A stretch of 64,000 bases of DNA. Origin: an uncultured archaeon. GTDB taxonomy: Archaea > Iainarchaeota > Iainarchaeia > Iainarchaeales > DTGL01. Positions 1 through 64,000 of the stretch are shown piece after piece. Both the position numbers and the translations under genes were made by a program. The notes beneath the pieces are model-generated. The model saw nothing but the letters and a program-made list of their open reading frames with translations, was not told the DNA's origin and did no database searches. Within the stretch, counting starts at the first letter, position 1. The number at the start of each line of letters is the position of its first letter. The stretch is taken from contig CAZKED010000001.1 of the NCBI GenBank assembly GCA_964551725.1, positions 42,119 to 106,118 on the forward strand, written 5' to 3'.

Positions 1-2262
1 ACCCAGAGCATAATACCAGAAGAACTTACATATATAATGTTGGACGAAAACCAGCTCTACTGCTTCAACGACTACGTTGAATACGAGGGACTCGGCTCTT
101 GGGAACTGTACCTCGAACTCTGGGAATACGATGGCAATGAAGTAATTTACTCCTACGGTCCGATTTCGGTCGACGTTGTGGCACTCGAGAGCTATATTGA
201 AGACTCAAGCGTAACGGTTATGCTACCAGAACCGAACGGCGAGGGCGAATACAGCGATGTTTATTGGACTAACAGCGACGGCGTGTTCATAAACGCGGTT
301 TTGGGCGATAACACTGAGGCGCAGAGCATTTACTGCAGCGTGAGCTACAGGAAAACCGACGAGCCATTCGCACCAGTGGACAGGTGGGACTTGCCGATTT
401 ACAGCGGAGAAGGAAAATACTGCCAGGGAACAATCCAGACAAGTGAACTGAACAACGGCATTGAGGGAATATACGAAATGGCCGTGAAAGCGGACTTTAT
501 CGGAGCACACGAAGTTGAAGACCAGTTCTATCTCGGCATCGACAACACTCCGCCTGTTGTGACCGAAATCGTTGACCCGGGATACATTTCAGGAACAGTG
601 ACACTGCAGGCAAAAGTGGAGGACGAAGCCTCAGGCGTGAACTTGGTCTGGATTGCCATACAGGATAAGGTAACGGGTGACCCACTACCAGGAGAATGGC
701 TGGCAACATACAATCCAGGAACAGGCTATTATGAGGTAATTTTTGATTCCACACTAGTTCCAATCGACGGACCGTACAACATTTACGTCGAGGCAACTGA
801 CATTGCCGGAAACATGGGCTCGGATTTCATTGACCCAGTAATAGACAACACTCCGCCCACGATAGAGGACTGGTCAATGAGCCCCGAGAATCCCGTGAGG
901 GGGGAAACAATTTCCTTCCAGGCAACTGCGAGCGACGACCCTGCGGGAATCAGTTCAGTGAAAGCAAGGATTATTGATTCGCTGGGAAACGAGTATTACT
1001 CTGAATTGGCAATAACAAAAAGGACACAGACAAACTTCAACTGGGAATTCGAGGGAACAATGGACACAAACAACGACTTCGCAGCGGGAAACTGCAACGC
1101 TGCAATCGTAGTAAAAGACAACGCGGGAAACACCGGGACAGCGGACGAAAACTTTGAACTGGGCAACGGGACAAAACGCGAAGGAAACGGCAATGAAACA
1201 ATTGTATGGCCGGAAAGCGCTTCTGTTAAAAAAACTGATTACAATTCGGAGAATGCGTACTTTAATTTCTGGCTCGACGGAAACTCGGAGCAATGGATAA
1301 AGGTTTTGCTCAACGGCGAGTGGGTAACCATAAAGGATTTGAACATTGACGGAAACATGGACGTAAAAGTACTGCCCGGAACCAACATGATTTTCACAAT
1401 ACAGAATGCTTCAGTCACGTCACTCAACTGGAACTCCGGCTCCAAAGAACTGAGCATTACAGCGGACGGAAGCGGAACCCAAGAAGTAGTGGTTTACGTC
1501 AACGGAAACGGAAACCCGGAAAAGATTCTCTTCGACGGACAGGAAATTTCCTCGTGGACTTATGATGCAACAGAGCAGACAGTCACTTTCACGGTTGACC
1601 TGGGCTCGCCGCACGGAATTTTGCTGAGCTGGTATTCTCCCACGCCAACCCCCACCTCGGAACAGCAGCCCGGCGGCGGAGGCCCCGGCGGCGGAGGCAG
1701 CAGCGCCTACAAGTGCGGTGACGGGGAATGCGAAGACGGCGAAAACTACTGCAATTGCCCGGATGACTGTGAGGCACAGGAATGCGGTACCTGCGAGGAA
1801 ATAAGCTGTGAAACAGGCAGTCCCGTCTGCGCTGAATTGAAGCCCTGCGTGGGAAACAACGAATGCGAGGAAGGGGAAAATTGTGCGAATGCCCCGAAAG
1901 ACTGCGCGTGCGCTATTGGAACAGAATGCGTTGCAGGGGAATGCCTGCCAATAGCGTTCTGCGGCGACGGGCTGTGCCAGGAAAACGAAACAACTGAAAG
2001 CTGCCCTGAGGACTGCCGGGGCACAATAGAGGAAACCCCCGCGCCCGAAGAAACCCCAAGAGAAGAGGCTGGAACAGTAGTTGTAGCGGAAACTCCCGAG
2101 GAAGGCGCTGAAGCGCCTGCTGGTCCCACAGGATTCTTCGGACTTGGAGCGATAGGCGACGGCATTGCAACGGTACTGATAGTGATAATAATCGCTGGTG
2201 CAGTGGCATTCATCTACTTCAGCAAATTCAGGAAAACGCCGCTACAGAAAAAATCAAAGTGA
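1..2262 (+). CDS. Cell-surface protein, 5'-truncated by the window edge (the frame is open back to nt 1). It has Ig-like repeats, a Cys-rich module, and a C-terminal PTGFF + TM + basic tail that resembles a sorting signal.
   Basis: The 741-aa ORF has no stop between nt 1 and its first Met and no signal peptide, so the N-terminus lies upstream. It carries repeated 'IDNTPP(V/T)' domain boundaries and a Cys cluster of the form CGDGECEDGENYCNCPDDC...CGDGLCQENETTESCPEDC. The C-terminus has a Pro/Thr/Glu-rich linker, then PTGFFGLGAIGDGIATVLIVIIIAGAVAFIYF, then KFRKTPLQKKSK. Confidence 0.7.
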   Translation, partial: TQSIIPEELTYIMLDENQLYCFNDYVEYEGLGSWELYLELWEYDGNEVIYSYGPISVDVVALESYIEDSSVTVMLPEPNGEGEYSDVYWTNSDGVFINAVLGDNTEAQSIYCSVSYRKTDEPFAPVDRWDLPIYSGEGKYCQGTIQTSELNNGIEGIYEMAVKADFIGAHEVEDQFYLGIDNTPPVVTEIVDPGYISGTVTLQAKVEDEASGVNLVWIAIQDKVTGDPLPGEWLATYNPGTGYYEVIFDSTLVPIDGPYNIYVEATDIAGNMGSDFIDPVIDNTPPTIEDWSMSPENPVRGETISFQATASDDPAGISSVKARIIDSLGNEYYSELAITKRTQTNFNWEFEGTMDTNNDFAAGNCNAAIVVKDNAGNTGTADENFELGNGTKREGNGNETIVWPESASVKKTDYNSENAYFNFWLDGNSEQWIKVLLNGEWVTIKDLNIDGNMDVKVLPGTNMIFTIQNASVTSLNWNSGSKELSITADGSGTQEVVVYVNGNGNPEKILFDGQEISSWTYDATEQTVTFTVDLGSPHGILLSWYSPTPTPTSEQQPGGGGPGGGGSSAYKCGDGECEDGENYCNCPDDCEAQECGTCEEISCETGSPVCAELKPCVGNNECEEGENCANAPKDCACAIGTECVAGECLPIAFCGDGLCQENETTESCPEDCRGTIEETPAPEETPREEAGTVVVAETPEEGAEAPAGPTGFFGLGAIGDGIATVLIVIIIAGAVAFIYFSKFRKTPLQKKSK

Positions 2263-2271
2263 GCAATGAAA

Positions 2272-2303
2272 GAGGCGCTCTCCGGAGCGCCTCGAATACC
2301 TTT
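2272..2303 (+). terminator. Perfect 9-bp stem hairpin GAGGCGCTC-tccg-GAGCGCCTC followed by a T-run. Candidate transcript end or structured element after the surface-protein gene.
   Basis: The inverted repeat was read directly at 2272-2293, with ttttt at 2299-2303. Confidence 0.4.
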
Positions 2304-2384
2304 TTAAAAACTTTCTCTTTCCAATTCTCTTACGTTTCTTTTCAGTGTTTTCCGGCTTGCTCCGGTGATTTGTGAGGGGGTTTA

Positions 2385-3038
2385 ATGGAAATATTTATTG
2401 ATACTGCTGATATAGGGCAGATAAGGGAAGCGGCTTCTTGGGGAATTTTGAGCGGCGTTACAACCAATCCGACGCTAATCGCGCGCGCCGGGCACAAGGA
2501 CTTCAAGTCCGCAGTCAAAGAAATCTGCAAAATAGTGCAGGGACCGATAAGCGCGGAGGTCCTCTCGCTCAAGGCGGAGGAAATGGTGAGGGACGCCGAA
2601 AAGCTGGGCAAAATCCACAAGAACGTAATAATAAAAATTCCCATGTGTCCGGAAGGATTGAAGGCGATTAAAGCGCTGAGCAAAAAGGGAATCAAGGTAA
2701 ACTGCACCCTTGTGTTCAGCGCAAACCAGGCATTGCTTGCAGCGATTGCTGGCGCTGCATATGTGAGCCCTTTTGTGGGCAGGCTCGACGACATTGGGAA
2801 CGATGGAATGAAGGTTGTGGCGGAAATACTGCAGGTTTTCAGGAACTACGGCTTCGGGACAAAGGTGATTGTCGCAAGCGTGAGGCATCCCATGCATGTT
2901 GTTGAAGCGGCGCTACTTGGGGCGGACATTGCAACCGTTCCTTTTGACGTGCTCAAAAAAATGATTTCGCATGCGAAAACAGATGAGGGAATCAAGAGGT
3001 TCATGGAAGACGCAAAAAAAACAAAACAGAAAATCTGA
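2385..3038 (+). CDS. tal: Transaldolase, short archaeal type (fructose-6-phosphate aldolase family)
   Basis: The 217-aa ORF matches the family across its whole length: [49 protein letters not shown]. It is nearly collinear with the M. jannaschii-type transaldolase as I recall it. A GAGGGGG ribosome-binding site precedes the ATG. Confidence 0.9.
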
Positions 3039-3075
3039 ACAACAACCGGGAAAAAACAAAAAAGCGGTTTTGTGG

Positions 3076-3903
3076 ATGGGGAAAACACTTTCAAAAAAGG
3101 AAGAGGGAGAACTGCGGGAAATCGCGAGGAAAATACGCGTAATCTCGCTTAAAATGACAACAAAGAGCGACTCCGGGCATCCCGGCGGATCGCTAAGCGA
3201 AGCGGACATTCTCGCAGTGCTCTACTTTCACAAAATGAATTACAACGCAAAGAATCCGGAGGACCCGAAAAGGGACAGATTCATTTTAAGCAAGGGGCAC
3301 GCCTGCCCCGGGCTGTATGCTGCGCTTCACCTGAAGGGTGTTATTCCCGAAAAGGAACTCTGGAGGTTCAGGGAAATCAATGGAATGCTGCAGGGGCACC
3401 CTGACAGGAAAACCCCGGGAATTGAAACAATTTCCGGCTCGCTGGGGCAGGGCTTCAGCGTTGCGTGCGGAATGGCCCTCGCGGGAAAAATGGACGGAAA
3501 AAAGCACAAGGTGTATGCGCTGCTCGGGGACGGGGAAATACAGGAAGGAATTATATGGGAAGCGGCAATGTTCGCCGGCTTCCACAAACTGAACAATCTC
3601 GTGGCAATAGTGGACAAGAACGGCTGCCAGAATGACGGTTACGTAAAGGACATTCTTGACGTTGCGCCCATTGCGGGCAAGTTCAAAGCCTTCGGCTGGA
3701 ACACGCTGGAAATCAACGGGCATGACGTGCGGGAGATTGCCGCTGCGCTTGACCGCGCGGACAAGTCGGAAAAACCGTTTGTGATTGTTGCAGAAACGGT
3801 AAAAGGGAAAGGCGTTTCTTTCATGGAGAACGACCCGCAATGGCACGGGAAGGCAATCTCAAAGGAGAAACTGGAAAAGGCACTTAAGGAGCTGGGGGAA
3901 TGA
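3076..3903 (+). CDS. tkt: Transketolase, N-terminal (TPP-binding) subunit of a split enzyme
   Basis: Motifs GHPGGSLSEADILAVLYF, SKGHACPGLYA and GDGEIQEGIIWEA. I chose the ATG at 3076 (MGKTL...) over the track start at 2971, because the 2971 start would overlap the tal 3' end by 68 nt. Confidence 0.85.
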   Translation: MGKTLSKKEEGELREIARKIRVISLKMTTKSDSGHPGGSLSEADILAVLYFHKMNYNAKNPEDPKRDRFILSKGHACPGLYAALHLKGVIPEKELWRFREINGMLQGHPDRKTPGIETISGSLGQGFSVACGMALAGKMDGKKHKVYALLGDGEIQEGIIWEAAMFAGFHKLNNLVAIVDKNGCQNDGYVKDILDVAPIAGKFKAFGWNTLEINGHDVREIAAALDRADKSEKPFVIVAETVKGKGVSFMENDPQWHGKAISKEKLEKALKELGE

Positions 3904-4868
3904 ATGCGCTGAGGAAACCGGGAGAATTTGCTGCAACGCGCGACGGCTACGGAAAGGCGCTGAGGGAAATGGGCGCAAGAGACAAGCTCGTTGTGGCCGT
4001 GGATGCCGACCTCGCTTCCTCAACCCGCACTCTCTGGCTACGAGAGACTGCTCCGGAAAGGTTTTTTTACTCGGGAATAAGCGAAATGAACGCCGTTGGC
4101 CTTGCCACTGGACTGGCGCTCGAGGGGAAAAAGGCTTTTGTTTCAAGCTTTGCAATGTTTTTGACGGGAAGGGCATTCGAAATAATAAGGCAGAGCGTCT
4201 GCTATGGCAATGTTCCTGTAAAAATCGTGGGGTCGCATGCGGGAATTTTTACAGGCAAGGATGGACCGACAGCGCAGGCAGCCGAGGATATTTCGTTGAT
4301 GCGGACTGTGCCGAGAATGAACGTGATAGTGCCAGCGGATGCAATTGAAGCGGAGAAGGCAACGTGGTTTATGAAGGATTTTAATGAACCATGCTATCTG
4401 AGAACGAACAGGGAGAAAAGCGCTTTGATTTTCAATGATGATTACAAATTTGAATTCGGAAAAAGCGTGCTGCTCAGAAAGGGAAGCGATGCAGCAATAA
4501 TTGCCTGCGGCGCCCTTGTTCCCGTTGCACTGCAGGCATCGCTCCTGCTCGAAAAGGAGGGCATTTCATTGAGGGTGATAAACATGCACACAATAAAGCC
4601 CACAGACAAAAATGCAATTCTTAAGGCTGCAGGGGAAACGCGCGCAATTGTTACAGCGGAAGACCACCAGGTGAACGGCGGTCTTGGGAGCGCTGTGGCA
4701 GAAGTGCTCGCGGAGAACAACTGCATCATTCCTTTCAGGAGGCTGGGGCTCGAGGACATATTCGCGCAAAGCGGTTCCTCCGCGGATTTGTTCCAGAAAT
4801 ACGGCTTCACAAAGGAAAACATCGCGGCAAAAGTGAGGGAACTCCTCGGAAAAAAGGGCAAAAAATAA
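3900..4868 (+). CDS. tkt: Transketolase, C-terminal (pyrimidine-binding plus C-terminal domain) subunit
   Basis: The 322-aa ORF carries DGYGKALREMG, VVAVDADLASST, TGLALEGKKAFVSSFAMFL and GSHAGIFTGKDGPTAQAAEDI. Its start codon overlaps the upstream stop (ATGA), indicating translational coupling. Confidence 0.85.
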   Translation: MNALRKPGEFAATRDGYGKALREMGARDKLVVAVDADLASSTRTLWLRETAPERFFYSGISEMNAVGLATGLALEGKKAFVSSFAMFLTGRAFEIIRQSVCYGNVPVKIVGSHAGIFTGKDGPTAQAAEDISLMRTVPRMNVIVPADAIEAEKATWFMKDFNEPCYLRTNREKSALIFNDDYKFEFGKSVLLRKGSDAAIIACGALVPVALQASLLLEKEGISLRVINMHTIKPTDKNAILKAAGETRAIVTAEDHQVNGGLGSAVAEVLAENNCIIPFRRLGLEDIFAQSGSSADLFQKYGFTKENIAAKVRELLGKKGKK

Positions 4869-4970
4869 CAAAAAAAGGTCTTATACATAACAGAAATTTC
4901 GGGATTTCCGCGCTTTCCGCAAAAAATCCGAAGAAAAAAGCGGGAAAAAAAGTCTGAAAAAGGTTTTTTC

Positions 4971-5642
4971 ATGGCGGGAAAAAAGGGCAAAAAAATACTG
5001 ATTGCGCCCAGCATTCTGTCCGCGGATTTCGGCAGGCTCGACAGGGAGATAGAAGAAGTGCAGGATGCTGCTGACTTTGTCCATGTGGATGTTATGGACG
5101 GCGTTTTCGTGTCCAACATTACTCTGGGGAACGCTGTTCTCGGGAAAATTAAATCGAAGAAGCCGCTTGATGTTCATTTAATGATTGTTAATCCCGAAAA
5201 GCACGTGGAAAAATTCGCGGAAGCAGGCGCCTCAATTATTTCATTCCACGCGGAATCGACAAGTGATGCAGTTAAAACAATTTCCCTTATCAGCGATGCG
5301 GGCGCAAGACCCGCGCTCGCACTCAAACCGGGAACGCCGCTCTCGCAGGTTGAAGAACTGCTCGAGCTTGTTGATTTTGTCCTGCTCATGACTGTCGAGC
5401 CGGGCTTTCCGGCGCAGGAATTCATGAAGTCTGTACTCTTAAAAATAAGGGCGCTCAGGGAAATGAAGCCCAAAATGGACATTGAAGTTGACGGCGGAAT
5501 CAGCCCTGGAACAGCCGGTCTCGCGGCAAGGGCAGGGGCAAACGTGCTTGTCGCCGGCTCCGCGGTTTTCGGAAAAAAGGACAGGGTTAAGGCGATTGAG
5601 GAAATAAGGAACGCCGCGGAGAGGGCTCTCGCGGGAGAATAG
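4971..5642 (+). CDS. rpe: Ribulose-phosphate 3-epimerase
   Basis: The 223-aa ORF carries ILIAPSILSADFGRL, HVDVMDGVFVSNITLG, VHLMIVNPE, MTVEPGFPAQEF and VDGGI, matching Rpe across its full length. Confidence 0.9.
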   Translation: MAGKKGKKILIAPSILSADFGRLDREIEEVQDAADFVHVDVMDGVFVSNITLGNAVLGKIKSKKPLDVHLMIVNPEKHVEKFAEAGASIISFHAESTSDAVKTISLISDAGARPALALKPGTPLSQVEELLELVDFVLLMTVEPGFPAQEFMKSVLLKIRALREMKPKMDIEVDGGISPGTAGLAARAGANVLVAGSAVFGKKDRVKAIEEIRNAAERALAGE

Positions 5643-5652
5643 CAAAAGGGAA

Positions 5653-5675
5653 AAAGCGCTCTCCGGGAGCGCTTT
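5653..5675 (+). terminator. Hairpin AAAGCGCTC-tccgg-GAGCGCTTT after rpe. It is nearly identical in sequence to the hairpin at 2272-2293.
   Basis: A perfect 9-bp inverted repeat was read directly. It shares the core GCGCTCTCCGG(A/G)GCGC with the element at 2274-2291. Confidence 0.35.
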
Positions 5676-5986
5676 ATACATAAAAAATTCAGGAACTTTT
5701 TTTGCATTTTTTCTATTTCATTCCACAGAGAAACCCAAGTATTCGGCATTCTTTCAAGCGAAAGTATTTTAAATATAAAGACTATAATTTTACAGAGAAA
5801 ATTAAAGTGAAACATTACGAGTTTGTAGATTCTACAACAAAGCAAAGGGGTTAAATTTGAGTTTCACTAAGAGAGGCAAATTTTTAAGTGGACAGAATAG
5901 GCATACGCACAGCCCTGCTTTTTCTCAATCCTATAAGCTTAATAAAATAAAGAAAAATAAAAGAGGAGTTTAGGAGGTAATTTGAA

Positions 5987-8900
5987 ATGAACTGCAAAGG
6001 TGCCGAGAAAAATTCCAAGAACGCGTTAACCAACTTCAAAGGAGAGAGAAGCCCGCCGGGGTTTTCCCAAACAAAACGTTTATTGCTCTTTGCAGTCCTC
6101 TTTACCTCTTTGCTCCTAGCCATCGGCACCGCCTCGGCAACCTTCAGGGTTCGTGGGGACTTCCCGGACACAGGTTTGAACTACAGGGTTGAAGCATATG
6201 ATACGGCACAGGCGAACATGTGCGACGGAACACCCGACAACCCGGGAGTGGATGTAAACTATTTCAGTTCAGTATATGCCGCGGGAGACAGCTCATATGA
6301 TGACGATGACGACTATGACGAAACTTCAGGCAGCGACCTTGGGGGGGCTACTCTCGTATACTTCTACCTCTGCGGTCCCGGCGGAAACGCCGCGGCAAAG
6401 GTTGTTGAATTCACAAAAGTGGTGAACGATGGAGACGACCTGGAAATAGACATTGGTTATGTGAACGGTGGGGGGAACACTCACAACAATCTGACAGGAG
6501 ACTACGTGTTCGTGTGCAGCGCTTACGGCGGCTACCTGCTTAGCAGCGTGAACAAGCAGCCAACCGACGGAGAGGGCTACACCCAGTACTTCTATATTGA
6601 CAAGAACTCTGTCGGCACTGACGCGGACAACCCCATTGATACAGCGTATGTTTTCTTCGACAACGACACAACCAATCCCTGCACATGGGATGATTCAAAA
6701 ATGGCGGGAAGGGCAATTGACTTGAACGCCTCCACTCCGGACAACTTTGGCGTTTATGCAACATACGAGCCGGACCAGTTGTCTTCGGGAGACACCCACA
6801 TGGTTTTGAGGGACGCGAACATTGCCGTTTACAATTCAAGCGGTAAAAACGTCGGACTTGCACACGTTGGCTCTTTCGCCGACGGGGACGGAACGCTTGT
6901 CGACTATAACATGTACTTCGACAACCCGGCTTCCGGGAACCTAACAATAGTTTTAACTCCGGACGGAACCCCTGTCTCCACAGCGCACAAAACAAACGTT
7001 TATAATGTTGACAGGACAATTTTTTCCGGAGGAGACTACGACTTTGTAGTGGACGTCAACGAAGCAACGGGAATTTCAACCGCGCTCAACAAAGTGCGGG
7101 TGAACATGAGCAAGGACACCGACGCTGTTTATTACCAGACAGTTCCCACAACAAGCGGGGCTACTAAAGTATACGACCTGTTTATTGACAACAACGGGAC
7201 TGGATGGGACGACATACAGTACATGATTGGCGACGTGAACGAATTCATTGCCAAAAGAAACCTGAGTTCTGAAACCGACAGGCCAATCGATGTGGCAAGA
7301 GTGTACGGTGAAACGGACGCAAACCTTGAATCGGGAGACGACATGATTGAAATTTACTCCGATTCAAACTGCGCGGATGCAAACATTTTGAATTCACAAA
7401 TAGAATACCCGACCGAAACTGCAGGGGGAAACGACTACAACCAGTTCTTTGATGTCAACGGAAAGGCAACATTTTACATGAAGATTAAAATGAGAGACGG
7501 AGCAAACGACTACAACACGTGCGGGAACGCATTCACACTCACAAGCCAAGAAGCCAACCAGGACATTACCGTTGATGTGACGGGAAAAGTGCCTGACGGA
7601 AACATTTCAGTTATAGCAGTAGACATTGACCAAGATGGAACGGACGATGCAAACACAGTCAATGTACATTCAGGCGTCTACCACGTGTTCAGTGTTACTG
7701 ATGCAACGCTAGATGAAAATGTTATATTTTACAATGGGCCTTATGCAAACGATACAGTAGAACTGACTAGAATAGAAGACCTCTCTACAGCGGGAACAAA
7801 AACAGTCAACGTTGCAATGGTTTCAGGAAGCACGCACACAATTCTCAACGACGGGGATGCAGAGGACATTATAACAATTCACAGCGACGGAGCCTGCACA
7901 ACGCTTTTGAGCAGCAAGAACGAAAACCCGCTTACGGCAAGAACGCCGGACTACAACCAGTACTATGAATCAAACGGGGACATCAACTACTACATTAAAG
8001 TGAACGCAAGGCGCAATGCAACAGACTACGTTTCCTGCATAAGGCTGGCCGGCTCGGGAAACGGCGCAGTTGACAATATCAACATTGACCAGGCAATTGA
8101 CGGAAACGCACCGGTTGACGTGCACAGGGTTGGAATCGACTGGACCACAGCAAATACAATCAACGACGTAAATTCGGATGTTGTTGGCACGGGCTTCCTG
8201 GCATTCACGCCATCGGCAAGCGCGGGGGCAGAAGCAAATATAAGGTTCTTCGACGCGAGCGGAAAACTCCTCCTGAGCAGGCAAAAGGATTTAAGTACAG
8301 GGGGAAAACAAGACATAAACGTTGCAAACGTGGGAGGAGACGCTCACACAGTGCTGGAACAGGGTTCGAGCACTATAGCCGTTTACAGTGGGTTTGACAA
8401 TACGACAGGCGCATTGTCAACGCTCGTGAGTTCCGAAACAGTTAACCCCGCGGATGCAGGAGGCGCTGACTACAACCAGTACTTTGAATACAGCGGCATT
8501 GACCAAAACTATTTCCTTAAAGTAACCGTTGTAAAGAACGGCGTTTCCTACGACACAAACGGAAACGTTTTCATGGTGGACAACACGCACTTTACGGGAA
8601 CAACATTCATTGACCACACCGATATGACAATTGACTTGACGGTCGACAAGGACGGAAATGTTACATCGGACATTCACAACGTGGGAATCGACTACAACCA
8701 GGACGGAGTAATGGAAGCATTCGCCCAAGTGCACGGAGGACAGTACCACTTGGTTGCACAGCCAGACGCTGACGGAGTGGACGTGAACTTCTACGACAGC
8801 GGGAGAAACAGCGTTTTCGGAACGAAAAGAGCAGCGCTTACCGCGGGAAACGTGAAAATCAACGTGAGCAAGGTTTCGGGAGAACTGCCGAGCGGGTTTG

Positions 8901-11900
8901 AGGGAGACAATGCCTACCTGCAGTTTGACACCAACACTTGCACAATTAACGTATACGGGGACTTTAACGCAGTTGCAGCCACCCTGACCGGCACTCCGGA
9001 CTACACGCTTTACTATGACGCAAACGGAACGGACTACAATGTTGTATTCTGCGACGACGATACGGCGGTGGCAAAGACTGAACTCTATGTTCCCTTTACC
9101 TCGGACTCAAACGGAAGCGTGAGCAGGATAATCAGCGCGGGAAAGGTTTCAGGAGAAGCGCACGCAGGCCTTGAGGGAGCAAACGGAAGGGTAAGGATTT
9201 TCTCGGATTCAAGCTGCACTGCGGGCAACGAAATAAGCACGCATATCGCTCCAACTACCGACGGAACCAACGCGGACTACAATATTTTCTTCTACTCTCA
9301 CATTGGCGCAGGCACTTACTATTTGCAGGCGGACAGGGCCTCAACATTCGCAACCTGTCAGTCATTCGACCTTGATGCGAACGGCGGAACAATGCCGTTG
9401 AACATTGATGTTGAAGTGGAAGGAGAGGTTCCCACGGGCGTTGGCAAAATAAGAACTGATGTGAACAGCGCTTTCACAGCCGACATTTCCGCAAACCAGT
9501 ACTACATTTACGCGGGAAAGGGAGATGCAAGCGATATAGTGTACTTCGAGGACGGCGGGGACACAGTCCTTTACAGGACAACGCAGGACATGTCGGGAAA
9601 CGTGGCAAGCCTCGACATTGGAAGGATTGACGGAAACCTGCACGCAAACATTAGCACGGACGACAACGTGCAGGTGTACAACGACGCTCACTGCGTTACA
9701 TTGAGGAGCAGCGAGGACGTGAACGTTGACACAGCGAACTCAAACGTTTACTCGCGCTACTTTTACTCCGATAACGCAGGCAACATTTTCCTCAAAGTGA
9801 GAGAAGGAAACTACAGGGAATGCATTTCTGTGGAAGAAGGAGACCAAAAGGCAACGATAAAAAACTATGATTTGAACTTTTTGGTTTACGGAAACCTCGG
9901 GGGAGACGTTAATGTAATAAAACTGGATTTGGCGCAGGACGGAACGGATGAAATAGACGCAAACATTGACGAAACAGCAACACCTAACACTTATAAAATC
10001 TACTTCGACGGAAAGGACGGAAACGCAACATTTGACATAAACTTTTATAACGTAGGAACCAAAAGGCTGCAATTAGCAGGAAAGGATGCAACAAGCGACC
10101 TGAACGTGCACGTCGGAAGGGTTGCAGGAGAAATGCACGCAAACGCGAGCGCGGGAGCAAACGATGCAGTCACGGTTTACGTTACCTCCGACTGCGAAAC
10201 AACGCTTGTAAGCAGCCAGACAGTCAATGCAACCGCTGCTGCCGGAGTCGACTACAGCCAGTACTTTGAGGGAGACGACACGGGCACATACTACGTGCAG
10301 TTGGCAAAAGACGGAAAGGCGAGAACATGCTCAAGCGGAATAACGCTCTCAAACCAAGAGAACACAAGCGTTGACTTCAACTATGAAATAACCGGAATAA
10401 TCCCGAACAGGGCATCGCTCGCAACAAAAGACATTAATGCAATAAAAGTCGCCAATTATATAGGAAGGGCGGTACAGCACGACTACAATATGTACGTTGA
10501 AGGGGAAGGCCTTACTGCAACTGAAACAATCGCGTTCTATGACGACAACGCGGCAACTGCAACACTGCTGCTTACGAGGACAAAGGACCTTTCAAGCGGA
10601 AACACTATTGACGTGAACGTTGCATACGTGAGCGGTCCGACTCACGCAATCCTGACCGCAACGGACGACATCAACGTGTGCAACATGGTTCCGGCGAGAA
10701 CCACCACAGCGCCGGGATACTTCGGCAACTGCGACGTGCCCGGATTCAAGGTAAGCAGCGAGGACAGCACGAATGCGAACGACTTCAATGTCTACTTTGA
10801 ATACGACGGCAACTCGACATACTTCCTTGAAATCGTGGACACCAACGTAAGCACAGACTACAATTCATACCATAAAATAAAGAATGCAACAAAGGGCGCA
10901 ATACTCTATGTTCCCTTGGACGGGGTGTTCAACGGAAAAGTAACGGAGGAATACGACACAAGCATTGGAATCGCGGATGCAAACGTTGAATTGAGGACAG
11001 GCGCTGACGGAACGGACTGGAACGCATACACTTTCACCGTGAGCGACGGAAACTATGCGGCATTCGGCAACACCCTTGCAGGCGAACAGGACTTCAGGTT
11101 CTCCAAAGCAGGATACATTACAAGGGACTGGTCAACGAACGCGGGACAAATGAAAGACCAGCAATTGTCAGCCACACTGGACACAAACCTGCCGTCAGGC
11201 GTATACGTAACAGTGGTGGATTCCGGAGGACAGCCCATTACGGACGCGAACGTTGCACTGCTGAGCGATGTTACAACCACGCCGCACACCGTGCTGACCG
11301 GCTGCGTAAAGCCATCAGGACGCTGTCAGAGGGACAGCAACAACTATGCAGGCGGAGTTTACACATTCTCGGGATTCACGCTGCCCGACGACATTGTAAT
11401 CAAGGTTTCAAAGCCGGGATACGAAACAGTGCTTGTCCCGGACTACAACGGAGGAACAGCAGTATACCACACCGTCACAAGTTCGAGCCAGTGGGCTCCA
11501 ACAATAACGTTCACTAACGTTGCCCCAGGCGCTGTTTCATTGAGAACTCCGCTGGACAACACATACGAGTCAACTACTACGCCCACACTTAAATGGTTCG
11601 ACTTAAACGTGGACGAAATAAACTACAAAGTGCAGGTGGACGACGACTTCAACTTCGGCTCAATGGCGGTGAACACCTACACCGGGGGAGGAAACATTGT
11701 CGCATACACCGTGCCTGCTGCAACGCTGGCCAACGGCTCAACCTACTACTGGAGGGTAAGAGCCTACGATGGAGTTAGCGATGGCGACTGGTCGGATATT
11801 AGGAGCTTCACGATTGACGGCACTGCCCCGGCTGCACCCACAATAGGAATCAACACAAACGAGGTATACGTAAACACAGTGTCAATAACGGTAACTGTTA

Positions 11901-14900
11901 CAAGCAACGGGGCATATTACTGCAGGTTAAGCAATGACGGAACAAGCTGGGCGGGCTGGCAGGACTACAATGGAGCGGACAAAAACTATCCCTGGACGCT
12001 CACAGCGGGAGACGGAACAAAAACGGTTTACGTTGCCTGCAAAAACAATGCGGGACTTGAAGCAAGCAATTCAGAAAACGTGGTACTCGACACAACCGCG
12101 CCGGACGGCGTGAGCATTGCAATAAACGACGGAAACCAGTTCACTACAAGCAGGGACATAACAATTGACGTTAACGCACTGAACGCAAAAACATGCGAGT
12201 ACAGCGTTGACGGAACAACCTGGGACACGGTGACAGACTGCAACACCGAAAACTTCAACACGCCGAACGACCTGCCGGCAGGAGACGGATTGAAAACGGT
12301 GTGGTTAAAGGCAACGGATGCCGTGGGAAACTTCACAACCGCAAGCGCTACAATAACACTGGACACTACAGCGCCTGACACAGCGCCAACGGCAACCGCA
12401 ACAGAGAGCGGCAACCAGATTGTTGTAACATGGACAGCCGGCTCTGACGCAACAAGCGGCGTTGACTATTACAACCTTTACAGGAAAACAAGCGACGGAG
12501 TCGCAAAAACGGACACATTCGTGGCAGGCGGACTGAAAGGGCAGTCATATGTTGACTCGCCGGGAGTCAGCGGAAACTTCTGGTATGCCCTGACTGCGGT
12601 GGACTACGCGGGAAACGAGTCGGCAATCGGCACGGATTATGAAGCAGCGGTCGACTTCAATGCGCCGACGGGAACAGTAATAGTAATAAACGACGGGAAC
12701 GATTACACTAGGAGCAGGAACGTCACAATTGACACCAACGCTTCGGGCGCAGACATCTGCGAATATTCAACAGACGGATGGGCAACCGTGGTAGCAATAA
12801 CCTGTGATTCAGTGAACACCGCGGTAACGCTGCCCGACGGCGAGGGAGTGAAGACTGTATCCTTCAAGGCAACCGATGCGAATGCAAACGTGACGAATGC
12901 CGCGGACACAATAATCTACGATGCTACTGCACCAAACACCGAGCCGGTTGCAACCGCAGCATTATTGAACAACACTATAAGGCTCAACTGGACTGCTGCG
13001 GCAGACGCACTGAGCGGAATAAAGGAATACAGGGTTTACAGGAACAGGGGCGCAGCGCCAACACTGCACTCCGATTACATGCTTGTCGGCGGCGTTACAG
13101 GGCTTGTTTACACGGACCAGCCCACTTCAACAGGCACGTATTACTATAAGATAGTCGCAGTGGACAATTCGGACAACAACTCGGACGGAAGCAATACGGT
13201 GAACCAAGCGGTTGACTTTAACGCTCCAGTCGGAGTGAGCATTACAATAAACGACGGAAACCAGTACATTACCGACAGGACAAAAGCAACAATTGACGTT
13301 AACGCATTGGGAGCGGACAACTGCCATTACAGTACCGACGGAGGAGCAACGGAAACACCAATAGCGTGCACCGCTGCTGATACAGCGATAACGCTGCCTG
13401 CGGGAGACGGATTGAAGACAGTAATATTCTACGCAAGGGACTCAAACAACAACGCGACAACGGCAACGGACACAATAAAGCTTGATTCAACAAACCCGGC
13501 GAACGTTACAGGAACGCTTGCAGTTGTTTCAGGACAGCAGATAAAGGTTACATGGAACCAGGGAACGGACGCCACAAGCGGCGTTGACTACTACAAGATT
13601 TACAGGGATACCACAAGCGGGTTCGCTATTGCAGCCAACAAATATCTAGGGGAAACAAAGAACGTGTATTACTGGGACGCGCCGGGAAGCGGAACATACT
13701 ACTACAAGGTCACTGCAGTTGACTACGCCGGAAATGAAGGCACCACAACCGATCAGAATCACGCTGAACTCGACAAGACAGCACCCCAGACATCATTGCT
13801 CAGCATAAACGGGGGAGCATTGTACACTAATTCCGTAAACGTAACGCTGGCTTTGTTCAGTTCGGACAACAATGCTGTAGAACACTGCTGGGCAAGCAAT
13901 GATGGCAATACGTGGACAAGCATTGGAACCGTGGCAAGCTATGCCTGGGCTCTAAGTGCAGGCAATGGAGTAAAGTCAGTGTTCTACGTTTGCGAGGACT
14001 ATTCCGATAACAACTCTGCATTGAGCACCAAAACAATAATGCTTGACGCAACCGCGCCGAGCACCCCGGTTGCAGTGTGGCCGCTGGCTGCCGCGGTGTC
14101 AGGAGAAACATTCATGTGGGACTGGAACGCGTCAGTGGATGCCAATGTACCGGACGGGAACAGCGGAGTGCACCACTATTACGTGCAGTTGACAAGGAAC
14201 GGGACATTCCTGCAGGACGAAAACGTTTACGACACGCACTTGACGCTTGTGGGACGCACTCCCGGAGTTTACGTGCTGACAGTTGCCGGCGTGGACAACG
14301 CAGGAAACCAGTCGGGAACGCTGACGTTCTCCAACGTAACGGTTGATTTGACAATTCCAAGCGCTGCACCCACCAACCCGTTGCTCAATACGGGAGAGAG
14401 ATTCAAGTGGACAAACAGCACAAGCGTTGACTTCAACTTTACTGCAACGGACGACACGGCTGTTTCAGCATGCCTGATAACACCCTACAAGAACAAAGTA
14501 GCACAGACAGCGGTGGCAGTTGTTCCGGTAGGAGGAGTGTGCGGTTACACTTTAACCAGCCTGTCAAGCGGGGATTCAGCATATGCTACAATTGACGTTA
14601 ACGACAGCGTGGGCAACTGGAGCGGCAGCACAGTGAACACAGCAACCTACATTGTTGACACCACAGCGCCTGGAGTCGCAATAATCTCCCCGACATCAAG
14701 CTCAATACTCAGCGACACAACTCCAACGGTTAGATTCCACGCTTGGGACAGCTACGAGGAAAGCGACGTGAACACGGACTCGTTCGTGATTGACACCAAC
14801 GGAGTGACAAGGGTTGTTACAATAACGTGCGACAACAACGCTCCCAACAGCTGGGACTGCAACTTTGATGTATCGCCGGCATTCGCTGACCCGAGCACGG

Positions 14901-15409
14901 ACCAGAATCTTGAAGTAACAGTGTACGACAGGGCAGGAAACAGTTCCACTGCAACAGTAACGGACCTGAACTTTGACTCAAGCGATTACATAACAGTGGT
15001 AGATGTCAACGCGCACAAGTCAAGGGGAACAAATGCCAATACCTATGCAACTGGATGGCAGTGGGACTTCAACATCATTCTCGGAACAGCTTCGGGCAAC
15101 GACAAGAACAAGATAAGGTTCAAGCTGGCAAACTTCACTACTAGTTCAAACTATGCTGGGCTGAAAACGCTCGCGGTTGACGGAAACGCGAGAATGGTCT
15201 ACGACGCCAACGTCGGCGGAGCACAGTCTACGCAGACGTACAACATACAGACAGACTACAACGCTCAGAGAACAGTATATGCACTTTGGGACCACAACCC
15301 GAATACCGCGGGAATAGACGCAAACTTCTACATACAGGTGAAAATCCCAAGCCCCATGGCTTCGGGAACCTACAGGTCAACCTACGGCATAAGGTCGTAT
15401 AGCAGCTAA
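5987..15409 (+). CDS. Giant secreted surface protein (3140 aa) with Cys-pair modules, Ig-like and fibronectin-III-like repeats. Candidate adhesin or surface-layer component.
   Basis: A single unbroken ORF. A GGAGG ribosome-binding site lies 9 nt upstream. The N-terminal signal/anchor is LLLFAVLFTSLLLAIGTASA|TF. The N-terminal half repeats a module of roughly 170 aa ([IV]Y-S-D..C....DYNQYF....Y.[LK]V....C plus a VPDGN...DLS.G...NVA.VSG.H domain) about seven times. The C-terminal half alternates LDTTAP/NAP-bounded roughly 100-aa domains with FN3-like domains (LNWTA...YYYK.TAVD). There is no C-terminal TM. Confidence 0.8.
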   Translation: MNCKGAEKNSKNALTNFKGERSPPGFSQTKRLLLFAVLFTSLLLAIGTASATFRVRGDFPDTGLNYRVEAYDTAQANMCDGTPDNPGVDVNYFSSVYAAGDSSYDDDDDYDETSGSDLGGATLVYFYLCGPGGNAAAKVVEFTKVVNDGDDLEIDIGYVNGGGNTHNNLTGDYVFVCSAYGGYLLSSVNKQPTDGEGYTQYFYIDKNSVGTDADNPIDTAYVFFDNDTTNPCTWDDSKMAGRAIDLNASTPDNFGVYATYEPDQLSSGDTHMVLRDANIAVYNSSGKNVGLAHVGSFADGDGTLVDYNMYFDNPASGNLTIVLTPDGTPVSTAHKTNVYNVDRTIFSGGDYDFVVDVNEATGISTALNKVRVNMSKDTDAVYYQTVPTTSGATKVYDLFIDNNGTGWDDIQYMIGDVNEFIAKRNLSSETDRPIDVARVYGETDANLESGDDMIEIYSDSNCADANILNSQIEYPTETAGGNDYNQFFDVNGKATFYMKIKMRDGANDYNTCGNAFTLTSQEANQDITVDVTGKVPDGNISVIAVDIDQDGTDDANTVNVHSGVYHVFSVTDATLDENVIFYNGPYANDTVELTRIEDLSTAGTKTVNVAMVSGSTHTILNDGDAEDIITIHSDGACTTLLSSKNENPLTARTPDYNQYYESNGDINYYIKVNARRNATDYVSCIRLAGSGNGAVDNINIDQAIDGNAPVDVHRVGIDWTTANTINDVNSDVVGTGFLAFTPSASAGAEANIRFFDASGKLLLSRQKDLSTGGKQDINVANVGGDAHTVLEQGSSTIAVYSGFDNTTGALSTLVSSETVNPADAGGADYNQYFEYSGIDQNYFLKVTVVKNGVSYDTNGNVFMVDNTHFTGTTFIDHTDMTIDLTVDKDGNVTSDIHNVGIDYNQDGVMEAFAQVHGGQYHLVAQPDADGVDVNFYDSGRNSVFGTKRAALTAGNVKINVSKVSGELPSGFEGDNAYLQFDTNTCTINVYGDFNAVAATLTGTPDYTLYYDANGTDYNVVFCDDDTAVAKTELYVPFTSDSNGSVSRIISAGKVSGEAHAGLEGANGRVRIFSDSSCTAGNEISTHIAPTTDGTNADYNIFFYSHIGAGTYYLQADRASTFATCQSFDLDANGGTMPLNIDVEVEGEVPTGVGKIRTDVNSAFTADISANQYYIYAGKGDASDIVYFEDGGDTVLYRTTQDMSGNVASLDIGRIDGNLHANISTDDNVQVYNDAHCVTLRSSEDVNVDTANSNVYSRYFYSDNAGNIFLKVREGNYRECISVEEGDQKATIKNYDLNFLVYGNLGGDVNVIKLDLAQDGTDEIDANIDETATPNTYKIYFDGKDGNATFDINFYNVGTKRLQLAGKDATSDLNVHVGRVAGEMHANASAGANDAVTVYVTSDCETTLVSSQTVNATAAAGVDYSQYFEGDDTGTYYVQLAKDGKARTCSSGITLSNQENTSVDFNYEITGIIPNRASLATKDINAIKVANYIGRAVQHDYNMYVEGEGLTATETIAFYDDNAATATLLLTRTKDLSSGNTIDVNVAYVSGPTHAILTATDDINVCNMVPARTTTAPGYFGNCDVPGFKVSSEDSTNANDFNVYFEYDGNSTYFLEIVDTNVSTDYNSYHKIKNATKGAILYVPLDGVFNGKVTEEYDTSIGIADANVELRTGADGTDWNAYTFTVSDGNYAAFGNTLAGEQDFRFSKAGYITRDWSTNAGQMKDQQLSATLDTNLPSGVYVTVVDSGGQPITDANVALLSDVTTTPHTVLTGCVKPSGRCQRDSNNYAGGVYTFSGFTLPDDIVIKVSKPGYETVLVPDYNGGTAVYHTVTSSSQWAPTITFTNVAPGAVSLRTPLDNTYESTTTPTLKWFDLNVDEINYKVQVDDDFNFGSMAVNTYTGGGNIVAYTVPAATLANGSTYYWRVRAYDGVSDGDWSDIRSFTIDGTAPAAPTIGINTNEVYVNTVSITVTVTSNGAYYCRLSNDGTSWAGWQDYNGADKNYPWTLTAGDGTKTVYVACKNNAGLEASNSENVVLDTTAPDGVSIAINDGNQFTTSRDITIDVNALNAKTCEYSVDGTTWDTVTDCNTENFNTPNDLPAGDGLKTVWLKATDAVGNFTTASATITLDTTAPDTAPTATATESGNQIVVTWTAGSDATSGVDYYNLYRKTSDGVAKTDTFVAGGLKGQSYVDSPGVSGNFWYALTAVDYAGNESAIGTDYEAAVDFNAPTGTVIVINDGNDYTRSRNVTIDTNASGADICEYSTDGWATVVAITCDSVNTAVTLPDGEGVKTVSFKATDANANVTNAADTIIYDATAPNTEPVATAALLNNTIRLNWTAAADALSGIKEYRVYRNRGAAPTLHSDYMLVGGVTGLVYTDQPTSTGTYYYKIVAVDNSDNNSDGSNTVNQAVDFNAPVGVSITINDGNQYITDRTKATIDVNALGADNCHYSTDGGATETPIACTAADTAITLPAGDGLKTVIFYARDSNNNATTATDTIKLDSTNPANVTGTLAVVSGQQIKVTWNQGTDATSGVDYYKIYRDTTSGFAIAANKYLGETKNVYYWDAPGSGTYYYKVTAVDYAGNEGTTTDQNHAELDKTAPQTSLLSINGGALYTNSVNVTLALFSSDNNAVEHCWASNDGNTWTSIGTVASYAWALSAGNGVKSVFYVCEDYSDNNSALSTKTIMLDATAPSTPVAVWPLAAAVSGETFMWDWNASVDANVPDGNSGVHHYYVQLTRNGTFLQDENVYDTHLTLVGRTPGVYVLTVAGVDNAGNQSGTLTFSNVTVDLTIPSAAPTNPLLNTGERFKWTNSTSVDFNFTATDDTAVSACLITPYKNKVAQTAVAVVPVGGVCGYTLTSLSSGDSAYATIDVNDSVGNWSGSTVNTATYIVDTTAPGVAIISPTSSSILSDTTPTVRFHAWDSYEESDVNTDSFVIDTNGVTRVVTITCDNNAPNSWDCNFDVSPAFADPSTDQNLEVTVYDRAGNSSTATVTDLNFDSSDYITVVDVNAHKSRGTNANTYATGWQWDFNIILGTASGNDKNKIRFKLANFTTSSNYAGLKTLAVDGNARMVYDANVGGAQSTQTYNIQTDYNAQRTVYALWDHNPNTAGIDANFYIQVKIPSPMASGTYRSTYGIRSYSS
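7250..10420 (+). repeat. About seven divergent tandem copies of a two-domain protein module of roughly 170 aa (DYNQYF Cys-pair domain plus VPDGN/DLS domain) inside the 3140-aa gene
   Basis: DYNQ[FY][FY]-type motifs recur near 7434, 7948, 8467, 9000, 9272, 9750 and 10250. The repeat is at the protein level (about 30% identity) and is not a DNA-identical repeat. Confidence 0.55.
11470..14700 (+). repeat. Alternating Ig-like (INDGN.Y...R..TIDVNA.GA..CEYS.DG) and FN3-like domain repeats inside the 3140-aa gene
   Basis: At least four copies of the (L/F)(D/N)(T)TAP...INDGNQ[FY]T.SR..TID.NA...C.YS.DG...LP.GDGLKTV block, interleaved with W..TA..D..SG...Y.VYR...Y.K.TAVD blocks. Confidence 0.55.
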
Positions 15410-15431
15410 AAATGAAAAGGAGTAGAATGCT

Positions 15432-17075
15432 ATGAATAAACTCAGGGCTTCGGCCCTTTTATTTTTTATTTTAATTCTTGGAATAATGTTCATCAACGCA
15501 GCGGAAATAACAGGCACTATTGGCCCTGACGAAAACACGCAGAGCGGCTTTACCGGAGATAGCGGACCGGAAGGGGAAAATTTACTTACAAACGGCACTG
15601 CCTGCGATACAAACTCGCAGTGCAATTCCGGGCACTGTGCTTCGGACTACGATGGAGTGGGAAAATGGTGTGCTGCAGTGAATTACTGCGTGCACAACGG
15701 CACAATCACTTATTCCAACGGGAGTACGCTTTGCTCTAATGCAAGCACGCAGCAGACATGCACTAACGGAACGTGGATTGCGACAATCTGCACCGGAAGC
15801 TGCACAGGAGGAAAATGCGTTGCGGCCACCCCCACACCGACTCCTTCTGCGCCTCCAAGCGGGGGACAGCAACAGGGACCCGGTGGAGGAGCAGCGCCGG
15901 GGGCATCGCCGAGCCCCAGCCCGAGCGCAACCGCCACTCCGTCGCCCACTCCAACGCCGGAAGAGGAAACCGTGCTCGAGACCTCGAAAACGGGAACCGT
16001 GACCGCGGGGGACGTTGACAAGGTCTTGGATGAAGCCGGGGTAACCGATCCCGAGGAGAAGAAAAAGGCGCAGGTTGCAACAGGGCTGGAATACAAAAAA
16101 GAAATGAAGGTTGTGAAGAAAACAGACCCTGAAACAGGCGAGGTAACCTACGAATCGCAGTTCACCATTACGGTCAGGAACCCGACGGACAAAAAACTCA
16201 CCAACTTCTGCGTAATTCAGAGAATTCCCCCCGAAACAGGGGCAACAGCCGAAACATTCAGTTCCCCTTACGAGTATTCAATACTCTCCGAGGAACCACT
16301 GATAGTGCAGTGGTGCATAGGAGAACTCGGACCGCATGAATCCGTGAAAATAAAGTTCACAATAATGGAGCAGTTGACAGAGGAGGAATTCGACCTGTTT
16401 TCCGCCATAGGAACAGGCATAGAGGAAGAAGTGATAGTTGTAGGCAAGGGAAACGTGAAAGTCACGCTTTATGACTCGGAAACCGGCGCAGTCCTCGCGG
16501 TGCCGGTGAACGTAAAAATTTTCAGTGAAGACGGAGAGCTTGCGGCGGAAAAAATCGCCGCTCAGGGAAGCGTTGAATTCTTAGCCCTCAGCCCAGGAAA
16601 TTATTGGATTGAAACAGAGAAAACAGAAGAATACGAGGCGGGAGAATCAAGCACTTTTAAAGTGAAAGCGGACGAAACCGCGGAAGTGTCAATAAGCCTA
16701 GAGCCAGTGGAAGAGGTAATAATCCCGCCCGAGGCGGACTTGAGCGGCTTGATGTGGCTTATCATTATAGTGGCGGTGCTCGGTTTGCTGTACTATTTCA
16801 GGAAGCCGATTCTCGGAATGTTCGCGGCAAAGCCGGCTGCAAGGAAGGCGAAGACGCCGCTCGAAGAAGCCGCTGAGGAAGCGGAAAAGGCGGCTCCGGC
16901 AGCGCCTGCAGTAGAAGCCGAAAAACCAGCCAAACCGCCCAAAAAGAAGAAGAAAAAGAAAAGGAAGAAGCGAAAGAAGCGCAAGAAGAAAAAGAAGAAA
17001 AAGCCGAAGAAAGAGGAAAAGCCGGCCGAGCCCGCTCCCGTCATAGGCGGCGAGGGCACGGAATTCGGGGAATGA
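15432..17075 (+). CDS. Secreted Cys-rich type-I membrane protein with a roughly 100-aa polylysine cytoplasmic tail
   Basis: An AAGGAG ribosome-binding site precedes the start. The Sec-type signal is LLFFILILGIMFINA|AE. The Cys-rich N-terminal domain reads CDTNSQCNSGHCA...CTGSCTGGKC. This is followed by a Pro/Thr/Ser linker, a TM (LMWLIIIVAVLGLLYYF), and the tail ...KPPKKKKKKKRKKRKKRKKKKKKKPKKEEK. Confidence 0.7.
   Translation: MNKLRASALLFFILILGIMFINAAEITGTIGPDENTQSGFTGDSGPEGENLLTNGTACDTNSQCNSGHCASDYDGVGKWCAAVNYCVHNGTITYSNGSTLCSNASTQQTCTNGTWIATICTGSCTGGKCVAATPTPTPSAPPSGGQQQGPGGGAAPGASPSPSPSATATPSPTPTPEEETVLETSKTGTVTAGDVDKVLDEAGVTDPEEKKKAQVATGLEYKKEMKVVKKTDPETGEVTYESQFTITVRNPTDKKLTNFCVIQRIPPETGATAETFSSPYEYSILSEEPLIVQWCIGELGPHESVKIKFTIMEQLTEEEFDLFSAIGTGIEEEVIVVGKGNVKVTLYDSETGAVLAVPVNVKIFSEDGELAAEKIAAQGSVEFLALSPGNYWIETEKTEEYEAGESSTFKVKADETAEVSISLEPVEEVIIPPEADLSGLMWLIIIVAVLGLLYYFRKPILGMFAAKPAARKAKTPLEEAAEEAEKAAPAAPAVEAEKPAKPPKKKKKKKRKKRKKRKKKKKKKPKKEEKPAEPAPVIGGEGTEFGE
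16941..17015 (+). repeat. Imperfect AAG/AAA/AGG low-complexity tract encoding the polylysine tail
   Basis: The sequence aaaaagaagaagaaaaagaaaaggaagaagcgaaagaagcgcaagaagaaaaagaagaaaaagccgaagaaagagg was read directly. Confidence 0.6.
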
Positions 17076-17194
17076 GCAAATTCCCTGCTTCTTTTTTTAT
17101 TTTCTGTTTTTTTAAGTAGTTGGCGCTTTGCTGAACTGGCATTAGCGTTAAAAGAATTTTCTTTCCCTATTTTTCCGCTGAGAGAGTTGATTGA

Positions 17195-18988
17195 ATGCGG
17201 TTAAAGATTGAGAGGGAAAAGTGCGATTTATGCGAGTCAGCGCAGTGCATGAATTCGTGCCCGCTTTTTTTGGAAAAGAATGCGCTGAACTGCATCCACT
17301 GTAACCCGGAAGAAGCGGAGTGCAGGAATGCCTGCAGACGGAATGCCTTTTTTGAAATTGCCGAGGGCATTCTTTCAATCGACGAGGAAAAGTGCGATGG
17401 ATGCGGGGAATGCGTTAAAGCCTGCCCCTACAATGCAATTGTGCTGGTGAACGGAAAGGCGAGGAAGTGCAATCTCTGCGCCGAAAACGATTTCCTTGTT
17501 TCCTGCGCGGAGGGATGCGCGCGCGGGGCAATTTCAATCCGCTGGGAGAGGAAGGAAACCAGGGCAGCGGAAAAGGCATTCGGGTGGAGGGTTTTTCCGG
17601 TCAAGGAAAGGAACATGCGGGTTCTGAGGCATGGAAACAATGCGAGGATTGTCAAGTGCAACGGGAAAAAATGGTACTTGCTGGATTCAATGCCCGCGCT
17701 GACAAAGCAGGAAGCCGTGCTCCTCAGGAAAATACTGCGGGAATTCCAGGAAGGCAAATGGGAAAAGGGAAATCTGGAAGAGGCGGTGGAAAGGCATTGT
17801 TCCACGAATTCGATTGAACTGGGCGAGGAGCAGAAGGACTATTTTCTCGGTGTTCTGGGTTCTTCGGTGTACGGCTTCGGGCCTGTTTCCGTGCTCTTGG
17901 AGGACGAGGAACTCGAGGAGATTGCTCTCGCTGGATTGGGAAAATCGAATCCGTTGAGGGCATTCCACCGCGATTTCGGGTGGCTTGACTGCAATGCATA
18001 CTTTTCAAGCGGCAAAGCCGTGAGGAACCTGGTAAATAAAATGATTGGAAAGATGGAGAGACGGCTTTCCACTGCAAACCCGAGGGTGAACGGAATGCTC
18101 TCCGACGGAAGCAGGCTGAATGCAACACTGCCGCCTGTTTCGGTGGGAATGCCTTCTTTTACTATAAGAAAGTTCCACACTCAAAAAATGACTCCACTGG
18201 AGCTTGTGGGCAACAAAACATTCAGCGCGGAATTAATGGCTTTCCTTTGGCTTTCAATGCTCAGCGAGTGCTCCGTTCTCATAGCGGGAAACACGGGAAG
18301 CGGCAAAACAACCACGCTCAATGCCCTGTTTTCTTTTGTTCCAAGGGATGAAAGGATTGTCGTGGTGGAGGAAACCCCTGAAATGCATTTCCCGCACGCG
18401 CACTGCGTGAGGCTTAACACTCTCGAAAGCAGGAACATTAAAATGCAGGACCTCATCGCGGATTCGCTGAGAATGCGCCCGGACAGGATAGTAATAGGCG
18501 AGGTAAGGGAAAGGGGGGAAATAAAGGCGTTCGTTGACACGCTGCTGGCAGGGCAGGGAAAGGGCAGCTATGCGACAATGCACGCCCTGAGCGCAAGGGA
18601 AGCAGTTACAAGAATGAAGGCTTTCGGGGCAAGGGACGATGATTTGAAGGGAGTGGACCTTTTCATCGTGCAGAAAAGGTGGACTGAAACAGACCTGGAA
18701 AGGAACGAGCGGAGGGAAAAGAGGAGAATCACCGAAGTGGCTGAACTCGGGGAAAAAGGCAGGGCAAAGCGCCTTTTTTCACTTGACTTCCGAAGGGACA
18801 GAATAAAGAGGCATTCTTTTGGAAAAAAGCCCGTGGAAAAAATGAAAATCGCCTTCGGGCTTTCAAAGGGGGAAATAGAGGGGAAAATAAAGAAAAGGAC
18901 GCTTGCACTGGAGGAATGGAAATCCGAGAGACTTTGCCTTAAAGAGTTCTTTGAGAGGGCGTGTGCTTTCAGGGAGGATGGAAAATGA
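17195..18988 (+). CDS. FlaI/TadA/VirB11-family secretion ATPase with an N-terminal poly-ferredoxin-like (4x Cys-cluster) domain
   Basis: The N-terminal 110 aa carry CDLCESAQCMNSCP, CIHCNPEEAECRNAC, CDGCGECVKACP (CxxCxxCxxxCP) and CNLCAENDFLVSCAEGC. The ATPase core carries FTIRKF, Walker A LIAGNTGSGKTTTLNAL, Walker B RIVVVEETPE, and His-box RPDRIVIGEVRERGEIKAFVDTLLAGQGKGSYATMHA. Confidence 0.85.
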   Translation: MRLKIEREKCDLCESAQCMNSCPLFLEKNALNCIHCNPEEAECRNACRRNAFFEIAEGILSIDEEKCDGCGECVKACPYNAIVLVNGKARKCNLCAENDFLVSCAEGCARGAISIRWERKETRAAEKAFGWRVFPVKERNMRVLRHGNNARIVKCNGKKWYLLDSMPALTKQEAVLLRKILREFQEGKWEKGNLEEAVERHCSTNSIELGEEQKDYFLGVLGSSVYGFGPVSVLLEDEELEEIALAGLGKSNPLRAFHRDFGWLDCNAYFSSGKAVRNLVNKMIGKMERRLSTANPRVNGMLSDGSRLNATLPPVSVGMPSFTIRKFHTQKMTPLELVGNKTFSAELMAFLWLSMLSECSVLIAGNTGSGKTTTLNALFSFVPRDERIVVVEETPEMHFPHAHCVRLNTLESRNIKMQDLIADSLRMRPDRIVIGEVRERGEIKAFVDTLLAGQGKGSYATMHALSAREAVTRMKAFGARDDDLKGVDLFIVQKRWTETDLERNERREKRRITEVAELGEKGRAKRLFSLDFRRDRIKRHSFGKKPVEKMKIAFGLSKGEIEGKIKKRTLALEEWKSERLCLKEFFERACAFREDGK

Positions 18989-19755
18989 TTCATTTTCCTT
19001 TTTCCGCGGGGAAATTTTTCGGGGGGAAAATGGGACTGCTTCGCGCTGTTCTTGCCTCGCTTTTCCTCTGGTTTCTTTTCTCCCTTGTTTTTCCCGGAAT
19101 TGTAGAAGGAATCCTGTTTTTTCTTTTCTCCCTTTCCGGAATCTGCCTGTTCTCATTTTACGCTGCGGGGAGAGCGCGCAGGAGGCATGCCGAGAGAGTG
19201 AATGGAAGCATTCCCTTCTTTCTCCTGGGGCTCAGGGTAAAGCTTTTGCTTGGGAAAAGCATGGAGGAATGCCTCAGGGAACTGGGTGTTAAAGGAAAGG
19301 GCGCTTTTTATTCGGAGCTCGGGAAAACCGTGAGGGAATTCGAATGCCTGGGCGCGAGCGTTGAGGATGCTTTGCTGCATCTCGCGGAGAGGGTTGATTC
19401 CATTCCACTGAAGCGCGCTGTTTCCTGCATAGTGCAGCTGAGCGAGCAGGGCTTCTCTGCCGGGGAACTTAACTCGCTGGGCATACTTGCAAGGGAACTG
19501 CTCGCCGAGGAAAAGGCGAAAATAAGGGAATTCTCTGGGAAAATCGTTGTTTTTTCCCTTATGTTTGTGGCTGTTTCCGCTGTTTTTCCGGCACTGTTTC
19601 TCGCGTTTGTTGCCGTGGGCTCTCTTTTTCTCGAAATAGGGTTGAGCCCGCTGCAGGCGGTCGTTGTTCCTGTCGTGCTCTTTCCGCTCATTGACCTGGG
19701 GGCAATGCTTTTCATTCGGGAAAAAATTCCTCTCATCGAAGCGGGCGGGGCGTGA
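18985..19755 (+). CDS. T2SS-F-domain membrane protein (TadB-like half-platform)
   Basis: Its ATG overlaps the ATPase stop (ATGA), and an AGGGAGGA ribosome-binding site lies upstream. The topology is N-terminal TM helices, a cytoplasmic helical domain (LGASVEDALLHLAERV...GELNSLGILAREL), then two C-terminal TM helices. Confidence 0.6.
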   Translation: MIHFPFSAGKFFGGKMGLLRAVLASLFLWFLFSLVFPGIVEGILFFLFSLSGICLFSFYAAGRARRRHAERVNGSIPFFLLGLRVKLLLGKSMEECLRELGVKGKGAFYSELGKTVREFECLGASVEDALLHLAERVDSIPLKRAVSCIVQLSEQGFSAGELNSLGILARELLAEEKAKIREFSGKIVVFSLMFVAVSAVFPALFLAFVAVGSLFLEIGLSPLQAVVVPVVLFPLIDLGAMLFIREKIPLIEAGGA

Positions 19756-19760
19756 ATTAA

Positions 19761-20702
19761 ATGAATGCACAGGTTTTTGGAATGGCGTCCGGAATGCTGC
19801 GGGCTTTTCTTTCAGGAAAAAAATACCTGGGACTGGAAAAGGAATTCAGGGAAGAGAGAGGCGAATCACTTCAGAAATTTCTTTCGCGGTGGTTTGCGCG
19901 GGGCGTTGTTTCCGCGCTTGTTTCTTGCGCTGCATTTCTTTTTTTTGAAATGCCTTTTTTATTTTTTGCGCTTGCCGCTGTCCTGCCTGTTGCCCTGCCT
20001 TTAGGCGCGCTTTCCCTGCAATTGTTTCTCTTTGAAAGGGAAAGGGGAAAAAAGGAGGAAGCCGTGCCCGCACTGCTTCTCCAGGCTTCCATTTTTCCAC
20101 CGAAAACGCCTGTATCGAAAATGATGGAATGTTTTGCGCTTGGGGAAAAAAATGCCTTTGGAAAGGAGTTCAAGAAAGCGGTAAGGGAAGTAAAGCGCGG
20201 GGCAAGCGCTGCGGAAGCGCTGGAAGGAATGAAAGCCAGGAACAGGGGAAGGTTTTTCCGCGAGGCAGTTGAAATGCTTTTGCTCGCGGAGGAAACGGGA
20301 ATTGAAATGAATTCTGTGCTGAGGGAGAAAGCGGAGGAAATAATCGAAGTGCAGGCCATTCTGAGAGAGCGTCTCTCGCTTCTTTCAATACAAAAAGCGA
20401 CGCTTTTGCTCGGCGGGGGAGTAATAGTGCCTTTTATTCTAGGTCTCCTGAGCGGGATGGTGCGCTCCTTTGACTTGGGGGAGTTTTCGCAAATGCTTTC
20501 AGGCAGCGTTGCGTGCAGGCAGGAAATGCTTAATGCAGCGGTTTTTGCAAACCAGGTGTTTGTTGTGGAATACGCGCTCGTTTCCTCCCTCTTCCTTTCC
20601 TTTCTGGAGGGAAAGCCCAGGAAAATTTTTCCTTACGCTTTGGTTCTTGTTCCTTTGGGTTTTGTTGTTTTTTCCCTTGCAGCGCGGGCTCCCGTAATCT
20701 GA
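19761..20702 (+). CDS. T2SS-F-domain membrane protein (TadC-like half-platform)
   Basis: The ORF lies 5 nt after the previous gene. It carries AEALEGMKARN..FFREAVEMLLLAEETGIEMNSVLREKAEEI between TM segments, which is typical of the GspF/TadC cytoplasmic domain. Confidence 0.6.
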   Translation: MNAQVFGMASGMLRAFLSGKKYLGLEKEFREERGESLQKFLSRWFARGVVSALVSCAAFLFFEMPFLFFALAAVLPVALPLGALSLQLFLFERERGKKEEAVPALLLQASIFPPKTPVSKMMECFALGEKNAFGKEFKKAVREVKRGASAAEALEGMKARNRGRFFREAVEMLLLAEETGIEMNSVLREKAEEIIEVQAILRERLSLLSIQKATLLLGGGVIVPFILGLLSGMVRSFDLGEFSQMLSGSVACRQEMLNAAVFANQVFVVEYALVSSLFLSFLEGKPRKIFPYALVLVPLGFVVFSLAARAPVI

Positions 20703-20765
20703 TTCTTGCAGGGAACAGCCGTGCCGGCGGCAGTCGGAAAACTATTTTAAATCCTTTGATGTTAT

Positions 20766-21560
20766 ATGTGTGCAATTGAATTGTTTGCGCGGAGAGGTGT
20801 TTTTTTGGAAGGAAAAGTGGAATTTGTGGAGCACGGAAAGGTTGACTTGAAGGGTTATACTTTAATAGAGGGCTTTCCCGGGCTGGGCTTGGTCGGAACG
20901 ATTGGAGTGAAATACATTGTGGAGAGGCTCAAGTTCAGGTCTGTCGGGCACATTGAGAGCGATTTCTTTGTTCCCATTATAAGGGTGCACGAAGGCCTGC
21001 CTGTGTATCCCTCGCGCATTTACGTTAACAAGCAGAAGAAGCTCGCGGCGCTTGTGTCCGAGCAGATAATTCCGAGGAATATGACGGCGACCATTGCCAG
21101 AAATGTGGTGGAGTGGGCTGCAAAAAAGGGAATAAAAAAGGTAATTTCAATAGAGGGAATTCGGACAAAGGGCGCAAAGAACGGGGCGGAAATGAAGATT
21201 TACGGGATTGCCTGCAACGAGAAATCCAAGGCGGACCTCAAAAAATTCAAGGTTCCGATTGTAGGGGAGGGAATCACCACAGGCGTTACTTCAATGATTT
21301 TGCTTGAAATGTCGAAGCAGGACAAAATCGAAGCGTACTCTCTGCTGGGGAACGTGAAAATCGCGGCAGACTACAAGGCTGCCGCGGAATGCCTCAAAAA
21401 ACTGGACGAAATTTTGGGGAACCAGTTCAAAATAAACGTGCAGCCGCTGCTCAAGGAAGCAAAGGAAACAGAAAAAGCGCTCCTCTCGCACCTGGGAAAA
21501 TTAAAGCAGACCGAAGCCACGGTTAAAAAGTTCGAGAAAGGCGTGCCCATGTACACCTGA
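20766..21560 (+). CDS. PAC2-family (proteasome assembly chaperone-like, COG1938) protein
   Basis: The 264-aa ORF has the N-terminal LIEGFPGLGLVGTIGVKYIVERL motif that I associate with the PAC2 family. The length fits. The TATA-like ctattttaaat sits close to the ATG, so the transcript may be leaderless. Confidence 0.45.
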   Translation: MCAIELFARRGVFLEGKVEFVEHGKVDLKGYTLIEGFPGLGLVGTIGVKYIVERLKFRSVGHIESDFFVPIIRVHEGLPVYPSRIYVNKQKKLAALVSEQIIPRNMTATIARNVVEWAAKKGIKKVISIEGIRTKGAKNGAEMKIYGIACNEKSKADLKKFKVPIVGEGITTGVTSMILLEMSKQDKIEAYSLLGNVKIAADYKAAAECLKKLDEILGNQFKINVQPLLKEAKETEKALLSHLGKLKQTEATVKKFEKGVPMYT

Positions 21561-21576
21561 ATTGCCATTCGCTCAA

Positions 21577-21984
21577 TCAGATTTCGAGGGAAAGCATTCT
21601 TGCCGCGCTTTCCACTGCGTGCTCGCTGTACTGCTGCAGTCTTTCCCTTGCCTGTTCTTCGGAAACCCGCGGTCCAATCATTCCGCTGAGCACGGGCTTG
21701 TTGTATTGTAAAGCGAGGTCGGACATTTTTCTCGCGGCGTTCTCCGCCACTATTTTGTCGTGCCCTGTGCCGCCCTGCAGTACGACGGCAAGGCATATTA
21801 CTGCTGCAATTTCCTTTTTTTCAAGCATTTTTTTAACCGCGAGGGGCATGTCGAATGCTCCCGGCACGCGGACAACGGGAGCGATTTCAATGCCTAGTTC
21901 TGCGGCTTTTTTCTCAGCGAAAGAGAGCATTTTCTCTGCCATTTCTTTCCTGTAGTCCGCAACAACAACCCCTATTTTTGCCAT
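21577..21984 (-). CDS. ribH: 6,7-dimethyl-8-ribityllumazine synthase
   Basis: The 135-aa ORF carries MAKIGVVVADY...VPGAFDMPLAVKKML...LQGGTGHDKIVAENAARKMSDLALQYNKPV, which closely parallels the archaeal (M. jannaschii-type) RibH as I recall it. Confidence 0.85.
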   Translation of the reverse strand: MAKIGVVVADYRKEMAEKMLSFAEKKAAELGIEIAPVVRVPGAFDMPLAVKKMLEKKEIAAVICLAVVLQGGTGHDKIVAENAARKMSDLALQYNKPVLSGMIGPRVSEEQARERLQQYSEHAVESAARMLSLEI

Positions 21985-21998
21985 TTTACCGCCTTTTT

Positions 21999-22481
21999 TT
22001 ACACTTTAAGCCCTGGGGCGTTCTCCGAGCCCTGCCTCTGCCCTGTTCCGGCTTTTTCGGTGAGGGATTCCGGCTTGAATAGGATGGCTAGAGCGTTCAG
22101 CCCGTGCTTTTCGCAGCGGTCCTTTAAAATTTCCGCAAGTCGGGCATCGTTTTCTGCCTCACTGGAGTGCACAAATACCTTTAAAATGTGATTTCCTGTC
22201 AAAATTTCGACGTTTATGAGGCTCAGCGATGCCTCGTGCGCGCACGTTTCGTCTATTGCCGCATCGCCAACAAAGCCGAATGCGAGTACCAAATCGCATC
22301 CCTTCTCGCGGAAAAGCTTGATGCAGGCGACAGGCAAATCCTTTATTCCGGGAACAGTATAGTGCTGGAATTTTACGCTGTAGCCCTGCTTTTTTATCTC
22401 CTTTTCCATTGCCTTAATCGCTATTCCCGCCATGTCGGCGCGCGCAAACATTGTGTCCGCTATTCCAATTGTTTTCATCAT
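21999..22481 (-). CDS. ribC: Archaeal-type riboflavin synthase
   Basis: The 160-aa ORF carries IGIADTMFARADMAGIAIKAM...TVPGIKDLPVACIKL...CAHEASLSLIN...LFKPESLTEKAGTGQRQG, which matches the archaeal RibC (lumazine-synthase-like riboflavin synthase) family. Confidence 0.85.
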   Translation of the reverse strand: MMKTIGIADTMFARADMAGIAIKAMEKEIKKQGYSVKFQHYTVPGIKDLPVACIKLFREKGCDLVLAFGFVGDAAIDETCAHEASLSLINVEILTGNHILKVFVHSSEAENDARLAEILKDRCEKHGLNALAILFKPESLTEKAGTGQRQGSENAPGLKV

Positions 22482-22867
22482 CCCAGCCTCTGCATTCTGA
22501 CAACGTCGCCGTTTTCCAGGGCGAGCTTCTCTCTGAGGTTTTTTTCCGAAATCACTTCAACAACATTCTCCGGGTGCCTGTTTTTTTCAGGCACAACGAT
22601 TGCGGAATCAAACGAGGCAATCCACACCCTGTAGGCGGTAAGCGGATTGAACCTGCTCCCGCTCCTTTCAAATCCCTCCAGTTCAATCGGCTCTGATTCC
22701 TTCAGGAATTCTTTCATTTTTCCAACGTCCACTTCCAGGTTCAGCGTGCCGGGAAAGGGAAAAAAGCCCAGTTTCTCTCTCACCTCGTGCCTGTACTCGT
22801 GCAGTGAGAGGAAACGCTGTCCTTCGCCGAGACCGGATACCACCCTGCCAGCCAAAAATTCCGCCAT
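22478..22867 (-). CDS. ribK: CTP-dependent archaeal riboflavin kinase
   Basis: The 129-aa ORF carries GRVVSGLGEGQRFLSL.EY...LGFFPFPGTLNLEV...AIVVPEKNRHPENVVEVISEKNLREKLALENGDVV, matching the MJ0056-type RibK. It overlaps ribC by 4 nt. Confidence 0.8.
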   Translation of the reverse strand: MAEFLAGRVVSGLGEGQRFLSLHEYRHEVREKLGFFPFPGTLNLEVDVGKMKEFLKESEPIELEGFERSGSRFNPLTAYRVWIASFDSAIVVPEKNRHPENVVEVISEKNLREKLALENGDVVRMQRLG

Positions 22868-23059
22868 AGAAAAAACTCCTGGGAAAGGAAATTAAAACAT
22901 AACGCTCTTTCGCCGAGACGCGGAAGAAATGTGGAAAGGTTTAAATACTTGGGGAGAGATAAGAATATTTAAACAACGCACATTAAATTCATTTAATAAA
23001 ATTAATAAATAAATAAGGAATAAATAGGCGGTTGCCGGAGAAAAAAAGGATGGTCTGAA
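22868..23059. promoter_or_regulatory. AT-rich divergent promoter region between ribK (-) and the Arg-rich ORF (+)
   Basis: The interval contains taaatactt, aagaatatttaaac and aattaataaataaataagga TATA-like stretches. Confidence 0.3.
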
Positions 23060-24214
23060 ATGGCGCCAGTAAGAAATGCCAGTGCTGCCGCGAGGAGAGC
23101 GGCCCTCATAGAAAGGATGAAGAGAAAGGGCGGCGTGGAAATCGAAAGAAGACCCGGCAGAGAAAGAAGGCCAGCGCGCAGGCCCGGGCCAAGCGAAAGG
23201 CGCGTTCCCGAGTGGGAGAGACCCCTGCTCGAGGGGCTCAATGCCTCAATAAGGAGCCTTGAGAGGATTGAGGCAGAGCAGGCGGCAAGAAGAGTCCCTG
23301 AACAGCAGGCTGAACGGGAAAAGGAAGCGATAAGCGGGCAGGTCTGGGAGATTATGAGAAAGGCAGGGCATCTGCCTCCGGGCGAAATTGCGATGAGTTC
23401 AAGGGTCGCATGGCAGAACAGGGAAGTGATAAGGGACAGGGAAGGAAGACCCTATCACACGGGAATAGACGCTTTCTGCAGGGCGTGGAGGGAGAGAATG
23501 CTTTCCTCTCATTACGCACACCGCATGTCGATTGAGTCGGCGCAGAGGACTATTGAAAAATACAGCGCTCCCCAGGGATTGAGGTGGTTCAATCCAAGGA
23601 GATGGATAAGGGGGGCGAGCAACAGGGTTGCGGTGAGGCGGCTAAGGAAAGACCTTGCATTCCTTAAAGGCAATGTGGAAAAATTTGAGAGGGAAACGCT
23701 GGTTCCATCGCTTGCCGCTATTAACAGGGCATTCGGGGAATACATGAGGACGAGGTCAGCCGAGCAATTCTGGCTCACAATGGACAGCTTCCATTTTAAC
23801 GGCAGGAAGTGGCCCGGCATAACCAGGGAATTCGACAGGGCGAACCGGGAACTCGCACTCCGTGTAATGGGAAAAGGCAGGGCGAAAAGAACAGCGTGGG
23901 TGCTCAGGCACCTCGGCCAGCCGCCCAACCCCATTGCGGTAAGCCTTTTCGGCTCGATGAGGTTAAACCCTTTCACCAAGAGGCGGGGGAAAATCGCTGC
24001 AAGACTTGAAAATGAAGTGAAGAGATATGCAAGCGGCGGCACAGCACTAAGCGATGCACTGAATGAAATGGTCGGGCGCGGAAGGGAAAGACTGGCTGAA
24101 AGAGGGCAGGAAGCACTGCAAAGATGGGCCGCGGGCGAAGGGGGAGCCGAAGAAGGAGCCACAAGGGAAGCAGGCGAAAGAGAAGAAGTCGGCGCAGGCG
24201 CGGAAGCCGGCTGA
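23060..24214 (+). CDS. Hypothetical protein (384 aa), highly basic, Arg/Glu/Ala-rich and low-complexity
   Basis: The coding strand is purine-rich, an AT-rich promoter lies upstream, and the ORF is long. I recognised no domain. The composition (RRPGRERRPARRPGPSERR) suggests nucleic-acid binding or a disordered protein. Confidence 0.5.
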   Translation: MAPVRNASAAARRAALIERMKRKGGVEIERRPGRERRPARRPGPSERRVPEWERPLLEGLNASIRSLERIEAEQAARRVPEQQAEREKEAISGQVWEIMRKAGHLPPGEIAMSSRVAWQNREVIRDREGRPYHTGIDAFCRAWRERMLSSHYAHRMSIESAQRTIEKYSAPQGLRWFNPRRWIRGASNRVAVRRLRKDLAFLKGNVEKFERETLVPSLAAINRAFGEYMRTRSAEQFWLTMDSFHFNGRKWPGITREFDRANRELALRVMGKGRAKRTAWVLRHLGQPPNPIAVSLFGSMRLNPFTKRRGKIAARLENEVKRYASGGTALSDALNEMVGRGRERLAERGQEALQRWAAGEGGAEEGATREAGEREEVGAGAEAG

Positions 24215-24223
24215 AAGGGAACG

Positions 24224-27200
24224 CTAATTCTTTTTCCTTACAATCAGGATTCTTCTTCTCACCAAAAGCACTGCTCCAATGAGCAGTGAAAGGAAGAAAA
24301 GCAATTCGAGAGCGTTTTCCGGCAGGGAAGGCAGGTTCCAGAGCCCTGGCTGCTGTGGTCCTGTCTGCACGTTGAGAATGTTGTCGCCTGGCTTCGACAC
24401 CACTTCGCCGTCCTTTCCGACCTGCGTGAGCGACCCGCGGCGGAATGCCTCAATCAGGGGTATCAGCTGACCGTTCTCGGAATACCACATTCCTGTTTCG
24501 GGGTCGTACCAGAACGCTCCGTTTCTTCCCTGCGCCATTGTAAGCGTTTCCGGGGGGTAGGTATTGTAGGTTATCGTGGGAATGCCGTTTTCCGCTGAAA
24601 ACTTGAGGTCGTGGTCGTTTCCTTCGGCATCCTCTATGTGAATTCCGTCGGCTGTCTGCTGAATGCTTTCAATGGGCGCCTCGTATACCTCGCCTGTTTC
24701 CTTGTTTATTATTTTAATGAAATCAATGCATTCGTCGCCGACAAGCTTCGAGTAAATAATGAACCTGCGCGTTGGCGTTTCAAATATCTGGAAGGGCCCC
24801 ATCTCCGTAAGGGACTGGTTGAATTGCTCCACTTTCTCTTCCTTGAGGTCGGAGCCCGGAACAGCAATCGCTTCAATTTCCACAGCCGGCTCAGGGCACT
24901 CTGTTTCGGGATTAACTGTTTCAGCGAGGTGCGTTTTCATTCCTGAAACGTCTTCCTGCGAAATTGCCGCCTGGGCATTCCTCTTGAGCCATATTATCAA
25001 TTCGTTGGTGTAGGGCTTGTAGAGAATGAGACCGTTTTCGAATATTATGGACTGCAAGAGCCCGGCTTCCTTTGTGCTGTTGTTGCTCAGCAGGGTGTTC
25101 CTGTCGGAGTAAATTTCCACTCTCGCTGTTGCGCCTTCAACCATTAGTCTCGGAGCGCCCTCGGCAACAATCCTCTGCTTTTCCTCCCACGCTTTTATGG
25201 TGGGATGCGTTGTGGTGACAATGTTCACAACCTTTCCGAAAGCGCTTGTGAGGTTGCCGCTTTCCTTTCCATAGGAAGTGAATTCCAGTCCCGTTTGGTC
25301 CAGAATGCCCTGCCTTATGCAGTCGAGCACTTCCCGGCTTGTTGCTATGAGTTCCGAATCGGTGCCCATTTTGAAAATGAGCTCTTTTTTTGCGGGCAGT
25401 CCCAGCACCGTGAGTCTTTTGGGGAATTCTTCCGCGGGAATGCTGAGGTTTGTGGATTCAAGCGCGGTGACAATGTTGTTGTCTATTAATGTGGTTTTTT
25501 TCCTGACGCCGTTTTCGTCCACGACATAGTAAACCTTTCCTTCGCCGAAATTTATTTCCAAAAACCTGTTGGAATCCGGGTCGCCGACAACCTTTTTCCC
25601 GCTTGATTTGAACGCGCTCGGGTTGGTTTCGCCCTTGAACCAGAAGGAGTAAAGTCTCTCGGATTCAAGAATGCCTGAGGAAAACTGCTCTGTGTCAATG
25701 CGCGCCTGCACGAGGTCATCGCTCTCAGAGCCCTCAATGAAGTTTTTCACGGTTTCATCCAGTTTTTCCGCGGCCTGCGAGGTGTACGTGTTCTCGTCGG
25801 AGCGGAACAATCCCATAAGCGTGTCAAATCCCTGCTGGGTCATTTCCGCAACTTTTTCAGTGGAAAGCTGTGCAGGTGCTTCCGAGCCCTGCTTTTCCTC
25901 TTCCGCGGGAGCGAAAATGTGCACGTAATAGCCCTCGTCAACGTCCACGCAGTCCTGTATCTGCGGGGCGTAATAGAGCTGCTGGAATGCGGTAGCGAAC
26001 ACAGCACTCCAGCCGAAAATCATGTAGGAAAGGGATTCCCCGAAAGCCATCCAGCCCCCGACAGAGGAGGGATTGCATTCCCTTCCAAACAAATTGCAGG
26101 CAGCGTTCATTATCTTGCCAGGCAGGATGTCCTGCACTTTCTGCCTGCACGAATTGCCTGCGCGCATTTCTTGCACGAGGTCTATTTTTCCCTCTTCCGA
26201 GGAACCCTCCTCTGTTCCCGACAAATTCATGTGCCTTGAGAAGGTTATAATCGTGGAGCCCTTCTTCTTTGCCTTTTCTGACACGGTGTCCTCGAGAACA
26301 TAGGAAGTGGTGCCGCGCATTGCGTAAAAGTTGGGCATGAACGCGAGTATGTTTTCCGCTGACAGATTGATGCCGCATTCCTCGCAGTCCGGTTCGGAGT
26401 TGGAGTAGAACGCCAGGTTTTCGACCCTGTCGCGCACCTCCTCGCTCTTGAAACTTTCATACATGTCGTTCAACGGCTTGAAGTTCGCGAACACGTTCCT
26501 TGCCAAAAACTCCCAGGGCAGGTACTGGAGCATTTTATTGAAGAGGTCGCCTTGGTCGCTGCCCTCGTTGGCGAAAAAGTCAATGAAGGCGTCATTGTAA
26601 AGCTCGTGCTCTCCTGTGTACCATTTGACCTCGCGCCATACGTCCGGCAGCATGTAGCCCGAAGCCCAGTCCTGTCCGCCGCCGCGCTTTGCGAACCAGT
26701 ATGCGTTGGTGTAAGCGCTCCATTTCAACCCGCCTTTTAGGGAAAAGTAGTCTTTGAATAGTTGGTTCTGGCGCTGCACCGCCATGTCCAAAATGCTTGT
26801 GAACCTGCGGCCCATGAAGCCGCGGTGCACCATTGTGTCCACGAGTCTTTCGCTGTTTTTTACGGGGTATTCCGCTGTCATTAACTGCAGCCTTCCGTGG
26901 GTAAGTCTTTTTGCGAATTCTTCGGGCGTCAATTCCATTGCTTTTGCCATTTCCGCGCCGTGCCCTGGCTTTGTTCCTGTTAAAGTGTAGCGCAGTTTTG
27001 GCACTGACCAGTCCTTTATGGGCAGGGCTTCCCCGGAATCGATTGCCACGGACCAGTCCGCGTAATGGGAGAAATGCCTTTCGATGTCGGGCATGCTCAC
27101 CTCGCCCCACTGGGGGGAAGTCGGGCTGACCTTGTAAAGGTTCAGGTTTCTGCCTGTTGTCTCGAATGCGCTCATTCCCGCCCAGTCGCCGTCCCTTGCG

Positions 27201-28741
27201 AACTTATGCATTACCTGGTATATGTCGATTGAGTCGTCGGGCAGCCAGTGGTATGCCTGCGTTTCGGGGTTTCTCACAGCGTACTGGAAGAAGTGCAATG
27301 GCTCGAAGCGGGAAACGTATTCAGGCATGTCCATGTGGATTAAGTCCTCGTAGCCCATCAATACTTTTGACATTTTCCTGCCGTAGTCCACCCTTGCAAC
27401 CTTTTCCATTTCAGAGTTGAAGCCGAACCTCCTCACTATGTCGTCATAGCTTCTTCTCGCTTCCCTTACGAATGCGTCGTTGGTTCTCGCAACTCCGCGT
27501 ATGTCCCTCATCATTTTGTACATTGATTCCTGTGTTTTTTTGTCAGTAATCTGGTCAATCCAGCCCTCCTTGCCGAACCATTCCTTTTCGAACTTGCTCC
27601 TGAACGCGCGCGATTGCCCCAGATAACATGCATCCGTCCAGCCGTCGTCAAGTACTTCGGTTAACTCGTATCGCAGTCTTCCCGCTGATTCTGGGTGCTG
27701 TGCCGCCTGCCTCCACACCCTGTGAGCGCGCCATTTCCCGAGCCTCGTGTCGGGTCCGAAAAACTTCATTCTTATTTTGTCCGCGAGAGCCGACTTGCTG
27801 AAGCGCCACGGGAATCTGCCTGGTCTTCCGTACTGCAGGAAGAGCTTTTTGGCGCGGAACCAGAGCGCCGGCGCTGCCAGCGATAGAACCATGTCCCCGG
27901 AGAACCACTTGTTGTACAGCTTGTCGAAGAGGGAATACACTGAAATTACTCCCTGCGAGGTGTTTGTCTGCGATGATGCGCTGAAGTTTTCGGCGAGAAT
28001 GGAATTGGGAATCATTTTCTGGTTTAAGCGCACGTATGCTTCAATATTGGAATCGTTTAAGTCCGAGAGAACGAGGTTGTCCATGAACTGCTGTTGCTGC
28101 TCCTCGGGAATTCCCGTTTCTTCGGCTATGCGTGCGAGGTCTTCCTCGTCCATTTCCTCAATCCTGCTCTTTCCCTCGCTCTTGAGCTTTTCTATGAGCG
28201 GTAGGCTCGTGAAGAAGTCCGCGACCTTGCCTGCTTCCTTGTTGAATGCTGTTCCGGAGTTCCTGTAGTTGAGGCTTTTTTCGGTCAGCGGGCATGTCAG
28301 GTTTTTGTCCTCCAGGTCGTTGCACCTGCCGACTCTCAGCGTGTCATCCAGGACAACGCCGAAGGAATACGCTCCATGAATGTTGTCGTTGAGGAGGTGC
28401 TGTATTTCCGCCACGTCGAATTTTTCATCCGCCACTTCCACCTTTGTCGCGTTTTCCTGGTCCAGGGGGATTACGAGCGTGGAGTTGGGAGATTCCTCCC
28501 TGTCGGGGTTCGGCACAGTACCTGAACCTATCTGGCTCCCGAGCAAGCCGTCCGCCAGAGCGTCCAGAATGCGCTGGGATTCCAGGTCGGACATTCCCTC
28601 AATGCTGCAGGTATAGTTTGCCCTTTCAACCTTTTCGGCTTCTGCGCTGTTGTCCTGCAGTGCGGCTGTGAGGGCTGACGCATGCGTTGTGTTCAGTATG
28701 AGGAAAACCGCAATCCAGAGCAATGCATTCCTGTAATCCAT
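24224..28741 (-). CDS. Large secreted protein (1505 aa) with an N-terminal Sec signal and a C-terminal TM plus RRR anchor. Function unknown.
   Basis: The signal is ALLWIAVFLILNTTHASA|LT. The C-terminus is ...NLPSLPENALELLFFLSLLIGAVLLVRRRILIVRKKN. The central region is rich in W/Y/F and has no motif I can name. Confidence 0.75.
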   Translation of the reverse strand: MDYRNALLWIAVFLILNTTHASALTAALQDNSAEAEKVERANYTCSIEGMSDLESQRILDALADGLLGSQIGSGTVPNPDREESPNSTLVIPLDQENATKVEVADEKFDVAEIQHLLNDNIHGAYSFGVVLDDTLRVGRCNDLEDKNLTCPLTEKSLNYRNSGTAFNKEAGKVADFFTSLPLIEKLKSEGKSRIEEMDEEDLARIAEETGIPEEQQQQFMDNLVLSDLNDSNIEAYVRLNQKMIPNSILAENFSASSQTNTSQGVISVYSLFDKLYNKWFSGDMVLSLAAPALWFRAKKLFLQYGRPGRFPWRFSKSALADKIRMKFFGPDTRLGKWRAHRVWRQAAQHPESAGRLRYELTEVLDDGWTDACYLGQSRAFRSKFEKEWFGKEGWIDQITDKKTQESMYKMMRDIRGVARTNDAFVREARRSYDDIVRRFGFNSEMEKVARVDYGRKMSKVLMGYEDLIHMDMPEYVSRFEPLHFFQYAVRNPETQAYHWLPDDSIDIYQVMHKFARDGDWAGMSAFETTGRNLNLYKVSPTSPQWGEVSMPDIERHFSHYADWSVAIDSGEALPIKDWSVPKLRYTLTGTKPGHGAEMAKAMELTPEEFAKRLTHGRLQLMTAEYPVKNSERLVDTMVHRGFMGRRFTSILDMAVQRQNQLFKDYFSLKGGLKWSAYTNAYWFAKRGGGQDWASGYMLPDVWREVKWYTGEHELYNDAFIDFFANEGSDQGDLFNKMLQYLPWEFLARNVFANFKPLNDMYESFKSEEVRDRVENLAFYSNSEPDCEECGINLSAENILAFMPNFYAMRGTTSYVLEDTVSEKAKKKGSTIITFSRHMNLSGTEEGSSEEGKIDLVQEMRAGNSCRQKVQDILPGKIMNAACNLFGRECNPSSVGGWMAFGESLSYMIFGWSAVFATAFQQLYYAPQIQDCVDVDEGYYVHIFAPAEEEKQGSEAPAQLSTEKVAEMTQQGFDTLMGLFRSDENTYTSQAAEKLDETVKNFIEGSESDDLVQARIDTEQFSSGILESERLYSFWFKGETNPSAFKSSGKKVVGDPDSNRFLEINFGEGKVYYVVDENGVRKKTTLIDNNIVTALESTNLSIPAEEFPKRLTVLGLPAKKELIFKMGTDSELIATSREVLDCIRQGILDQTGLEFTSYGKESGNLTSAFGKVVNIVTTTHPTIKAWEEKQRIVAEGAPRLMVEGATARVEIYSDRNTLLSNNSTKEAGLLQSIIFENGLILYKPYTNELIIWLKRNAQAAISQEDVSGMKTHLAETVNPETECPEPAVEIEAIAVPGSDLKEEKVEQFNQSLTEMGPFQIFETPTRRFIIYSKLVGDECIDFIKIINKETGEVYEAPIESIQQTADGIHIEDAEGNDHDLKFSAENGIPTITYNTYPPETLTMAQGRNGAFWYDPETGMWYSENGQLIPLIEAFRRGSLTQVGKDGEVVSKPGDNILNVQTGPQQPGLWNLPSLPENALELLFFLSLLIGAVLLVRRRILIVRKKN

Positions 28742-28745
28742 TTTT

Positions 28746-29285
28746 TCACCCGTGATAGAGGTAGAAAATCAACCCCATTGGAATCCAGTTGAACGCGAAC
28801 AGCAACAGAAAGCTGCCTGTTAAAGTGCAGGCAAATACCGCGAGGAAGTTTTTGGCATGCGGGTTCCATTTTTTTTCCTTCAATTTGTCCGCGAGCATCG
28901 AGCCGAGCAGTAAAAACGGGGAGAAGAGAACCGCGACGGCGAATGCAACCATGAGAATTTTGAATACTGCGTAAAACCACAAGCCCGCTGTTTCCAGGGG
29001 CGTGGCATACAGTTGTTCGGGCACTTCGCCCAAATTCCATTCCCCTGAAACAAGCGCGAGAGGGTAAACGTATGCAAGCGCGGTGAGCGCGAGGGAGAAA
29101 ACGAAAAGCGAAATGAACGCTGAAGAGAACCATTTCATTTTGAATTTTTCCGCGAGCCTTTTGCGCAGGAAAGCCGCGGGAAAGACGAGAATGAAAAACG
29201 GGATGGAAAGGACCAGCGAACCCCAGAGCAGCTGCGCAAGGGAAAGTAATAAATTCATGCCAGTGTTAATACTTATGAAGAACAT
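28746..29285 (-). CDS. Polytopic membrane protein (about 5 TM), co-oriented with and 4 nt upstream of the 1505-aa gene
   Basis: The ATG is at 29285 (MFFISINTGMNLL...). A TATA-like gtatatatta lies about 20 nt upstream. Hydrophobic helices run throughout. There is no second-Asp GxGD-type peptidase signature. Confidence 0.55.
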   Translation of the reverse strand: MFFISINTGMNLLLSLAQLLWGSLVLSIPFFILVFPAAFLRKRLAEKFKMKWFSSAFISLFVFSLALTALAYVYPLALVSGEWNLGEVPEQLYATPLETAGLWFYAVFKILMVAFAVAVLFSPFLLLGSMLADKLKEKKWNPHAKNFLAVFACTLTGSFLLLFAFNWIPMGLIFYLYHG

Positions 29286-29362
29286 TCGGCTCAATTAAAT
29301 GTATATATTAACACATTTAAATAACTTAAGGTATTAATTTAGGGGAAGAATTGAGTGGTTTT
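29286..29362. promoter_or_regulatory. Bidirectional AT-rich promoter region (aaatgtatatattaac / catttaaataac / ggtattaattta)
   Basis: The TATA-like elements were read directly between the divergent genes. Confidence 0.35.
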
Positions 29363-30049
29363 ATGGCTGAAAGAACGATAAAGGAAATGGACAGCATTTC
29401 AAGAAAGGACAAGCGCTTTTACAGGCGCAACGCCGAACTGTTCGACAAAATAAAGGAGCAGATTTTGAGAGCGGAGGGCCTGCGCGAGAGGGAGAAGAGA
29501 AAAATACTCATGCGCCTGAGATTCCAGATAGGGGAAATGCAGGAAAAAGAGGGGATTGAAATGTCCTCTGCTCTTTACGACCAGGTGAAGAAAGGCGGCA
29601 CGGATGTCGGGGAACTTGCCTCGAGGGAAGCCCGCCGGAGGGGAAGAGGAAGGGCAAAAAAATTCGGCGAGAACGATTTGAACTTTATCGCCGACAACAT
29701 TTTTTCTCAGTTAAAGGACGAAGGGCTGCCCCGCAGGAGGCGGGGTAAAAGGGCTTCCGGCAGGGAAACGCGCGGGAGAAAATACGCTTCCTGGCGGGAC
29801 AGGAAGGGAATTCCGAGCGAGAAGGAAGCCGAAGTGGAAAAAATAAAGCAGGATCTCGCGGAAAAGCTTTCGGGAAGGAGACCGCTGGAATCCCTGGAAA
29901 AGGGCGGCGAAGCGCCGTCGCTCGGGGAACTCGAAGACCTGAAGAACCTTGATGTCGAGGACATCGTGGGCGGAAAAAAGGGAAAAGCAAAAAAGAAAAA
30001 GAAGAAAGGCGAATTTGACTTGGAAGGGCTTGAAACCGATTTGGGCTGA
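29363..30049 (+). CDS. Hypothetical highly charged (K/R/E-rich) protein
   Basis: The ATG is at 29363 (MAERTIKEMD...), and the track start at 29351 is a TTG. The C-terminus carries KKGKAKKKKKKGEFDLEGL. No domain was recognised. Confidence 0.5.
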   Translation: MAERTIKEMDSISRKDKRFYRRNAELFDKIKEQILRAEGLREREKRKILMRLRFQIGEMQEKEGIEMSSALYDQVKKGGTDVGELASREARRRGRGRAKKFGENDLNFIADNIFSQLKDEGLPRRRRGKRASGRETRGRKYASWRDRKGIPSEKEAEVEKIKQDLAEKLSGRRPLESLEKGGEAPSLGELEDLKNLDVEDIVGGKKGKAKKKKKKGEFDLEGLETDLG

Positions 30050-30050
30050 T

Positions 30051-30821
30051 TTAAGGTGCAGCGGAACAGTTGAGGTATTCCTCTGATGTCAATTTACTGC
30101 CGTCAGGAGCCTGGGGCAAGGGCTTTGCGGGCCAGAACAAAAGGTCAACATATGCTTGGAAGTTGTGCTGCGTGAATTCTTCCGGTCCTTCCTCTTTGAG
30201 CTTTCTGAAGTTCACCAGAACGCTCGGGGGCTTGTTTATTTCGCCGACTTTAAGGAATAGAAGGCGGTCCAGGTCGTTGTCCGTCTTGATTTCCCCGCTT
30301 TGCTTGGGAAAGCAGTAATAGGTTTTTCTTTCCCCGGAAAATTCGTGCTCGCCTGTCTGCGTGTACTCGGCTGTGTAAAGCAGCACGAAAACGAAGGCAT
30401 TCTTCTCGTCGGCGGGAATCCAGTCCTCGTTGTCGAACTGCTGCGGCGGGATGTAAATGTAAAAGAAGTAATCGTATGCCTGCTTCAGGGGATCCATTAC
30501 CGTGCCCACTGAATCCCTGAGCCTGTCCTGCAGTCCCCCGCTCAAAGCGGAGTCGCTCGCGTAATCCTCCTTTATCATGGCAAGGAGGTAGTCGACTTCG
30601 CTTGTGTCCTCTATATTCTCGCCTGGAACTCTCGGAACGCTGGAGTAAAGAATGGTTTGAAGCGCGGAAGCGGCGTAGTCAGCACCGTAAAGGCTTTCGA
30701 GGTTCTTGTTGACGTTTATGCCGAAAGTGCCGCTTATTGAAAACATGAATGCTGAAAGCCCTGCAACAATGAGCAATAGGAACAATGCGTCTGTTATCGC
30801 CGCCTGCCCCCTGCAGTTCAT
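30051..30821 (-). CDS. Type IV pilin-like protein with a class-III signal peptide (MNCRG|QAAITDALFLLLIVAGLSAFMF)
   Basis: The internal ATG at 30821 is preceded by GGGGGA. A basic residue plus Gly is followed by a hydrophobic stretch of more than 20 aa. This is the last gene of the pilin array. Confidence 0.55.
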   Translation of the reverse strand: MNCRGQAAITDALFLLLIVAGLSAFMFSISGTFGINVNKNLESLYGADYAASALQTILYSSVPRVPGENIEDTSEVDYLLAMIKEDYASDSALSGGLQDRLRDSVGTVMDPLKQAYDYFFYIYIPPQQFDNEDWIPADEKNAFVFVLLYTAEYTQTGEHEFSGERKTYYCFPKQSGEIKTDNDLDRLLFLKVGEINKPPSVLVNFRKLKEEGPEEFTQHNFQAYVDLLFWPAKPLPQAPDGSKLTSEEYLNCSAAP

Positions 30822-30868
30822 TCCCCCACTGTGCCTGAATTCTGGCACCGCTGTTCTGCGGAATGCCT

Positions 30869-31366
30869 TCAGTCCCACAGCACCACCACCAAAAGCAGGG
30901 GTCTTATGGCAAACCCGCTTCTGACGCTTGAGTCCTGGAAAGCGAAGGGAAACTTTTTCACCATAACTTCTGTGTCGTGGCTTATTTCCCTCTCCATATT
31001 GGAGCATTCCAGGAGTTCGCCGTCTATTTCGAAAATGCCCTCGTCCTCGTTCACGAATTCCATGACGTCAAAGGTCTGCTCCAGGGGTAGTTTTACTGCC
31101 CCGACCTTGTAGTAAACGCTTATGACCTCGCTTATGCCGCCGCACAATTCGAAGAATTCGTCCGGCGTATCCATGTAGCGGTCGCCGCGCAGCCTGTCGC
31201 TTATTTCAAGGAGGCTTATCGCGTTGCTGAACTCGCGCTGCCCGCTGTCAAGTCTCTGGAAAGTTGTCGTGAATGTTGCGAAAAAAATTACAAGAGCGAA
31301 AAGTATGGGAATGAGGCTCGGCAGGTCGTCTCCTATCGGTCCAATGAATCCTTTCCTGCTTTTCAT
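30869..31366 (-). CDS. Pilin-array protein with leader MKSRKG followed by FIGPIGDDLPSLIPILFALVIFFATF. Possible atypical class-III signal.
   Basis: The ATG at 31366 is preceded by GGAGAGAAGG. A KG motif precedes the hydrophobic segment, but Asp-Asp intervenes, so the assignment is tentative. Confidence 0.4.
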   Translation of the reverse strand: MKSRKGFIGPIGDDLPSLIPILFALVIFFATFTTTFQRLDSGQREFSNAISLLEISDRLRGDRYMDTPDEFFELCGGISEVISVYYKVGAVKLPLEQTFDVMEFVNEDEGIFEIDGELLECSNMEREISHDTEVMVKKFPFAFQDSSVRSGFAIRPLLLVVVLWD

Positions 31367-31404
31367 TCTTCCGCCTTCTCTCCTTTTTTCCCGTTTTGAT
31401 TCTT

Positions 31405-32028
31405 TCAGGTTTCGGATAAAATGCAAGTGCTCGGCATGCCTCTTTCCGCTTTGACCATGTTTCCCACTGTTTGCTCGTTGTCGAGGCACGACCCCTCATA
31501 GTGGGAAGTGCACGGAATCAGGTAAAGCTTTTTTTCGCCGTGGTAGATTTCTTTTATTATTATGAGGCTGTCCATTACGGGCTCCCTTGACTGGGGGTCA
31601 AGCGTGGTTTTATCCGCATCTTCAAGGGAATTGGTCACCCTGTCAAAATCGAAAATCAAGAATTCCGCATCGGAATCGATTCTCTGGGAAGCCATCACCG
31701 GCTTTTTTTCACCGCGCGCCGGCCTCCTCGTTACTTCAACGACAAGCGTTGATTCTTCCGCGGACTCTATTTTTCGCAGGTTCATTATGTAATAAACCTG
31801 CCCTGCGTAAAGGCTTCTTATGTAGGGCTGCAGAGAGATCTCCCTTTTAATGCACAACTGGTCGCTTTCAAGCACTTCGACCATTGTCCTGCCGTTCTTC
31901 CTCACTATCCTGCTTGCCTCGCTTCCTATTGAAATCCCGTCCAGGTTATAGGTGAAAAAAATTACTATCGCAAAAAGCGCTGTTACGAGAATGAGGAGGT
32001 TGAGCTTGCTCAGGGCAAAGCCGATCAT
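31405..32028 (-). CDS. Pilin-array protein with an N-terminal hydrophobic anchor (MIGFALSKLNLLILVTALFAIVIFF)
   Basis: Its ATG overlaps the upstream stop (TGATG). There is no K/R-G site, so it could be a very short-leader pilin (MIG|F...) or simply a membrane-anchored accessory protein. Confidence 0.4.
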   Translation of the reverse strand: MIGFALSKLNLLILVTALFAIVIFFTYNLDGISIGSEASRIVRKNGRTMVEVLESDQLCIKREISLQPYIRSLYAGQVYYIMNLRKIESAEESTLVVEVTRRPARGEKKPVMASQRIDSDAEFLIFDFDRVTNSLEDADKTTLDPQSREPVMDSLIIIKEIYHGEKKLYLIPCTSHYEGSCLDNEQTVGNMVKAERGMPSTCILSET

Positions 32029-32585
32029 CAGAGTCCCTTCCTGTAAGCGCATATCACGGGAAAAGCGTGGTTCGGCGGCGTTACATTGAACAGTTCATAG
32101 CTGCCTGCCGGAATTCCCTCGAAGAAATCGTGCAATACGTATTTCGGGTCGTCCGCAGAGCGGTCCGTGCATTCTCCCGGGGAAGACTGCCCCTTGAAAT
32201 TGGTGACCAAAGGAATGTTAACGCACACCTTTCTAGCATAGCCCTGGCTGTAGTATTCCAGCGCAACGCATGAATCCCCGCCCTCACCGCAGAGCGTCGA
32301 GCACAGGCGCTTGTCGCTGTGCGCTTTCAGCTGCACTTCCGCATCCTCAAAACAGCCCGAAGGAATGCTGAACTTGAACCTCGTGGGGAAGCCGTCCCTC
32401 GTGGTTATCTGTATGTGGGATTTCAGGTCCTGGAGCGCGCTTTCAATCTCGCCCTTGCACCTCTCCTCTTGGAACACTTCTATTGCCTTATAGCCGACAA
32501 TGAGCACGAAGCCCATTACTATTATTGCCACGAGCAGTTCAAAGGGCGCCGATTCCTGCCCTTTTCTTCCCAAAAAGCCAGCCAT
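32028..32585 (-). CDS. Type IV pilin-like protein (class-III signal MAGFLGRKG|QESAPFELLVAIIVMGFVLIVG)
   Basis: This is the canonical archaeal pilin N-terminus. The track ORF extends to a GTG at 32723, and the true start is uncertain. A TATA-like tttaaatatt lies near 32795. Confidence 0.6.
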   Translation of the reverse strand: MAGFLGRKGQESAPFELLVAIIVMGFVLIVGYKAIEVFQEERCKGEIESALQDLKSHIQITTRDGFPTRFKFSIPSGCFEDAEVQLKAHSDKRLCSTLCGEGGDSCVALEYYSQGYARKVCVNIPLVTNFKGQSSPGECTDRSADDPKYVLHDFFEGIPAGSYELFNVTPPNHAFPVICAYRKGL

Positions 32586-32821
32586 AAAGAAAACCGTTAC
32601 TTCCCTATATTGCCCGCGGTCCGCGTCACTATTTCCTGCGAGCCCTGGAACATCGGCTTGATGAAGGCAATGAGCACCAGTGCGACAATCACGAGCACCA
32701 AGAGGAAATAAACCGAGGACCACTCCCCTTGCGCTTTCTCTTCACGAAAAAATCCAACCGCGCCGAGCATAGGCATCCATTAAAAGAAAGGGAAAAGGAA
32801 TATTTAAATGTTACTCGCCCG

Positions 32822-33376
32822 TCATTTTGAGTATCTCAACGCGACAAGGCAGCATGTTGCCTCGTCCTCGGTGCAGGGGCAGCCCTCAATCCATTCCGCC
32901 TTGAGGCCCTCGTTGCTGTAGTCCTCTATCGCCTGTTCCAGGAGAGTGCCTGAATCGCATAGAACGGAAAGGGTTGCCTCCCTTTTTCCCGTTACGTCGA
33001 GCGCGATTTTTTCAGGCGAACCGTTTTCCTGCCCCTCCGCGAAATCGCCGCTGTCGGCGAAATCACCCAGGCTGAGGCAGACTTTGTCGTTTGCCACTCC
33101 CCATTGCGCAATCGAAATCACTTCCTTGGAAAGCATTGTGCTTTTTTTTGAGCTGTCGAATGTTACCTTGCTCGACCTTTCGTAGCCACCCCTGTCGCTC
33201 AGCTTTTGCACGAGCTCGCCCGCTTTCTGGGCGGGTTCGTCCTTGGGGAAAAAATCCCACCATGGACCATAGATCAAGGTTAAAAGTATTCCCAGGATTG
33301 CAAGTGCAACTATTGCCGAAATCAAAAGCTTGAAAACGGAAAAGGACTGTCCTTTTTCATTGCGGAAAAAATTCAT
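32822..33376 (-). CDS. Type IV pilin-like protein (class-III signal MNFFRNEKG|QSFSVFKLLISAIVALAILGILLT)
   Basis: A GAGGTGA ribosome-binding site lies 5 nt upstream of the ATG at 33376. The C-terminus is Cys-rich (CPCTEDEATCCLVALRYSK). It is a paralogue of the next gene. Confidence 0.7.
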   Translation of the reverse strand: MNFFRNEKGQSFSVFKLLISAIVALAILGILLTLIYGPWWDFFPKDEPAQKAGELVQKLSDRGGYERSSKVTFDSSKKSTMLSKEVISIAQWGVANDKVCLSLGDFADSGDFAEGQENGSPEKIALDVTGKREATLSVLCDSGTLLEQAIEDYSNEGLKAEWIEGCPCTEDEATCCLVALRYSK

Positions 33377-33406
33377 CAGTTTCACCTCAGCATAAAAAGC
33401 AAAAAC

Positions 33407-33420
33407 GCAAAAGCGTTTGC
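33407..33420. promoter_or_regulatory. Near-palindrome GCAAAAGCGTTTGC between the TATA-like box and the pilin start codon. Candidate operator or leader hairpin.
   Basis: The dyad symmetry was read directly. The element was duplicated together with the gene (compare 34101-34114). Confidence 0.35.
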
Positions 33421-33515
33421 CAGAAGAATAGAAGGATTTCTCCTATTTAATGGTTTCTATGGGGGGTTTCGGCTGAAAAAAAACAGGCGGAATAAAAAGG
33501 GGAAAAAGGAAGCTT

Positions 33516-34064
33516 TCAGCGCTTCCTTAACGCTATGAGGCAGCACATTTCGTCCCTGCCCTCAAAATCGCAGTCGTCCGTCCACTCTTCCTCGAGCCCT
33601 TCGTATTCTCCTATTTCCTCTATGTCCGCTTCTATGAGGTCGCCCGCGTTGCAGAGCACCGAAAGTTCGACGTCCCTGCTGCCGCCCCTGTTGAAGGCTA
33701 TGAGCTGCGGAGAACCGTTCTCTTGTCCTGCTTCAAAGTCGTCTGTTTCTGAGAAATCGCCCAGGCTGAGGCATATCTGGTCGGGTGCCATTCCAACTTC
33801 CGCGGCAGCGATTATTTCACTGCTCCTCATTGTCTTTTTGTCAGCGCCAAATGTTACCACGTCTGACTTTTCATAGCCGCCCCTGTCTCTCAGTTCTCCT
33901 ACAAGCTCTGCCGCCTGCTCTGTCGGGTCTGCTTCCGTTCCAATCTGACCTATCGAGTTGATTACTGTCATCAGTATTCCGAGGATTGCCATTGCAATAA
34001 TCGCCGCAATGAGAAGCTTGAATGCTGAAAACGCCTGACCTCTTTCGTTTCGCAAAAAAACCAT
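33516..34064 (-). CDS. Type IV pilin-like protein (class-III signal MVFLRNERG|QAFSAFKLLIAAIIAMAILGILMT), tandem paralogue of 32822-33376
   Basis: The two paralogues share RDRGGYE, ICLSLGDF...DFAEGQENGSP, LSVLC and CCL[IV]ALR. A GAGGTGA ribosome-binding site lies before the ATG at 34064. Confidence 0.7.
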   Translation of the reverse strand: MVFLRNERGQAFSAFKLLIAAIIAMAILGILMTVINSIGQIGTEADPTEQAAELVGELRDRGGYEKSDVVTFGADKKTMRSSEIIAAAEVGMAPDQICLSLGDFSETDDFEAGQENGSPQLIAFNRGGSRDVELSVLCNAGDLIEADIEEIGEYEGLEEEWTDDCDFEGRDEMCCLIALRKR

Positions 34065-34100
34065 CCACATTCACCTCTGAATTCAGCGCATAAGCACAGC

Positions 34101-34114
34101 GCAAAACGTTTTGC
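34101..34114. promoter_or_regulatory. Perfect 14-bp palindrome GCAAAACGTTTTGC upstream of the pilin gene. Candidate operator.
   Basis: Read directly. The flanking roughly 50 bp (tgccag(g)aagaata(a)gga..tt(c)(t)cctatttaat(g/t)gtttc) are also conserved with the copy near 33400-33460. Confidence 0.4.
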
Positions 34115-34187
34115 CAGGAAGAATAAGGAAATTCACCTATTTAATTGTTTCTTTTTTGCGCGGCGCTTCCTGGGCGCTTCCGATTCG

Positions 34188-34640
34188 CTATATGCGGGGT
34201 TTTTTGCCGAAGGAAACATAGCATTCCGTGTTGCATTCGCTTCCCGAAGGCTGCTTGATGCACTGGTAGTAAACGTCAATCTGCATTCTCTGCCTCAATT
34301 CAATGCCCGCGCCGTCGCCCTTTATTTCCGCGTTCGCCATTTCCGTTGCCTGGAATTCAACGCACTCGCTGTCGAAATGGAACTGCCTCTCAAGGTCCAG
34401 GGCATAGTAGGACCCCTCCTTGAACATGAGGTTTTTCCTTTCCACTAATCCCTCGGAGCCGTCTTCCGAGGGCGCGCTCAGCGCATATTTGAAGCCCTCG
34501 TAGTAGCGCTCCATGCTTATAACGTACTGCATTTCGCTGAAGTACGTTATCGCGCCGAGGATTATGACGAAAATCATTGCCGCCATTATTACCGCCACCA
34601 GCAACCTGAAAGGAAGGAACTGCCCTTTTTCCCCGGGCAA
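34188..34640 (-). CDS. Type IV pilin-like protein (class-III signal MPGEKG|QFLPFRLLVAVIMAAMIFVIILG), first gene of the pilin array
   Basis: It starts with a TTG abutting the stop of the upstream platform gene. A KG-Q site is followed by a long hydrophobic helix. The rest of the protein contains Cys (ECNTECY). Confidence 0.6.
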   Translation of the reverse strand: MPGEKGQFLPFRLLVAVIMAAMIFVIILGAITYFSEMQYVISMERYYEGFKYALSAPSEDGSEGLVERKNLMFKEGSYYALDLERQFHFDSECVEFQATEMANAEIKGDGAGIELRQRMQIDVYYQCIKQPSGSECNTECYVSFGKKPRI

Positions 34641-37190
34641 TCAGAATCCTCCTCCGAAAGAACTCACAACAATATTGGTTACAAAGAAGGAAACAGTGAA
34701 AACAATCATTGAAATGGGCACGTACTTTGCGAGGTTGACTTTAACTAACAGGTTGTTGTCCTCCTCTATTTTCGTGGTGTAATAAATCACAATCACCGCT
34801 ATTTCGACGATGTAAACAAGCATTATCGCAAGGAACATGGGCGCGGAAACCATTGAAAGAAGCGCCTCGGGGTTAATCAACTGCTCGAAGGTTGTAACGT
34901 TGAACGTGCCGAGCCCCGCGCCGGCTGCCGCTTCGCTACTCTCGAAAAGGTCGTCCCCTGCAAAGGAGGCGAACAGCCGCACGATTACCTTGAACAATGA
35001 AGTGGTGATTCCGAGCACTACCGGTGCAATGAAAACAATCATTGTGCGCATTAACTGGGAGATGTCCATCACGAGGTTCTTCAGCATTTTTGAAACCTTT
35101 TCAGAATTCTCAAGCTGCAGGGACATTGAAACAAGGGTTCTGGCGGCAACATTCACTCCGAGTTTTACCGAGTCAACGAGCACTTTCATTCCCACTTTTA
35201 TTGTTTTTGACGGAATGTTCACCAGCGCGCCGTAGCGCGGGTCGAAAACCGCGGACTCCAATGGCATGCCCATCAGGTGGATGTTGTCGAGTGCTCTCCC
35301 AAAAATTCTGTCGGAGATTTTGTAGTTGGGTAGGAATTCCTTCACGTGCCTCAGCGCTTCCTCCATTGGCTTGTTTTCCCCCAAGCGCGAGGCGATAATG
35401 TACAGTGAGTCCTTGAATTCGGATTCGAGCTGCATTATTTCAACCTGCACCTTGCGCCTGTAAATGTTGGAGTAGTATACGAAAAAGTAAATGCATACTG
35501 CTGTGGTCAGCATCAGCCCGAAGATTAAATTGTTGGGCGTGGTGTCGTTTTCCTTCTGCATGAAGAAAACGGTTTTCCTGTAATAAAGGGCTTTTTCTGC
35601 CGCAATTCTTGCAAGCTCTGATTTGAGTCTCGCGGTCGACCAGCCGGGGTTCTGCTGCTCAAGTGCTTTTGCGTAATCCTCGCCCACGTATTTTCTCAGT
35701 TCCGAGAGCTCGGTGGCGTTGGAGGAGTACTCCCTGAAAAATTCGTTGTAGACATCCCCGCCTTCAGTGCTTCCGGCGGGCGGCAGTGCAAAGTAGTCCT
35801 CGTTGTAACCGCCTTCTCGGAGCACGTCGGCTTCCCGCCTGTCCGCGGGAAGCAATTGCTCGTCGGGAAGCAGCGGTTCGTTCCTTCCTTCAATCCCGTA
35901 GCCCGTGGACTTCGGGGGAATTCCTTCAACGTGCAGGAACCATGAAACGCTGACTCCGGCAATTAAAATTATTGCAATGGGAATCCATACGCTCATTTCC
36001 CTCCTGCCCAAAACCATTCTCCCCTTTTTGGGCAGTCCCGGATAGTTTTCCGGAATTTCCGGCGGCTCGTAAGTGGGTGGTCTCTGCCTCACCACCTGCA
36101 CTGCAAAAAAGAAGACGCCCAGCGGAATGCCAACATTGTACAAGAGCACCAGCACGACGGGATTTGCGAGAGGCGAACCCGTGACGAACGCGCCTATGGG
36201 AAGCACGATGAATAAGATTATTGGCAGCAGGACGCCGAGGTAGAACAGTATGGCGGAAGGCATTGAAAGGTCGCGGGCGTACTGCTCCATTTTTTCCTTT
36301 ACCGCGGAAAGAAGCCCTTCAGTGGTTTTGTCGAGGAGGGCATACCTCTTTGCTTCGGTGTCCTCGAGCACTGAAGCGCGGATGCGCATTAGTGCGAGCT
36401 TGAATTCCTTGCTGTACTTTCCCCACTTGTAGGCGAGTTCGTCCAGCCCTTCGGAGAGTGTTGGGTAAACGCCGATCTCAACGCTCCAGAGCAATGACCT
36501 GAAATCCGCGGAAATTTTTCCGCGTCCGTGTTCGGCTGCAAACTCAACCGCTTTTTCGAGGTTGGGGGTCAGCTTGAGGGACATTACCATGTACCCAATC
36601 ATTTCCGGAATATAGCCAAGAGCGCGCCTTTGCTCTGTTTTTATAACGCTCACGGGATAGCGCTGCACGAGCCTCGGCAGGAAAAAGACGAGAAGGAACA
36701 CCGGCATGAGTATGTAGATTATCCACATGGGTCCCGCGAGGGAAGAGAGCATTCCCGAAAGAGGAGTGAACCAGACAAGCATTACAAAGGCAAAGCTCAG
36801 CACTAGAGAGAGGAGCATTGTGAATTTGACAGCGGCGGAGAACTCCTCGGGTTTTATGTCCCAGCCGAGGAAATCAACGGCATTCCTGAATTCTTCCGTG
36901 AATTTTGCCCCTTTTCCCAGCGAGGGCATTGTCCTGTAAGCGCGCTTGCAGAAGCGAACGAAGCGGGGCTCTTTCTTCTTGAAGAGCTTTTTTTCCCCTT
37001 TTTCGAATTCCTCCGAGCTGAACTCTATTTCCTTGTAAAGCCTGCCCGGGGAAACCCTTCTCTTCGGCTTGGGTCTGGTGTGCAAAGGTCTTGCCTCGCG
37101 CCTGCTTTCCCTTTCAGGCGCTTTGTCAATCTTCCTGCGCCTTTCGTACCTTCGAGGCATTAAAAATTCCTCACTTGGAAAACCGGCCAA
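34641..37190 (-). CDS. FlaJ/TadC-like polytopic platform protein (T2SS-F domains), 849 aa
   Basis: A basic N-terminus is followed by multiple TM helices flanking cytoplasmic helical domains (LEKAVEFAAEHGRGKISADFRSLLWSVEIGV...LSEGLDELAYKW, and later a second similar domain). It overlaps the ATPase gene by 20 nt. Confidence 0.75.
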   Translation of the reverse strand: MAGFPSEEFLMPRRYERRRKIDKAPERESRREARPLHTRPKPKRRVSPGRLYKEIEFSSEEFEKGEKKLFKKKEPRFVRFCKRAYRTMPSLGKGAKFTEEFRNAVDFLGWDIKPEEFSAAVKFTMLLSLVLSFAFVMLVWFTPLSGMLSSLAGPMWIIYILMPVFLLVFFLPRLVQRYPVSVIKTEQRRALGYIPEMIGYMVMSLKLTPNLEKAVEFAAEHGRGKISADFRSLLWSVEIGVYPTLSEGLDELAYKWGKYSKEFKLALMRIRASVLEDTEAKRYALLDKTTEGLLSAVKEKMEQYARDLSMPSAILFYLGVLLPIILFIVLPIGAFVTGSPLANPVVLVLLYNVGIPLGVFFFAVQVVRQRPPTYEPPEIPENYPGLPKKGRMVLGRREMSVWIPIAIILIAGVSVSWFLHVEGIPPKSTGYGIEGRNEPLLPDEQLLPADRREADVLREGGYNEDYFALPPAGSTEGGDVYNEFFREYSSNATELSELRKYVGEDYAKALEQQNPGWSTARLKSELARIAAEKALYYRKTVFFMQKENDTTPNNLIFGLMLTTAVCIYFFVYYSNIYRRKVQVEIMQLESEFKDSLYIIASRLGENKPMEEALRHVKEFLPNYKISDRIFGRALDNIHLMGMPLESAVFDPRYGALVNIPSKTIKVGMKVLVDSVKLGVNVAARTLVSMSLQLENSEKVSKMLKNLVMDISQLMRTMIVFIAPVVLGITTSLFKVIVRLFASFAGDDLFESSEAAAGAGLGTFNVTTFEQLINPEALLSMVSAPMFLAIMLVYIVEIAVIVIYYTTKIEEDNNLLVKVNLAKYVPISMIVFTVSFFVTNIVVSSFGGGF

Positions 37191-39441
37191 CCATTGATTC
37201 CCGCACCCAGTCCTTCCATTCTTTCAGCACTTCCCTGTAGTTGACCTTTCCTTTTTCCTCGATTTCCTTTTCCTTCAAGAGCATTAATTTGTCGTGCGCC
37301 AGCGCGGAGTTTTCCGCTTCAAGAATCTCGGGCAGGGAATGCTCTTCTTTCAGTTTCACCAGGAATTCCTTGGACTCGCCGCGCATTCTAATCTCCTCCC
37401 ACATCTGCTGCATTGAGAGACCGGAAACCCTGCTTATTTTTTCGAAAATGTCCGATTCCTTCAAGTTGTCTTCCAGCAGTTCGAGCCTGTCCTTTTTGGC
37501 ATCATAGCGCATTAAGTCCAGCAACCCGCCTTCTCTTTCCGGGTCCTCAACCCAGTGCTTTTTTATTTCGGTTACTTCAACAACCCTGCGGTGGCTTTTT
37601 AGGGAACCGCCGAACCTTATGGGGCGGGCGGTAACAACAATGTCCGTTGCCTTGAAGGAGGTTGTCGGAACATCCAAGTCATTCACGACGCGGTCCCAGA
37701 CAGCGTAAGCGGAATCGCCGTGAATCGTTCCCATTACAACGTTGCCTGCAGCCCCAATGCGCATTGCCTCGTACAAAGTGCGCGCTTCCGTGGAGCGCAC
37801 TTCACCGAGCACCAGAGCGCTGTCGCCCAGGCGCAGGGCGGTGCGAAGTGCCTCTTCTGGGGCAACCTCTGTCTCGGTTTTTGAGACTCCTATGGGCGAG
37901 CGTGTTTTGAGCCTCTGTATGTTGAAGCCGATTCTCTTCATGTACTCCGCGGGAATTTCAAGCGTGTCCTCCTGGAGTATTATTCTCGAGTTCTTGGGAA
38001 TTTCGAGAATGTTCGCTGCCATCAGCGAGGTCTTGCCCGAGCCCCTGGAACCTGTAACGAGCATTGTTGTCTTGTTGTCGATGAAAAAGGAAATGAGCCC
38101 GGCTGCCATCGGATTCAAAAATTTCACGTCAATAAACTGTGCCAAAGTCCAGGGCGTGACCTTGTGCAGGCGGAAAGCGAATGCGACTCCGTCCGGCGCC
38201 AAAGGCGGCCCTATGGTTGCAATTCTTGTCTCCAGTTCCGGCAAATCGAAGTCGAGCACCGGGTGCGCTTCGTCGAATGGTCTTCCTGACATTGCGCGCA
38301 TTTTTGTTATGAGCGTCTGGGCTTCCTTTTCCGTGTAAAGAATGTTCGTGGAGCACTGCCCGAAATCCGAGTGCACCAAGTAAACCGGATTCTGCCCTAT
38401 TGGTGAATCCAAAAAAACATCCGTGAGCCTGCGGTCGGAGAGAATTATTTCAAGTATTCCGTAGCCCACGGTATAGCGCGCGACGATTTCGCTCAGTTCC
38501 TCCGCCTCTCTCTTCGTGATTTTTATTCCGTTTGTTTTCGCGACATCGAGGATTGTGCTCTGGTAAATGCGTTCGAAGTAATCCCGGGATTTTGCCACGG
38601 TGCTCAGCGACGCCTTTCCGGGAGTGTAGGCTGCAACGATTTCCTTTGTCTTGCTGAGAACGAAATATTTTTCGGGGGAAAGGGTGTATTCGGGCGGATT
38701 GATGAAGTATAGGTTCATTGTTTTGTTTGGGTGGTTGAATATCTGCACTGTGGTGTTCTTTACAGTATATTCGTCCAATAGCTCCAACTCTTCCTCGTCC
38801 TTGAACATTAACATCGAGCCTATGAAAGACGGCTTTATCTGGGCTTCGAAGAACACCCTGTATAAATCCTTTGTGTCCGGTATTTCCTCGAGTTCTGTCA
38901 AAAAGCGCTTTACTTTCTGTATGAGCGCGGTTTTTTCGAATTCGTCTTTCATGTATGCGAGGGTGCGCAGGTAAACCTTGCTTCCCTGCTTGTACTGTTC
39001 GCTGCCTTCCTTGTACCTGGCTTTTTCTTTCTGGAGTTCGAGCACGCAGGTGAAGTAGGCTTTTATGGGATCGTATGCGATGAGGTCGTGCGCTATCGTT
39101 ACCGCCATTTTGTGCCTGGGACCCAAAAACATTTCGTCCGCGCCTGGCTCGCCCAGATTCTTCGACGCCCAGACGGTTTCCGCGTCAAATTTCTGCATCA
39201 GTTCTACTATTTCCTTGAGGAGTGCAGTCTGCGCCTGGTCGTAAACGCGCTCGTAGGCTTCCGCCAGCACTATCAGGTCCGCTTCCATTTCGGACATCGC
39301 TTTTATTACGTGGTAACGGCATGCTTGGTCGTCCGCTATCGAGGTGCCGTAAACGCATTCCCTGCAGTCGAATAGCAGGTGGCGCTTGTTGGCTTCCTCT
39401 TTAACGGTGTAATCCCCTACCTTGAACCCGCCTATTTTCAT
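37171..39441 (-). CDS. FlaI/PilB-like type IV pilus/secretion ATPase with a long N-terminal extension
   Basis: The core carries Walker A LVTGSRGSGKTSLMAANI, Walker B RIILQEDTLEIP and His-box GDSALVLGEVRSTEARTLYEAMRIGAAGNVVMGTIHG. The N-terminal roughly 330 aa carry CRECVYGTSIADDQACRYH. The ATG at 39441 is preceded by AGGTG, and the track GTG is at 39459. Confidence 0.85.
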   Translation of the reverse strand: MKIGGFKVGDYTVKEEANKRHLLFDCRECVYGTSIADDQACRYHVIKAMSEMEADLIVLAEAYERVYDQAQTALLKEIVELMQKFDAETVWASKNLGEPGADEMFLGPRHKMAVTIAHDLIAYDPIKAYFTCVLELQKEKARYKEGSEQYKQGSKVYLRTLAYMKDEFEKTALIQKVKRFLTELEEIPDTKDLYRVFFEAQIKPSFIGSMLMFKDEEELELLDEYTVKNTTVQIFNHPNKTMNLYFINPPEYTLSPEKYFVLSKTKEIVAAYTPGKASLSTVAKSRDYFERIYQSTILDVAKTNGIKITKREAEELSEIVARYTVGYGILEIILSDRRLTDVFLDSPIGQNPVYLVHSDFGQCSTNILYTEKEAQTLITKMRAMSGRPFDEAHPVLDFDLPELETRIATIGPPLAPDGVAFAFRLHKVTPWTLAQFIDVKFLNPMAAGLISFFIDNKTTMLVTGSRGSGKTSLMAANILEIPKNSRIILQEDTLEIPAEYMKRIGFNIQRLKTRSPIGVSKTETEVAPEEALRTALRLGDSALVLGEVRSTEARTLYEAMRIGAAGNVVMGTIHGDSAYAVWDRVVNDLDVPTTSFKATDIVVTARPIRFGGSLKSHRRVVEVTEIKKHWVEDPEREGGLLDLMRYDAKKDRLELLEDNLKESDIFEKISRVSGLSMQQMWEEIRMRGESKEFLVKLKEEHSLPEILEAENSALAHDKLMLLKEKEIEEKGKVNYREVLKEWKDWVRESMVGRFSK

Positions 39442-39459
39442 TTCCGCACCTTTTTGCAC

Positions 39460-39584
39460 CCTTTGCGCGTTTTCCGCGTGCTGCAGAAAAAAGGGCTTAA
39501 GTCATTATTAAACCTATCTCTCCCCGCCGCGGGAGCGCAAAAAAAAGGGTTAAATTGCTTTTCGTTTTTAATTTCACTGGTAGA
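39460..39584. promoter_or_regulatory. Divergent promoter region between the ATPase operon (-) and the sortase-like gene (+)
   Basis: It contains tttaataatgac (minus-strand TATA-like) and two AAAAAAGGG(C/T)TTAA motifs at about 39487 and 39540. Confidence 0.3.
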
Positions 39585-40217
39585 ATGGCGCGCAGGAAAA
39601 ATAATGCAGATGCTTTCGCCGCCGCGCGCGCGGCGGCGGAAAAATGGCTGGCATTCGAGAGAAAGAATGCAAAAAGCGAGGCGTTCAAGGCAGCAAAATT
39701 TCTGGCGGCATTCGCCCTCGTTTTTTTCGGGCTGAATTTTTTTCTCTCTTTTGTGCCGCTGCAGTTTTTCGAGGTGCCGGTGGCAGTGGCAATAAAGGGA
39801 TTCCTTGCAACGCAGAGCGTTGGGGCAAGAATCATTGCAACGGAGCCCGTTATAGTGGCGGCGGAAACAGGGCTTGATGTGTCAGTATCATACCTCTGCA
39901 CAGGGCTGCTCGAAAGCGTTGTGTGGATTGGAATAATCGCCGCTTCCCTGGGCGTGGAGTGGAAGAAGCGCTTGGCAGGCGCGTTCCTCGGTTTGGCTGG
40001 ACTGGCGGCATTCAATCTTTTGAGAATTTTCACAACGCTCTATTTCGTGCTCAACTCGGATGTCAGCACGGTGACTTTTATACATAACACATTTTTCAGA
40101 GCCGCATTATTCGCTGTATTGGTCGGATTTTACGGAATATGGTTCTGGCTTTCGGTCAGGAGCGAAATGACCAGAGGGAGGGAAAAGGGAAAAAGGCAAA
40201 AGAAACAAAAAAACTAA
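39585..40217 (+). CDS. Polytopic membrane protein with exosortase/archaeosortase-like features (small ArtE-like variant?)
   Basis: The 210-aa ORF has a cytoplasmic Ala-rich N-terminus, at least 5 TM helices, Cys115 in SYLCTGL, Arg157 in FNLLRIF (an N-x-x-R-I context, C-to-R spacing 42), and a basic tail. It sits immediately upstream of the giant-protein array. The assignment is by motif only. Confidence 0.4.
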   Translation: MARRKNNADAFAAARAAAEKWLAFERKNAKSEAFKAAKFLAAFALVFFGLNFFLSFVPLQFFEVPVAVAIKGFLATQSVGARIIATEPVIVAAETGLDVSVSYLCTGLLESVVWIGIIAASLGVEWKKRLAGAFLGLAGLAAFNLLRIFTTLYFVLNSDVSTVTFIHNTFFRAALFAVLVGFYGIWFWLSVRSEMTRGREKGKRQKKQKN

Positions 40218-40293
40218 AGGTATATTAATTACTTATATACCCAAGAATAAATAAATCAACATATGAAGCAGAAAGGGCGCGCGCGGTGTATTT

Positions 40294-43200
40294 ATGTTCG
40301 GAAACTCACTTGGCTCCTTTTACACAAAGATTGAGGACAAATGGTATTCCGCCATAGACTGGCTTGACCGGAAAGGAATTCCTTTTTACGTTTTCACGGA
40401 TTTTCTCGAAAAGCGCGGAATTCCCTCGCTTCCTTTTTCAATCGCCGTCTTGTTTTTGCTCGTGCTATTGCTTTCCACTGTTTCTTTCGGAACAGCCGTG
40501 AATGCAACGCTTTCATTCAACATTTCAGATGCACACGGAGACCCGCTGCAGGGCGTTACAGTAACAATAACCGATGCAGCAGGAAAGCAGGTGGAAAAGA
40601 AAGCGGTAAGCGACGGCGGGAAAATTTTACTGCAGGGCGCCCCGGTCGGAGCGGTTTACGAAATAAGCGCCGCAAAGCCGGGCTATGTTCAGGATGACAC
40701 CACTGCAAAAATTGATTCTGCTTCGGTGAATGTTTACCTCACGCTCAGGGCGGACTTGCAGCTTGCAGAGGGAATGCTTTCCCTCGTGGACGAAAGAAGC
40801 GGCACGGCAGTTAGGAATCCCGTGTGCATTGTGAAATACGAGGGGCTGGACATTGACGGCAGCGTGGACAGCAAGCAGGTGATTCATTTCAGCGGCATTC
40901 CCGCGGGAGAGGAAGTGATAGTGCAGTGCACGGCGAACGGATACGAGGACCTTTCAATCCCAATCGCGTTCAGGGAAGGCGAAACAATGCAGCAGGTCAT
41001 GACACCGCTTACCGCGGCGCTGACCGGCGACTCTTTTGTTCTCGTTTCATTGTACGAGTGGACTGACGGCGAGGCAAAGCCGCTGAGCGGGGTTCGCCTT
41101 ATAATAAAGAACGCGGAAACAGGAAATACGATAAGCGACGTCAATCTCGGGGAAGACGCGGAATACGCTGAAACGCTTAAAAAGGGCACGGTCATAACAA
41201 TCACAGCGGAAAAAGAGGGCTTTATTACTGCGGTGTGGCCTGAAACCACTCTCAGGGAGGAGGAAACGCCAATTGAAATCGTGATGAGGAAAGGCGGCGA
41301 AAAGCTCGTTGTGAGGGTGAATGCCGAGGACACGGGACCTTTAAGCGGTGCAATAGTGCAGTTGTACGATGCCGCGGCTGAACTGATAAAGGAGGAAACC
41401 ACAGACTTCAGCGGCTTCGTTGAGCTTGTGGGCATGGACCCTAACGCGACGTATTACATTACGGCGTACAAGGACCTGTACGTCGCGCAGAGGAAAAAAA
41501 TAATTCCCGGGGAACTCGAGGAACTTGTTTTCACTCTTGAGTACGCGAGCCCGCAGAATTCCTCCACGCTTTCAATAAAAGTGCTCGATTCTGCTGGATT
41601 CTATGCGAACGGCGCATCGCTTTATTTTTATGAAAGAAGCGGGGAAGAAGTGCTGCCTTTGGGCATTCCAGTAAAGTACGCTGACCTGAGGGGGGAAGCG
41701 ATAGCACAGGTTGAAAAGGAAAAGCTCGTTGTTGTCGTCGCCAAGAAGGATTTGGAAGAGGGAGAGGGCGAAGCGGAAATAACGCAGAGCTCGCACGAAA
41801 TGGAAATACAGATGGAAAAACCCGTCAATTTCGTCGAGCTGAAGCTCGTGGACGAATTCGGCAATCCGGTTCCTGGAACGGCGAACATTTCAACGCAGTC
41901 CGGCGAAGAGCTTTACAGCGGGGAAATTTCAGATGCAATATGGTTCGATTCGCAGGGAAACGAAAAAGTTGTGCTCGCGGTTGAACAGGAAGGGGAAAAA
42001 ATTTACGAGGAAGAAGTGGAAGTCGACAGCAAGACGGAAATAGAAATAGAAATTCCTTTGGGAGAAGAGGCAAGAATTCCTGCAATTGAATTCCTGGGCG
42101 TGTTCAACGCAATGGACGAGGAAGTCGAGGGAATCACGCGCGGTGAATATTACTGGCTGAAATTCAGCGCCAGTCTGCCGCAGTCGGAGAAAAGCGGGGT
42201 TCATGTCAGGGTGGGAAACGACTCGCAGAAGTTCGCGGACGAACAGCGCGTGGGAATCTACGGCTTTGATTCCGCACCTGGAGACTTTTTCTTCGGGCGC
42301 AGCTACCAGCCCCCCTCGGGACAGGCAATCGACTACAAGAACCGCGGGAAAGCGGGAGAGAAAAACAAATGGGTTGAAATCTATTTCGACAACCCGGCGG
42401 ACACAGAAATAATAAGGGTGAAAGTAAAAACAGAGGAAACCTTTTCAAGGGAAGAATTCGAAGTGCACTTCAGGGCGTTCGCGAAATTCAGGGGAAAATT
42501 CTACAATTCTCCGCAGAGCACCGGGGAAATGCAGCTTTATTCCGAGACGTACAGCGAGAGCGTGAGGGTTTTCACCACACGCACGCTGTGCAGCGAGGGA
42601 CTGTGCGCCGGCTACCTGTTCAGGGACGCGGAGGGAATGGAATTCAGGGAAAACGAATTCAAGCCCATACTGGAAAGACCCTACGCGCTTGAAATAACGC
42701 TGAGCGCGAAAGAAGGGGAAAAGGTGAATCTCACAGCGAGCACGAGAGCGAATGCCGCGGCAATGGCATTCTGGGGGATTTCACTGGACGAGTTTGCAGT
42801 CGTTCCCGAGCAGGGCTACGAGCTCGCGAGCGCGGACATAGCGGACGTGCAGGTAGAGCGCGGCGAGGAAGTCAAAGCGGTTGTTTATTTCATGCCAAAG
42901 GAAACAGGGCAGGGCTATCTGGAGATATCCGTGCAGGGAACGGAGAACGAGATAAGGAAGAAATTCTACTTCGACGTGGCGGAGGAAAGAAACATAAGCA
43001 TTGAAATGCCCGGAAAAGGAAAGCTCACCCTCGGGGAAAACCTTTTCCTGCGCCTGACCGACGCGGAAACAAGCGAATTTTTGACAAACGCGAAACTCAG
43101 GCTTGAAAACATCGACACAGAGAAGATTGAAGTCTCAACCGTAGGAACGAACACGAGAAACAACGGCTTGAACGGGGAATATTCCCTTGAAACCTCGCAC

Positions 43201-46200
43201 CTCGAGCCCGGCTTCTACAAAATCGTTGCATCGTTGTACGGTTACGTGGAGGCGGAAAAGCCAGTTATCATTCTCACCGATGAAGTGCTCGAGATTGAAT
43301 CGCCCGTTGAGATAAGCATGGAGCGCTGTGCTTTGGAGGGAAAATGCGAAACCTCCGGGGAAGCGACAGCAAAAATAACCAATAACTTGGGACTGCCCGT
43401 GGAAGTAAAGGGCTTCAGGTTCGAGCACATAAGAATGCCCAACGAATTCACGCTGAGCGCGGATGTTTCCGACATACTGGAGGGAGAGAGCGCTGTCTAT
43501 ATTACCGCGGTTTTCTCGGGAATGTACGACAAGCACCTGCACGGCGAATCCGACCTGGTGATAGAGGGAAGCGTGGGAAACGTTTCCGTGGAAGCGACGG
43601 CAAGAGTGAAAGTCAGCTACAACAAGGAACTGCCGAGCGACTGCCTCACAATAGACAAGGATTCGCTGCAGGTTTTAATGCTAGGAAATGAGGGGTCTAC
43701 TGAAACCGTTTCATTCGAAGTGGAGTACTCGAGAAGGGAGGAATGCTACAGGGATTCGGCGCTGGAATTCAGCGTTTACTCCGAGGCACTGCGGTCGGAC
43801 GAGGACATCACAGTGGAGGAAACCACTTTTTCCCTTTCCCCGGGGGAAAAGAGGGACGTGAGGCTTTCAATAACAAACAATATAAAGCGCTTTTATTCCG
43901 CTTCACTGAAAAGGGAATTTGAAATATTCATTGAGTCGGCTGACATCACTAAAAGCATTCCCTTAACCGTGCTCTTAAAAGACCCGGTGTTTTTCCTTGA
44001 GACAAATGACAACATCACGCTCTGGATGAGCAAGGACGAGGAATCCGGGGAAATAAGCGGCATTGCGCCGCTGTACATGAGGAACACGGGCGAACTGCCC
44101 ATTGAAAGCCTTTCGTTTTCCATAGCGGAAAGCCCGGCGTCAATCAACATCACCGTACTGCAGGACGGGGGCAATCTCACCTATTTGACACAGCCCGCGC
44201 TGCAGGCTTATTCAGCCCGTATTCCAATGGGGGACGGAATGGCACTCTACGGGGCGCCGCTCCAGCCCGGGGAACAAGCGTCGCCGCCAAAAACAATCTA
44301 TGCGAGCACTACTTCGACAGGCATTGACAAGGGACCGCACAGGGCAATAATCGAAATACGCGGCGTGGTGAAGGGCGAGGAGCATTTCCTCAGGAACGTT
44401 GCGGTATGGATTCACGTTTCCACGCCGAAATGCCTCAAACTGTACATGACGGACACGGATTTCAGGAGCGCGGAGAGCGAGCAGGGAACGATTTCAAAAA
44501 CAGCAACGATTGAAAACAACTGCGGGGAAACCGTGAGGGAAATAACGCTCGACCCCAAAAAGTTCGGGGAGAACACTCTCAACCTAAACCCCCTGAGAAA
44601 GGCATTCCTGAGCCCGGGGGAAAAGACGGAATGGAAAGTGATAATGGAGAAAAGGGAGGATTACTCCGCGGAAACGGAATTGAGGGCTAAAGGATTCCTT
44701 GTTTCAACGCAGAGGTATATTTACTCCGACCCCATTCCCATAACAATTGCAATAGGAACGGAAGCCGAAACAAGTGCTGGACCTTCGCTTGAAGCCTTCA
44801 CAATGCCTGTGTGCGAAACGGACGAGGAAAAGGAAATACATTACCCGGACATCGCTTCCTACGAGGACAAGGACTGCGCGCAGGGATACTGCGATGCGGT
44901 GCAGTTGAGCGAATTCCTGCTGAAAAAAGCGGAGGAAAAAATACAGGCAGTGAAGCGCAGGCTTCAGGACGGCAGCTATGATGTGAGCAATTTCGACAAC
45001 TGCCAGGATTCCGCTGGACTTTGCAGTTTCACTTCCCTGGACGTAACGCCCACAGTGCTCACCGTTTACATGAACAACGACAACCTCAGCGCTGAAGTCG
45101 CGGAGCACGTGAAGGACACCGGCTCTTTCCCGGAACTCAAAGGGTTTGTTGTCGATTACTTCGATGGCACGATATCCGACCTCGTTTCAAGGGAGGGCTT
45201 TTTCGCGCCGTTCCATTTGTACATGCCGACAAACGTCACCGGCTGCGGGAAATACGTTTTCTCAGTGAAGGGCGCAGTGCAGAACATACAGGGAAAGCTC
45301 GAGGAAGACAAAATATTGATACTCATTGAGTTCACGGAGGAAAGGAAAATCACTCCAGAATGCACGAACGAAGTGCAGAACGTAATGAATTTCCTGCCCG
45401 TGGACAAAGGGTTAACGCATAGAAACAACAAGAGCGCCTGGCCCGCTACAGTGGAAGCCACAAGCGAATTGGAGGAATTGGGCAAAAAAATTGCCGATGA
45501 ATTGTTTGACGACGAGAAGCGCAGCACCACCGGCTCAGTGTCACTGAACAAGCTGAGGTTGAAATATGGTGATGAAGAACAGGGGGGCATTCTCGTAATA
45601 AAGCTCATGCGCGTTTCGAGCACCGAAGCAAGACCCAAGACTGTCGAGGCACTCATTACGCCAATGCACAGGGACAGCGCGGATGACGTAAAGGAAACGC
45701 TTGAGGAAAGCATTGTTGAGGCATTTGGCAAGCTTGCGCAGAGCTCGCAGGACCTAGACATGTGCATTGATGCACAGGGCGAGTCATTCACCCTTCTCGG
45801 GCTGGAATCCAGGGGGGAAATCTCGATTTCCGGAGAGGAAAGAATTGAACTGTACTACGAGGAGGAGGGATGCGCGGACCTGAATGTTTTCAGTTCCGTG
45901 ATGGAAAAAGTTTCGCTTAAAACAAACTGGAAGGAAATGCGCGAGGCGGGAGAGAACGCGGGCTTGAGCGACGTTTACATTAAAGTAGCGGGGGAAAGGG
46001 TGAAGGAGTATTCCAACGAGGAGCGCGTGCTCGGCGATTCCTTCAGGCTTGAAAGGAATCCCGCGGGAAACAATTACTACATGGAATTCCAGGTCTGCGC
46101 GAAAGGAGACATTGACGCGATTGACGAAGCATTCGGCAAGGAAGTGAAGGTGAGAGCGAAAAGCGCTTCCTTTGCGGGAAGGGAAATGAAAGACTGGCAT

Positions 46201-48624
46201 TCGGTGAGCATTGAATTGTGCTGGATTCACCCCTACAGCTTGCTGGACAAATTGGAGGGAGTTCACGTTGACCCGGGTGAAACAAAAACGTTTTATGCAA
46301 CGCTCAACTGGGAAGGCGACCCAGACAAAATCACCACTGCAGCGCTTGACAAGGCAAGGGCGGCAATGGAAACACTGGAAGAGGGCGACATTCCCGCTGG
46401 CGAAGCACAGGAAGGAAGCACACTGCTGCCTGCAAGCTCGGGTCCCGGAATACTCGCGGGAATGGCAGCATGCACCATAACGGATTTCGGAATAGGCGTG
46501 TTCATGTACACTCCCCTGGGCTCACTCGTTAATTCCGTGTTTGACTGCATTGTTCCCGGGCTGTGGAATTATTTGAAGACCACCACCTGGGGGACCCCCA
46601 TTGTTAAAGCGCTTACAACAGCGTGGCAAACAGTGAAAAAGATTCCCGTAATAGGACACATAATAAGCGGAGTGCAGACAGCGCTTGGATGGGTTGCCCG
46701 CGGCATAAGCAAGGCGGTAAGCGGTATTTACGGAGTAATGCTGGGCGAGCCCGGCGCTTCGGCGGAGGAAGCTACGGAAAACCTGCTTGCCTCTGGCGTA
46801 ACCGGCGTGCAGATTAATTCCGTGCGAAGGTATCTGACAAGTGAAATGGCCGGCACAAAACTGCTGGACCTTGTTTCAATAAGACCCGGGCACGAGGGAC
46901 AGCTGACGACAGCCGGCAGAGCAATCGCGAAGGAAACCGCGGACAGGGTGGCAGCGGATTATGTCGACGTAATATTCACCGGTGCTTCCTCAAGCGCCGA
47001 TGACATTATTAAAGGGGTTAGGACGGAGCTAGCTAAAGCCCTACAGTCCGAAATGGAAACCGAGTTGAGGAGAGTGGGCAACACTGTGCACAGCAACCAT
47101 GCAGCCGCAAAGCTTTTCGGCGGAGACGAACTGGGAAGAGGTTACAGAACAGCAAGCGTTTCAAGCATTATTGACGATGCCTCCAAGGGTCCCTGGTCTA
47201 AAGCGTACGAAAAGCTCTGGTCCTCAAAGTTCGCGGCAAGAGGCACTACAAAAAAGAGCATGATGGACTGGGTGCAGCACGCGGACGTGAAGGGCGCGGA
47301 GATTGCCAACAGGATTTTGCAGGCAAAGGCGAGCGTTTTGGATGACCTGGCAGGACCGGCTTTGGTTGAAGGCGTGACATTCCCAGATTTTGGAATTGAT
47401 GATATTCACGCAACAGGCGCTCGCGACAAGGTCGTCGATGCTGTGACAAACAGCATTTCTGGCAAGCTTAAAAGCAAGGGAATAAACCTGACCAGCACCA
47501 TGCAAACGAATCTGAGGGAATCTGTTGAAACGGCAGTAGGTGCTGTGTACGCAGAAACTCCCCATATACCAGGCAACAGACCACTGGTTCCAAACCCAGA
47601 AGCCGGAGTAATACGGGGCAACAACGCCAAGGTCGCCGCGCAGATGGCGCTTGATGATTTCGTTTCAAAGTACGGGGACAACCTGCTCAGAGCTTCACCC
47701 GAAGCGCTGAAGGCAATGGCCCAGAAACTTGGAATAACGGTGGATGAATTGTTAGAGCTTGGCGCGAAAAAGACTTTCTGGCAGAAATGGTTCACAGCAA
47801 AAGGATGGGCTGAAAGGGGGCGCAGGCTCGTGAACTGGAGGAACCTGAAGGAATTCGGAAAAGCCGCTGGATTGGGAATGCTTGCCAACTGGGTCGGCGG
47901 CTTCGTGGCGGAAGCGGTTAACGCGGAAGCACCCGAGGAAGCCGAGGCGGGGATTGCAGCGCCGACTATTGAGGGCGAACCCGAATTCCTGGAAGGATAT
48001 ATTGTGAGCTCGCCCGAATACGTGTACAAGCACCGCACTTACAGGGTGGATGTTACCGGCGGCAGGGATGGAAAGCCGCGGTATTCTCTCAACATGGTTG
48101 ACACTCCGGAAGAAAGGGAGGAAATGCGCGAGGCAATTGCTGAGAATCCTGACATTGTGCTGACCGACTCGTGCAGTGAATCTCCCACCAGAGACATGGG
48201 CGGGGTGTTTATCGCAAGGCTTGTTCCGGACTTCGAAAAAGAAGGGGATTACGCGCGCGCCTATTACCTGTACGGGGACGCTTTCAGCAGCACCGCCACT
48301 TACTATCAGCTGGACGATTCACTGCTGATGGCTGTTTTGATGGTTTCGCCGGAGAAAATAAGGGATTGTGGCATACCGAATGACTGGTTCAAGCAGGCAG
48401 ACGAAATACAGAAGCAGTCCATTGACTGCGCGGGCAAAAAACTGTGGGAGAACAGCGCAAGCAACCTGAGAAGCCAGCCCGGCGATTACCACGAGAACCT
48501 TGAAGGAGTGCTCGAGGGAATGGTCGGCAGTTCTGCCTTTGAAAGCACGGAAGACTGGACCAATTATATTGACATGGTTTACGGGAACGACGAGCGCTGG
48601 AATGAAAATTACCAGCCCGATTGA
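40294..48624 (+). CDS. Giant surface protein paralogue 1 (2776 aa). It has a conserved N-terminal leader plus TM, CarboxypepD_reg/Ig-like repeats, a YCDAVQ domain, and a C-terminal roughly 730-aa extension with hydrophobic glycine-zipper-like segments.
   Basis: The N-terminus reads MFGNSLGSFYTKIEDKWYSAIDWLDRKGIPFYVFTDFLEKRGIPSLPFSIAVLFLLVLLL. Transthyretin-like repeats recur (LSFNISDAHGDPLQGVTVTITDAAGK...). The hydrophobic segments are GPGILAGMAACTITDFGIGVFMYTPLGSLV and IPVIGHIISGVQTALGWVARGISKAVSGIYGVMLG. Confidence 0.8.
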   Translation: MFGNSLGSFYTKIEDKWYSAIDWLDRKGIPFYVFTDFLEKRGIPSLPFSIAVLFLLVLLLSTVSFGTAVNATLSFNISDAHGDPLQGVTVTITDAAGKQVEKKAVSDGGKILLQGAPVGAVYEISAAKPGYVQDDTTAKIDSASVNVYLTLRADLQLAEGMLSLVDERSGTAVRNPVCIVKYEGLDIDGSVDSKQVIHFSGIPAGEEVIVQCTANGYEDLSIPIAFREGETMQQVMTPLTAALTGDSFVLVSLYEWTDGEAKPLSGVRLIIKNAETGNTISDVNLGEDAEYAETLKKGTVITITAEKEGFITAVWPETTLREEETPIEIVMRKGGEKLVVRVNAEDTGPLSGAIVQLYDAAAELIKEETTDFSGFVELVGMDPNATYYITAYKDLYVAQRKKIIPGELEELVFTLEYASPQNSSTLSIKVLDSAGFYANGASLYFYERSGEEVLPLGIPVKYADLRGEAIAQVEKEKLVVVVAKKDLEEGEGEAEITQSSHEMEIQMEKPVNFVELKLVDEFGNPVPGTANISTQSGEELYSGEISDAIWFDSQGNEKVVLAVEQEGEKIYEEEVEVDSKTEIEIEIPLGEEARIPAIEFLGVFNAMDEEVEGITRGEYYWLKFSASLPQSEKSGVHVRVGNDSQKFADEQRVGIYGFDSAPGDFFFGRSYQPPSGQAIDYKNRGKAGEKNKWVEIYFDNPADTEIIRVKVKTEETFSREEFEVHFRAFAKFRGKFYNSPQSTGEMQLYSETYSESVRVFTTRTLCSEGLCAGYLFRDAEGMEFRENEFKPILERPYALEITLSAKEGEKVNLTASTRANAAAMAFWGISLDEFAVVPEQGYELASADIADVQVERGEEVKAVVYFMPKETGQGYLEISVQGTENEIRKKFYFDVAEERNISIEMPGKGKLTLGENLFLRLTDAETSEFLTNAKLRLENIDTEKIEVSTVGTNTRNNGLNGEYSLETSHLEPGFYKIVASLYGYVEAEKPVIILTDEVLEIESPVEISMERCALEGKCETSGEATAKITNNLGLPVEVKGFRFEHIRMPNEFTLSADVSDILEGESAVYITAVFSGMYDKHLHGESDLVIEGSVGNVSVEATARVKVSYNKELPSDCLTIDKDSLQVLMLGNEGSTETVSFEVEYSRREECYRDSALEFSVYSEALRSDEDITVEETTFSLSPGEKRDVRLSITNNIKRFYSASLKREFEIFIESADITKSIPLTVLLKDPVFFLETNDNITLWMSKDEESGEISGIAPLYMRNTGELPIESLSFSIAESPASINITVLQDGGNLTYLTQPALQAYSARIPMGDGMALYGAPLQPGEQASPPKTIYASTTSTGIDKGPHRAIIEIRGVVKGEEHFLRNVAVWIHVSTPKCLKLYMTDTDFRSAESEQGTISKTATIENNCGETVREITLDPKKFGENTLNLNPLRKAFLSPGEKTEWKVIMEKREDYSAETELRAKGFLVSTQRYIYSDPIPITIAIGTEAETSAGPSLEAFTMPVCETDEEKEIHYPDIASYEDKDCAQGYCDAVQLSEFLLKKAEEKIQAVKRRLQDGSYDVSNFDNCQDSAGLCSFTSLDVTPTVLTVYMNNDNLSAEVAEHVKDTGSFPELKGFVVDYFDGTISDLVSREGFFAPFHLYMPTNVTGCGKYVFSVKGAVQNIQGKLEEDKILILIEFTEERKITPECTNEVQNVMNFLPVDKGLTHRNNKSAWPATVEATSELEELGKKIADELFDDEKRSTTGSVSLNKLRLKYGDEEQGGILVIKLMRVSSTEARPKTVEALITPMHRDSADDVKETLEESIVEAFGKLAQSSQDLDMCIDAQGESFTLLGLESRGEISISGEERIELYYEEEGCADLNVFSSVMEKVSLKTNWKEMREAGENAGLSDVYIKVAGERVKEYSNEERVLGDSFRLERNPAGNNYYMEFQVCAKGDIDAIDEAFGKEVKVRAKSASFAGREMKDWHSVSIELCWIHPYSLLDKLEGVHVDPGETKTFYATLNWEGDPDKITTAALDKARAAMETLEEGDIPAGEAQEGSTLLPASSGPGILAGMAACTITDFGIGVFMYTPLGSLVNSVFDCIVPGLWNYLKTTTWGTPIVKALTTAWQTVKKIPVIGHIISGVQTALGWVARGISKAVSGIYGVMLGEPGASAEEATENLLASGVTGVQINSVRRYLTSEMAGTKLLDLVSIRPGHEGQLTTAGRAIAKETADRVAADYVDVIFTGASSSADDIIKGVRTELAKALQSEMETELRRVGNTVHSNHAAAKLFGGDELGRGYRTASVSSIIDDASKGPWSKAYEKLWSSKFAARGTTKKSMMDWVQHADVKGAEIANRILQAKASVLDDLAGPALVEGVTFPDFGIDDIHATGARDKVVDAVTNSISGKLKSKGINLTSTMQTNLRESVETAVGAVYAETPHIPGNRPLVPNPEAGVIRGNNAKVAAQMALDDFVSKYGDNLLRASPEALKAMAQKLGITVDELLELGAKKTFWQKWFTAKGWAERGRRLVNWRNLKEFGKAAGLGMLANWVGGFVAEAVNAEAPEEAEAGIAAPTIEGEPEFLEGYIVSSPEYVYKHRTYRVDVTGGRDGKPRYSLNMVDTPEEREEMREAIAENPDIVLTDSCSESPTRDMGGVFIARLVPDFEKEGDYARAYYLYGDAFSSTATYYQLDDSLLMAVLMVSPEKIRDCGIPNDWFKQADEIQKQSIDCAGKKLWENSASNLRSQPGDYHENLEGVLEGMVGSSAFESTEDWTNYIDMVYGNDERWNENYQPD

Positions 48625-48636
48625 AGGGGGAAAAAC

Positions 48637-50357
48637 TGGTGAATGAGCGCGCTTTCAATCTGTTCACTGCTCTCCTGGGATTCGTGCTCATTATTCTGAC
48701 CTCGCTGCTTGTAACAAGCATGATTTCAACCGAGGAATCAGCAACAAGCCTCATAAACGACTTGCAGGACCAGGCGAGAATTGAATCCGTTTCAAGGCTT
48801 GCACGCGCAGATGCAATACAGATAGTGAACTACGGAATGCGTATGAAAATAGACGAATGGCTGAGGGACAGTTCCTTTTCGCCGAGCGACCCGGACACGT
48901 GGGAGGACTGGGATGCCATAGTGGACGAATTCGAGAGGAAATTCGGGAGAGCCGAGGAGGGGAGCACGCAGCCGCTCATCAATAAAATAACGGGGCATCT
49001 CACGGGGCTGTTTGAATCATACGAGTTCGCGTTCGAGGGTTATAGGGTGAGGGTTATAAACAAGGGCAATTTTTCAAAAGTGCTGAATCCTTTGCTTGAA
49101 AAAGAGGTAGCGGAAGGCAGGTTGCTCGAGGTGATTGAGTGCAATGGAACGCCTGAAGACTGCGAAAGGGGAACTTTTTACGTTAACCTGAACATTGCGG
49201 AATTGAGCGACGAGGAATACGAGCAACTGCCTTTGCTGCAGGTCGAATACAGGAAGGGAAGCAAGACAATTACGGTGAGCGACCCGCTGCTTCCGAGGAA
49301 CAACATGCGCTTTTATTTTCCCTTCAGGTTTTTCAAGGCATTGAGCTATGCAAGGCAGTTCACGCACAGCGGGAGCGACGGGAAACTTGATTCCGCATTG
49401 CTTATAAACGGGGGACAGGATTACGGCTTTCTTTCCCCGAGAATCCACAACGAATTCGATGCTTACGCGCTGGGCATATGCGATTACGGGTACTGCTATC
49501 CGAGGACAAATCCATTGTATCCCCCGGAAAAAAAGAGCATACAGAAGGGCTGCCCGTTGGGAGCAGGCGCCGGCTCGAACCAGCTGGACAGCGTGCAGCT
49601 TTCGTTCAGCACCCCCAAGCACAGCATAAGCGAAACCTATAACCCGGGAAGCGCGGACGACATGAAGGAAAAACTCAAAAAAATCGCAAGCATAAGGCTC
49701 TGCGAAATTGCCGAAAACACGCTCGGCGGGGTGAGCGATTCCGACTTCGAGGTTGTTTCCTCCGCTGTTCAGGGAACAAGCTGTTATATCGCGGAAATTG
49801 ACAGGATGCACATTTATGAAACGCCCTCCAAGGAAATCGTGACAAAAAAGCGCGGCGACACGAGCGACGGCTGCGACGGCCAGCCCACGCATCCGCCGGG
49901 AACAACGGTTTCAGCGCAAGTGGTCAACGCGCCCAGCACAGGGGTGTGCCCTTACAATTTCACCCTGCCGGTGAACAGGAGAGTCGGAGTCTACTACTCC
50001 GGCGGTGAATGGGAGTTTCCTGTTCTCCGTACAGAAAAATGTGCGGGGGTTTCCGCCGGCTCAAGCGGTTCGGTGAAGTGCATGGAATTATCGGAGATAA
50101 AAATCACCCTCGGCTTCAGGGAAAACAACGAGAACTATAAAGTGATAAACGATTTGGACCTGCAGTACAATATAGGGGTTATAACGAACCGCCTGACAGG
50201 ATTCAATCCCAATTACGACCAGGGCGCAGTGGGAGCGGACTGCGCTTTTAACCAAGCACCCCAGGGAGGCAAGTGCAATTCTTCGGCTGGCTGGGTTTGC
50301 GAGAACTGGGTGGACTGCTATTACGGCGGAAAGGCTGTGGCATGCGTTCCCGCATAA
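48637..50357 (+). CDS. Cys-rich secreted or anchored protein (about 573 aa) with a possible class-III-type N-terminus (MNERA|FNLFTALLGFVLIILTSLLV)
   Basis: A GTG at 48637 is preceded by GAAGGGGGA. The track TTG at 48621 overlaps the upstream stop. There are more than 20 Cys in the extracellular part (CNGTPEDCERGTFY, CDYGYCYP, CNSSAGWVCENWVDCYYGGKAVACVPA). Confidence 0.55.
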
Positions 50358-50628
50358 CTGCGTTACGGAATTTTGGCGAAAAATTCGGGCGCAAAACATT
50401 TAAATAAGAAGTCAGTCATAATAATGTCATTATTGATATAAAGAATATAAAAAGAAAAAATAAAAGAGAGCTAAACAGGCATAAAAGCAGGGAAAACAGC
50501 GGTAAAAAAGAGGGAAACTCCTCAAATGGCGGGAATTGCACCGGAAAGTGAAAACAGGGGAAAACATATAATTAAATACACAATTCGGAAGAAATTATTT
50601 AATTGGTAAAGGTTATTAAGTGAATAAA

Positions 50629-53600
50629 ATGGGTGTGGTGGATTCAATCAAGGATTTCTACTTCCGCCTTGAGGAAAAATACTATAAATTCGTTGACTGG
50701 CTCGACACAAAGCATTTCCCCTACTACAAATTCGTTGACTTTGTCGAAAGCCGCGGCATTCCGAGTTTTCCGCTTTCCATAGCTGGAATTGCTGTCATTG
50801 CACTGCTTTTGTTTTTCTTTGCGGTTCCCCTGCTGGGAATCGAATTTCCCATTGCAAGAGTGCCTCTTTCAGTTGAGGTAATGGACGGGAAAGGAAACGG
50901 GATATACAACGCCTTGGTGGAAATAAAGGGAGCAGATTTTTCGGAGCAGGGAAGGACAGACGGAGCGGGAATTGCGGAATTCAACGTTCCGATGGAAACC
51001 CAGTTAACGGTAAGCGTTGAAAAGAGCGGGTTTGAAAAATACGCGGACTCGTTTTCCGTCAGCAGGGAGGAAACGAAAACAATCGAGTTAAGCGCGGAGG
51101 AAATCTCGAGGGAAATACTGTTCAAGAAAAAGGGGACAGAGGAGCTCGTGGAAGAGACAATAAACGTTTCATTCGAGTGCTCCAATATTGAGGCGGATTT
51201 CGAAGAGCAGAGAACAGTGCAAAACGGAAGGGTGGAACTGGATGGAATCCCCGCAAACTGCGGTCTGCTGGAAGTGAAGGTTGAGGGCTTTGCAGTGGAC
51301 AAAGACATTGATTTGGATGAAACGCTGCCCGAAGTTTTCCTGGCCGGGGAAGAAGCCGGAAAGGGAAGAGTGTACGTTCTCGTGAAGGAAGAGGAAACAA
51401 AAAAACCCCTTGAGGGAATGCGCGTAGTGCTTGTCGGAGCGGTGGAGCGCTCCGATCTGAGCGATGAATCGGGAAGCGTGGTATTCGAGGGCGTTCCGGC
51501 GGGAGATTACTACGTAAAAGTAATGGATGCGCTCGAATACGAGGACCATGTTTCGGACACAAAAACGCTGCAGGAGGAAGACAGCGTTACTTTCAGCATA
51601 GAACTCGGAAAAGCGGCAAGGGCGCAAATAAACCTCAAAGTGGTTGATGCTACAGGGGAGCCAGTGGAAAAGGCAGCACTCAAGCTCTACAGGCAGGGGG
51701 GAACAAGCGTTGAGTACTCCGGGGAAACCGACCCGATAGGGCAGTACACTTTTAATGTTCCCACTGAAACAAAATACACGCTCGTGGTGGACAAGGCGGG
51801 ATACTTCAAGGCGCAGCTTTCAGTCGAGGCACAGGAAGAATTTTTTGAGGTAACGCTGAAGGAACAGACCTCGGAGAACGGCGGGTCAATTGCAGTGAGC
51901 GCAAAGGACCAGAAAGGGAATGCTGTTGAAAACGTGAAGGTAGAATTAAAACTTGCCGACGGGGAATTCACGGGATACAGCGCTTTCACGGGAGCGGACG
52001 GAAGGGCTGAATTTACAGCAATAGAACCGGGCAATTACTACGTGTACGGCTCGAAGCAGGGCTTTGAAGGGTATGCAAGCAACGAGTTCCAGGTAAGAGA
52101 AAGGGAAATAACAAGCGTGCAGCTGGTGTTCGTAATAGGAGAGGGCGAGTTCCTGGTAAAAGTGCTCGACGATGCGGGAAACGCGCTGGCTGGTGCAAGC
52201 GTTGAAGCAATTGACGTTTTCACTGACAGGATGATGTCCCAAAAAACAACCGATTTAGAGGGCATCGCGCATTTCAGGGAGAGAGTGGACAGGAAGGTTT
52301 TTTTCGTGACGGAAGCCGACGGCTTTTTGCCTTTTGTGTCACTGCCCTTTGTACCGGTGCAGGACTCGCAGAGAGAAGTGGAAATCCGCATGATAAAAGG
52401 AACGGGAAAAATTAAAACAAGCATGACACTGCTGCTCAATGACATGGAAGTCAGGGAATTTGTCTCGGCAGGCGAAAGCTATAAGGCATTGGTGCAGCTG
52501 GTGCTGCCGAGCGAATACAATAAAGCGGGAATTCATTTGCGCGCGGGAGAAGATACTGAAGGAAAAGTGAATTCCGCCGAAGAAGACATCATTTTCATAA
52601 GGGAAATCGAAGCGGCGAACGCCAATATCAGGACAGGTTCAACTTATACCCCGCCTTTCGGGAGCGGGCAGGATTACGCAAGCAATGGGAGCACCAAGTG
52701 GGCGAACATAGAATTCGAGCCCGGGAAAAAGGGGCTGCCGAGCAGGGGCGTGTTCAACGCAATCGCGGAAGTGCAGGTAAGGGACGAAGCGGCAATGGGC
52801 GAGGATACAAAAATAAGCTACCGCGGTTATGGAGTAAGTGCAACGTATTCAAGGGACCCGATTGACGCGGCGCTTGGGAGCGCCGAATCCTCGGCAAGAA
52901 AGCATGGACTGTACGCGCAGGCATACGACAGGCATTTTTCCGTCGGACAGAGCAATGTGTGCAGCGGGGGCTACTGCAGGATTATCTTTATCGAGGACGT
53001 TGAAAGCGGAATGAAGAGCGCGGTAATTGATTCGTTTCCCGCGAACATTTCAAGCATGTATGAGTTAAACGTGAAACTCAACAAGGCAGGCGCGGGAAGT
53101 GTGAGGAATGCCTTCCTCGAAGTGCGCAACCCGGAACAGGGACTGGAATTCGGGGAATACTCAATCTCCGACGCGGCGGGAAGGAAGTTCGAGGGAAACG
53201 CGAACGGAAGCGAACTCTCAAAAGCCGTGGGAGACCTGGCGCAGGATTTAAGCGTGAGCGCGAGCATTGAATTCCAAACCCTCAAGGAGGGAACAAACCA
53301 GATTGAAATCTCGCTTGCATCGGAATCCGGAAAGGTGTTCGGGCAAACAATAAAGGTGAACGTGAGGGCGGGAGAAGAACTCCAGCTTGAAATCGTTCCC
53401 AAGGACATTGTGCCCTTCATCGACAACCAGCTGCTTTTCAGGGTTTCCACTCTGGAGGATGCACCAGTCCCAAACGCTTTTATCGAGCTTTCCCTTGACG
53501 GATACGACCTTGCAAGCGGGGAAACCGATAGCGCGGGAATATTCGCATTCGAACTCGAAGCGCCCAGCGCGGGCTCCGAGCTCCTGGCGAGAGTGAAAAA

Positions 53601-56600
53601 GAACGGATACGCGAGCCTGGAAAAAACAATGAAAATCGACGAGAGCATAATTGAAATAAGACCCGGGGAAGTGCGCTTTGACCTGGAGCCAAAACTCAAG
53701 GAATTCGAGAACATTGACCTGGAGCTTATTAATTCAACCGCGGTTGAACTGGAGGTCGCCGGCGTAACAGTAAGCGATTCGCTTTCAGGACTCGTTTCAG
53801 TAAAGGGAGCGGAAAAACTCGTTGGGCTGGAGCTTCCCCTGGACGGAACCGTGCCTGTGGCATTAACCGCCGTGCTCACAGAGCAGGGAAAAAGAGCGAA
53901 GGAAACGCAGGTATTGGAGGGGAGCATCGGCTTGCTGCTGAAGAGCGGGGAGTTCCCGAGCACGTGGTTCAGTAAAGTGCCCGTGAGGGCGAGGATTTTG
54001 CTGGGCGGAGAGCTTGATTCAAGCGACTGCCTGGTCATAGAACCTAACGGCTGGGAAATCGTTTCAGGCGGAGAGCAGGAAAAACTGAGCGCGAGGGTCA
54101 GGAATGCATGCACTGTCGACGGGAAAAAGGTTTCGCTGGAAGAATTCAGCGCGAGAGTGAACTGGGGAAGTGACGGCGCGATTGGAACATTCTATGTTTC
54201 AAGCGGCGATTTGGGCGATACGGAAATCGCGCTTAACCCGGAATTCACCCTGTTTGCACCCGAACTGGAGAAAAACTTTGACGGCACGCTTTTGGTGTCT
54301 TTTTCGCCGAATGCGGGTGTGAAGAGTGCGGACGCAATGCCCGCAATTGTTTTCAGGGGAAGGCACACTTCGTTCAACGGGGAGGAAAGCGTGGAGGAAA
54401 GAATTTCCGTGGACATTTCCCTGAGCAATCTTTCAAAATGCGTCGTGGTTGAAGCAGACGAGCCCCTGAAGATTAAAACCGCGCCTTCAAACCTCGGCTG
54501 GGGCTTGGGGCAGAGTTACTTCTATTCCTCGCAGTCATACCAGCCCTATGGGTTCTATCCCACCGGAACCGGCGATTACTCAATGTACGGAAGCGCGCCT
54601 CAGAATTTTTACGGCTCTTACGGCTGGAGTTCCGAGGAAAGCGGCGCTGAAAGCAGCTGGGGCTCGGAATACGCAACGTTCAGGATAAAAAACGAGTGCA
54701 AGGATTCGGTGGAAGTCAATATGGAGGCAAGCGAGGGGATCTCGCTGGACAAGGAGAACATAGAGCTTGCACCGAGAAAGAGCAGTAGCGTGAAGGTTGA
54801 ATCCGGAGCGAAAAGCGGAACCTATTCCGTGGACGTTGAGGCACGGCTTATCTCATCGGACGACGATTACGAGCTTGCCGAAGTGATAGATGTGGAAGTG
54901 CTTAACATGGACGAACTGATGCAGCAGTGCATGCCCTCCATTGAGCCGAGCGTGTTCAAGCCCAACTGGTTCGGGATTTTCAGGACCCGCGGCAGGATTT
55001 ACAACCGCTGCTATGACTACGGGTTCAGGCTTGAAATGCTGATGCCACAGCACTTCATGTGCTATACCCCGAAGAGTTCCGGCGAACAGTTGAGCGCGGA
55101 AAGCTGCCCTCTCATGAGCAATTTCTATTCAATGCCCCCGAGAACAATCGATGCTGGGGAAAACCAGACAATTGAAGTCGTTGAATTTTCCTTCAACCTC
55201 AACGAAAGCGTGAAAGAGGAATTCGACGACTTTGACAGCATTGAGAGCATAGGACGGCTGGGAAACATTGTAATAAACAATTTTTCTGTTACTTCGCCGG
55301 GCATTGCCGCAATTCCTTTCAGGCTGCCCGATTCCTCAGTGCAGCAGTTCTCGCAGAGACAGGTATTCTTCCAGGTTCCCTATGACCTAAGCGCCTGGCT
55401 CGGATGGCTTTCAGGGCGCAGACCGGAGGACAACGTGCCGCCGAGCGCGCCGGATATTACCATAACCCCGAAAAAGCCGCTTACAGAGGATGACATCTTG
55501 TGCACGGTGCAGAGCTCTGACGCGGACGGGGATGAAATAGATTACAACATTAACTGGCTGCAGGGCGACCGCGTATTGGCGCACCAGAAAGGTTCATCTA
55601 ACTCGCTCACCCTGCGCAGCGACCTCACGAGAACAGGGCAGGAATACACCTGCGAGGCAACAGCCTGCGACAAGTGGGCGTGCTCCGAGAAAAACTATTC
55701 AAGCGTCAAGGTTCTGAGGGCTGAAGGACCGGGCACTTTCGCCGGCTTCAGTGCATGCTCTTCCGAGGAAACGGGCGAGGATGCTTACAGGGATTACGGC
55801 TTCAACAGACTGGCGTTCAGCTGGAAGGAATCCGATTTCGGCGAGAGTTCCTGTTCCGGAAGTTCGGGCTATTTCTGTGATGCCGTGCAGTTCATGCTCT
55901 CTCTGAGGGAAAAATTCCGCAAAGTGGAGAGGACAGCGGAAAAGCTCGGCAATTCGCCCTACAACGAGAACGCGTTAAACCTCGCCGCGCAGAGCGGCGC
56001 TGACTCGTTTGTTCCAGAGGCGGGAAACCTTTACAGGTTCTCGAAAATGCAGACAGTTATACCTGAAAAAACGGGAAACAGGGAAATACTCTTCTTCCTG
56101 GAAAACAGCCGCACTTTCCTTTCCCCTGAGAAAAAGGACTGCGCTCCGGACATTGTTTCAACTGTGAGGAACAATCTTTCGGAAATAATTGCCGGCAGCG
56201 GGGGAAGCAATCTTGACACGCTTCTCTCAAACATGGAAAGCGAGGTAACGGACTGCTATGGTCTGGATTTCAGGGGGGAGAATATTGTGGGAGTGGTGAA
56301 TGACAGAACGATTTCCTCCGACACGATATGGAAAGACCTCAAGGAAAAGGGAATAGTGAACGCGACAGTGAATGCAAGGTATGCAATTGCATTCAACGAT
56401 TTCAAGAAACTGCACTCGGTGCTTCTGGAAAACGCGGGCAGGGACCCGGAATACGAATTCTCAATTTCCTTCGGGGGCACTGAAACGGATGACCACAACG
56501 TGCAGGACTGGACTACATTCATTCAAAAGTTCTACGAGGCGCTTGACTCGCGCGAGCCCTTCAAGCTCGGCGTTGTGAACAGGAACGGATTGAGCGAGGA

Positions 56601-57831
56601 GACAAGGGAGTATGTGAGAGGGAACGCTGCCGAAATTTCCGGGCTGGAAGGAGGCAATTACGTGGACGGAAAAACCACTGCGGTAAACGAGGCATTCCTT
56701 ATAGGGGACAATTATTCCCGTGAATTCCTCGGGGATTTCTTCGAGCACGGCGGATACACTTTTTCGGGAATTGACCAGGGCAAGGTTTCTTTCATGGAAT
56801 ATTCATCGCTCGCGGATTCGCGCTTTGAGGGAGAGGAAAGCATGCCGATTGAATCCGGCAAATACTATTACAAGTTAACGCCGACCGTTGACATTGCCGG
56901 CGGCGGGGTTGAAGTTGTTGACTACGAGGTCAGCCTCGCGTTGAAGAAAAGCCTGCTGGAGCTGGACCAGGATTCGGGCAAGAATTACGCAATGAATCCC
57001 TTCCTCAGACTGCCGTTTGATGCTGGCGGGGAAATACTGGAGAACGCTTCCCTGGAAGGGGGCTATGGTGTTGCGTTCACCGAAAAGCCGGAAGTGGACG
57101 TTTATTATTTCTTCGATTCAGCCGAAGAAACAGGGCATAAAGCGCTGGCTGGGAACAGCGCGGGAGTGAGAACTCTGGAGATTGATTTTTCCAACAAATT
57201 CGGGGAACTGCAGGGTTCGGAGGAAGTGCCGGGGAAAATAATGGAACTGGACCTTTCCCAGGGAATGCTTGAATACGCTCCTTCATGGCCTGTTGCACTG
57301 GAACTTGAATGGGGCGAGGGAATGCAGAACACAGTGTTCTACCGCTTTGAACGCGAGTACGACGAATATTACGGGAACGCGCGCCGGTTGTTCACTTGGT
57401 GGATTGGCGAGGACAGGAAAGCCGGGGACTCGCTGCAGAACTATGACGGCGGAGACTATGATTTCTGCACTGAATGGGCAGGCACAAGGAAGCTTGCCAG
57501 AGTGGAGATGGAAGAGCCAGGTACATGGACGGCGTTTGCATTCGTGCCGGCAGAGCAGGGCGCCGAGGAAATGTCCCTTGAACTGCTGTGCGCTGAGGAA
57601 ATCACCCAGATTAGCGCGAGAACCTACGATATGAGAGTGGGCAGCACTGACAGCGTTAAGGGGATTTCAGGAGGCGCGGTGCACATCAATGTAGAGCGCA
57701 GCGAGAAGCCGCCGTCTTTCAAGCGCTATATTGAGGCAATCGAGCGCGGAGAGGTATGCGTGAGAAATGCGGGCGAGGAAAAAATGGTTCTTTCGTGGAA
57801 TCCGCAAATACTGGAGGATTTGAGGCCTTAA
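50629..57831 (+). CDS. Giant surface protein paralogue 2 (about 2400 aa)
   Basis: The N-terminus MGVVDSIKDFYFRLEEKYYKFVDWLDTKHFPYYKFVDFVESRGIPSFPLSIAGIAVIALLLFFFA is homologous to paralogues 1 and 3. CarboxypepD_reg-like repeats recur (VEVMDGKGNGIYNALVEIKG...). It carries the SGYFCDAVQFMLSLREKF domain and has no C-terminal TM. The ATG at 50629 is chosen by alignment with paralogue 3; the track GTG is at 50620. Confidence 0.8.
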   Translation: MGVVDSIKDFYFRLEEKYYKFVDWLDTKHFPYYKFVDFVESRGIPSFPLSIAGIAVIALLLFFFAVPLLGIEFPIARVPLSVEVMDGKGNGIYNALVEIKGADFSEQGRTDGAGIAEFNVPMETQLTVSVEKSGFEKYADSFSVSREETKTIELSAEEISREILFKKKGTEELVEETINVSFECSNIEADFEEQRTVQNGRVELDGIPANCGLLEVKVEGFAVDKDIDLDETLPEVFLAGEEAGKGRVYVLVKEEETKKPLEGMRVVLVGAVERSDLSDESGSVVFEGVPAGDYYVKVMDALEYEDHVSDTKTLQEEDSVTFSIELGKAARAQINLKVVDATGEPVEKAALKLYRQGGTSVEYSGETDPIGQYTFNVPTETKYTLVVDKAGYFKAQLSVEAQEEFFEVTLKEQTSENGGSIAVSAKDQKGNAVENVKVELKLADGEFTGYSAFTGADGRAEFTAIEPGNYYVYGSKQGFEGYASNEFQVREREITSVQLVFVIGEGEFLVKVLDDAGNALAGASVEAIDVFTDRMMSQKTTDLEGIAHFRERVDRKVFFVTEADGFLPFVSLPFVPVQDSQREVEIRMIKGTGKIKTSMTLLLNDMEVREFVSAGESYKALVQLVLPSEYNKAGIHLRAGEDTEGKVNSAEEDIIFIREIEAANANIRTGSTYTPPFGSGQDYASNGSTKWANIEFEPGKKGLPSRGVFNAIAEVQVRDEAAMGEDTKISYRGYGVSATYSRDPIDAALGSAESSARKHGLYAQAYDRHFSVGQSNVCSGGYCRIIFIEDVESGMKSAVIDSFPANISSMYELNVKLNKAGAGSVRNAFLEVRNPEQGLEFGEYSISDAAGRKFEGNANGSELSKAVGDLAQDLSVSASIEFQTLKEGTNQIEISLASESGKVFGQTIKVNVRAGEELQLEIVPKDIVPFIDNQLLFRVSTLEDAPVPNAFIELSLDGYDLASGETDSAGIFAFELEAPSAGSELLARVKKNGYASLEKTMKIDESIIEIRPGEVRFDLEPKLKEFENIDLELINSTAVELEVAGVTVSDSLSGLVSVKGAEKLVGLELPLDGTVPVALTAVLTEQGKRAKETQVLEGSIGLLLKSGEFPSTWFSKVPVRARILLGGELDSSDCLVIEPNGWEIVSGGEQEKLSARVRNACTVDGKKVSLEEFSARVNWGSDGAIGTFYVSSGDLGDTEIALNPEFTLFAPELEKNFDGTLLVSFSPNAGVKSADAMPAIVFRGRHTSFNGEESVEERISVDISLSNLSKCVVVEADEPLKIKTAPSNLGWGLGQSYFYSSQSYQPYGFYPTGTGDYSMYGSAPQNFYGSYGWSSEESGAESSWGSEYATFRIKNECKDSVEVNMEASEGISLDKENIELAPRKSSSVKVESGAKSGTYSVDVEARLISSDDDYELAEVIDVEVLNMDELMQQCMPSIEPSVFKPNWFGIFRTRGRIYNRCYDYGFRLEMLMPQHFMCYTPKSSGEQLSAESCPLMSNFYSMPPRTIDAGENQTIEVVEFSFNLNESVKEEFDDFDSIESIGRLGNIVINNFSVTSPGIAAIPFRLPDSSVQQFSQRQVFFQVPYDLSAWLGWLSGRRPEDNVPPSAPDITITPKKPLTEDDILCTVQSSDADGDEIDYNINWLQGDRVLAHQKGSSNSLTLRSDLTRTGQEYTCEATACDKWACSEKNYSSVKVLRAEGPGTFAGFSACSSEETGEDAYRDYGFNRLAFSWKESDFGESSCSGSSGYFCDAVQFMLSLREKFRKVERTAEKLGNSPYNENALNLAAQSGADSFVPEAGNLYRFSKMQTVIPEKTGNREILFFLENSRTFLSPEKKDCAPDIVSTVRNNLSEIIAGSGGSNLDTLLSNMESEVTDCYGLDFRGENIVGVVNDRTISSDTIWKDLKEKGIVNATVNARYAIAFNDFKKLHSVLLENAGRDPEYEFSISFGGTETDDHNVQDWTTFIQKFYEALDSREPFKLGVVNRNGLSEETREYVRGNAAEISGLEGGNYVDGKTTAVNEAFLIGDNYSREFLGDFFEHGGYTFSGIDQGKVSFMEYSSLADSRFEGEESMPIESGKYYYKLTPTVDIAGGGVEVVDYEVSLALKKSLLELDQDSGKNYAMNPFLRLPFDAGGEILENASLEGGYGVAFTEKPEVDVYYFFDSAEETGHKALAGNSAGVRTLEIDFSNKFGELQGSEEVPGKIMELDLSQGMLEYAPSWPVALELEWGEGMQNTVFYRFEREYDEYYGNARRLFTWWIGEDRKAGDSLQNYDGGDYDFCTEWAGTRKLARVEMEEPGTWTAFAFVPAEQGAEEMSLELLCAEEITQISARTYDMRVGSTDSVKGISGGAVHINVERSEKPPSFKRYIEAIERGEVCVRNAGEEKMVLSWNPQILEDLRP

Positions 57832-57923
57832 GGGCAAAACAGCGATTGAAAACGTTTAATAATGTAAGGAGACATTAAAATAAATTGGAGGAATAACCAG
57901 GAAAAGGATTTGGGGTAATTTGT

Positions 57924-60900
57924 ATGGGTGTTGTTGATTCTGCTAAGGATTTGTACTTCCATCTGGAGGACCGCTATTATAGGCTGATTGACAGGATTAA
58001 TTCCCGCGTGCTGTACAAAATAGTCGACAAAGTAGACAGCGTTGTGCCGTCGTTTGCCCTGGTTTTGCTCGTGATTTTTGTTTTAATCGCGCTGGGGATA
58101 ATGTTCGTGCTCACGCAGGGCATTTCCCTGCCTGTTGCAACCTCTGAGCTTGTCGTGAAAGTACAGGACGAAAAAGGCAATCCGTTGAAAGGCGTGGGAG
58201 TGGAATTCACTGCGGCTGATGGAACGGAGCACTACAAGACCACTGATGCAGAGGGAAAAACCCCTGCATTGGGGTTTGCGACGGGAAGCGAGGTGGAAAT
58301 AACGCTGAGCAAGGACGGCTATGCCCCAAAACCGTATTCCGCGAAATTCAAAGTGAGCGAGCCTTTTGTGGAAAAACTCGTTGAACTCGAGGAAGAAAAG
58401 GCATTCGATTACATTAAGTTCAAAATAATGGATGAATTGTTCCAGCCCGTGGACAAGGTATGGGTTGAATTCGACTGCTCGGAAAGCAGTGCCGAGGATC
58501 CGGCGGGAATGTTTTCAAGCCAGGGAATCGTCGAAGTGGCTGTTCCCAAAAACTGCGGGGAACTGAGGGTGGATGCTTCCGCTCCTGGCTATGAGGAGCT
58601 GACAGCCGAGGAAGTGGTTGACAACGCCACCATATTCCTGCAGGAAAAGGAGGATGAAAGAGGCACTATTGTTGTCTCGCTTACATCGCACGGAGAGCTT
58701 GCCGCGGACGAGCAGATAACCGTCAGCCTTTACAAGGACACCGGGGCAGCGGACGGAATAAATGTTGAATCAAAGGAAACAACCACAGGACAGGCAGAGT
58801 TTTCCGCTGCACCAGGAACCTATTACGTGAAAAGCCTTTCAACAGCAAAGTACACCGTGAAAGAATCCCTGCCCTTCGAACTCGAAGCGCGGGCAAGGAA
58901 GGATGTTACGCTTGAACTCGAGGAAAGGGTTATAGGAAAAATAAAGGTCAAAGTGCTTGACGAGAAAACAGGAAAAGCGGTGGAAAACGCCGGCGTTACA
59001 TTCAAGAAAGGAACACAGCAAGTATTCTACCAGGAAACAAACGAGCAGGGGATAGTGGAATTCAACCTGCACGAGGACATCGGCTATACGCTTATAGTCA
59101 ACCACGAGGATTACTGCATTGTGCGCAGGGAAAACGTGAGGAAAAGCAACGATACGCTGGAAATAGAAATAGAGAAGTACACGGGACAGTGCGGCGGCGT
59201 ACTCCTTGCAAGGGTGCTCGACGACGAAACCGGCAAGGGAATGGAGCACGCTACAGTAGGACTTTACGATGAGCAGGGCTACTCTGCGGGATTCAAGCCG
59301 CTTTTGACGGACATCAACGGGGAAGCGGAATTCGCTGGGGTTGAAACCGGAGACTACCAGGTGTTCGCGTACAAGGGAAGCGCGAGCGGCTGGAGCGATA
59401 TAAAGAAATTCGTGAGGAGGGAGGCACAAAAGACCGTTTACACTGTGAGCCTTACCATTCCTCTCGGGGCAATAAGGGTGAGGGTGCTCGACGACGAACT
59501 TGAACCGCTGCCCTTTGCGGACGTTGCACTGAAGAGAGCATTCGACAACAAATTACTGCAGGGACCAATGCCGGTGGAGGACGCGAACGGCTGGATTGAA
59601 TTCTTGGAGAAATCAGGCGAGGACGTGTTTGCCGTTGTTTCAATGGAAGGATACACCGATTTTACTTCAAGTTCGGTCAGGGTGCTGCCCAATTCAACGC
59701 GGGAAATTGTCGCAGAACTCGAACCCGAAATAATTTCCGGGGAAATCGAGGCGGAATTCCTGGGATTGTACAAGAACGGGAGGAAGGCAACAATTCTGGG
59801 CGCGGGACAGGAGTACGATGCGAGATTCCAGCTGAGGATTCCCAAAAACCAGGACTACGAATTCATAGGAATGCATATCAGGACTGGCAAGGAAAACACA
59901 ATGGAAAAGGACATGGTGTTCATTAAGGAGCACAGCGCTCCGGCAGCGCCCATAATCTCAAAGGGCACTTCCTTCAATCCGGAGGAGGGCTTCGATTACG
60001 ATTCACAGTTCAAGACCGCTGACGGGGCAAAATGGATGAATTTCAAGTGGGGCAAGTTTTCATCGGGAAAATTCAACGTTGAAGTTACAGTAAAAGTAAA
60101 GGACTTGGCAAAACAGGGCGAGCAGGTGCCCGTTTACTGGCGCGCGTGGGCGAAAAAGGAAGACGACGGCGTGGTAAGGGACCCTGAAGACCAAACGCTG
60201 GGCTCAACAATGTCGCAGAACGAGCTGTACGCCAACACCGACAGCAAATTATTCCAGGTCGGAATTGAAACGCTGTGCGCAGACAAGTGGTGCTTTGCCG
60301 GCAGCATTCTTGACGTCGAGGACGAAATAATCCAGTCCGTTTCCGACTCCTACGGCGCAATAGTGGGAAAACAGTACAGGCTCTCGTTCAAAATATTGAA
60401 CGACAGTCCTTTTGAAACGGACATTTTCGACAACGCAAAAATGCGCGTTGTGACAAGGAATTCCGCAATTCTGCTCCAAGACTACCAAATAATAGGCCCG
60501 CAGGGGAGCAAAACAGAGGGAAGCGCTAATGCTTCCTCCCTAGACTGGATTGAAATCGGCGACCTCACGCCAAGCAAGGACGTTTCCGGCACGATTTATT
60601 TCACTCCCAAGTCCGCGGTGAGTTCATCGCTATTGCTGCAGGTGCACTCGCGTTACAGGATTGTTTTCGAGAAGGAAATAACAGTCGACAGCGCTGCAGC
60701 GAACGAAATGGACGTGAAGTTCAAGAAAGAGGGCGAATACGTTTCGGACTACGGCTTGCTCCCGAGCGGAGTGGAGCAGACGCTGACGGTGAAGGTGTTC
60801 GACAAAGCAAGCGAACTGGAACTGGAGGGTGCGACGGTAAAAATAATTGACCGCTTCGGGTCAGTGCTCGGGGAGGAAAAGACCACGTTCTTCGGAATCG

Positions 60901-63900
60901 CGGACGTCGTAATGCCGGTGCTCAAGCCAGGGGAAAAGCTCACAATGAGCGTGCAGAAAGCTAATTACATGCCGCTGGAGAAGGCGCTTTCCGTTGACGA
61001 CAGAGTGCTTGAAGTCGAGCCCGCTGCGTTAAACGTTACGCTTAACGCGCAGACCGCGCCGGAAAAAAGCATTAACGTAACGCTCAAAAACAAGACAAGC
61101 CTGGAGCTTGAAATCGAATGGCTCGAGGTCACCGGCGACTTCCAGGACCTGGTGGACAAGGAAAAAACAGGGCAGTGGCTTTACTCGCAGTATTCAGGGG
61201 AAAAAATATCGGGAAAGGAATCAAGGAACATAGTGCTCAAAATGTTTTTGACCGACCTGGGGAAATCCGTAAAGGAAACCAGGACACTGAAGGGAAAGTT
61301 CAATGCAAGGGTATTCTCCTCGGGGCAGACATGGGAGGTTTCAAAGGACCTCACAGTAGTAATAGGACTCGGGGGGGAAGTGGATGATACAGCGTGCTTT
61401 TCACTCAGCACGCATTCATGGAAAGCCGCAACTGAAATTTCCCCCAGAAACAAGGACGTAATGATAGTGAACAACTGCTCGGTGGACGGAAAGCCGGTTG
61501 AACTCCAAAACCTTAGCGCGAAAATAGTGTGGGAAAGCAATCACTTGGGCGAATTCAAATTCGGAATTGACGGAGAAAACAGCATTGAAATCAGACCCGG
61601 GTTTTTCAAAATATTCAGGAAGAGCATGGGAAAAGAGGAAACCCTGCCGGGCATTCTTTCGTTCATTCCCGACGGCGGAAACCTCGGAACGGCAAAGGCG
61701 ACAGTGATAGTGCAGGCAAAGAATCCCACGCAGTCAGGCGAACAACTGCTGGAGGACTCAATTGAAGTGGAAATAACCGTTGTTTCTCTGGATTCCTGCC
61801 TGAGGGTGAGCAGGGATTTGCTTAAACTGGCACCCAACGACGAGGGAACATTTGAAATAAGCACGGGAGACTGCGGTGGAAATGTGGACATAAGGCTTAT
61901 TTCCGAGCTCACCGTGGGCAACAAGGAGATAACAATGGGAAGCAACGACTCGCATACAGTCACAGTGCTTTCAGAGGAAAGGATTCCGGGACAGTATCCG
62001 ATCTACATTAAATTCAGGGCCGCCGGCAAAAACGAGTACGAAGTAGGAAAACTCGTAAGAGTGCTCATCGAGCCGACGGAGGGATGCATCAGATTGAACC
62101 GCTATGAGTACGATATTTACGATAGCCCGGACAACCCCTACGACGGGTTTGACGTGGGAAAAATAATCAATTCCTGCCCGAGCCAGAGGGTTGCGGGCGT
62201 GGTGAGATTCAACGAAAAGAATTTGTGCAAGGCGGTAAGGAACGGCTTTGTAGGCGGACTGATTGGAATGATTTACGGTGGACTGCAAGCCAGCAACATG
62301 GGCAGGGGCTTTTTCGGAATCGGACCGACATGCAGCGAACAGGGCGGCGTAATATGCGGCACCGGAACAAAATGCTCCGTGGGAACAAAAATTGTTTACG
62401 GAAAGGAATGCTGCATTGACGGCGAATGCGTGAAAGTTGAAACCGCCGCAACGCAGCCCGCGGAAGAACCTGAAGCAGAACCAGAGGAACCAGCGGAAGA
62501 AGCGGAAGAACCCGGAGAAGCGCCCGCCGGAGAGCCGGCGGAAGGGCCTGCTTTCGGCACATGCGCTGAAATGGGCGGCGAAGAATGCGAACCTAACCAG
62601 GACTGCATGGACGGCGAAACCAAGCTTCCGTTTACCGTTGCGTCTGACATAATAAACTGTTGCATTGGAGGCACTTGCACTGACAGGGAAGAGGAACAGG
62701 GAGAAGAGCCAACACTCCAGTCATGCGCTGAATTGGGCGGAGAGCCCTGCAACGGCGGAACATGCGCTCCGCCTTTGACCGGGATAACTGACGCTTCATA
62801 CCCCCAGATGGTTGATTCACTGGACGGCGAATGCTGTGTCGGGGGCAGGTGCATTACTGCAGGGGAAGAATTAACCTGTGAGGAGCAGGGCGGAAGCCTT
62901 TGCCCCGGCGGAATATGCCAGGTTTATCAGTGCGACGGGGAGGGCTGCAATCCGGTAAACGTTGAGCCAACAATTGTAGCAGGAGAAGAATGCTGCCTTG
63001 AGGGAGCATGCGTGTATGAGGCGCAGGGAAAAGAGGAATCCGGCTCCGCGGCAGGAATGGTTGCTCTCGGGGCAATCGATGTAAGCTCGGTGCTGGGACC
63101 GCTGGCTGAAGGATTAGGCGGGCTTCTGGACATTGACAACTTTTTGGAAGGATTGTTCGTCGGATGGGTAGCGAACTCGGCGTACAATTACCTCATGGTG
63201 CAGCAGGAAGGCAAGGTCGCATTCGACGTTGTCGCGGACGACCTCGCAATCACTGCGCTGCGCGTGCTCTATCCGAGCGGGCGCGAGGACAACGACGCGC
63301 CAGGAATTAGTGCAGAGCTGGGCGCGGAGAAAACCGAAAGGTCAACGGAACTCGAACTCGGGAGAAGGGAAACAGAAATAATATTCGAAAATTCCGATGG
63401 AATAACTCAGGAAAATCCCGTAAGCCCGATTTACAGGATTTTGAAAGTGGAGGGAGAGAAAAGGGAGTACGAAACGGATTACGGGGGAGATGCAGGAGAA
63501 GAGGGATTTTTCACCTCGCTCTGGAACGCTATAAGGTTTTGGACGGAATGTCCGGAAACGGAATTCAGCGAGGAGGACGCAGAACAATTCATAGTGGACG
63601 GCGGCGACCTCGAGGTAAAGGAATCCGAGGAATACTTCCAGAAATTCCACTTACAGTTCAATTCATACGAGCCCGAAGAGCCTACTCCGACACCTGTTCC
63701 CGGGGAAAGCTGCAAGATAGGAACGAGGGTCGGAAAAACCGGCGAGGAAGCAATGCCCAGCATTCTGCTCAAGTGGAACTGGAGCGACATACAGGAGAAT
63801 ACCTGCGACGAAGGCGGCGGGGAAACTTACTGTGATGCAACGCAGTTCAGCATTGAATTGCTGAAAAGGATTCACGGGATTGAGGAACTGCTGGCAGGGC

Positions 63901-64000
63901 AGACTTTCACCTGCCCTTCCGAGAGCGGGGTGCTTGAGGACGTGTCACAGGCATTGAGCGAGAGCGAGGAGGACGTTGCAATCACGCGAGTGAAAGTGGA
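57924..64000 (+). CDS. Giant surface protein paralogue 3, 3'-truncated by the window end (more than 2025 aa). It is absent from the ORF track because no stop codon falls in the window.
   Basis: The frame stays open from the ATG at 57924 to nt 64000; I checked this by hand translation at several points. The N-terminus is MGVVDSAKDLYFHLEDRYYRLIDRINSRVLYKIVDKVDSVVPSFALVLLVIFVLIALG. It has CarboxypepD_reg-like repeats (RVLDDETGKGMEHATVGLYDEQG...), four six-Cys modules, and GETYCDATQFSIELL near 63820. Only short antisense ORFs are listed here. Confidence 0.75.
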   Translation, partial: MGVVDSAKDLYFHLEDRYYRLIDRINSRVLYKIVDKVDSVVPSFALVLLVIFVLIALGIMFVLTQGISLPVATSELVVKVQDEKGNPLKGVGVEFTAADGTEHYKTTDAEGKTPALGFATGSEVEITLSKDGYAPKPYSAKFKVSEPFVEKLVELEEEKAFDYIKFKIMDELFQPVDKVWVEFDCSESSAEDPAGMFSSQGIVEVAVPKNCGELRVDASAPGYEELTAEEVVDNATIFLQEKEDERGTIVVSLTSHGELAADEQITVSLYKDTGAADGINVESKETTTGQAEFSAAPGTYYVKSLSTAKYTVKESLPFELEARARKDVTLELEERVIGKIKVKVLDEKTGKAVENAGVTFKKGTQQVFYQETNEQGIVEFNLHEDIGYTLIVNHEDYCIVRRENVRKSNDTLEIEIEKYTGQCGGVLLARVLDDETGKGMEHATVGLYDEQGYSAGFKPLLTDINGEAEFAGVETGDYQVFAYKGSASGWSDIKKFVRREAQKTVYTVSLTIPLGAIRVRVLDDELEPLPFADVALKRAFDNKLLQGPMPVEDANGWIEFLEKSGEDVFAVVSMEGYTDFTSSSVRVLPNSTREIVAELEPEIISGEIEAEFLGLYKNGRKATILGAGQEYDARFQLRIPKNQDYEFIGMHIRTGKENTMEKDMVFIKEHSAPAAPIISKGTSFNPEEGFDYDSQFKTADGAKWMNFKWGKFSSGKFNVEVTVKVKDLAKQGEQVPVYWRAWAKKEDDGVVRDPEDQTLGSTMSQNELYANTDSKLFQVGIETLCADKWCFAGSILDVEDEIIQSVSDSYGAIVGKQYRLSFKILNDSPFETDIFDNAKMRVVTRNSAILLQDYQIIGPQGSKTEGSANASSLDWIEIGDLTPSKDVSGTIYFTPKSAVSSSLLLQVHSRYRIVFEKEITVDSAAANEMDVKFKKEGEYVSDYGLLPSGVEQTLTVKVFDKASELELEGATVKIIDRFGSVLGEEKTTFFGIADVVMPVLKPGEKLTMSVQKANYMPLEKALSVDDRVLEVEPAALNVTLNAQTAPEKSINVTLKNKTSLELEIEWLEVTGDFQDLVDKEKTGQWLYSQYSGEKISGKESRNIVLKMFLTDLGKSVKETRTLKGKFNARVFSSGQTWEVSKDLTVVIGLGGEVDDTACFSLSTHSWKAATEISPRNKDVMIVNNCSVDGKPVELQNLSAKIVWESNHLGEFKFGIDGENSIEIRPGFFKIFRKSMGKEETLPGILSFIPDGGNLGTAKATVIVQAKNPTQSGEQLLEDSIEVEITVVSLDSCLRVSRDLLKLAPNDEGTFEISTGDCGGNVDIRLISELTVGNKEITMGSNDSHTVTVLSEERIPGQYPIYIKFRAAGKNEYEVGKLVRVLIEPTEGCIRLNRYEYDIYDSPDNPYDGFDVGKIINSCPSQRVAGVVRFNEKNLCKAVRNGFVGGLIGMIYGGLQASNMGRGFFGIGPTCSEQGGVICGTGTKCSVGTKIVYGKECCIDGECVKVETAATQPAEEPEAEPEEPAEEAEEPGEAPAGEPAEGPAFGTCAEMGGEECEPNQDCMDGETKLPFTVASDIINCCIGGTCTDREEEQGEEPTLQSCAELGGEPCNGGTCAPPLTGITDASYPQMVDSLDGECCVGGRCITAGEELTCEEQGGSLCPGGICQVYQCDGEGCNPVNVEPTIVAGEECCLEGACVYEAQGKEESGSAAGMVALGAIDVSSVLGPLAEGLGGLLDIDNFLEGLFVGWVANSAYNYLMVQQEGKVAFDVVADDLAITALRVLYPSGREDNDAPGISAELGAEKTERSTELELGRRETEIIFENSDGITQENPVSPIYRILKVEGEKREYETDYGGDAGEEGFFTSLWNAIRFWTECPETEFSEEDAEQFIVDGGDLEVKESEEYFQKFHLQFNSYEPEEPTPTPVPGESCKIGTRVGKTGEEAMPSILLKWNWSDIQENTCDEGGGETYCDATQFSIELLKRIHGIEELLAGQTFTCPSESGVLEDVSQALSESEEDVAITRVKV
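62331..63010 (+). repeat. Four tandem six-cysteine modules, C[SAE]E.GG..C..G.C...(8-20)...ECC..G.C, separated by acidic Pro/Glu linkers
   Basis: Read directly by translation: CSEQGGVICGTGTKCSVGTKIVYGKECCIDGECV; CAEMGGEECEPNQDCMDGE...NCCIGGTCT; CAELGGEPCNGGTCAPP...DGECCVGGRCI; CEEQGGSLCPGGICQVYQCDGEGCNP...GEECCLEGACV. Confidence 0.6.

Follow-up and report, generated by a model that had tools for sequence, protein, structure and literature searches.

Archaea of the DPANN group are thought to be attached to or dependent on other cells, and the molecules that make this contact are almost unknown. Among the giant surface proteins of DPANN archaea are the SPEARE proteins of nanohaloarchaea. Fibrillar adhesins are built as long linear strings of domains, a layout that is typical of fibres rather than lattices. 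Giant proteins of DPANN archaea and ultra-small bacteria (Omnitrophota, Vampirococcus) are discussed as host- or surface-interaction factors in three papers (PMC10266531, PMC10066038, PMC8080830). The protein described here, a 3140-aa giant from an Iainarchaeota (DPANN) archaeon, resembles the SPEARE, Omnitrophota and Vampirococcus giants in that it is very large, secreted and multidomain, comes from an organism with a small genome and has other genes of its kind clustered with it. Its domain content differs, and the comparison is one of description and implies no homology. With the bacterial fibrillar adhesins, both the Gram-positive CnaB/SdrD-B-repeat proteins and the RTX adhesins SiiE, LapA and MpIBP, the giant shares a very long exported chain of tandem beta-sandwich domains, an acidic composition and a variable copy number in one array.

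The giant is encoded by a single ORF of 9.4 kb with an ATG start in the window, which is the whole 64-kb stretch of DNA that was analysed. Both the coordinates and the length of this ORF agree exactly with the first-pass annotation. The features of the locus are:

5973..5977, plus strand: putative GGAGG ribosome-binding-like motif, 9 nt 5' of the giant's ATG, as read from the sequence
5987..15409, plus strand: giant gene, 3140 aa, pI 4.2, with the signal peptide as sole hydrophobic segment
5987..6139, plus strand: predicted Sec-type signal peptide (aa 1-51), from hydropathy, core at aa 29-55
6140..6715, plus strand: conserved head (aa 52-243), two degenerate transthyretin-like first-domain copies with extra Cys, from jackhmmer
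6716..10963, plus strand: N-terminal array of two-domain modules, from self-blastp and profile matches
6716-7246, 7247-7762 and 7763-8281, plus strand: array units 1-3, full
8282-8812 and 8813-9088, plus strand: array units 4 (full) and 5 (half unit)
9089-9559, 9560-10063, 10064-10594 and 10595-10963, plus strand: array units 6-9, full
10904..11566, plus strand: mid region (aa 1640-1860), a pair of CarboxypepD_reg-like sandwiches, with an invariant pair of Cys in the second one
11564..14365, plus strand: C-terminal array, five FN3 domains alternating with five INDGN-type domains
14366..14896, plus strand: further beta-sandwich (Big-like) domains (aa 2794-2970), with weak Big_3_3, Big_13 and Ig_J matches only
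14897..15406, plus strand: family-specific C-terminal domain (aa 2971-3140), with a proposed role in docking or anchoring
15432..17075, plus strand: partner gene p547, beginning 22 nt downstream of the giant's stop codon and encoding the proposed membrane anchor
17092..17113, plus strand: T-rich tract directly 3' of the p547 stop codon, also read from the sequence
17195..20702, plus strand: ATPase cluster, syntenic with the giant, the link not being obligate
17195-18988, plus strand: fusion of a 2x[4Fe-4S] ferredoxin with a T2SSE ATPase
18961-19755 and 19761-20702, plus strand: two half-size T2SSF membrane proteins

The GGAGG motif sits inside an AT-rich intergenic region of 344 nt upstream of the giant. 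An A-S-A site immediately precedes the conserved mature start F-R-V-R-G-D, and the N-termini of the family all have an AxA-like site right before a conserved [FT]-V-x-G-D; the giant is predicted to be exported via a Sec-type N-terminal signal. The class III motif [KR]GQ was not found in its signal peptide, which reads ...TKR-LLLF; archaeal type IV pilins are marked by a [KR]-[GA] cleavage site directly ahead of the hydrophobic helix, and the giant has neither G nor A at position -1. Halophily was considered for the acidic giant and ruled out, the cytoplasmic proteins having a pI of ~9. The 64-kb window contains no tRNA or Rfam features.

According to the first-pass annotation, a DYNQYF/Cys-pair module recurs in roughly seven copies, one every ~510 nt between ~7250 and 10420. 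The module and its period hold (157-177 aa or 471-531 nt, for a module of ~170 aa); the array is longer than described, spanning nt 6716-10963, and has nine units, namely eight full modules and one half (aa 943-1034, first domain only), to which two degenerate first-domain copies in the head (aa ~53-240) can be added. DYNQYF-type anchors occur at aa 306, 483, 655, 828, 1005, 1097, 1254, 1422 and 1599. Comparison of 120-aa chunks with the whole giant by blastp gave 38 off-diagonal matches between aa ~383 and ~1650 (E 1e-4 to 8e-18), which is far beyond chance; the copies are 12-33% identical to one another at the protein level. A gradient of repeat identity from N to C, as would accompany continuing expansion, was not found in the N-terminal array, and expansion is not ongoing there. 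The Cys pair seen earlier in each module is a family trait: both cysteines are present in 49 of 52 family modules, both are absent in two and one module has a single Cys. The pair, Cys637 and Cys684 in the unit at aa 593-765, probably staples the first domain by a disulfide. The second domain has a loop with the family consensus D-x-D/N-x-D-G-x-x-D, probably Ca2+-binding and of an acidic DxDxDG type shared with the bacterial fibrillar adhesins, whose RTX members SiiE, LapA and MpIBP have Ca2+-rigidified BIg extenders; in this giant the canonical DxDxDG form is kept in just 2-3 of the eight second domains, among them that of the unit at aa 421-592.

Scans against Pfam and NCBIfam gave nothing above cut-off for the module of the N-terminal array, and a sequence-profile search of the PDB gave no match, in keeping with its initial placement outside any named family. 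A model of the unit at 7763-8281 is all-beta and of high confidence (pLDDT 91.3, pTM 0.86); an earlier model made from the nine internal repeats alone (pLDDT 67) served as a lead only. As modelled, the module joins a transthyretin-like sandwich to a small Ig-like one on its C-terminal side. Structural matches of the second domain were to Bap, SiiE BIg and FN3 domains, and a Foldseek search of the PDB with the module model returned nothing significant, with no match below E 0.027. The first sandwich is comparable to the CarboxypepD_reg/prealbumin (transthyretin-like) domains of Pfam, but the module itself has no Pfam match and differs from that fold by a family-specific DYNQYF strand, the Cys pair and the coupled second small sandwich.

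Since long repeats may be collapsed, expanded or joined chimerically, the first-pass annotation had named an assembly artefact as the finding that would overturn its description. The sequence does derive from metagenome assemblies, and this giant and its closest orthologue disagree by about three 187-aa units in the length of the C-terminal array, but no sign of repeat collapse or chimerism was seen. The repeat copies are at most 72% identical at the DNA level, over less than 100 nt, and therefore too divergent for assemblers to confuse; no tandem DNA repeat of more than 26 nt was detected in the giant gene. The identical 3140-aa product is encoded on five public contigs, the locus was recovered from different sources in JGI, ENA and two Logan assemblies, and the units of the N-terminal array are positionally orthologous in relatives of only 29-38% identity. 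An artefact is unlikely on these observations, and we give it hardly any credence.

The array is flanked by regions that are also conserved in the family. The head is the most widely conserved of all: jackhmmer found it at the N-terminus of about 28 retrieved family proteins, or 33 when weaker matches to array modules are included, and it cross-matches the array modules, with a weak module match at aa 148-209. The mid region is present in 24 retrieved family proteins besides the giant of the window; scanned alone it scores 38.5 bits with Pfam PF13620 (CarboxypepD_reg), above the gathering threshold of 32.3. For the C-terminal half an Ig/FN3 array with alternating INDGN and FN3-like blocks had been reported. 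The alternation is confirmed, with five blocks of each type: INDGN/INGG/INTN blocks start at aa 1955, 2046, 2234, 2421 and 2607, and FN3-like blocks lie at aa 1860-1950, 2140-2229, 2326-2415, 2514-2602 and 2704-2793. The FN3 label is supported at the level of profiles, as a profile of the five blocks matches the FN3 domains of neuroglian (E 1.8e-5) and chitinase A1 (E 9e-5) in the PDB; in a scan of the whole giant Pfam PF00041 (fn3) reaches 20.5 bits, below the 25-bit cut-off. The Ig label of the INDGN block is tentative, since this block has no PDB or Pfam match. The central period of the array is 187 aa, and the three central copies are 42-51% identical. Copy number in this array varies among orthologues, about three units being missing from the L002 orthologue. 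The domains at aa 2794-2970 are related to the preceding repeats according to jackhmmer.

The C-terminal domain has the pattern GW.W.FN ... GNARMVYDAN ... WDHNP.T..IDANFYIQ.KIPS ... Y and is 43-65% identical in six relatives. It is common to both subfamilies of module giants and aligns with the C-termini of ten more distant members (hhalign probability 98.7%, E 3.5e-16). Sequence searches of Pfam and the PDB gave nothing for it, and a metagenome scan with this domain found only two loci. Altogether the giant consists of about 35 beta-sandwich domains in series.

An exhaustive profile search of 1.84 billion (1.84e9) representative proteins gave 43 matches, of which ~37 are true relatives. Nearly all of these are giants as well, with 1500-6644 aa and 5-28 or more copies of the module. 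We define the 'DYNQYF module' giant family by a signal peptide, a head, at least five two-domain Cys-pair modules, a CarboxypepD_reg-like mid region and a C-terminal domain with GW.W.F...KIP...Y, all of which occur in the giant of the window. It is collinear in all parts with P0002, P0004, P0006, P0007, P0008 and the giants of loci L002 and L091, and orthologues are collinear over 2300-2800 aa with 29-66% identity. A k-mer-prefiltered protein search returned nothing with aa 421-942 and two fragments with the 52-module alignment; these negatives are uninformative, because the giant's own protein, although in the collection, was not returned. A scan of genome contigs with a five-sequence alignment of the mid region, a single pattern that would miss most of the family, gave no match. 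A literature search found no description of the family. Judged by the profile search, the DYNQYF-module giants are a rare, lineage-restricted family.

The giant has no evident surface anchor of its own: a second hydrophobic segment, an LPxTG motif and a C-terminal PGF are all absent. Such an anchor may be provided by the product of p547. Behind its signal peptide this protein has a Cys-rich head, in which 10 Cys are invariant, and a Pro/Thr linker; then come a DUF11-like and a CnaB/CarboxypepD_reg-like domain, and the chain ends with a transmembrane helix at aa ~429-462 and a poly-Lys tail. The stretch 'KLRA-S' of p547 would fit a class III signal, but such a signal was rejected in view of the AxA site, the C-terminal transmembrane helix and the poly-Lys tail. 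A membrane protein of ~520-570 aa with a Cys-rich head is encoded directly after the giant in all six giant-bearing loci (the window, L002, L082, L083, L084 and L091). All of these loci belong to one fairly narrow lineage (at the loci that carry both genes, the ATPases are 49-68% identical), so that common descent instead of selection could account for the adjacency. In three loci that lack the giant (L085, L086 and L092) the p547-like proteins have no such head, which speaks for the anchor role. A distant relative, P0012, combines a module array and the p547 core domain (E 5e-16) in one fused protein, which also has Cys-rich repeats, a charged tail and a transmembrane helix; another relative, P0014, ends in a transmembrane helix. 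From these arrangements we infer that the p547 product anchors the giant at the membrane. The T-rich tract behind p547 may be an archaeal terminator that ends a transcription unit of the two genes.

The reading that we favour, with moderate confidence, is that the giant is a non-enzymatic, Sec-exported surface fibre of Iainarchaeota that is held by p547 and attaches to a surface, a matrix or another cell. The giant would leave the cell by Sec without a membrane anchor of its own, and p547, as a type I membrane protein, would dock it via the Cys-rich head on the Pro/Thr stalk. The most likely docking site would be the giant's C-terminal domain, which is conserved in both subfamilies, so that the N-terminal head is displayed ~100-150 nm off the cell (a rough estimate at ~4 nm per domain); docking by the conserved head instead is just as conceivable. 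A Pfam scan of the giant detected no domains of protease, nuclease or toxin type. The fibre is probably adhesive, a role assigned only by analogy since no ligand-binding domain was recognised, the head and the C-terminal domain giving no match in Pfam, NCBIfam or the PDB.

The same two genes could be read as an S-layer or sheath, with the giant as main lattice protein anchored by p547 like SlaA by SlaB in Sulfolobales. In favour of this, the gene of a large exported protein is followed by that of a stalk protein which has beta-sandwich domains and a membrane anchor, and the giant is acidic, rich in Thr and Asn and carries 47 N-x-S/T sequons; since 50 are expected from composition, however, enrichment of N-glycosylation sites was ruled out. 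At least five other giant exported proteins are encoded within the same 64-kb window, so that the giant is not obviously a single lattice protein, and related genomes in which the region is otherwise retained lack its gene, as would not be expected of an essential wall protein. A linear string of this many domains fits a fibre better than a lattice, and PDB profile searches gave no sequence match to SlaA or SlaB. We consider a wall protein quite improbable.

The genes neighbouring the giant are pentose-phosphate genes, p547, the T2SSE ATPase and the T2SSF proteins, and the giant could be a cargo or component of a type IV pilus-like machine, encoded by the adjacent cluster, that secretes, assembles or moves the fibre. 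In DPANN genomes, surface proteins associated with archaeal type IV pilus loci have been noted before (PMC6393860). The order giant, p547, ATPase, T2SSF, T2SSF is kept in the window, L002, L082, L084 and L091, but housekeeping PAC2 and riboflavin genes are equally syntenic, and the conserved order may thus reflect inheritance and not function. The same upstream position is taken in L003, whose ATPase is 41% identical, by a different giant of 3190 aa; in L085, L086, L092 and L093 no module-bearing giant accompanies the ATPase cluster. In three of these giant-less loci (L085, L086, L092) a p547-like protein without the Cys-rich head still adjoins the ATPase, and p547 may for this reason belong primarily to the ATPase cluster; yet the T-rich tract and a gap of 119 nt separate the two in the window, and in L091 a PIN toxin-antitoxin pair lies between them while giant and p547 remain adjacent. 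That the ATPase cluster itself contains no pilin genes speaks for such a role, but the signals of the giant and p547 are of Sec type and not class III, whereas the true pilins of the same genome (30051-34640) have [KR]GQ sites, which in the pilins at 32028-34640 are followed by a hydrophobic stretch. On balance, we regard a role of the giant in a pilus-like machine as unlikely.

For the surface fibre held by p547, a more specific and rather doubtful proposal is that the giant's C-terminal domain and the Cys-rich head of p547 form a new non-covalent docking pair on which interchangeable fibres of Iainarchaeota are mounted, and with which the ATPase and T2SSF proteins could share an apparatus. 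Such a pair would work somewhat like cohesin-dockerin or SLH anchoring. If the proposal is true, the ferredoxin-fused ATPase and the T2SSF proteins could give a redox-sensing DPANN surface organelle for attachment. New to annotation are a domain family that is absent from domain databases and for which a confident structural model is now available, the C-terminal domain and the proposed anchor protein. The giant is a candidate attachment factor of Iainarchaeota, and the two-gene arrangement of fibre plus anchor is testable and backed by a natural gene fusion.

Compared with known systems, the giant is a variation on the familiar giant surface fibre or adhesin and not a new kind of system; no general concept is changed, since bacteria and small-genome archaea commonly have giant surface proteins of beta-sandwich type. 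Unlike the bacterial fibrillar adhesins it is archaeal, has a Sec signal and lacks LPxTG; it contains no RTX nonapeptide (zero GG.G.D motifs) and has no T1SS genes (ABC, MFP or TolC) as neighbours, which sets it apart from the RTX adhesins. Its repeats are ancient, positionally fixed and divergent instead of near-identical, no adhesive tip domain is recognisable, and anchoring is apparently left to a separate membrane protein. No sequence relationship to the SlaA/SlaB pair (PDB 8qox) was found: in p547 a Cys-rich head and a Pro/Thr linker take the place of a coiled coil, and the giant is a linear string of domains with a patchy distribution among relatives. What the two pairs have in common is a large exported protein beside a smaller beta-sandwich protein with a C-terminal transmembrane anchor, and they would share the logic that one protein is displayed while the other anchors it.

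The giant is very probably a real exported beta-sandwich protein of an Iainarchaeota archaeon. It is encoded by one ORF (window 5987..15409, + strand) of 3140 amino acids with an ATG start, and a GGAGG motif 9 nt 5′ of this start closes a 344-nt AT-rich spacer. Self-comparison by blastp, using 120-aa chunks against the whole protein, gave dozens of off-diagonal matches, which fall into two zones:

aa ~383-1650: repeat zone 1, period ~172 aa, 24-38% identity, E down to 8e-18
aa ~1880-2790: repeat zone 2, period 187 aa, identity up to 55%, E down to 3e-31

Nine DYNQYF-type anchors are present (aa 306, 483, 655, 828, 1005, 1097, 1254, 1422 and 1599), and unit alignment revealed eight full two-domain units plus one half unit (aa 943-1034) consisting of the first domain alone. 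A profile of the giant's own units detected a weak extra module copy at aa 148-209, and jackhmmer related the entire head (aa 52-243) to the first domain of the module. In the C-terminal half, INDGN/INGG/INTN blocks and FN3-like blocks follow one another alternately, five of each kind. The first-pass annotation, which described a repeated DYNQYF/Cys-pair module with an Ig/FN3 array, was thus right in substance according to self-blastp and unit alignment. The repetition stands, but the estimate of about seven copies becomes 8.5 copies plus two degenerate ones, and the array extends over nt 6716-10963 instead of ~7250-10420. The assignment of FN3 blocks also holds at the level of profiles, as a profile of the five blocks matches solved FN3 domains (E 1.8e-5). 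The INDGN block matched nothing in Pfam or the PDB, so that its Ig-like character is putative.

The only hydrophobic segment of the giant is located at aa 29-55. The signal in all family members has an AxA-like site directly before the conserved mature start [FT]-V-x-G-D; together these features point to Sec export with cleavage by signal peptidase I. The mid region (aa 1640-1860) occurs in 24 retrieved relatives, not counting the window's own protein, and scored above the Pfam CarboxypepD_reg threshold when scanned alone. The last ca. 170 amino acids make up a domain with no Pfam match and no PDB sequence match. Six close relatives share it at 43-65% identity, and hhalign relates it to the C-terminal ends of ten more remote family members (probability 98.7%, E 3.5e-16). 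RTX repeats, an LPxTG motif, a C-terminal PGF and a C-terminal transmembrane helix are all absent from the giant.

Neither Pfam nor NCBIfam gave a hit above threshold for the whole giant, and a sequence-profile search of the PDB with the module was blank, in agreement with the earlier remark that the module could not be placed in a named family. A k-mer-prefiltered homology search returned neither the giant nor any giant relative, although the exact protein is in the collection; negatives from this search are untrustworthy for low-complexity-like giants rich in Thr, Asp and Asn. An exhaustive HMMER search of 1.84 billion cluster representatives with the nine-unit profile gave 43 proteins at E ≤1e-3 (35 of them at E ≤1e-10), among which ca. 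37 are true relatives. Nearly all of the latter are 1500-6644 amino acids long and carry 5 to at least 28 module copies. P0001 (6644 aa, 28-36 copies) stops within a module. P0012 overlaps the C-terminal part of P0001; beyond this part it has Cys repeats of the CGDG type, then a linker rich in Thr and Gly, a p547-like domain and a transmembrane helix, so the full protein behind both would probably comprise ca. 8000 amino acids.

An AlphaFold2 model of the module, based on a family alignment of 52 modules, is confident and all-beta (pLDDT 91.3, pTM 0.86), compared with a pLDDT of 67 when only the internal repeats of the giant were used. As modelled, the module opens with a divergent transthyretin-like sandwich, and a small Ig-like sandwich comes after it; the predicted second domain of ca. 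60-70 residues resembles small Ig-like domains such as those of Bap, SiiE BIg and FN3. A Foldseek search of the PDB with this model gave nothing below E 0.027. The folds are known, while the sequence family is undescribed. Two nearly invariant cysteines (C45 and C92, numbered within the unit) occur together in 49 of 52 modules, are jointly missing from two and unpaired in one, and this joint presence or absence suggests a disulfide. The family consensus of a loop in the second domain is D-x-D/N-x-D-G-x-x-D; DxDxDG is a type of Ca2+-binding loop. In the giant it is retained in only two or three of eight copies, for example DIDQDG (aa 546) and DYNQDG (aa 902). The Cys pair and the DxDxDG-type loop suggest likely means of unit stabilisation.

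It is extremely improbable that the repeat structure is an assembly artefact. At the DNA level the copies are 60-72% identical in stretches below 100 nt, and Tandem Repeats Finder detected no repeat longer than 26 nt in the giant's DNA; copies this divergent could not be mixed up by assemblers. The identical 3140-aa product was called on five contigs, and the locus was recovered in JGI, ENA and two Logan assemblies. The N-terminal array is old and fixed, since its units are collinear with those of orthologues across relatives. The closest orthologue, 2577 amino acids long and encoded in a Candidatus Iainarchaeum MAG (L002), is collinear with 66% identity over aa 1-2316, half unit included, and relatives at only 29-38% identity still align as a single HSP over 2300-2800 amino acids. 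Judged by sequence, each N-array unit is nearer to its positional orthologue than to adjacent units. The nine units share 12-33% pairwise identity, and the N-to-C identity gradient for which the first-pass annotation proposed a test was not seen in these values. The C-array copy number has evidently changed, though not recently: the L002 orthologue lacks ca. 560 amino acids, corresponding to three 187-aa units, and the three central copies of the giant have the highest mutual similarity (42-51% identity).

The genes around the giant are arranged as follows:

upstream of the giant: transaldolase, split transketolase and ribulose-phosphate epimerase genes
first gene downstream, starting 22 nt past the giant's stop: p547
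p547 to ATPase: T-rich tract and 119-nt gap
next after this gap: ATPase, a fusion of two [4Fe-4S] ferredoxin motifs with a T2SSE domain
downstream of the ATPase: two half-size T2SSF proteins, then PAC2

The 547-aa protein p547 starts with a signal peptide, a head of ca. 105 amino acids with ten invariant cysteines and a Pro/Thr linker, followed by a DUF11-like domain, a CnaB/CarboxypepD_reg-like domain (PDB match to GBS52, E 1e-4), a transmembrane helix and a poly-Lys tail. We compared 11 loci centred on orthologous ATPases or giant C-termini. A module-bearing giant occurs in six (the window, L002, L082, L083, L084 and L091), and in all six a Cys-headed p547 lies directly 3′ of it; in L091 a PIN toxin-antitoxin pair separates p547 from the ATPase and the giant-p547 adjacency is kept. 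Four loci (L085, L086, L092 and L093) lack the module giant and retain ATPase, T2SSF and PAC2; in three of these the p547-like protein has only the DUF11-like core and the transmembrane helix in common with p547, and the head is absent. P0012 joins the module array to the core domain of p547 (E 5e-16) in one polypeptide, which also has Cys-rich repeats, a transmembrane helix and a tail of charged residues; P0014 has a transmembrane helix at its C-terminal end. On the basis of the P0012 fusion, the tight spacing and the co-occurrence of head and giant (6/6 vs 0/3), we interpret p547 as the protein that anchors the giant in the membrane. In L003, with an ATPase of 41% identity, an unrelated 3190-aa giant in which the DYNQYF module was not found occupies the corresponding position, and the site upstream of the Fer4-T2SSE ATPase may be a hot spot for genes of giant surface proteins. 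The L003 protein (68-9640, SAG AM-311-L14), which adjoins the ATPase upstream, has a LamG/ConA-like N-terminal sequence.

The ATPase shares 68% identity with its counterpart in 'Candidatus Iainarchaeum archaeon Meg22_1618_Bin_64', and further relatives carry the annotation Candidatus Diapherotrites or Iainarchaeum (DPANN lineage). The Fer4-T2SSE fusion is widespread in Diapherotrites/Iainarchaeota MAGs, nearly always with PAC2 next and usually with a p547-like membrane protein upstream. No pilin genes are found near the ATPase and the two half-size T2SSF genes (17195-20702, + strand). At 30051-39459 (− strand) lies what looks like a complete type IV pilus locus of archaeal type:

37171-39459, −: 762-aa T2SSE ATPase
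34641-37190, −: 849-aa polytopic membrane protein
34188-34640, 33516-34070, 32822-33385, 32028-32723 and 30051-31007, −: small ORFs (at least five) with class III signals

These small ORFs, none of which matched Pfam, begin with class III signal peptides ('[KR]GQ', then a hydrophobic helix). That the giant depends on the adjoining ATPase/T2SSF machine is unlikely: the machine is found without the giant, the housekeeping genes are as syntenic with the giant as the machine is, and the signals of giant and p547 are of Sec type, whereas the real pilins of this genome (30051-34640) possess [KR]GQ class III sites. Halophily as the source of the giant's acidity is ruled out by the pI of ca. 9 of the cytoplasmic proteins, which makes the acidity a surface-protein trait.

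Four more giant exported proteins are encoded within the 64 kb, none with the DYNQYF module or the giant's C-terminal domain:

37-2262, +: C-terminus of a 2200-aa protein; DUF7743, Big_7
40294-48624, +: 2776-aa giant protein
50620-57831, +: 2403-aa giant protein with four CarboxypepD_reg domains
57897-64000, +: ORF running past the window end

A further gene (24224-28741, −) encodes a 1505-aa protein with an N-terminal signal, a C-terminal transmembrane helix and no Pfam match. Genes of similar size lie near the corresponding position on the opposite strand in L084 (1555 aa), L085 (1468), L086 (1543), L091 (1512), L093 (1600) and L094 (1587) and on the same strand in L092 (1520); these also have no Pfam match, and the likeness is one of size and position. 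If related, they would be conserved more widely than the giant.

A lattice-forming S-layer protein, anchored like SlaA/SlaB, is a quite improbable identity for the giant, given its patchy distribution among relatives, the several other giants in the window and its linear architecture. We propose instead that the giant is exported by Sec and forms a rigid string of ca. 35 beta-sandwich domains, which, taking ~4 nm for each domain, would measure roughly 100-150 nm in extended form, would be displayed on the cell through p547 and would function in attachment. This package of exported rigid fibre, display via p547 and attachment is reasonably probable as a whole; taken singly, docking to p547 is an evenly balanced proposition, and an adhesive role has about an even chance of being correct. 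That archaea and bacteria with small genomes have clustered giant surface proteins is already known (PMC10266531, PMC10066038, PMC8080830), and surface proteins associated with type IV pilus-like loci of DPANN were noted previously (PMC6393860). New are the module family, which is extremely rare and missing from both Pfam and NCBIfam, the C-terminal domain specific to the family, the Cys-headed predicted anchor p547 and the natural fusion of fibre and anchor in P0012. The family is useful in annotation, offers a candidate factor for attachment in Iainarchaeota, and will not surprise specialists. In its mode of working the giant would resemble bacterial fibrillar adhesins, with their CnaB/SdrD-type stalks or, in RTX adhesins, Ca2+-stiffened BIg extenders; it does not belong to those families, as RTX repeats, T1SS, LPxTG and matching Pfam domains are lacking. 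The pairing of giant and p547 is, without homology, alike in logic to SlaA/SlaB, where a displayed protein is combined with a separately encoded anchor.

Follow-up and report, generated by a model that had tools for sequence, protein, structure and literature searches.

Why should a pilus-type secretion ATPase of an archaeon carry sixteen cysteines at its N-terminus, and what might they contribute to the motor to which they are joined? The question is raised by a gene at positions 17195..18988 of the window (the whole 64-kb stretch of DNA analysed here; this gene and all features given below lie on the forward strand), which starts with ATG, ends with a stop codon at 18986-18988 and encodes a protein of 597 aa that the ORF list together with matches to Pfam T2SSE and Fer4 families identify as an Fe-S/secretion-ATPase fusion. 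The Cys-rich region and the ATPase are unbroken by any stop, and 16 Cys are found in residues 1-117 as against 7 in the remaining 480 residues. Pfam searches with the fusion protein matched T2SSE with an E-value of 4.1e-32 (residues 290-493) and Fer4 with an E-value of 1.6e-9 (residues 61-82), and Fer4_6, Fer4_7, Fer4_2 and Fer4_11 each exceed their gathering scores, the last with 30.3 bits against a cut-off of 26.2 over residues 31-114. Assemblies from JGI, ENA and Logan include 11 independent contigs on which the identical fusion protein is called, which excludes an assembly or gene-calling artefact, and the same start 'MRL' is seen in homologues. The full-length AF2 model has a pLDDT of 90.9 and a pTM of 0.79.

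The ATPase portion is, as judged from its sequence and modelled fold, a member of the PilB/GspE/FlaI/VirB11 secretion ATPase superfamily, for which a hexameric assembly and ATPase activity are predicted. It comprises an N-terminal extension and NTD (residues 136-333; 17600..18193), delimited by alignment to afGspE (PDB identifier 2oap) and FlaI (PDB identifier 4ihq), a catalytic CTD corresponding to Pfam T2SSE (residues 334-500; 18194..18694) and, according to the secondary structure of the model, a C-terminal β-sheet/helical extension (residues 501-597; 18695..18985) that it has in common with afGspE. The alignment with 2oap extends to query residue 572 (phmmer E-value of 5e-46), and Foldseek could superimpose the two-domain NTD/CTD fold on 2oap over ~500 columns with an E-value of 3.5e-35 and a TMt of 0.73-0.75, and also matched it to FlaI (4ihq) and CpaF. 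The Walker A motif GNTGSGKTT (residues 365-373; 18287-18313), FTIRKF (residues 321-326), the Asp box VVVEETPE (residues 389-396), the Walker B/Arg region LRMRPDRIVIGEVR and the His box H463 are all present. Residues invariant in 65 homologues are G365, T367, S369-T372, E392-E396, R426-R431, E436, R438 and H463, and the superfamily motifs GNTGSGKTT, VVVEETPE, DRIVIGEVR and H463 are likewise invariant in this set. The closest solved structures, those of afGspE (2oap) and FlaI/ArlI (PDB identifiers 4ii7 and 4ihq; TMt up to 0.75), share the NTD, the CTD, the C-terminal extension and the catalytic motifs, but have no Cys-rich N-terminal domain. The protein is not assigned to the archaellum motor FlaI/ArlI (NF058587, 185.4 bits against an equivalog cut-off of 550), and no archaellum families (archaellins, ArlF/G/H/J) were detected near the fusion gene. 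Secretion ATPases with Cys-ligated metal are known from bacteria, where GspE/EpsE/PilB have a tetracysteine Zn site (PMC5061722); however, those proteins have one such site, located within the C-terminal domain, and a CxxC...CxxC motif of this kind is absent from residues 118-597 of the fusion protein, where the seven Cys are scattered and form no CxxC pairs.

Residues 1-117 (17195..17545) are predicted to form a four-[4Fe-4S] ferredoxin domain of the HycB/NrfC/WOR5-B type, whose cysteines fall into four groups that provide 16 candidate ligands, all 16 being kept in 90 homologues. Motif I, CDLCESAQCMNSCP (residues 10-23; 17222..17263), was located in the sequence and supplies C10, C13, C18 and C22, the last followed by Pro; C22 is invariant in 65 sequences and the other three are conserved in at least 90% of them. 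Motif II, CIHCNPEEAECRNAC (residues 33-47; 17291..17335), also read from the sequence, supplies C33 (at least 90% in the same set) and the invariant C36, C43 and C47. Motif III, CDGCGECVKACP (residues 67-78; 17393..17428), the part matched by Pfam Fer4, is a canonical CxxCxxCxxxCP with C67, C70, C73 and the Pro-flanked C77 invariant across the 65 sequences. Motif IV, CNLCAENDFLVSCAEGC (residues 92-108; 17468..17518), recognized from the sequence and Fer4_11, follows the pattern K91-C92-x2-C95-x8-C104-x3-C108, of which K91, C92, C95 and C104 are invariant in the 65 sequences and C108 is conserved in at least 90%.

In the model, a double ferredoxin fold spans the whole N-terminal domain, with HycB3/4 of HDCR (PDB identifier 7qv7) and the small subunit of AOR (PDB identifier 8c0z) among its top fold matches. 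These two, as well as NrfC/PsrB, FdnH and WOR5-B, are four-[4Fe-4S] electron-transfer subunits with the same ~110-residue fold and four Cys groups, and they have the 'KCDLC' group IV motif and a nested ligation in common with the fusion domain. They pair with molybdo-/tungstopterin or hydrogenase catalytic subunits, whereas the fusion domain sits covalently on a P-loop motor. A Zn ribbon was rejected as the identity of the domain on fold scores, and an ABCE1-type Fe-S domain was rejected as well (Foldseek rank 33, E-value of 0.09, TMq of 0.24). The arrangement of the cysteines fits nested ligation, in which one motif would contribute its first three Cys to a cluster and the partner motif its last Cys, motif I pairing with IV and motif II with III. 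Rare variants (P0058, P0065, P0175, P0159 and P0147) drop Cys in exact four-ligand sets: the first three have lost the ligands of the same one cluster, P0159 has lost an internal cluster and P0147 two non-adjacent clusters, with the domain polypeptide still present in the latter two. Since these losses match nested ferredoxin ligation, they are indirect evidence of it and argue for real cubanes. The 117-residue domain thus most likely binds four [4Fe-4S] clusters in the HycB/NrfC/FdnH manner, and it is from such patterns that we infer actual cluster binding. The original prediction had read the ORF at 17195-18988 as a poly-ferredoxin-type 4Fe-4S domain fused to a complete FlaI/TadA-like ATPase; every motif that it quoted (the four Cys clusters, FTIRKF, GNTGSGKTT, VVVEETPE and the His box) could be found, the Fer4 and T2SSE matches bear out a real fusion, and the ORF-boundary error and Zn ribbon that it had set against itself give way to one uninterrupted ORF, identical on 11 contigs, and to a predicted four-cluster ferredoxin fold with all 16 Cys kept in orthologues (90 proteins).

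The fusion architecture is seen in ~100 homologues across three DPANN lineages, and the same locus is found in Iainarchaeota, Undinarchaeales and Micrarchaeia. DSSP of the model delineates a linker between the Fe-S domain and the N-terminal region of the ATPase (17546..17599), consisting of a helix (residues 119-129) and a strand with the conserved G130-W131, with G130 invariant and W131 kept in at least 90% of the sequences. Orthologues at the same locus often lack the Fer4 domain and have their N-terminus just ahead of 'LGW', and tblastn found no split ferredoxin gene or remnant upstream of them (E-values above 0.4). Thus, the domain is accessory to the ATPase. A midpoint-rooted NJ tree, which is crude, would place the domain in the ancestor, followed by losses. 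Such repeated loss shows that the domain is dispensable, and leaves a regulatory and a structural role undistinguished. A scan of genome contigs with generic ATPase motifs gave, among the matches listed, only distant bacterial and archaeal ATPases.

The fusion gene is the first of a conserved operon and is followed by a split platform protein. The first half (18985..19755; 256 aa, T2SSF-like) is supported by the gene call at locus L085 and by weak matches to Pfam T2SSF and NCBIfam UpsF, and T2SSF is found at the orthologous position in L081, L083 and L090. The ATPase stop and the ATG of this half share bases (ATGA), an arrangement suggestive of translational coupling. The second half (19782..20702; 306 aa) is a called gene that matches Pfam T2SSF above the cut-off (E-value of 4.5e-9). 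In the intergenic region upstream of the ATPase (17066..17194), a terminator-like hairpin (17066-17087) plus a T-run 3' of the preceding gene gives way to A/T-rich sequence. A separate transcription unit therefore probably begins with the ATPase gene, with a promoter presumably ahead of it. Apart from the two T2SSF halves, the neighbours are PAC2 and riboflavin genes, and the CTP-dependent riboflavin kinase, PAC2 and split transketolase give the window an archaeal context. Five pilin-like ORFs lie 11-15 kb from the operon, adjoining a second ATPase, and none lies within the operon. A prepilin peptidase was not found in the 64-kb window, in which Rfam and tRNA scans also gave no matches.

A similar layout has been described in other archaea. 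A 2026 census of TFF systems in archaea describes, for methanogens and DPANN, a system 1 in which the ATPase occurs together with a platform protein encoded by two genes, and in the Epd system of M. maripaludis the ATPase MMP0040 and the membrane proteins MMP0038/MMP0039 are encoded remote from the pilins. The locus studied here resembles both in that an ATPase gene precedes two T2SSF genes that together encode the platform, apart from pilin genes; it differs in that the described system-1 ATPases have no Fe-S domain, whereas here one is fused, and it is set beside EpdL by its layout. The census itself found no evidence of ATPase fusions. On the strength of the ATPase and split-platform layout, the protein would serve as motor ATPase in a type-IV-filament (pilus) machine of the archaeal 'system 1'/Epd-like kind. 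The organism belongs to the DPANN archaea, probably to Iainarchaeota/Diapherotrites. The original prediction had called it a Tad-like motor, which has to be revised to this Epd-like archaeal machine from a bacterial Tad system, whose ATPase TadA/CpaF was rejected with 176.9 bits against the TIGR03819 cut-off of 373.

Additional N-terminal domains on secretion and other NTPases have precedents. Those of bacterial PilB/MshE/GspE serve signal input or docking, with MshEN binding c-di-GMP and N1 binding GspL, and are comparable in being extra N-terminal domains on a secretion ATPase, but their folds and ligands are unrelated and they have no metal clusters. In ABCE1/Rli1, an N-terminal diferredoxin-like Fe-S domain precedes an ABC ATPase and works as a structural element that moves; a mechanical NTPase that begins with a ferredoxin-like Fe-S domain thus has a precedent. 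However, the ABCE1 domain has two clusters as against four, belongs to a protein of another ATPase class and is only a marginal structural match. In the Sulfolobus Aap pilus, the Fe-S protein AapX is encoded beside the pilus ATPase gene and is required for pilus assembly. As AapX is a separate membrane-anchored protein and its homologues carry an FAD-binding domain, it was set aside as a homologous 'Rosetta stone'; homology to the Fe-S domain of the fusion seems unlikely and the parallel is functional only, although the fusion would be a second, independent hint of Fe-S proteins in archaeal pilus biogenesis.

We favour, with about even confidence, the possibility that the domain is an accessory input module through which redox, O2 or Fe-S status acts on the pilus motor. 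[quoted passage not shown] This regulatory mechanism is one that we infer, and the conserved fusion suggests a coupling between pilus assembly and the redox state of the cell. A redox- or O2-sensitive switch and a structural role were the two alternatives offered in the original prediction, and both stay the leading readings. Several considerations speak against it. Classical Fe-S sensors such as FNR, SoxR, IscR and WhiB have one cluster and not a four-cluster chain, and by analogy a chain of this kind would rather serve electron transfer, as it does in every solved relative. Also, the operon has no conserved redox partner gene across the loci compared, and net charges of the domain between -7 and +9 occur within the family, so that there is no conserved electrostatic docking signature.

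A less probable, though still tenable, alternative is that the clusters only serve to fold a rigid domain for protein-protein contacts and exchange no electrons normally, the contacts perhaps being with cytoplasmic domains of the platform, with some accessory protein or with adjacent subunits in the hexamer. By analogy, such a docking module might be likened to the Fe-S domains of the ABCE1 ATPase and of archaeal RNA polymerase subunit D, but the match to ABCE1 is only the marginal one given above. The losses in P0159 and P0147, where the polypeptide is kept while an internal cluster or two non-adjacent clusters are gone, would break a wire and therefore fit a scaffold, which could survive them. 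The related four-cluster subunits HycB3/4 of HDCR and the AOR small subunit oligomerize into filaments, and it is these filament-forming proteins that are among the top fold matches. Conservation outside the Cys is 0.49 in the Fe-S domain, resembling peripheral regions and not the catalytic core (0.65-0.72). The 2026 census, too, proposes extra N-terminal domains of archaeal TFF ATPases as interaction interfaces. However, no conserved partner gene is evident for such docking, and 16 Cys with four oxygen-labile clusters would be a costly scaffold in reduced DPANN genomes.

Rather improbable, in our estimate, is a role as electron conduit, in which the six domains of the hexamer would form a ring of 24 [4Fe-4S] clusters linking the cytoplasmic ferredoxin pool to a membrane partner, be it the platform, the pilins/filament or another acceptor; a variant, by analogy to nitrogenase Fe-protein-type ATPases and equally improbable, would couple ATP hydrolysis to low-potential electron transfer. 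It draws on the observations that all close structural relatives with solved structures are subunits that form electron-transfer wires and that the full four-cluster chain is kept in ~90 proteins. The cluster lost in P0058, P0065 and P0175 is, as we assume by analogy with FdnH and NarH, a terminal one of the chain, so that a contiguous three-cluster wire would survive in these variants. However, P0159 and P0147 break the chain, and many orthologues at the same locus have no domain. No conserved donor or acceptor enzyme lies nearby, a redox-enzyme catalytic subunit (molybdo-/tungstopterin or hydrogenase) being absent within 10 kb in the window and in L081, L083, L092 and L093. Pilins and platform proteins have, to our knowledge, no redox chemistry. 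A gene-calling or assembly artefact joining ferredoxin and ATPase genes, or a Zn-binding Cys-rich domain, is very improbable and already refuted as far as sequence analysis reaches, given the uninterrupted ORF and its identical product on 11 contigs from independent assemblies, an architecture common to ~100 homologues in three DPANN lineages, the predicted four-cluster fold in place of a Zn ribbon and a correlated loss of Cys across motifs that suits cubane ligation and not one metal site per motif.

The motors of type-IV filaments belong to the most widespread machines of prokaryotes, and nucleotides, c-di-GMP and partner proteins are the inputs known for them. The conserved four-cluster domain would be the first direct link of such a motor to redox or iron-sulfur chemistry; were the domain a conduit, the type-IV-filament motor would itself be redox-active, which is not known of any secretion or pilus system. 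DPANN pili are believed to serve in attaching the cells to hosts and surfaces, and DPANN energy metabolism depends on ferredoxin, so redox-gated assembly would bear on when these ultra-small anaerobes attach. The naturally domain-less orthologues and the cluster-loss variants provide ready controls. The suggestion in the original prediction that the fusion had not been described holds in that no description of an Fe-S/pilus-ATPase fusion was found in the searchable literature, but database pipelines already label both halves in relatives, which are automatically annotated as 'CpaF family ATPase/Fe-S-cluster-containing hydrogenase component 2'.

The ORF predicted at 17195-18988 on the forward strand encodes a protein of 597 residues (the Fe-S ATPase). 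Independent JGI, ENA and Logan assemblies give an identical protein, called on 11 contigs; the ORF boundary, raised earlier as a possible error, is therefore sound, and a sequence check located each motif of the original prediction where it had been placed. Sixteen Cys lie within residues 1-117, against seven in the other 480 residues. The proposed pairing of Fer4 and T2SSE is recovered by Pfam, with T2SSE at residues 290-493 (E=4.1e-32) and Fer4 in the N-terminal region (E=1.6e-9; also Fer4_6, Fer4_7 and Fer4_2), along with the four-cluster family Fer4_11 at residues 31-114 (30.3 bits against a cut-off of 26.2). The best NCBIfam matches of the N-terminus are TtrB, DmsB and FDH-beta type subunits. 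Those of the core are archaellum FlaI (185 bits, cut-off 550) and TadA (177 bits, cut-off 373), scores too far under the cut-offs for assignment to either family. From about residue 100 onwards, the structural model matches complete chains of A. fulgidus GspE (PDB identifier 2oap; E=3.5e-35, TMt 0.73-0.75), followed by FlaI and then CpaF, and the GspE match is also seen at the sequence level. Since complete GspE and FlaI chains could be aligned, the model indicates that the whole archaeal motor ATPase is present and that the Fe-S domain is an addition to it. A conserved helix and a Gly-Trp strand join the two parts, and both elements are also present in orthologues without the Fe-S domain (Fer4-less).

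A database search found 2516 relatives, and roughly 70 of the best 120 contain both Fer4 and T2SSE. We aligned 65 full-length members, whose identity to the query is 37-57%; T2SSE is detected in all 65 and Fer4 in 61, and the catalytic residues of the ATPase are invariant. This alignment also served as the survey of Cys conservation proposed in the original prediction, and each of the 16 Cys columns is invariant or at least 90% conserved. An exhaustive search across 1.84 billion cluster representatives supplied further sequences, and with these added, all 16 Cys are present in 90 proteins. In homologues with an apparent 12-15 Cys, among them P0002, P0012, P0022, P0025 and P0030, the first residue falls within motif I or motif II, apparently because the start was mis-called. 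Majority-residue conservation of the Fe-S domain is 0.56 and falls to 0.49 when the Cys columns are excluded, resembling the peripheral regions (0.43-0.47) and lying under the cores of the NTD and CTD (0.65-0.72).

In the ferredoxin fold, a cluster takes three ligands from one motif (its leading three Cys) and the fourth from the partner motif (its last Cys). Exactly C10, C13, C18 and C108 are missing in the homologues P0058, P0065 and P0175, and exactly C33, C36, C43 and C77 in P0159, the other 12 Cys being kept in each case; P0147 lacks both sets and keeps the remaining eight. If one event removes the three adjacent Cys of a motif, the extra lost Cys would coincide by chance with the predicted distant partner with probabilities of 1/13, 1/13 and 1/45 in the three patterns, or jointly about 1 in 7,600 assuming independent events. 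These sequence patterns support nested ligation, motif I with IV and II with III, and argue against one metal site per motif. The same nested arrangement is that of FdnH and NarH. The domain very probably binds four [4Fe-4S] clusters, and P0186 and P0204, with only two Cys motifs, represent a two-cluster version. A four-cluster ferredoxin fold, its ligands conserved in sets, is covalently fused to the N-terminus of a pilus motor.

Named members of the family are labelled 'Candidatus Diapherotrites/Iainarchaeum' or 'archaeon', and more divergent Fe-S-bearing members occur in Undinarchaeales (P0170 cluster) and Micrarchaeia (P0139); the organisms hosting the fusion are uncultured. The domain, scored as present where a representative aligns from profile position 1-5, is carried by about 22 of the top 150 representatives (50% identity). 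In a neighbor-joining tree built from the ATPase cores, proteins with and without Fer4 are interleaved, and the domain is present on the deepest branches. On long contigs, three Fer4-less proteins occupy the same syntenic slot as the Fe-S ATPase, and no ferredoxin gene or remnant was found upstream of these three. The fusion is perhaps old and the domain repeatedly lost, a conclusion kept tentative because the tree is crude; the Fe-S domain would then be an accessory module. Three further homologues (P0135, P0136 and P0146; 1154-1605 aa) have two to four matched ATPase stretches each, as a result either of tandem fusion of motor ATPases or of an artefact of gene calling or assembly.

The ATPase stop overlaps the start of a 256-aa T2SSF-like platform gene (ATGA, 18985-18988, forward strand), which suggests translational coupling, and a second platform gene (306 aa, T2SSF) follows on the same strand. 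The two relatives' loci L081 and L083 show a similar overlap of 4-17 nt, and the order ATPase, T2SSF, T2SSF is repeated in the distant relatives L081, L083 and L092. A hairpin and T-run separate the ATPase from its upstream gene. The wider synteny, prenyltransferase/DUF192 ... ATPase - platform - PAC2, is kept even in a genome from Micrarchaeia whose platform is encoded by a single gene (569 aa); comparison of 8746-10455 in the locus L093 with 18985-20702 in the window shows that the platform split of 'system 1' varies within an orthologous locus. Archaeal 'system 1' (Epd-like) is defined in a 2026 census of type-IV filaments (TFF) by an ATPase together with a platform encoded by two genes; the census reports this system in methanogens and DPANN, and the Fe-S ATPase locus shares this layout. 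In M. maripaludis, the ATPase and two platform genes are likewise remote from the pilins.

We describe a real, conserved fusion of a HycB/NrfC-type four-cluster domain to an archaeal system-1-like pilus motor, a new kind of N-terminal module on a known machine. The claim that it was undescribed holds for the literature searched, in which no description was found of a secretion, pilus or archaellum ATPase with an Fe-S domain; none is mentioned by Makarova et al. (2016). AapX is the only Fe-S connection to archaeal pili found, a membrane-anchored protein needed for Aap pili whose homologues have a FAD-binding domain, but AapX is a separate protein, whereas here the domain is fused to the motor. 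The CTD of bacterial GspE/EpsE contains one tetracysteine site for Zn, which is absent from the Fe-S ATPase. Both halves of the fusion are already in automated annotation (JGI and UniRef names) and the sequences are not new, but the fusion appears to have been uninterpreted so far. It would surprise a specialist and is directly testable, while its function is one that we infer.

In the secretion ATPase family, the N-terminal extension is a site of regulation and partner docking, as in the c-di-GMP-binding MshEN domain and the GspL-binding N1 domain of GspE, and the Fe-S domain is similarly located. N-terminal domains of archaeal TFF ATPases are subsystem-specific according to the 2026 census. 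The Fe-S domain is thus most likely an input module. In a DPANN cell that is strictly fermentative and depends on ferredoxin, the motor would receive signals of energy, oxygen and iron status through the redox state or integrity of the clusters. A pure scaffold or docking role remains as an alternative: some variants retain the domain though internal clusters are lost, and HycB-like subunits tend to oligomerise. A genuine electron conduit is a further alternative, the structural relatives of the domain all being wires, but partner genes are absent, the domain is frequently lost and chain-breaking variants exist.

Window neighbours of the operon include a split transketolase, a ribulose-phosphate epimerase and PAC2 (proteasome assembly chaperone family; 20766-21560, forward strand); together with the riboflavin genes at 21577-22867, they identify the window as archaeal. 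PAC2 consistently follows the ATPase-platform operon across DPANN phyla (homologous loci L083, L089, L090, L091 and L093), and DUF192 is often upstream. A compact archaeal riboflavin cluster (21577-22867, reverse strand) encodes lumazine synthase, archaeal-type riboflavin synthase and CTP-dependent riboflavin kinase, and in L089 a riboflavin kinase lies beside the orthologous pilus operon. Directly upstream of the operon, on the forward strand, are genes for a 3140-aa secreted repeat protein (5987-15409) and a 547-aa secreted protein (15432-17075) that has a linker of Pro/Ser/Thr, a TM helix at the C-terminus and, on the cytoplasmic side, an unusual tail of about 35 consecutive Lys/Arg; this pair is not conserved upstream in L081 and L083. 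On the reverse strand, a signal-peptide protein of roughly 1500 aa (24224-28741) adjoins a membrane ORF of roughly 180 aa (28746-29294). Neither matches Pfam, and the two, which in distant relatives recur a few kb from the Fe-S ATPase operon (L081 14771-19995; L083 18939 onward), may serve the pilus system as an accessory or adhesin pair.

A second type-IV-filament locus (31405-39459, reverse strand) encodes a 761-aa T2SSE motor ATPase without the Fe-S domain (37171-39459), an 848-aa ORF without a Pfam match (34641-37190) that is possibly a platform protein, and five small ORFs whose N-termini resemble the class-III signal peptides of pilins, for example FFRNEKGQSFSVFKLLISAIVALAILGILL. Beyond it, three tandem giant paralogous ORFs on the forward strand (40294-48624, 2776 aa; 50620-57831, 2403 aa; and from 57897 to the window end, at least 2034 aa) share the N-terminal motif 'MG(V)VDS.KD.YF.LE..YY...D.L'. 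The third runs past the window end, and this accounts for the seeming lack of ORFs at 58-64 kb.

Follow-up and report, generated by a model that had tools for sequence, protein, structure and literature searches.

Two type IV filament motors in a conserved surface locus of a Diapherotrites-type archaeon, one with a predicted iron-sulfur domain on its ATPase

The division of a pilus platform between two genes has an archaeal history. Two tadC-like genes are found in archaeal clades 1, 2 and 4B (Makarova 2016, PMC4858521), and fission of the platform gene has been inferred in an archaeal ancestor of Epd-like pili and Tad, Tad having been transferred later to Bacteria (Denise 2019, PMC6668835). 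ATPase/TadC modules without pilins in cis are known to use pilins supplied in trans; the PilB3-PilC3 type of Haloferax volcanii assembles adhesion pili in this manner, from pilins encoded elsewhere (Makarova 2016, PMC4858521). In arCOG05558, a T4P ATPase of Pyrobaculum and Thermoproteus, a small Cys-rich N-terminal domain has been read as disulfide-forming (Makarova 2016, PMC4858521). On the substrate side, processing by EppA requires Gln at position +1, and mature EpdE is only 6.4 kDa (PMC4390842). Finally, two T4P systems can serve one ultrasmall cell: those of the Saccharibacteria, with T4a-type machinery, have been shown experimentally to have separate roles (PMC11623550).

The window analyzed here is a stretch of 64,000 nucleotides within a contig of ~120 kb. 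Its source is a DPANN archaeon of the Diapherotrites/Iainarchaeota type, because homologues of its proteins bear the names Diapherotrites or Iainarchaeum. The window holds two type IV filament assembly modules, A and B, on opposite strands (Table 1). The initial annotation had described A as an ATPase followed by two T2SS-F half-proteins, and B as a 756-aa ATPase, a single 849-aa platform protein and seven pilin-like genes. All of these ORFs are present as described, and an eighth pilin-like gene, of 59 aa, had been overlooked.

Table 1. Coordinates of the two modules and of genes lying near them (in the pilin rows, a slash precedes position +1)
Feature	Coordinates	Strand	Remarks
Module A	17195-20702	+	T2SSE ATPase and two single-domain T2SSF genes
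Module A ATPase, 597 aa	17195..18988	+	Ferredoxin-like domain 1-117; T2SSE/CpaF/afGspE-type ATPase ~130-597
F1, 256 aa	18985..19755	+	N-half-type single T2SSF domain, by profile comparisons
F2, 313 aa	19761..20702	+	C-half-type single T2SSF domain; Pfam T2SSF E 4.5e-9
PAC2-family gene	20766..21560	+	Pfam PAC2 E 8e-35
Envelope protein, 1505 aa	24224..28741	-	Sec signal peptide, C-terminal TM anchor
Polytopic membrane protein, 182 aa	28746..29294	-	Conserved partner of the 1505-aa gene
Module B	30051-39441	-	756-aa ATPase, ~840-aa two-domain platform, eight pilin-like genes
Pilin p7, 256 aa from internal ATG	30051..30821	-	CRG/QAAITDALF
Pilin p6, 165 aa from internal ATG	30869..31366	-	RKG/FIGPIGDDLPSLIP, conserved in orthologues
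Pilin-like p5, 215 aa	31405..32052	-	N-terminal hydrophobic helix; ambiguous, no clear conserved [KR]G site
Pilin p4, 185 aa from internal ATG	32028..32585	-	RKG/QESAPFELL
Short pilin-like ORF, 59 aa	32597..32776	-	EEKA/QGEWSSVY, then 22-aa hydrophobic helix
Pilin p3, 187 aa	32822..33385	-	EKG/QSFSVFKLLI
Pilin p2, 184 aa	33516..34070	-	ERG/QAFSAFKLLI; paralogue of p3
Pilin p1, 150 aa	34188..34640	-	EKG/Q, then hydrophobic helix; 0-nt gap to platform gene
Module B platform, 839 aa from ATG 37160 (849-aa ORF to TTG 37190)	34641..37160	-	Fused, two divergent T2SSF domains
Module B ATPase, 756 aa from ATG 39441 (ORF to GTG 39459)	37171..39441	-	Pfam T2SSE E 7e-17

The window takes in part of a cell-surface super-locus that is conserved and spans some 45 kb. 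Besides the two motors and the eight pilin-like genes, the super-locus holds an S-layer-like protein of ~1500 aa, an archaeosortase-like gene and tandem giant proteins that share an N-terminal motif. The S-layer-like protein of the window (1505 aa) has no match in Pfam and is a candidate S-layer-like component; it has homologues in relatives (L001, L003, L085/L086, L087/L088, L090, L091 and L092), and its gene lies between modules A and B in every case.

The ATPase of module A matches Pfam T2SSE (E 4e-32), and has intact Walker A, Asp box, Walker B and His box motifs, whose residues are invariant across the alignment of its family (the A family). The best PDB sequence matches are afGspE (2OAP, 160 bits), CpaF (136) and FlaI (112), and the same three proteins are the top Foldseek matches of its AlphaFold2 model (pLDDT 89.8; CpaF E 6e-29). 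The NCBIfam TadA-family model gives a score of 177 against a cut-off of 373, and the FlaI model gives 185 and 142 bits against a cut-off of 550. The accessory genes of the archaellum (FlaF, FlaG, FlaH and archaellins) are absent from the window, and with the FlaI scores below cut-off, an archaellum (FlaI/FlaJ) identity is not supported.

The ATG of F1 overlaps the stop codon of the ATPase gene by 4 nt (ATGA), and F2 starts 5 nt past the end of F1, which indicates an operon. F2 scores above the Pfam T2SSF cut-off (36.8 vs. 25.2 bits), whereas F1 alone is sub-threshold (E 0.005). F1 is nevertheless a T2SSF protein: hhalign shows homology to F2 with E 9e-22 and a probability of 99.4, the UpsF model of NCBIfam is matched in its N-half (positions 42-242 of a 484-position profile), and orthologues of F1 match Pfam T2SSF. 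The two proteins are collinear with the fused 567-aa platform P0242, F1 aligning to its residues 99-268 and F2 to 348-484. F1 is the counterpart of the N-half of such a platform and F2 of the C-half, and the pair would do in the membrane what a single fused FlaJ/TadC protein does as platform. On this reading the secretion ATPase of module A is a hexamer, and its translation is coupled to that of the two half-size proteins of the platform.

Module B is built differently. Its ATPase combines a T2SSE core, in which the Walker A, Asp box, Walker B and His box residues are present, with an additional N-terminal region of ~280 aa; residues 278-702 align with afGspE in PDB (114 bits). The platform protein itself has no Pfam match, but 23 of the 26 members of its family match T2SSF, the F1 profile matches both of its halves (N-half E 6.5e-8, C-half E 8e-8), and its orthologues in L086 and L088 show two T2SSF domains by HMM. 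The domains lie at ~170-365 and ~560-720 in a protein with ~10 TM helices and a ~170-aa insert. The ATPase is also conserved in L086 and L088, at 66-72% identity. With the ATPase, the fused platform and the pilins in one operon, module B is a second, deeply divergent pilus machine. That the two machineries are distinct, one with a split and the other with a fused platform, agrees with the initial annotation: the ATPases are 21% identical, and in a neighbor-joining tree of fetched relatives their families, each monophyletic (bootstrap 99 for A, 100 for B), lie far apart, so they are not recent paralogues.

Where module A came from is a separate question. The initial annotation had taken the split platform to be of bacterial style and module A to be possibly acquired horizontally. 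The fuller form of this idea is that A is a bacterial-type Tad that works in type II-like secretion of the adjacent giant surface proteins. In its favor, the ATPase core resembles bacterial CpaF (~32% identity) about as closely as it does other archaeal ATPases, the tree weakly groups the A family with Bacteria (bootstrap 57), no pilins are encoded in cis, and large surface proteins are often encoded on the upstream side of module A (in the window and in L087, L089, L003 and L090). The mutual placement of the A family, bacterial CpaF and the Hydrothermarchaeota-type ATPases is, however, weakly supported, and bacterial CpaF is itself monophyletic (bootstrap 100), so the A family is not nested within it. 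The synteny is lineage-wide: eight further contigs of Diapherotrites type share the arrangement of module A and its neighbors, at 33-51% identity, and across Diapherotrites/Iainarchaeota genomes module A, its neighbors and module B are syntenic at 35-70%. The order ATPase-F1-F2-PAC2, followed by the ~1500-aa gene, is kept in L001, L003, L085, L087, L089, L090, L091 and L092. The PAC2 gene, directly downstream of module A in 8/9 genomes, probably reflects conserved synteny rather than being a component of the system. The GC, GC3 and codon usage of module A are unremarkable.

The order of the platform halves also sets module A apart from Tad. All 12 fetched archaeal relatives, from six lineages, encode the ATPase, then the N-half gene and then the C-half gene, as module A does, whereas in bacterial Tad loci the reverse assignment is commonest (24/44, with small score margins). 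This result is consistent with the fission-and-transfer scenario of Denise et al. (2019, PMC6668835), for which it provides a small independent data point. A split platform is a common and normal archaeal arrangement, a textbook feature of Epd-like pili and of many in Euryarchaeota, and is no surprise in an archaeon; bacterial Tad has been traced to an archaeal system of this kind (Makarova 2016, PMC4858521; Denise 2019, PMC6668835).

As for secretion, the upstream giants (the 3140-aa and 547-aa neighbors) carry ordinary Sec-type signal peptides, so that a dedicated secretion role for module A is unsupported, and they have orthologues in one other genome only; precedents for the use of pilins in trans also exist. 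We know of no second barrier in single-membrane archaea that would require a T2SS. Bacterial Tad (T4c) as an identity of module A was considered and rejected on the sub-threshold TadA score, the separate clades, the N-half gene coming first, and the lack of Pfam or NCBIfam matches among the neighbors to Flp pilin, TadV, secretin RcpA, TadZ or other Tad accessory genes. Recent transfer from bacteria is not supported, and the reading as an acquired secretion system is very improbable. Module A is vertically inherited in the Diapherotrites/Iainarchaeota lineage.

What, then, does module A assemble? As the initial annotation had observed, there are no pilin genes next to it, and the same is true of the eight related genomes. 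The only pilin cluster visible in the window, 9-14 kb away, is that of the module B operon, and its eight pilin-like genes are the nearest candidate substrates. In six of the seven pilin-like genes listed initially the class III signal peptide, with a hydrophobic helix after [KR]G, is clear and is conserved in orthologues. Five of these pilins and the 59-aa ORF carry Gln at +1 ([GA]/Q), as Epd pilins processed by EppA typically do. The 59-aa ORF has a predicted mature length of ~44 aa and is conserved in two relatives (L086:13445-13609 and L088:5891-6076); it matched no Pfam or pilin family model, Flp_Fap included, and is a candidate short pilin of the Flp/EpdE-like kind. No prepilin peptidase (Peptidase_A24/PibD/EppA) was found among the window ORFs scanned, the source contig running past the window; in L091 and L092 a prepilin peptidase gene lies 3-5 kb upstream of module A. 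A KaiC/FlaH-like gene is likewise absent, both from the module A operon and from the rest of the window; in L085, L091 and L092 such an ATPase and an A24 peptidase occur near module A.

We favor the view that module A is a vertically inherited, archaeal Epd/Tad-like pilus motor that uses pilins encoded in trans and is possibly redox-gated, module B being a second, divergent pilus machine; we put the probability of this reading at about 60%. The label Epd/Tad-like is by architecture, and the tree covers the fetched relatives. Module A would most likely polymerise class III signal peptide pilins made elsewhere, and its use of such pilins is plausible. It should be mentioned that the operon of module A has no pilin, peptidase or KaiC/FlaH-like gene, hence nothing physically links A to a substrate, and that the pilins in the module B operon may serve module B alone.

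The shared neighborhood lends itself to another interpretation, in which A and B are alternative or antagonistic motors acting on the same pilus and pilin set, in a condition-specific manner or for extension and retraction, with the Fe-S domain of A choosing the motor. Linkage of A, pilins and B on one contig is kept in several genomes, B lying 16-20 kb from A in relatives, and there is the single pilin cluster of the window. Paralogous ATPase/TadC modules do share pilin sets, and a locus can have two ATPases (Makarova 2016, PMC4858521). Against this, A and B each pair their ATPase with a cognate platform, implying two separate machines, and in L092 module A is partnered by a second module that is not of the B type. 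Archaea have no PilT-type retraction ATPases; CpaF-type motors can be bifunctional. We consider shared use of one pilus by the two motors doubtful.

The abundance of envelope proteins in the super-locus raises a further alternative, that module A is a bindosome-like (Bas-type) or other non-filament system that inserts or organises large envelope proteins with pilin-like N-termini. The candidate substrates would be a 578-aa protein of the window, whose N-terminus is class III-like, and perhaps those giants in which an 'RGIPSFP + TM' N-terminus is conserved; three of the giants share a conserved KG/RG-IP motif just ahead of a TM helix. The lack of cis pilins would fit, and the ATPase has a partial match to NCBIfam BasE (E 1e-32). 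That match amounts to 114 bits against a cut-off of 1000, below the FlaI and TadA scores, and BasABC-like genes were not found. Moreover, the leader that precedes the motif of the giants, ~45 aa and conserved, differs from those known in prepilins, and the genes for the 578-aa protein and the giants adjoin module B, not A. Such a role for module A is unlikely, and a pilus motor remains our preferred reading.

The initial annotation had overlooked an N-terminal domain on the module A ATPase. Residues 1-117 match Pfam Fer4, Fer4_7 and Fer4_11 and contain four Cx2Cx(2-8)Cx3C(P) motifs, starting at residues 10, 33, 67 and 92. Across 16 homologues with the fusion these cysteines, 16 in all, hardly vary: 15 are invariant, and Cys33 is kept in at least 90%. 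Homologues of the region include MvhB, FwdF, NrfC/PsrB and FdnH, with a match also to ABCE1 (6tmf_d), and the region is modeled by AlphaFold2 at pLDDT 83-95. The domain is predicted to hold as many as four [4Fe-4S] clusters. The four motifs are absent from every ATPase sampled outside the A family. Within that family, several nested members are without the domain, which fits a dispensable regulatory add-on. This four-cluster Fe-S domain fused to one motor ATPase is the unusual part of the locus; it is confined to the A family and appears to be undescribed, as we found no description of a ferredoxin-type N-terminal domain on a secretion-superfamily ATPase in the literature searched.

The domain may link motor activity or assembly to the redox or oxygen state of the cell. 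A stronger version is that as many as four [4Fe-4S] clusters, or 24 in a hexamer, form a chain that directly controls the module A ATPase as a type IV filament motor. In these anaerobic, ferredoxin-dependent DPANN cells, oxygen or the redox state of the ferredoxin pool would then gate pilus assembly. We offer this version tentatively and hold it to be somewhat improbable; were it true, the mode of regulation would be one undescribed for any secretion-superfamily ATPase. More extreme still, the domain may pass electrons to or from the pilus machinery. The N-terminal Fe-S domain of ABCE1, also on an ATPase, has a mechanical and not a sensory role, a precedent that counts against redox gating. 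A motor ATPase with this N-terminal domain provides a concrete, testable link between redox state and the assembly of surface filaments in DPANN archaea, whose contacts with hosts are little understood, and the conserved super-locus is a natural target for studies of attachment by ultrasmall cells.

Among the described systems closest to module A are the archaeal Epd-like and other split-platform T4P (Methanococcus maripaludis Epd; clades 1, 2 and 4B of Makarova 2016; Denise 2019), in which a secretion ATPase is likewise accompanied by two contiguous single-T2SSF genes. The likeness may extend to class III signal peptide pilins with +1 Gln and to a short candidate major pilin, which here lie in the module B operon; in the three relatives named above it takes in the nearby KaiC/FlaH-like ATPase and A24 peptidase. 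Unlike these systems, module A has a 16-Cys ferredoxin domain on its ATPase, and its operon is without pilins, peptidase and KaiC-like gene. Bacterial Tad/Flp (T4c; CpaF/TadA, TadB, TadC) shares the layout in which two half-size platform genes come after the ATPase gene, as well as a closely similar ATPase fold. It differs in that the half order tends to be reversed and the A family falls outside the bacterial clade; module A, moreover, is without secretin, TadZ, TadD-G and a Pfam-detectable Flp pilin, and its host is a single-membrane archaeon. The PilB3-PilC3 operon of Haloferax volcanii and the OE2215R-type loci of Halobacterium resemble module A in being pilin-less ATPase-platform operons, but they belong to another clade and other organisms, and for module A we only infer the use of pilins in trans.

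For the ferredoxin domain, the parallels come from farther afield. ABCE1/RLI, with N-terminal 2x[4Fe-4S], also has a ferredoxin-type Cys domain at the N-terminus of an ATPase, but the superfamily is unrelated and the ABCE1 domain is a mechanical lever. The four-cluster subunits DmsB, NrfC, PsrB, FdnH and MvhB have the same four-motif layout (Fer4_11-type), but there the domain is an electron wire between partner subunits, and such partners are absent here. The arCOG05558 ATPase is alike in having an added N-terminal domain with conserved cysteines; its domain has been interpreted as one that forms disulfides, not as a ferredoxin, and the clade is different. Lastly, the Saccharibacteria (CPR), like this archaeon, are ultrasmall, probably host-associated and equipped with two different T4P systems (PMC11623550). 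They are bacterial and their machinery is T4a-type; they offer no more than an analogy for why two systems might coexist in one cell.

Module A comprises an ATPase (ATPase A) and two separate platform genes (F1 and F2). Because of the gene overlap, the 5-nt gap, and an oligo-T tract and TATA-like TTAAAAGAATTT box upstream of the ATPase gene, the three look like a single transcription unit. The ORF coordinates of the initial annotation are borne out by our ORF map (Table), and its assignment of both platform genes to T2SSF holds as well. F2 scores 36.8 bits against a Pfam T2SSF cut-off of 25.2. F1 alone falls short of that cut-off (E 0.005); it is homologous to F2 (hhalign probability 99.4, E 9e-22, with profiles of nine or ten orthologues) and matches the N-half of NCBIfam UpsF, and most of its orthologues have Pfam T2SSF matches. 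Searching a 5.8-billion-protein index with F1 and F2 concatenated (two matches listed) yielded P0242, a fused 567-aa relative, in which residues 99-268 align with F1 and residues 348-484 with F2. The pair is thus collinear with a two-domain platform, the assignment of the halves being based on P0242 and UpsF. Both F1 and F2 match the N-domain of platform B, the platform protein of module B, better than its C-domain. Profile searches of the PDB with F1 and F2 gave marginal GspF matches or none.

Table. Coordinates of modules A and B and of neighboring genes in the window
Feature	Position	Strand	Remarks
741-aa protein	37-2262		C-terminus PTGFFGLG..TM..KK, resembling a PGF-CTERM signal
ATPase A	17195-18988	+	597 aa; Pfam T2SSE, E 4e-32
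F1	from ATG 18985	+	overlaps the ATPase A stop codon, as ATGA
F2	19761-20702	+	begins 5 nt past the end of F1
PAC2-family gene	20766-22867 (with the riboflavin genes that follow)
1505-aa protein	24224-28741	-	Sec signal peptide, C-terminal TM anchor
182-aa protein	28746-29294	-	five TM helices
Small gene of module B	31405-32052		hydrophobic helix; cleavage site not clear
Eighth pilin-like gene	32597-32776	-	59-aa ORF; ...EEKA/QGEWSSVYFLLVLVIVALVLIAFIKPMF...
Platform B	34641-37160	-	~840-aa membrane protein
ATPase B	37171-39441	-	756-aa T2SSE ATPase
Archaeosortase-like gene	39555-40217	+	220 aa, polytopic; TIGR04178 signature, E 6e-7; archaeosortase D, E 1.5e-5
First giant ORF	40294-48624	+	2776 aa
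578-aa protein	48621-50357	+	pilin-like N-terminus (..VNERA/FNLFTALLGFVLIILT), Cys-rich C-terminus
Second giant ORF	50620-57831	+	2403 aa
Third giant ORF	57897-64000	+	at least 2034 aa; exceeds the window

Module B forms a second, self-contained pilus machine. Its ATPase and platform genes are followed by small genes with N-terminal hydrophobic helices, the gaps between genes being -25 to 130 nt. Platform B itself has no Pfam match and no PDB sequence match; it belongs to T2SSF because 23 of the 26 proteins in its family match T2SSF and both of its halves match the F1 profile (N-half E 6.5e-8, C-half E 8e-8). Describing the platform of module A as split and that of module B as a fused two-domain protein is correct. 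In six of the seven small genes a [KR]G site precedes the hydrophobic helix, and the orthologues in two other genomes keep this site. Five of the pilins of the module have Gln at +1, the residue that EppA, the pilin-specific peptidase, requires for processing in Methanococcus (PMC4390842). A motif scan added an eighth pilin-like gene, absent from the initial annotation. The product matches no Pfam family, has orthologues of 54 and 61 aa at the same position in two related contigs (L086 and L088), and is like the short Flp/EpdE-type pilins in size and layout. ATPase B has an N-terminal extension of ~280 aa (residues 1-280) that is 66-72% identical in orthologues and in which no domain is detectable.

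An unexpected part of module A, unremarked in the initial annotation, is a predicted 4Fe-4S ferredoxin domain, with a set of Pfam matches across residues 30-115 of the ATPase. Residues 1-117 hold four Cys motifs (C10-x2-C-x4-C-x3-CP, C33-x2-C-x6-C-x3-C, C67-x2-C-x2-C-x3-CP and C92-x2-C-x8-C-x3-C). Among 16 fused homologues 15 of the 16 cysteines are invariant and the remaining one, Cys33, occurs in at least 90%. Homologues of the region include the polyferredoxin MvhB, FwdF, NrfC/PsrB and FdnH, and its AlphaFold pLDDT is 83-95. The motifs are retained in the deepest-branching members of the A family (from contigs L089 and L092, and homologue P0098) and were not found in any other archaeal, bacterial or B-type ATPase sampled. 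With a profile of the ferredoxin region and following linker as the query, the architecture was limited, among 1.84 billion representative proteins, to a few dozen 50%-identity clusters of proteins of 545-650 aa; lower-scoring matches were generic ferredoxins only. We found no paper describing a ferredoxin-fused pilus ATPase, and nothing specific on Iainarchaeota pili, in the literature searched.

The predicted ferredoxin domain may tie the motor activity of ATPase A to oxygen or to the redox state. That its role is purely structural is a real alternative, for which the Fe-S domain of ABCE1, a weak PDB match to the N-terminal region, provides a precedent. The domain is missing from several nested members of the A family (L090, P0063, P0081, P0088, P0095 and P0104), so the core motor evidently works without it, which favors a regulatory add-on. 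Besides ABCE1, the nearest precedent for such a fusion is a Thermoproteales ATPase with a Cys-rich N-terminal domain (Makarova 2016, PMC4858521).

Module A is a core feature of its lineage and is vertically inherited. The closest homologues of ATPase A and platform B come from 'Candidatus Diapherotrites', 'Iainarchaeum' or archaeal MAGs. The order ATPase-F1-F2-PAC2, then a convergent gene of ~1450-1690 aa, is kept in eight further contigs at 38-51% identity to the window copy for ATPase A and 33-49% for F1 and F2. In two of these genomes a single contig carries module A and, 16-20 kb away, module B with its pilins, with an archaeosortase-like gene and a ~2700-aa giant protein beyond module B, as in the window. 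This synteny and the monophyly of the A family apart from bacterial CpaF argue against horizontal acquisition, raised initially as a possibility. In composition, for which the initial annotation proposed a test for deviation, the module A genes are inside the range of their neighbors (GC, GC3 and synonymous codon usage).

The surroundings of module A show further regularities. The PAC2-family gene directly follows it in 8 of 9 genomes, and in the window and L087 is itself followed by archaeal riboflavin genes (a CTP-dependent riboflavin kinase gene and two of the DMRL-synthase family). The arrangement probably reflects conserved synteny and not a tie in function. In the deep-branching relative L092 (4158-9564), module A comes after an A24/Arc_PepC_II prepilin peptidase and a third type of module, in which an 802-aa ATPase is accompanied by a split platform (genes of 296 and 409 aa). 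The 802-aa ATPase clusters with Woese-/Micrarchaeota-type ATPases and is not of B type, so the partner of module A varies between lineages. KaiC/FlaH-like ATPase genes (PF06745) at L085:8037-8951 and L091:13320-14006, within ~1.5 kb of module A in these two relatives, are reminiscent of the secondary ATPase that Epd and Tad loci encode; the window has none.

Module A is most likely an Epd/Tad-like assembly motor, in which a hexameric ATPase A would dock onto the F1/F2 platform and the two would drive processed pilins from the membrane into a filament. As initially remarked for the window, no pilin is encoded with module A, and this is so in all nine genomes; the pilins would thus come in trans, as documented for haloarchaeal PilB/PilC modules (Makarova 2016, PMC4858521). 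Small genes 3' of F2 (L001, 75 aa; L003, 73 aa; L091, 92/112 aa; L092, 87 aa) were considered as Flp-like pilins and are unrelated, encoding basic or multi-TM proteins. The obvious candidate substrates are the linked cluster of +1-Gln pilins, the 59-aa ORF above all.

The initial annotation had instead suggested that module A may secrete the neighboring giant proteins. This is unsupported: these neighbors of module A bear Sec-type signal peptides and are not its conserved partners, and an archaeon with one membrane is not known to need a second, T2SS-like step. A less likely alternative is that module A is bindosome-like, organizing envelope proteins with pilin-like N-termini.

The three giant ORFs of the Table, beside module B, are in tandem and share a ~65-aa N-terminal motif, '..Y.K.E(D/E).(W/Y)Y...D.L..KGIP.Y...D.L(D/E).(K/R)GIPSFP', with a TM helix directly after it. 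Orthologues in two other genomes (L088:20445 and L086:3053(-)) have the motif as well. It may represent a prepilin-like site, unusual in having a very long leader, or may anchor the N-terminus in the membrane. The 578-aa protein encoded between two of the giants, without a Pfam match, may be an adhesin or a minor pilin of large size. The archaeosortase-like gene lies directly upstream of the first giant gene, an arrangement conserved in L086 and L088; possible substrates of its product are the 741-aa and 1505-aa proteins. The 1505-aa protein is paired with the 182-aa protein, neither having a Pfam domain, and nearly all related genomes keep the pair in this place, with module A on one side and module B on the other. 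The two are candidates for an S-layer-like component, such as is found beside archaeal T4P loci (Makarova 2016, PMC4858521).

That the window holds two distinct systems, as first proposed, is confirmed by the ATPases. In a coarse neighbor-joining tree (327 columns, 100 bootstraps) the A family (99), bacterial CpaF (100) and the B family (100) are each monophyletic, and among A, bacterial and Hydrothermarchaeota-type ATPases the grouping of A with Bacteria has a bootstrap of 57. The B family is ~25% identical to all other ATPases, and ATPase A shares 21% identity with ATPase B. The two are thus not recent paralogues, nor is A a recent bacterial import. Assignment to the archaellum or the bindosome was rejected on the basis of NCBIfam cut-offs and missing accessory genes.

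Finally, the split platform is not 'bacterial-style', as it had been called. In Archaea, two tadC-like genes are described for clade 1 (Methanococcus Epd), for Thermoproteales 4B and for many euryarchaeal loci of clade 2 (Makarova 2016, PMC4858521). Fission of the platform gene has been placed within Archaea, in an ancestor that Epd-like pili share with Tad, with Tad passing later to Bacteria; TadC aligns as N-domain-like and TadB as C-domain-like (Denise 2019, PMC6668835). When GTDB species genomes were scanned with the ATPase alignment, the distant relatives among the matches listed (28-38% identity) came from Hydrothermarchaeota, Methanosarcinales, Woese-, Micr-, Parv- and Iainarchaeota and many bacterial Tad loci. 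The 12 archaeal loci among these matches whose downstream sequence is intact all show the order ATPase, F1-like, F2-like; in bacterial loci the reverse order of the halves is commonest (24 of 44, with small score margins). These results agree with both studies. What is new here is the ATPase fused to a predicted Fe-S domain and the conserved super-locus; the split platform is biology already known.
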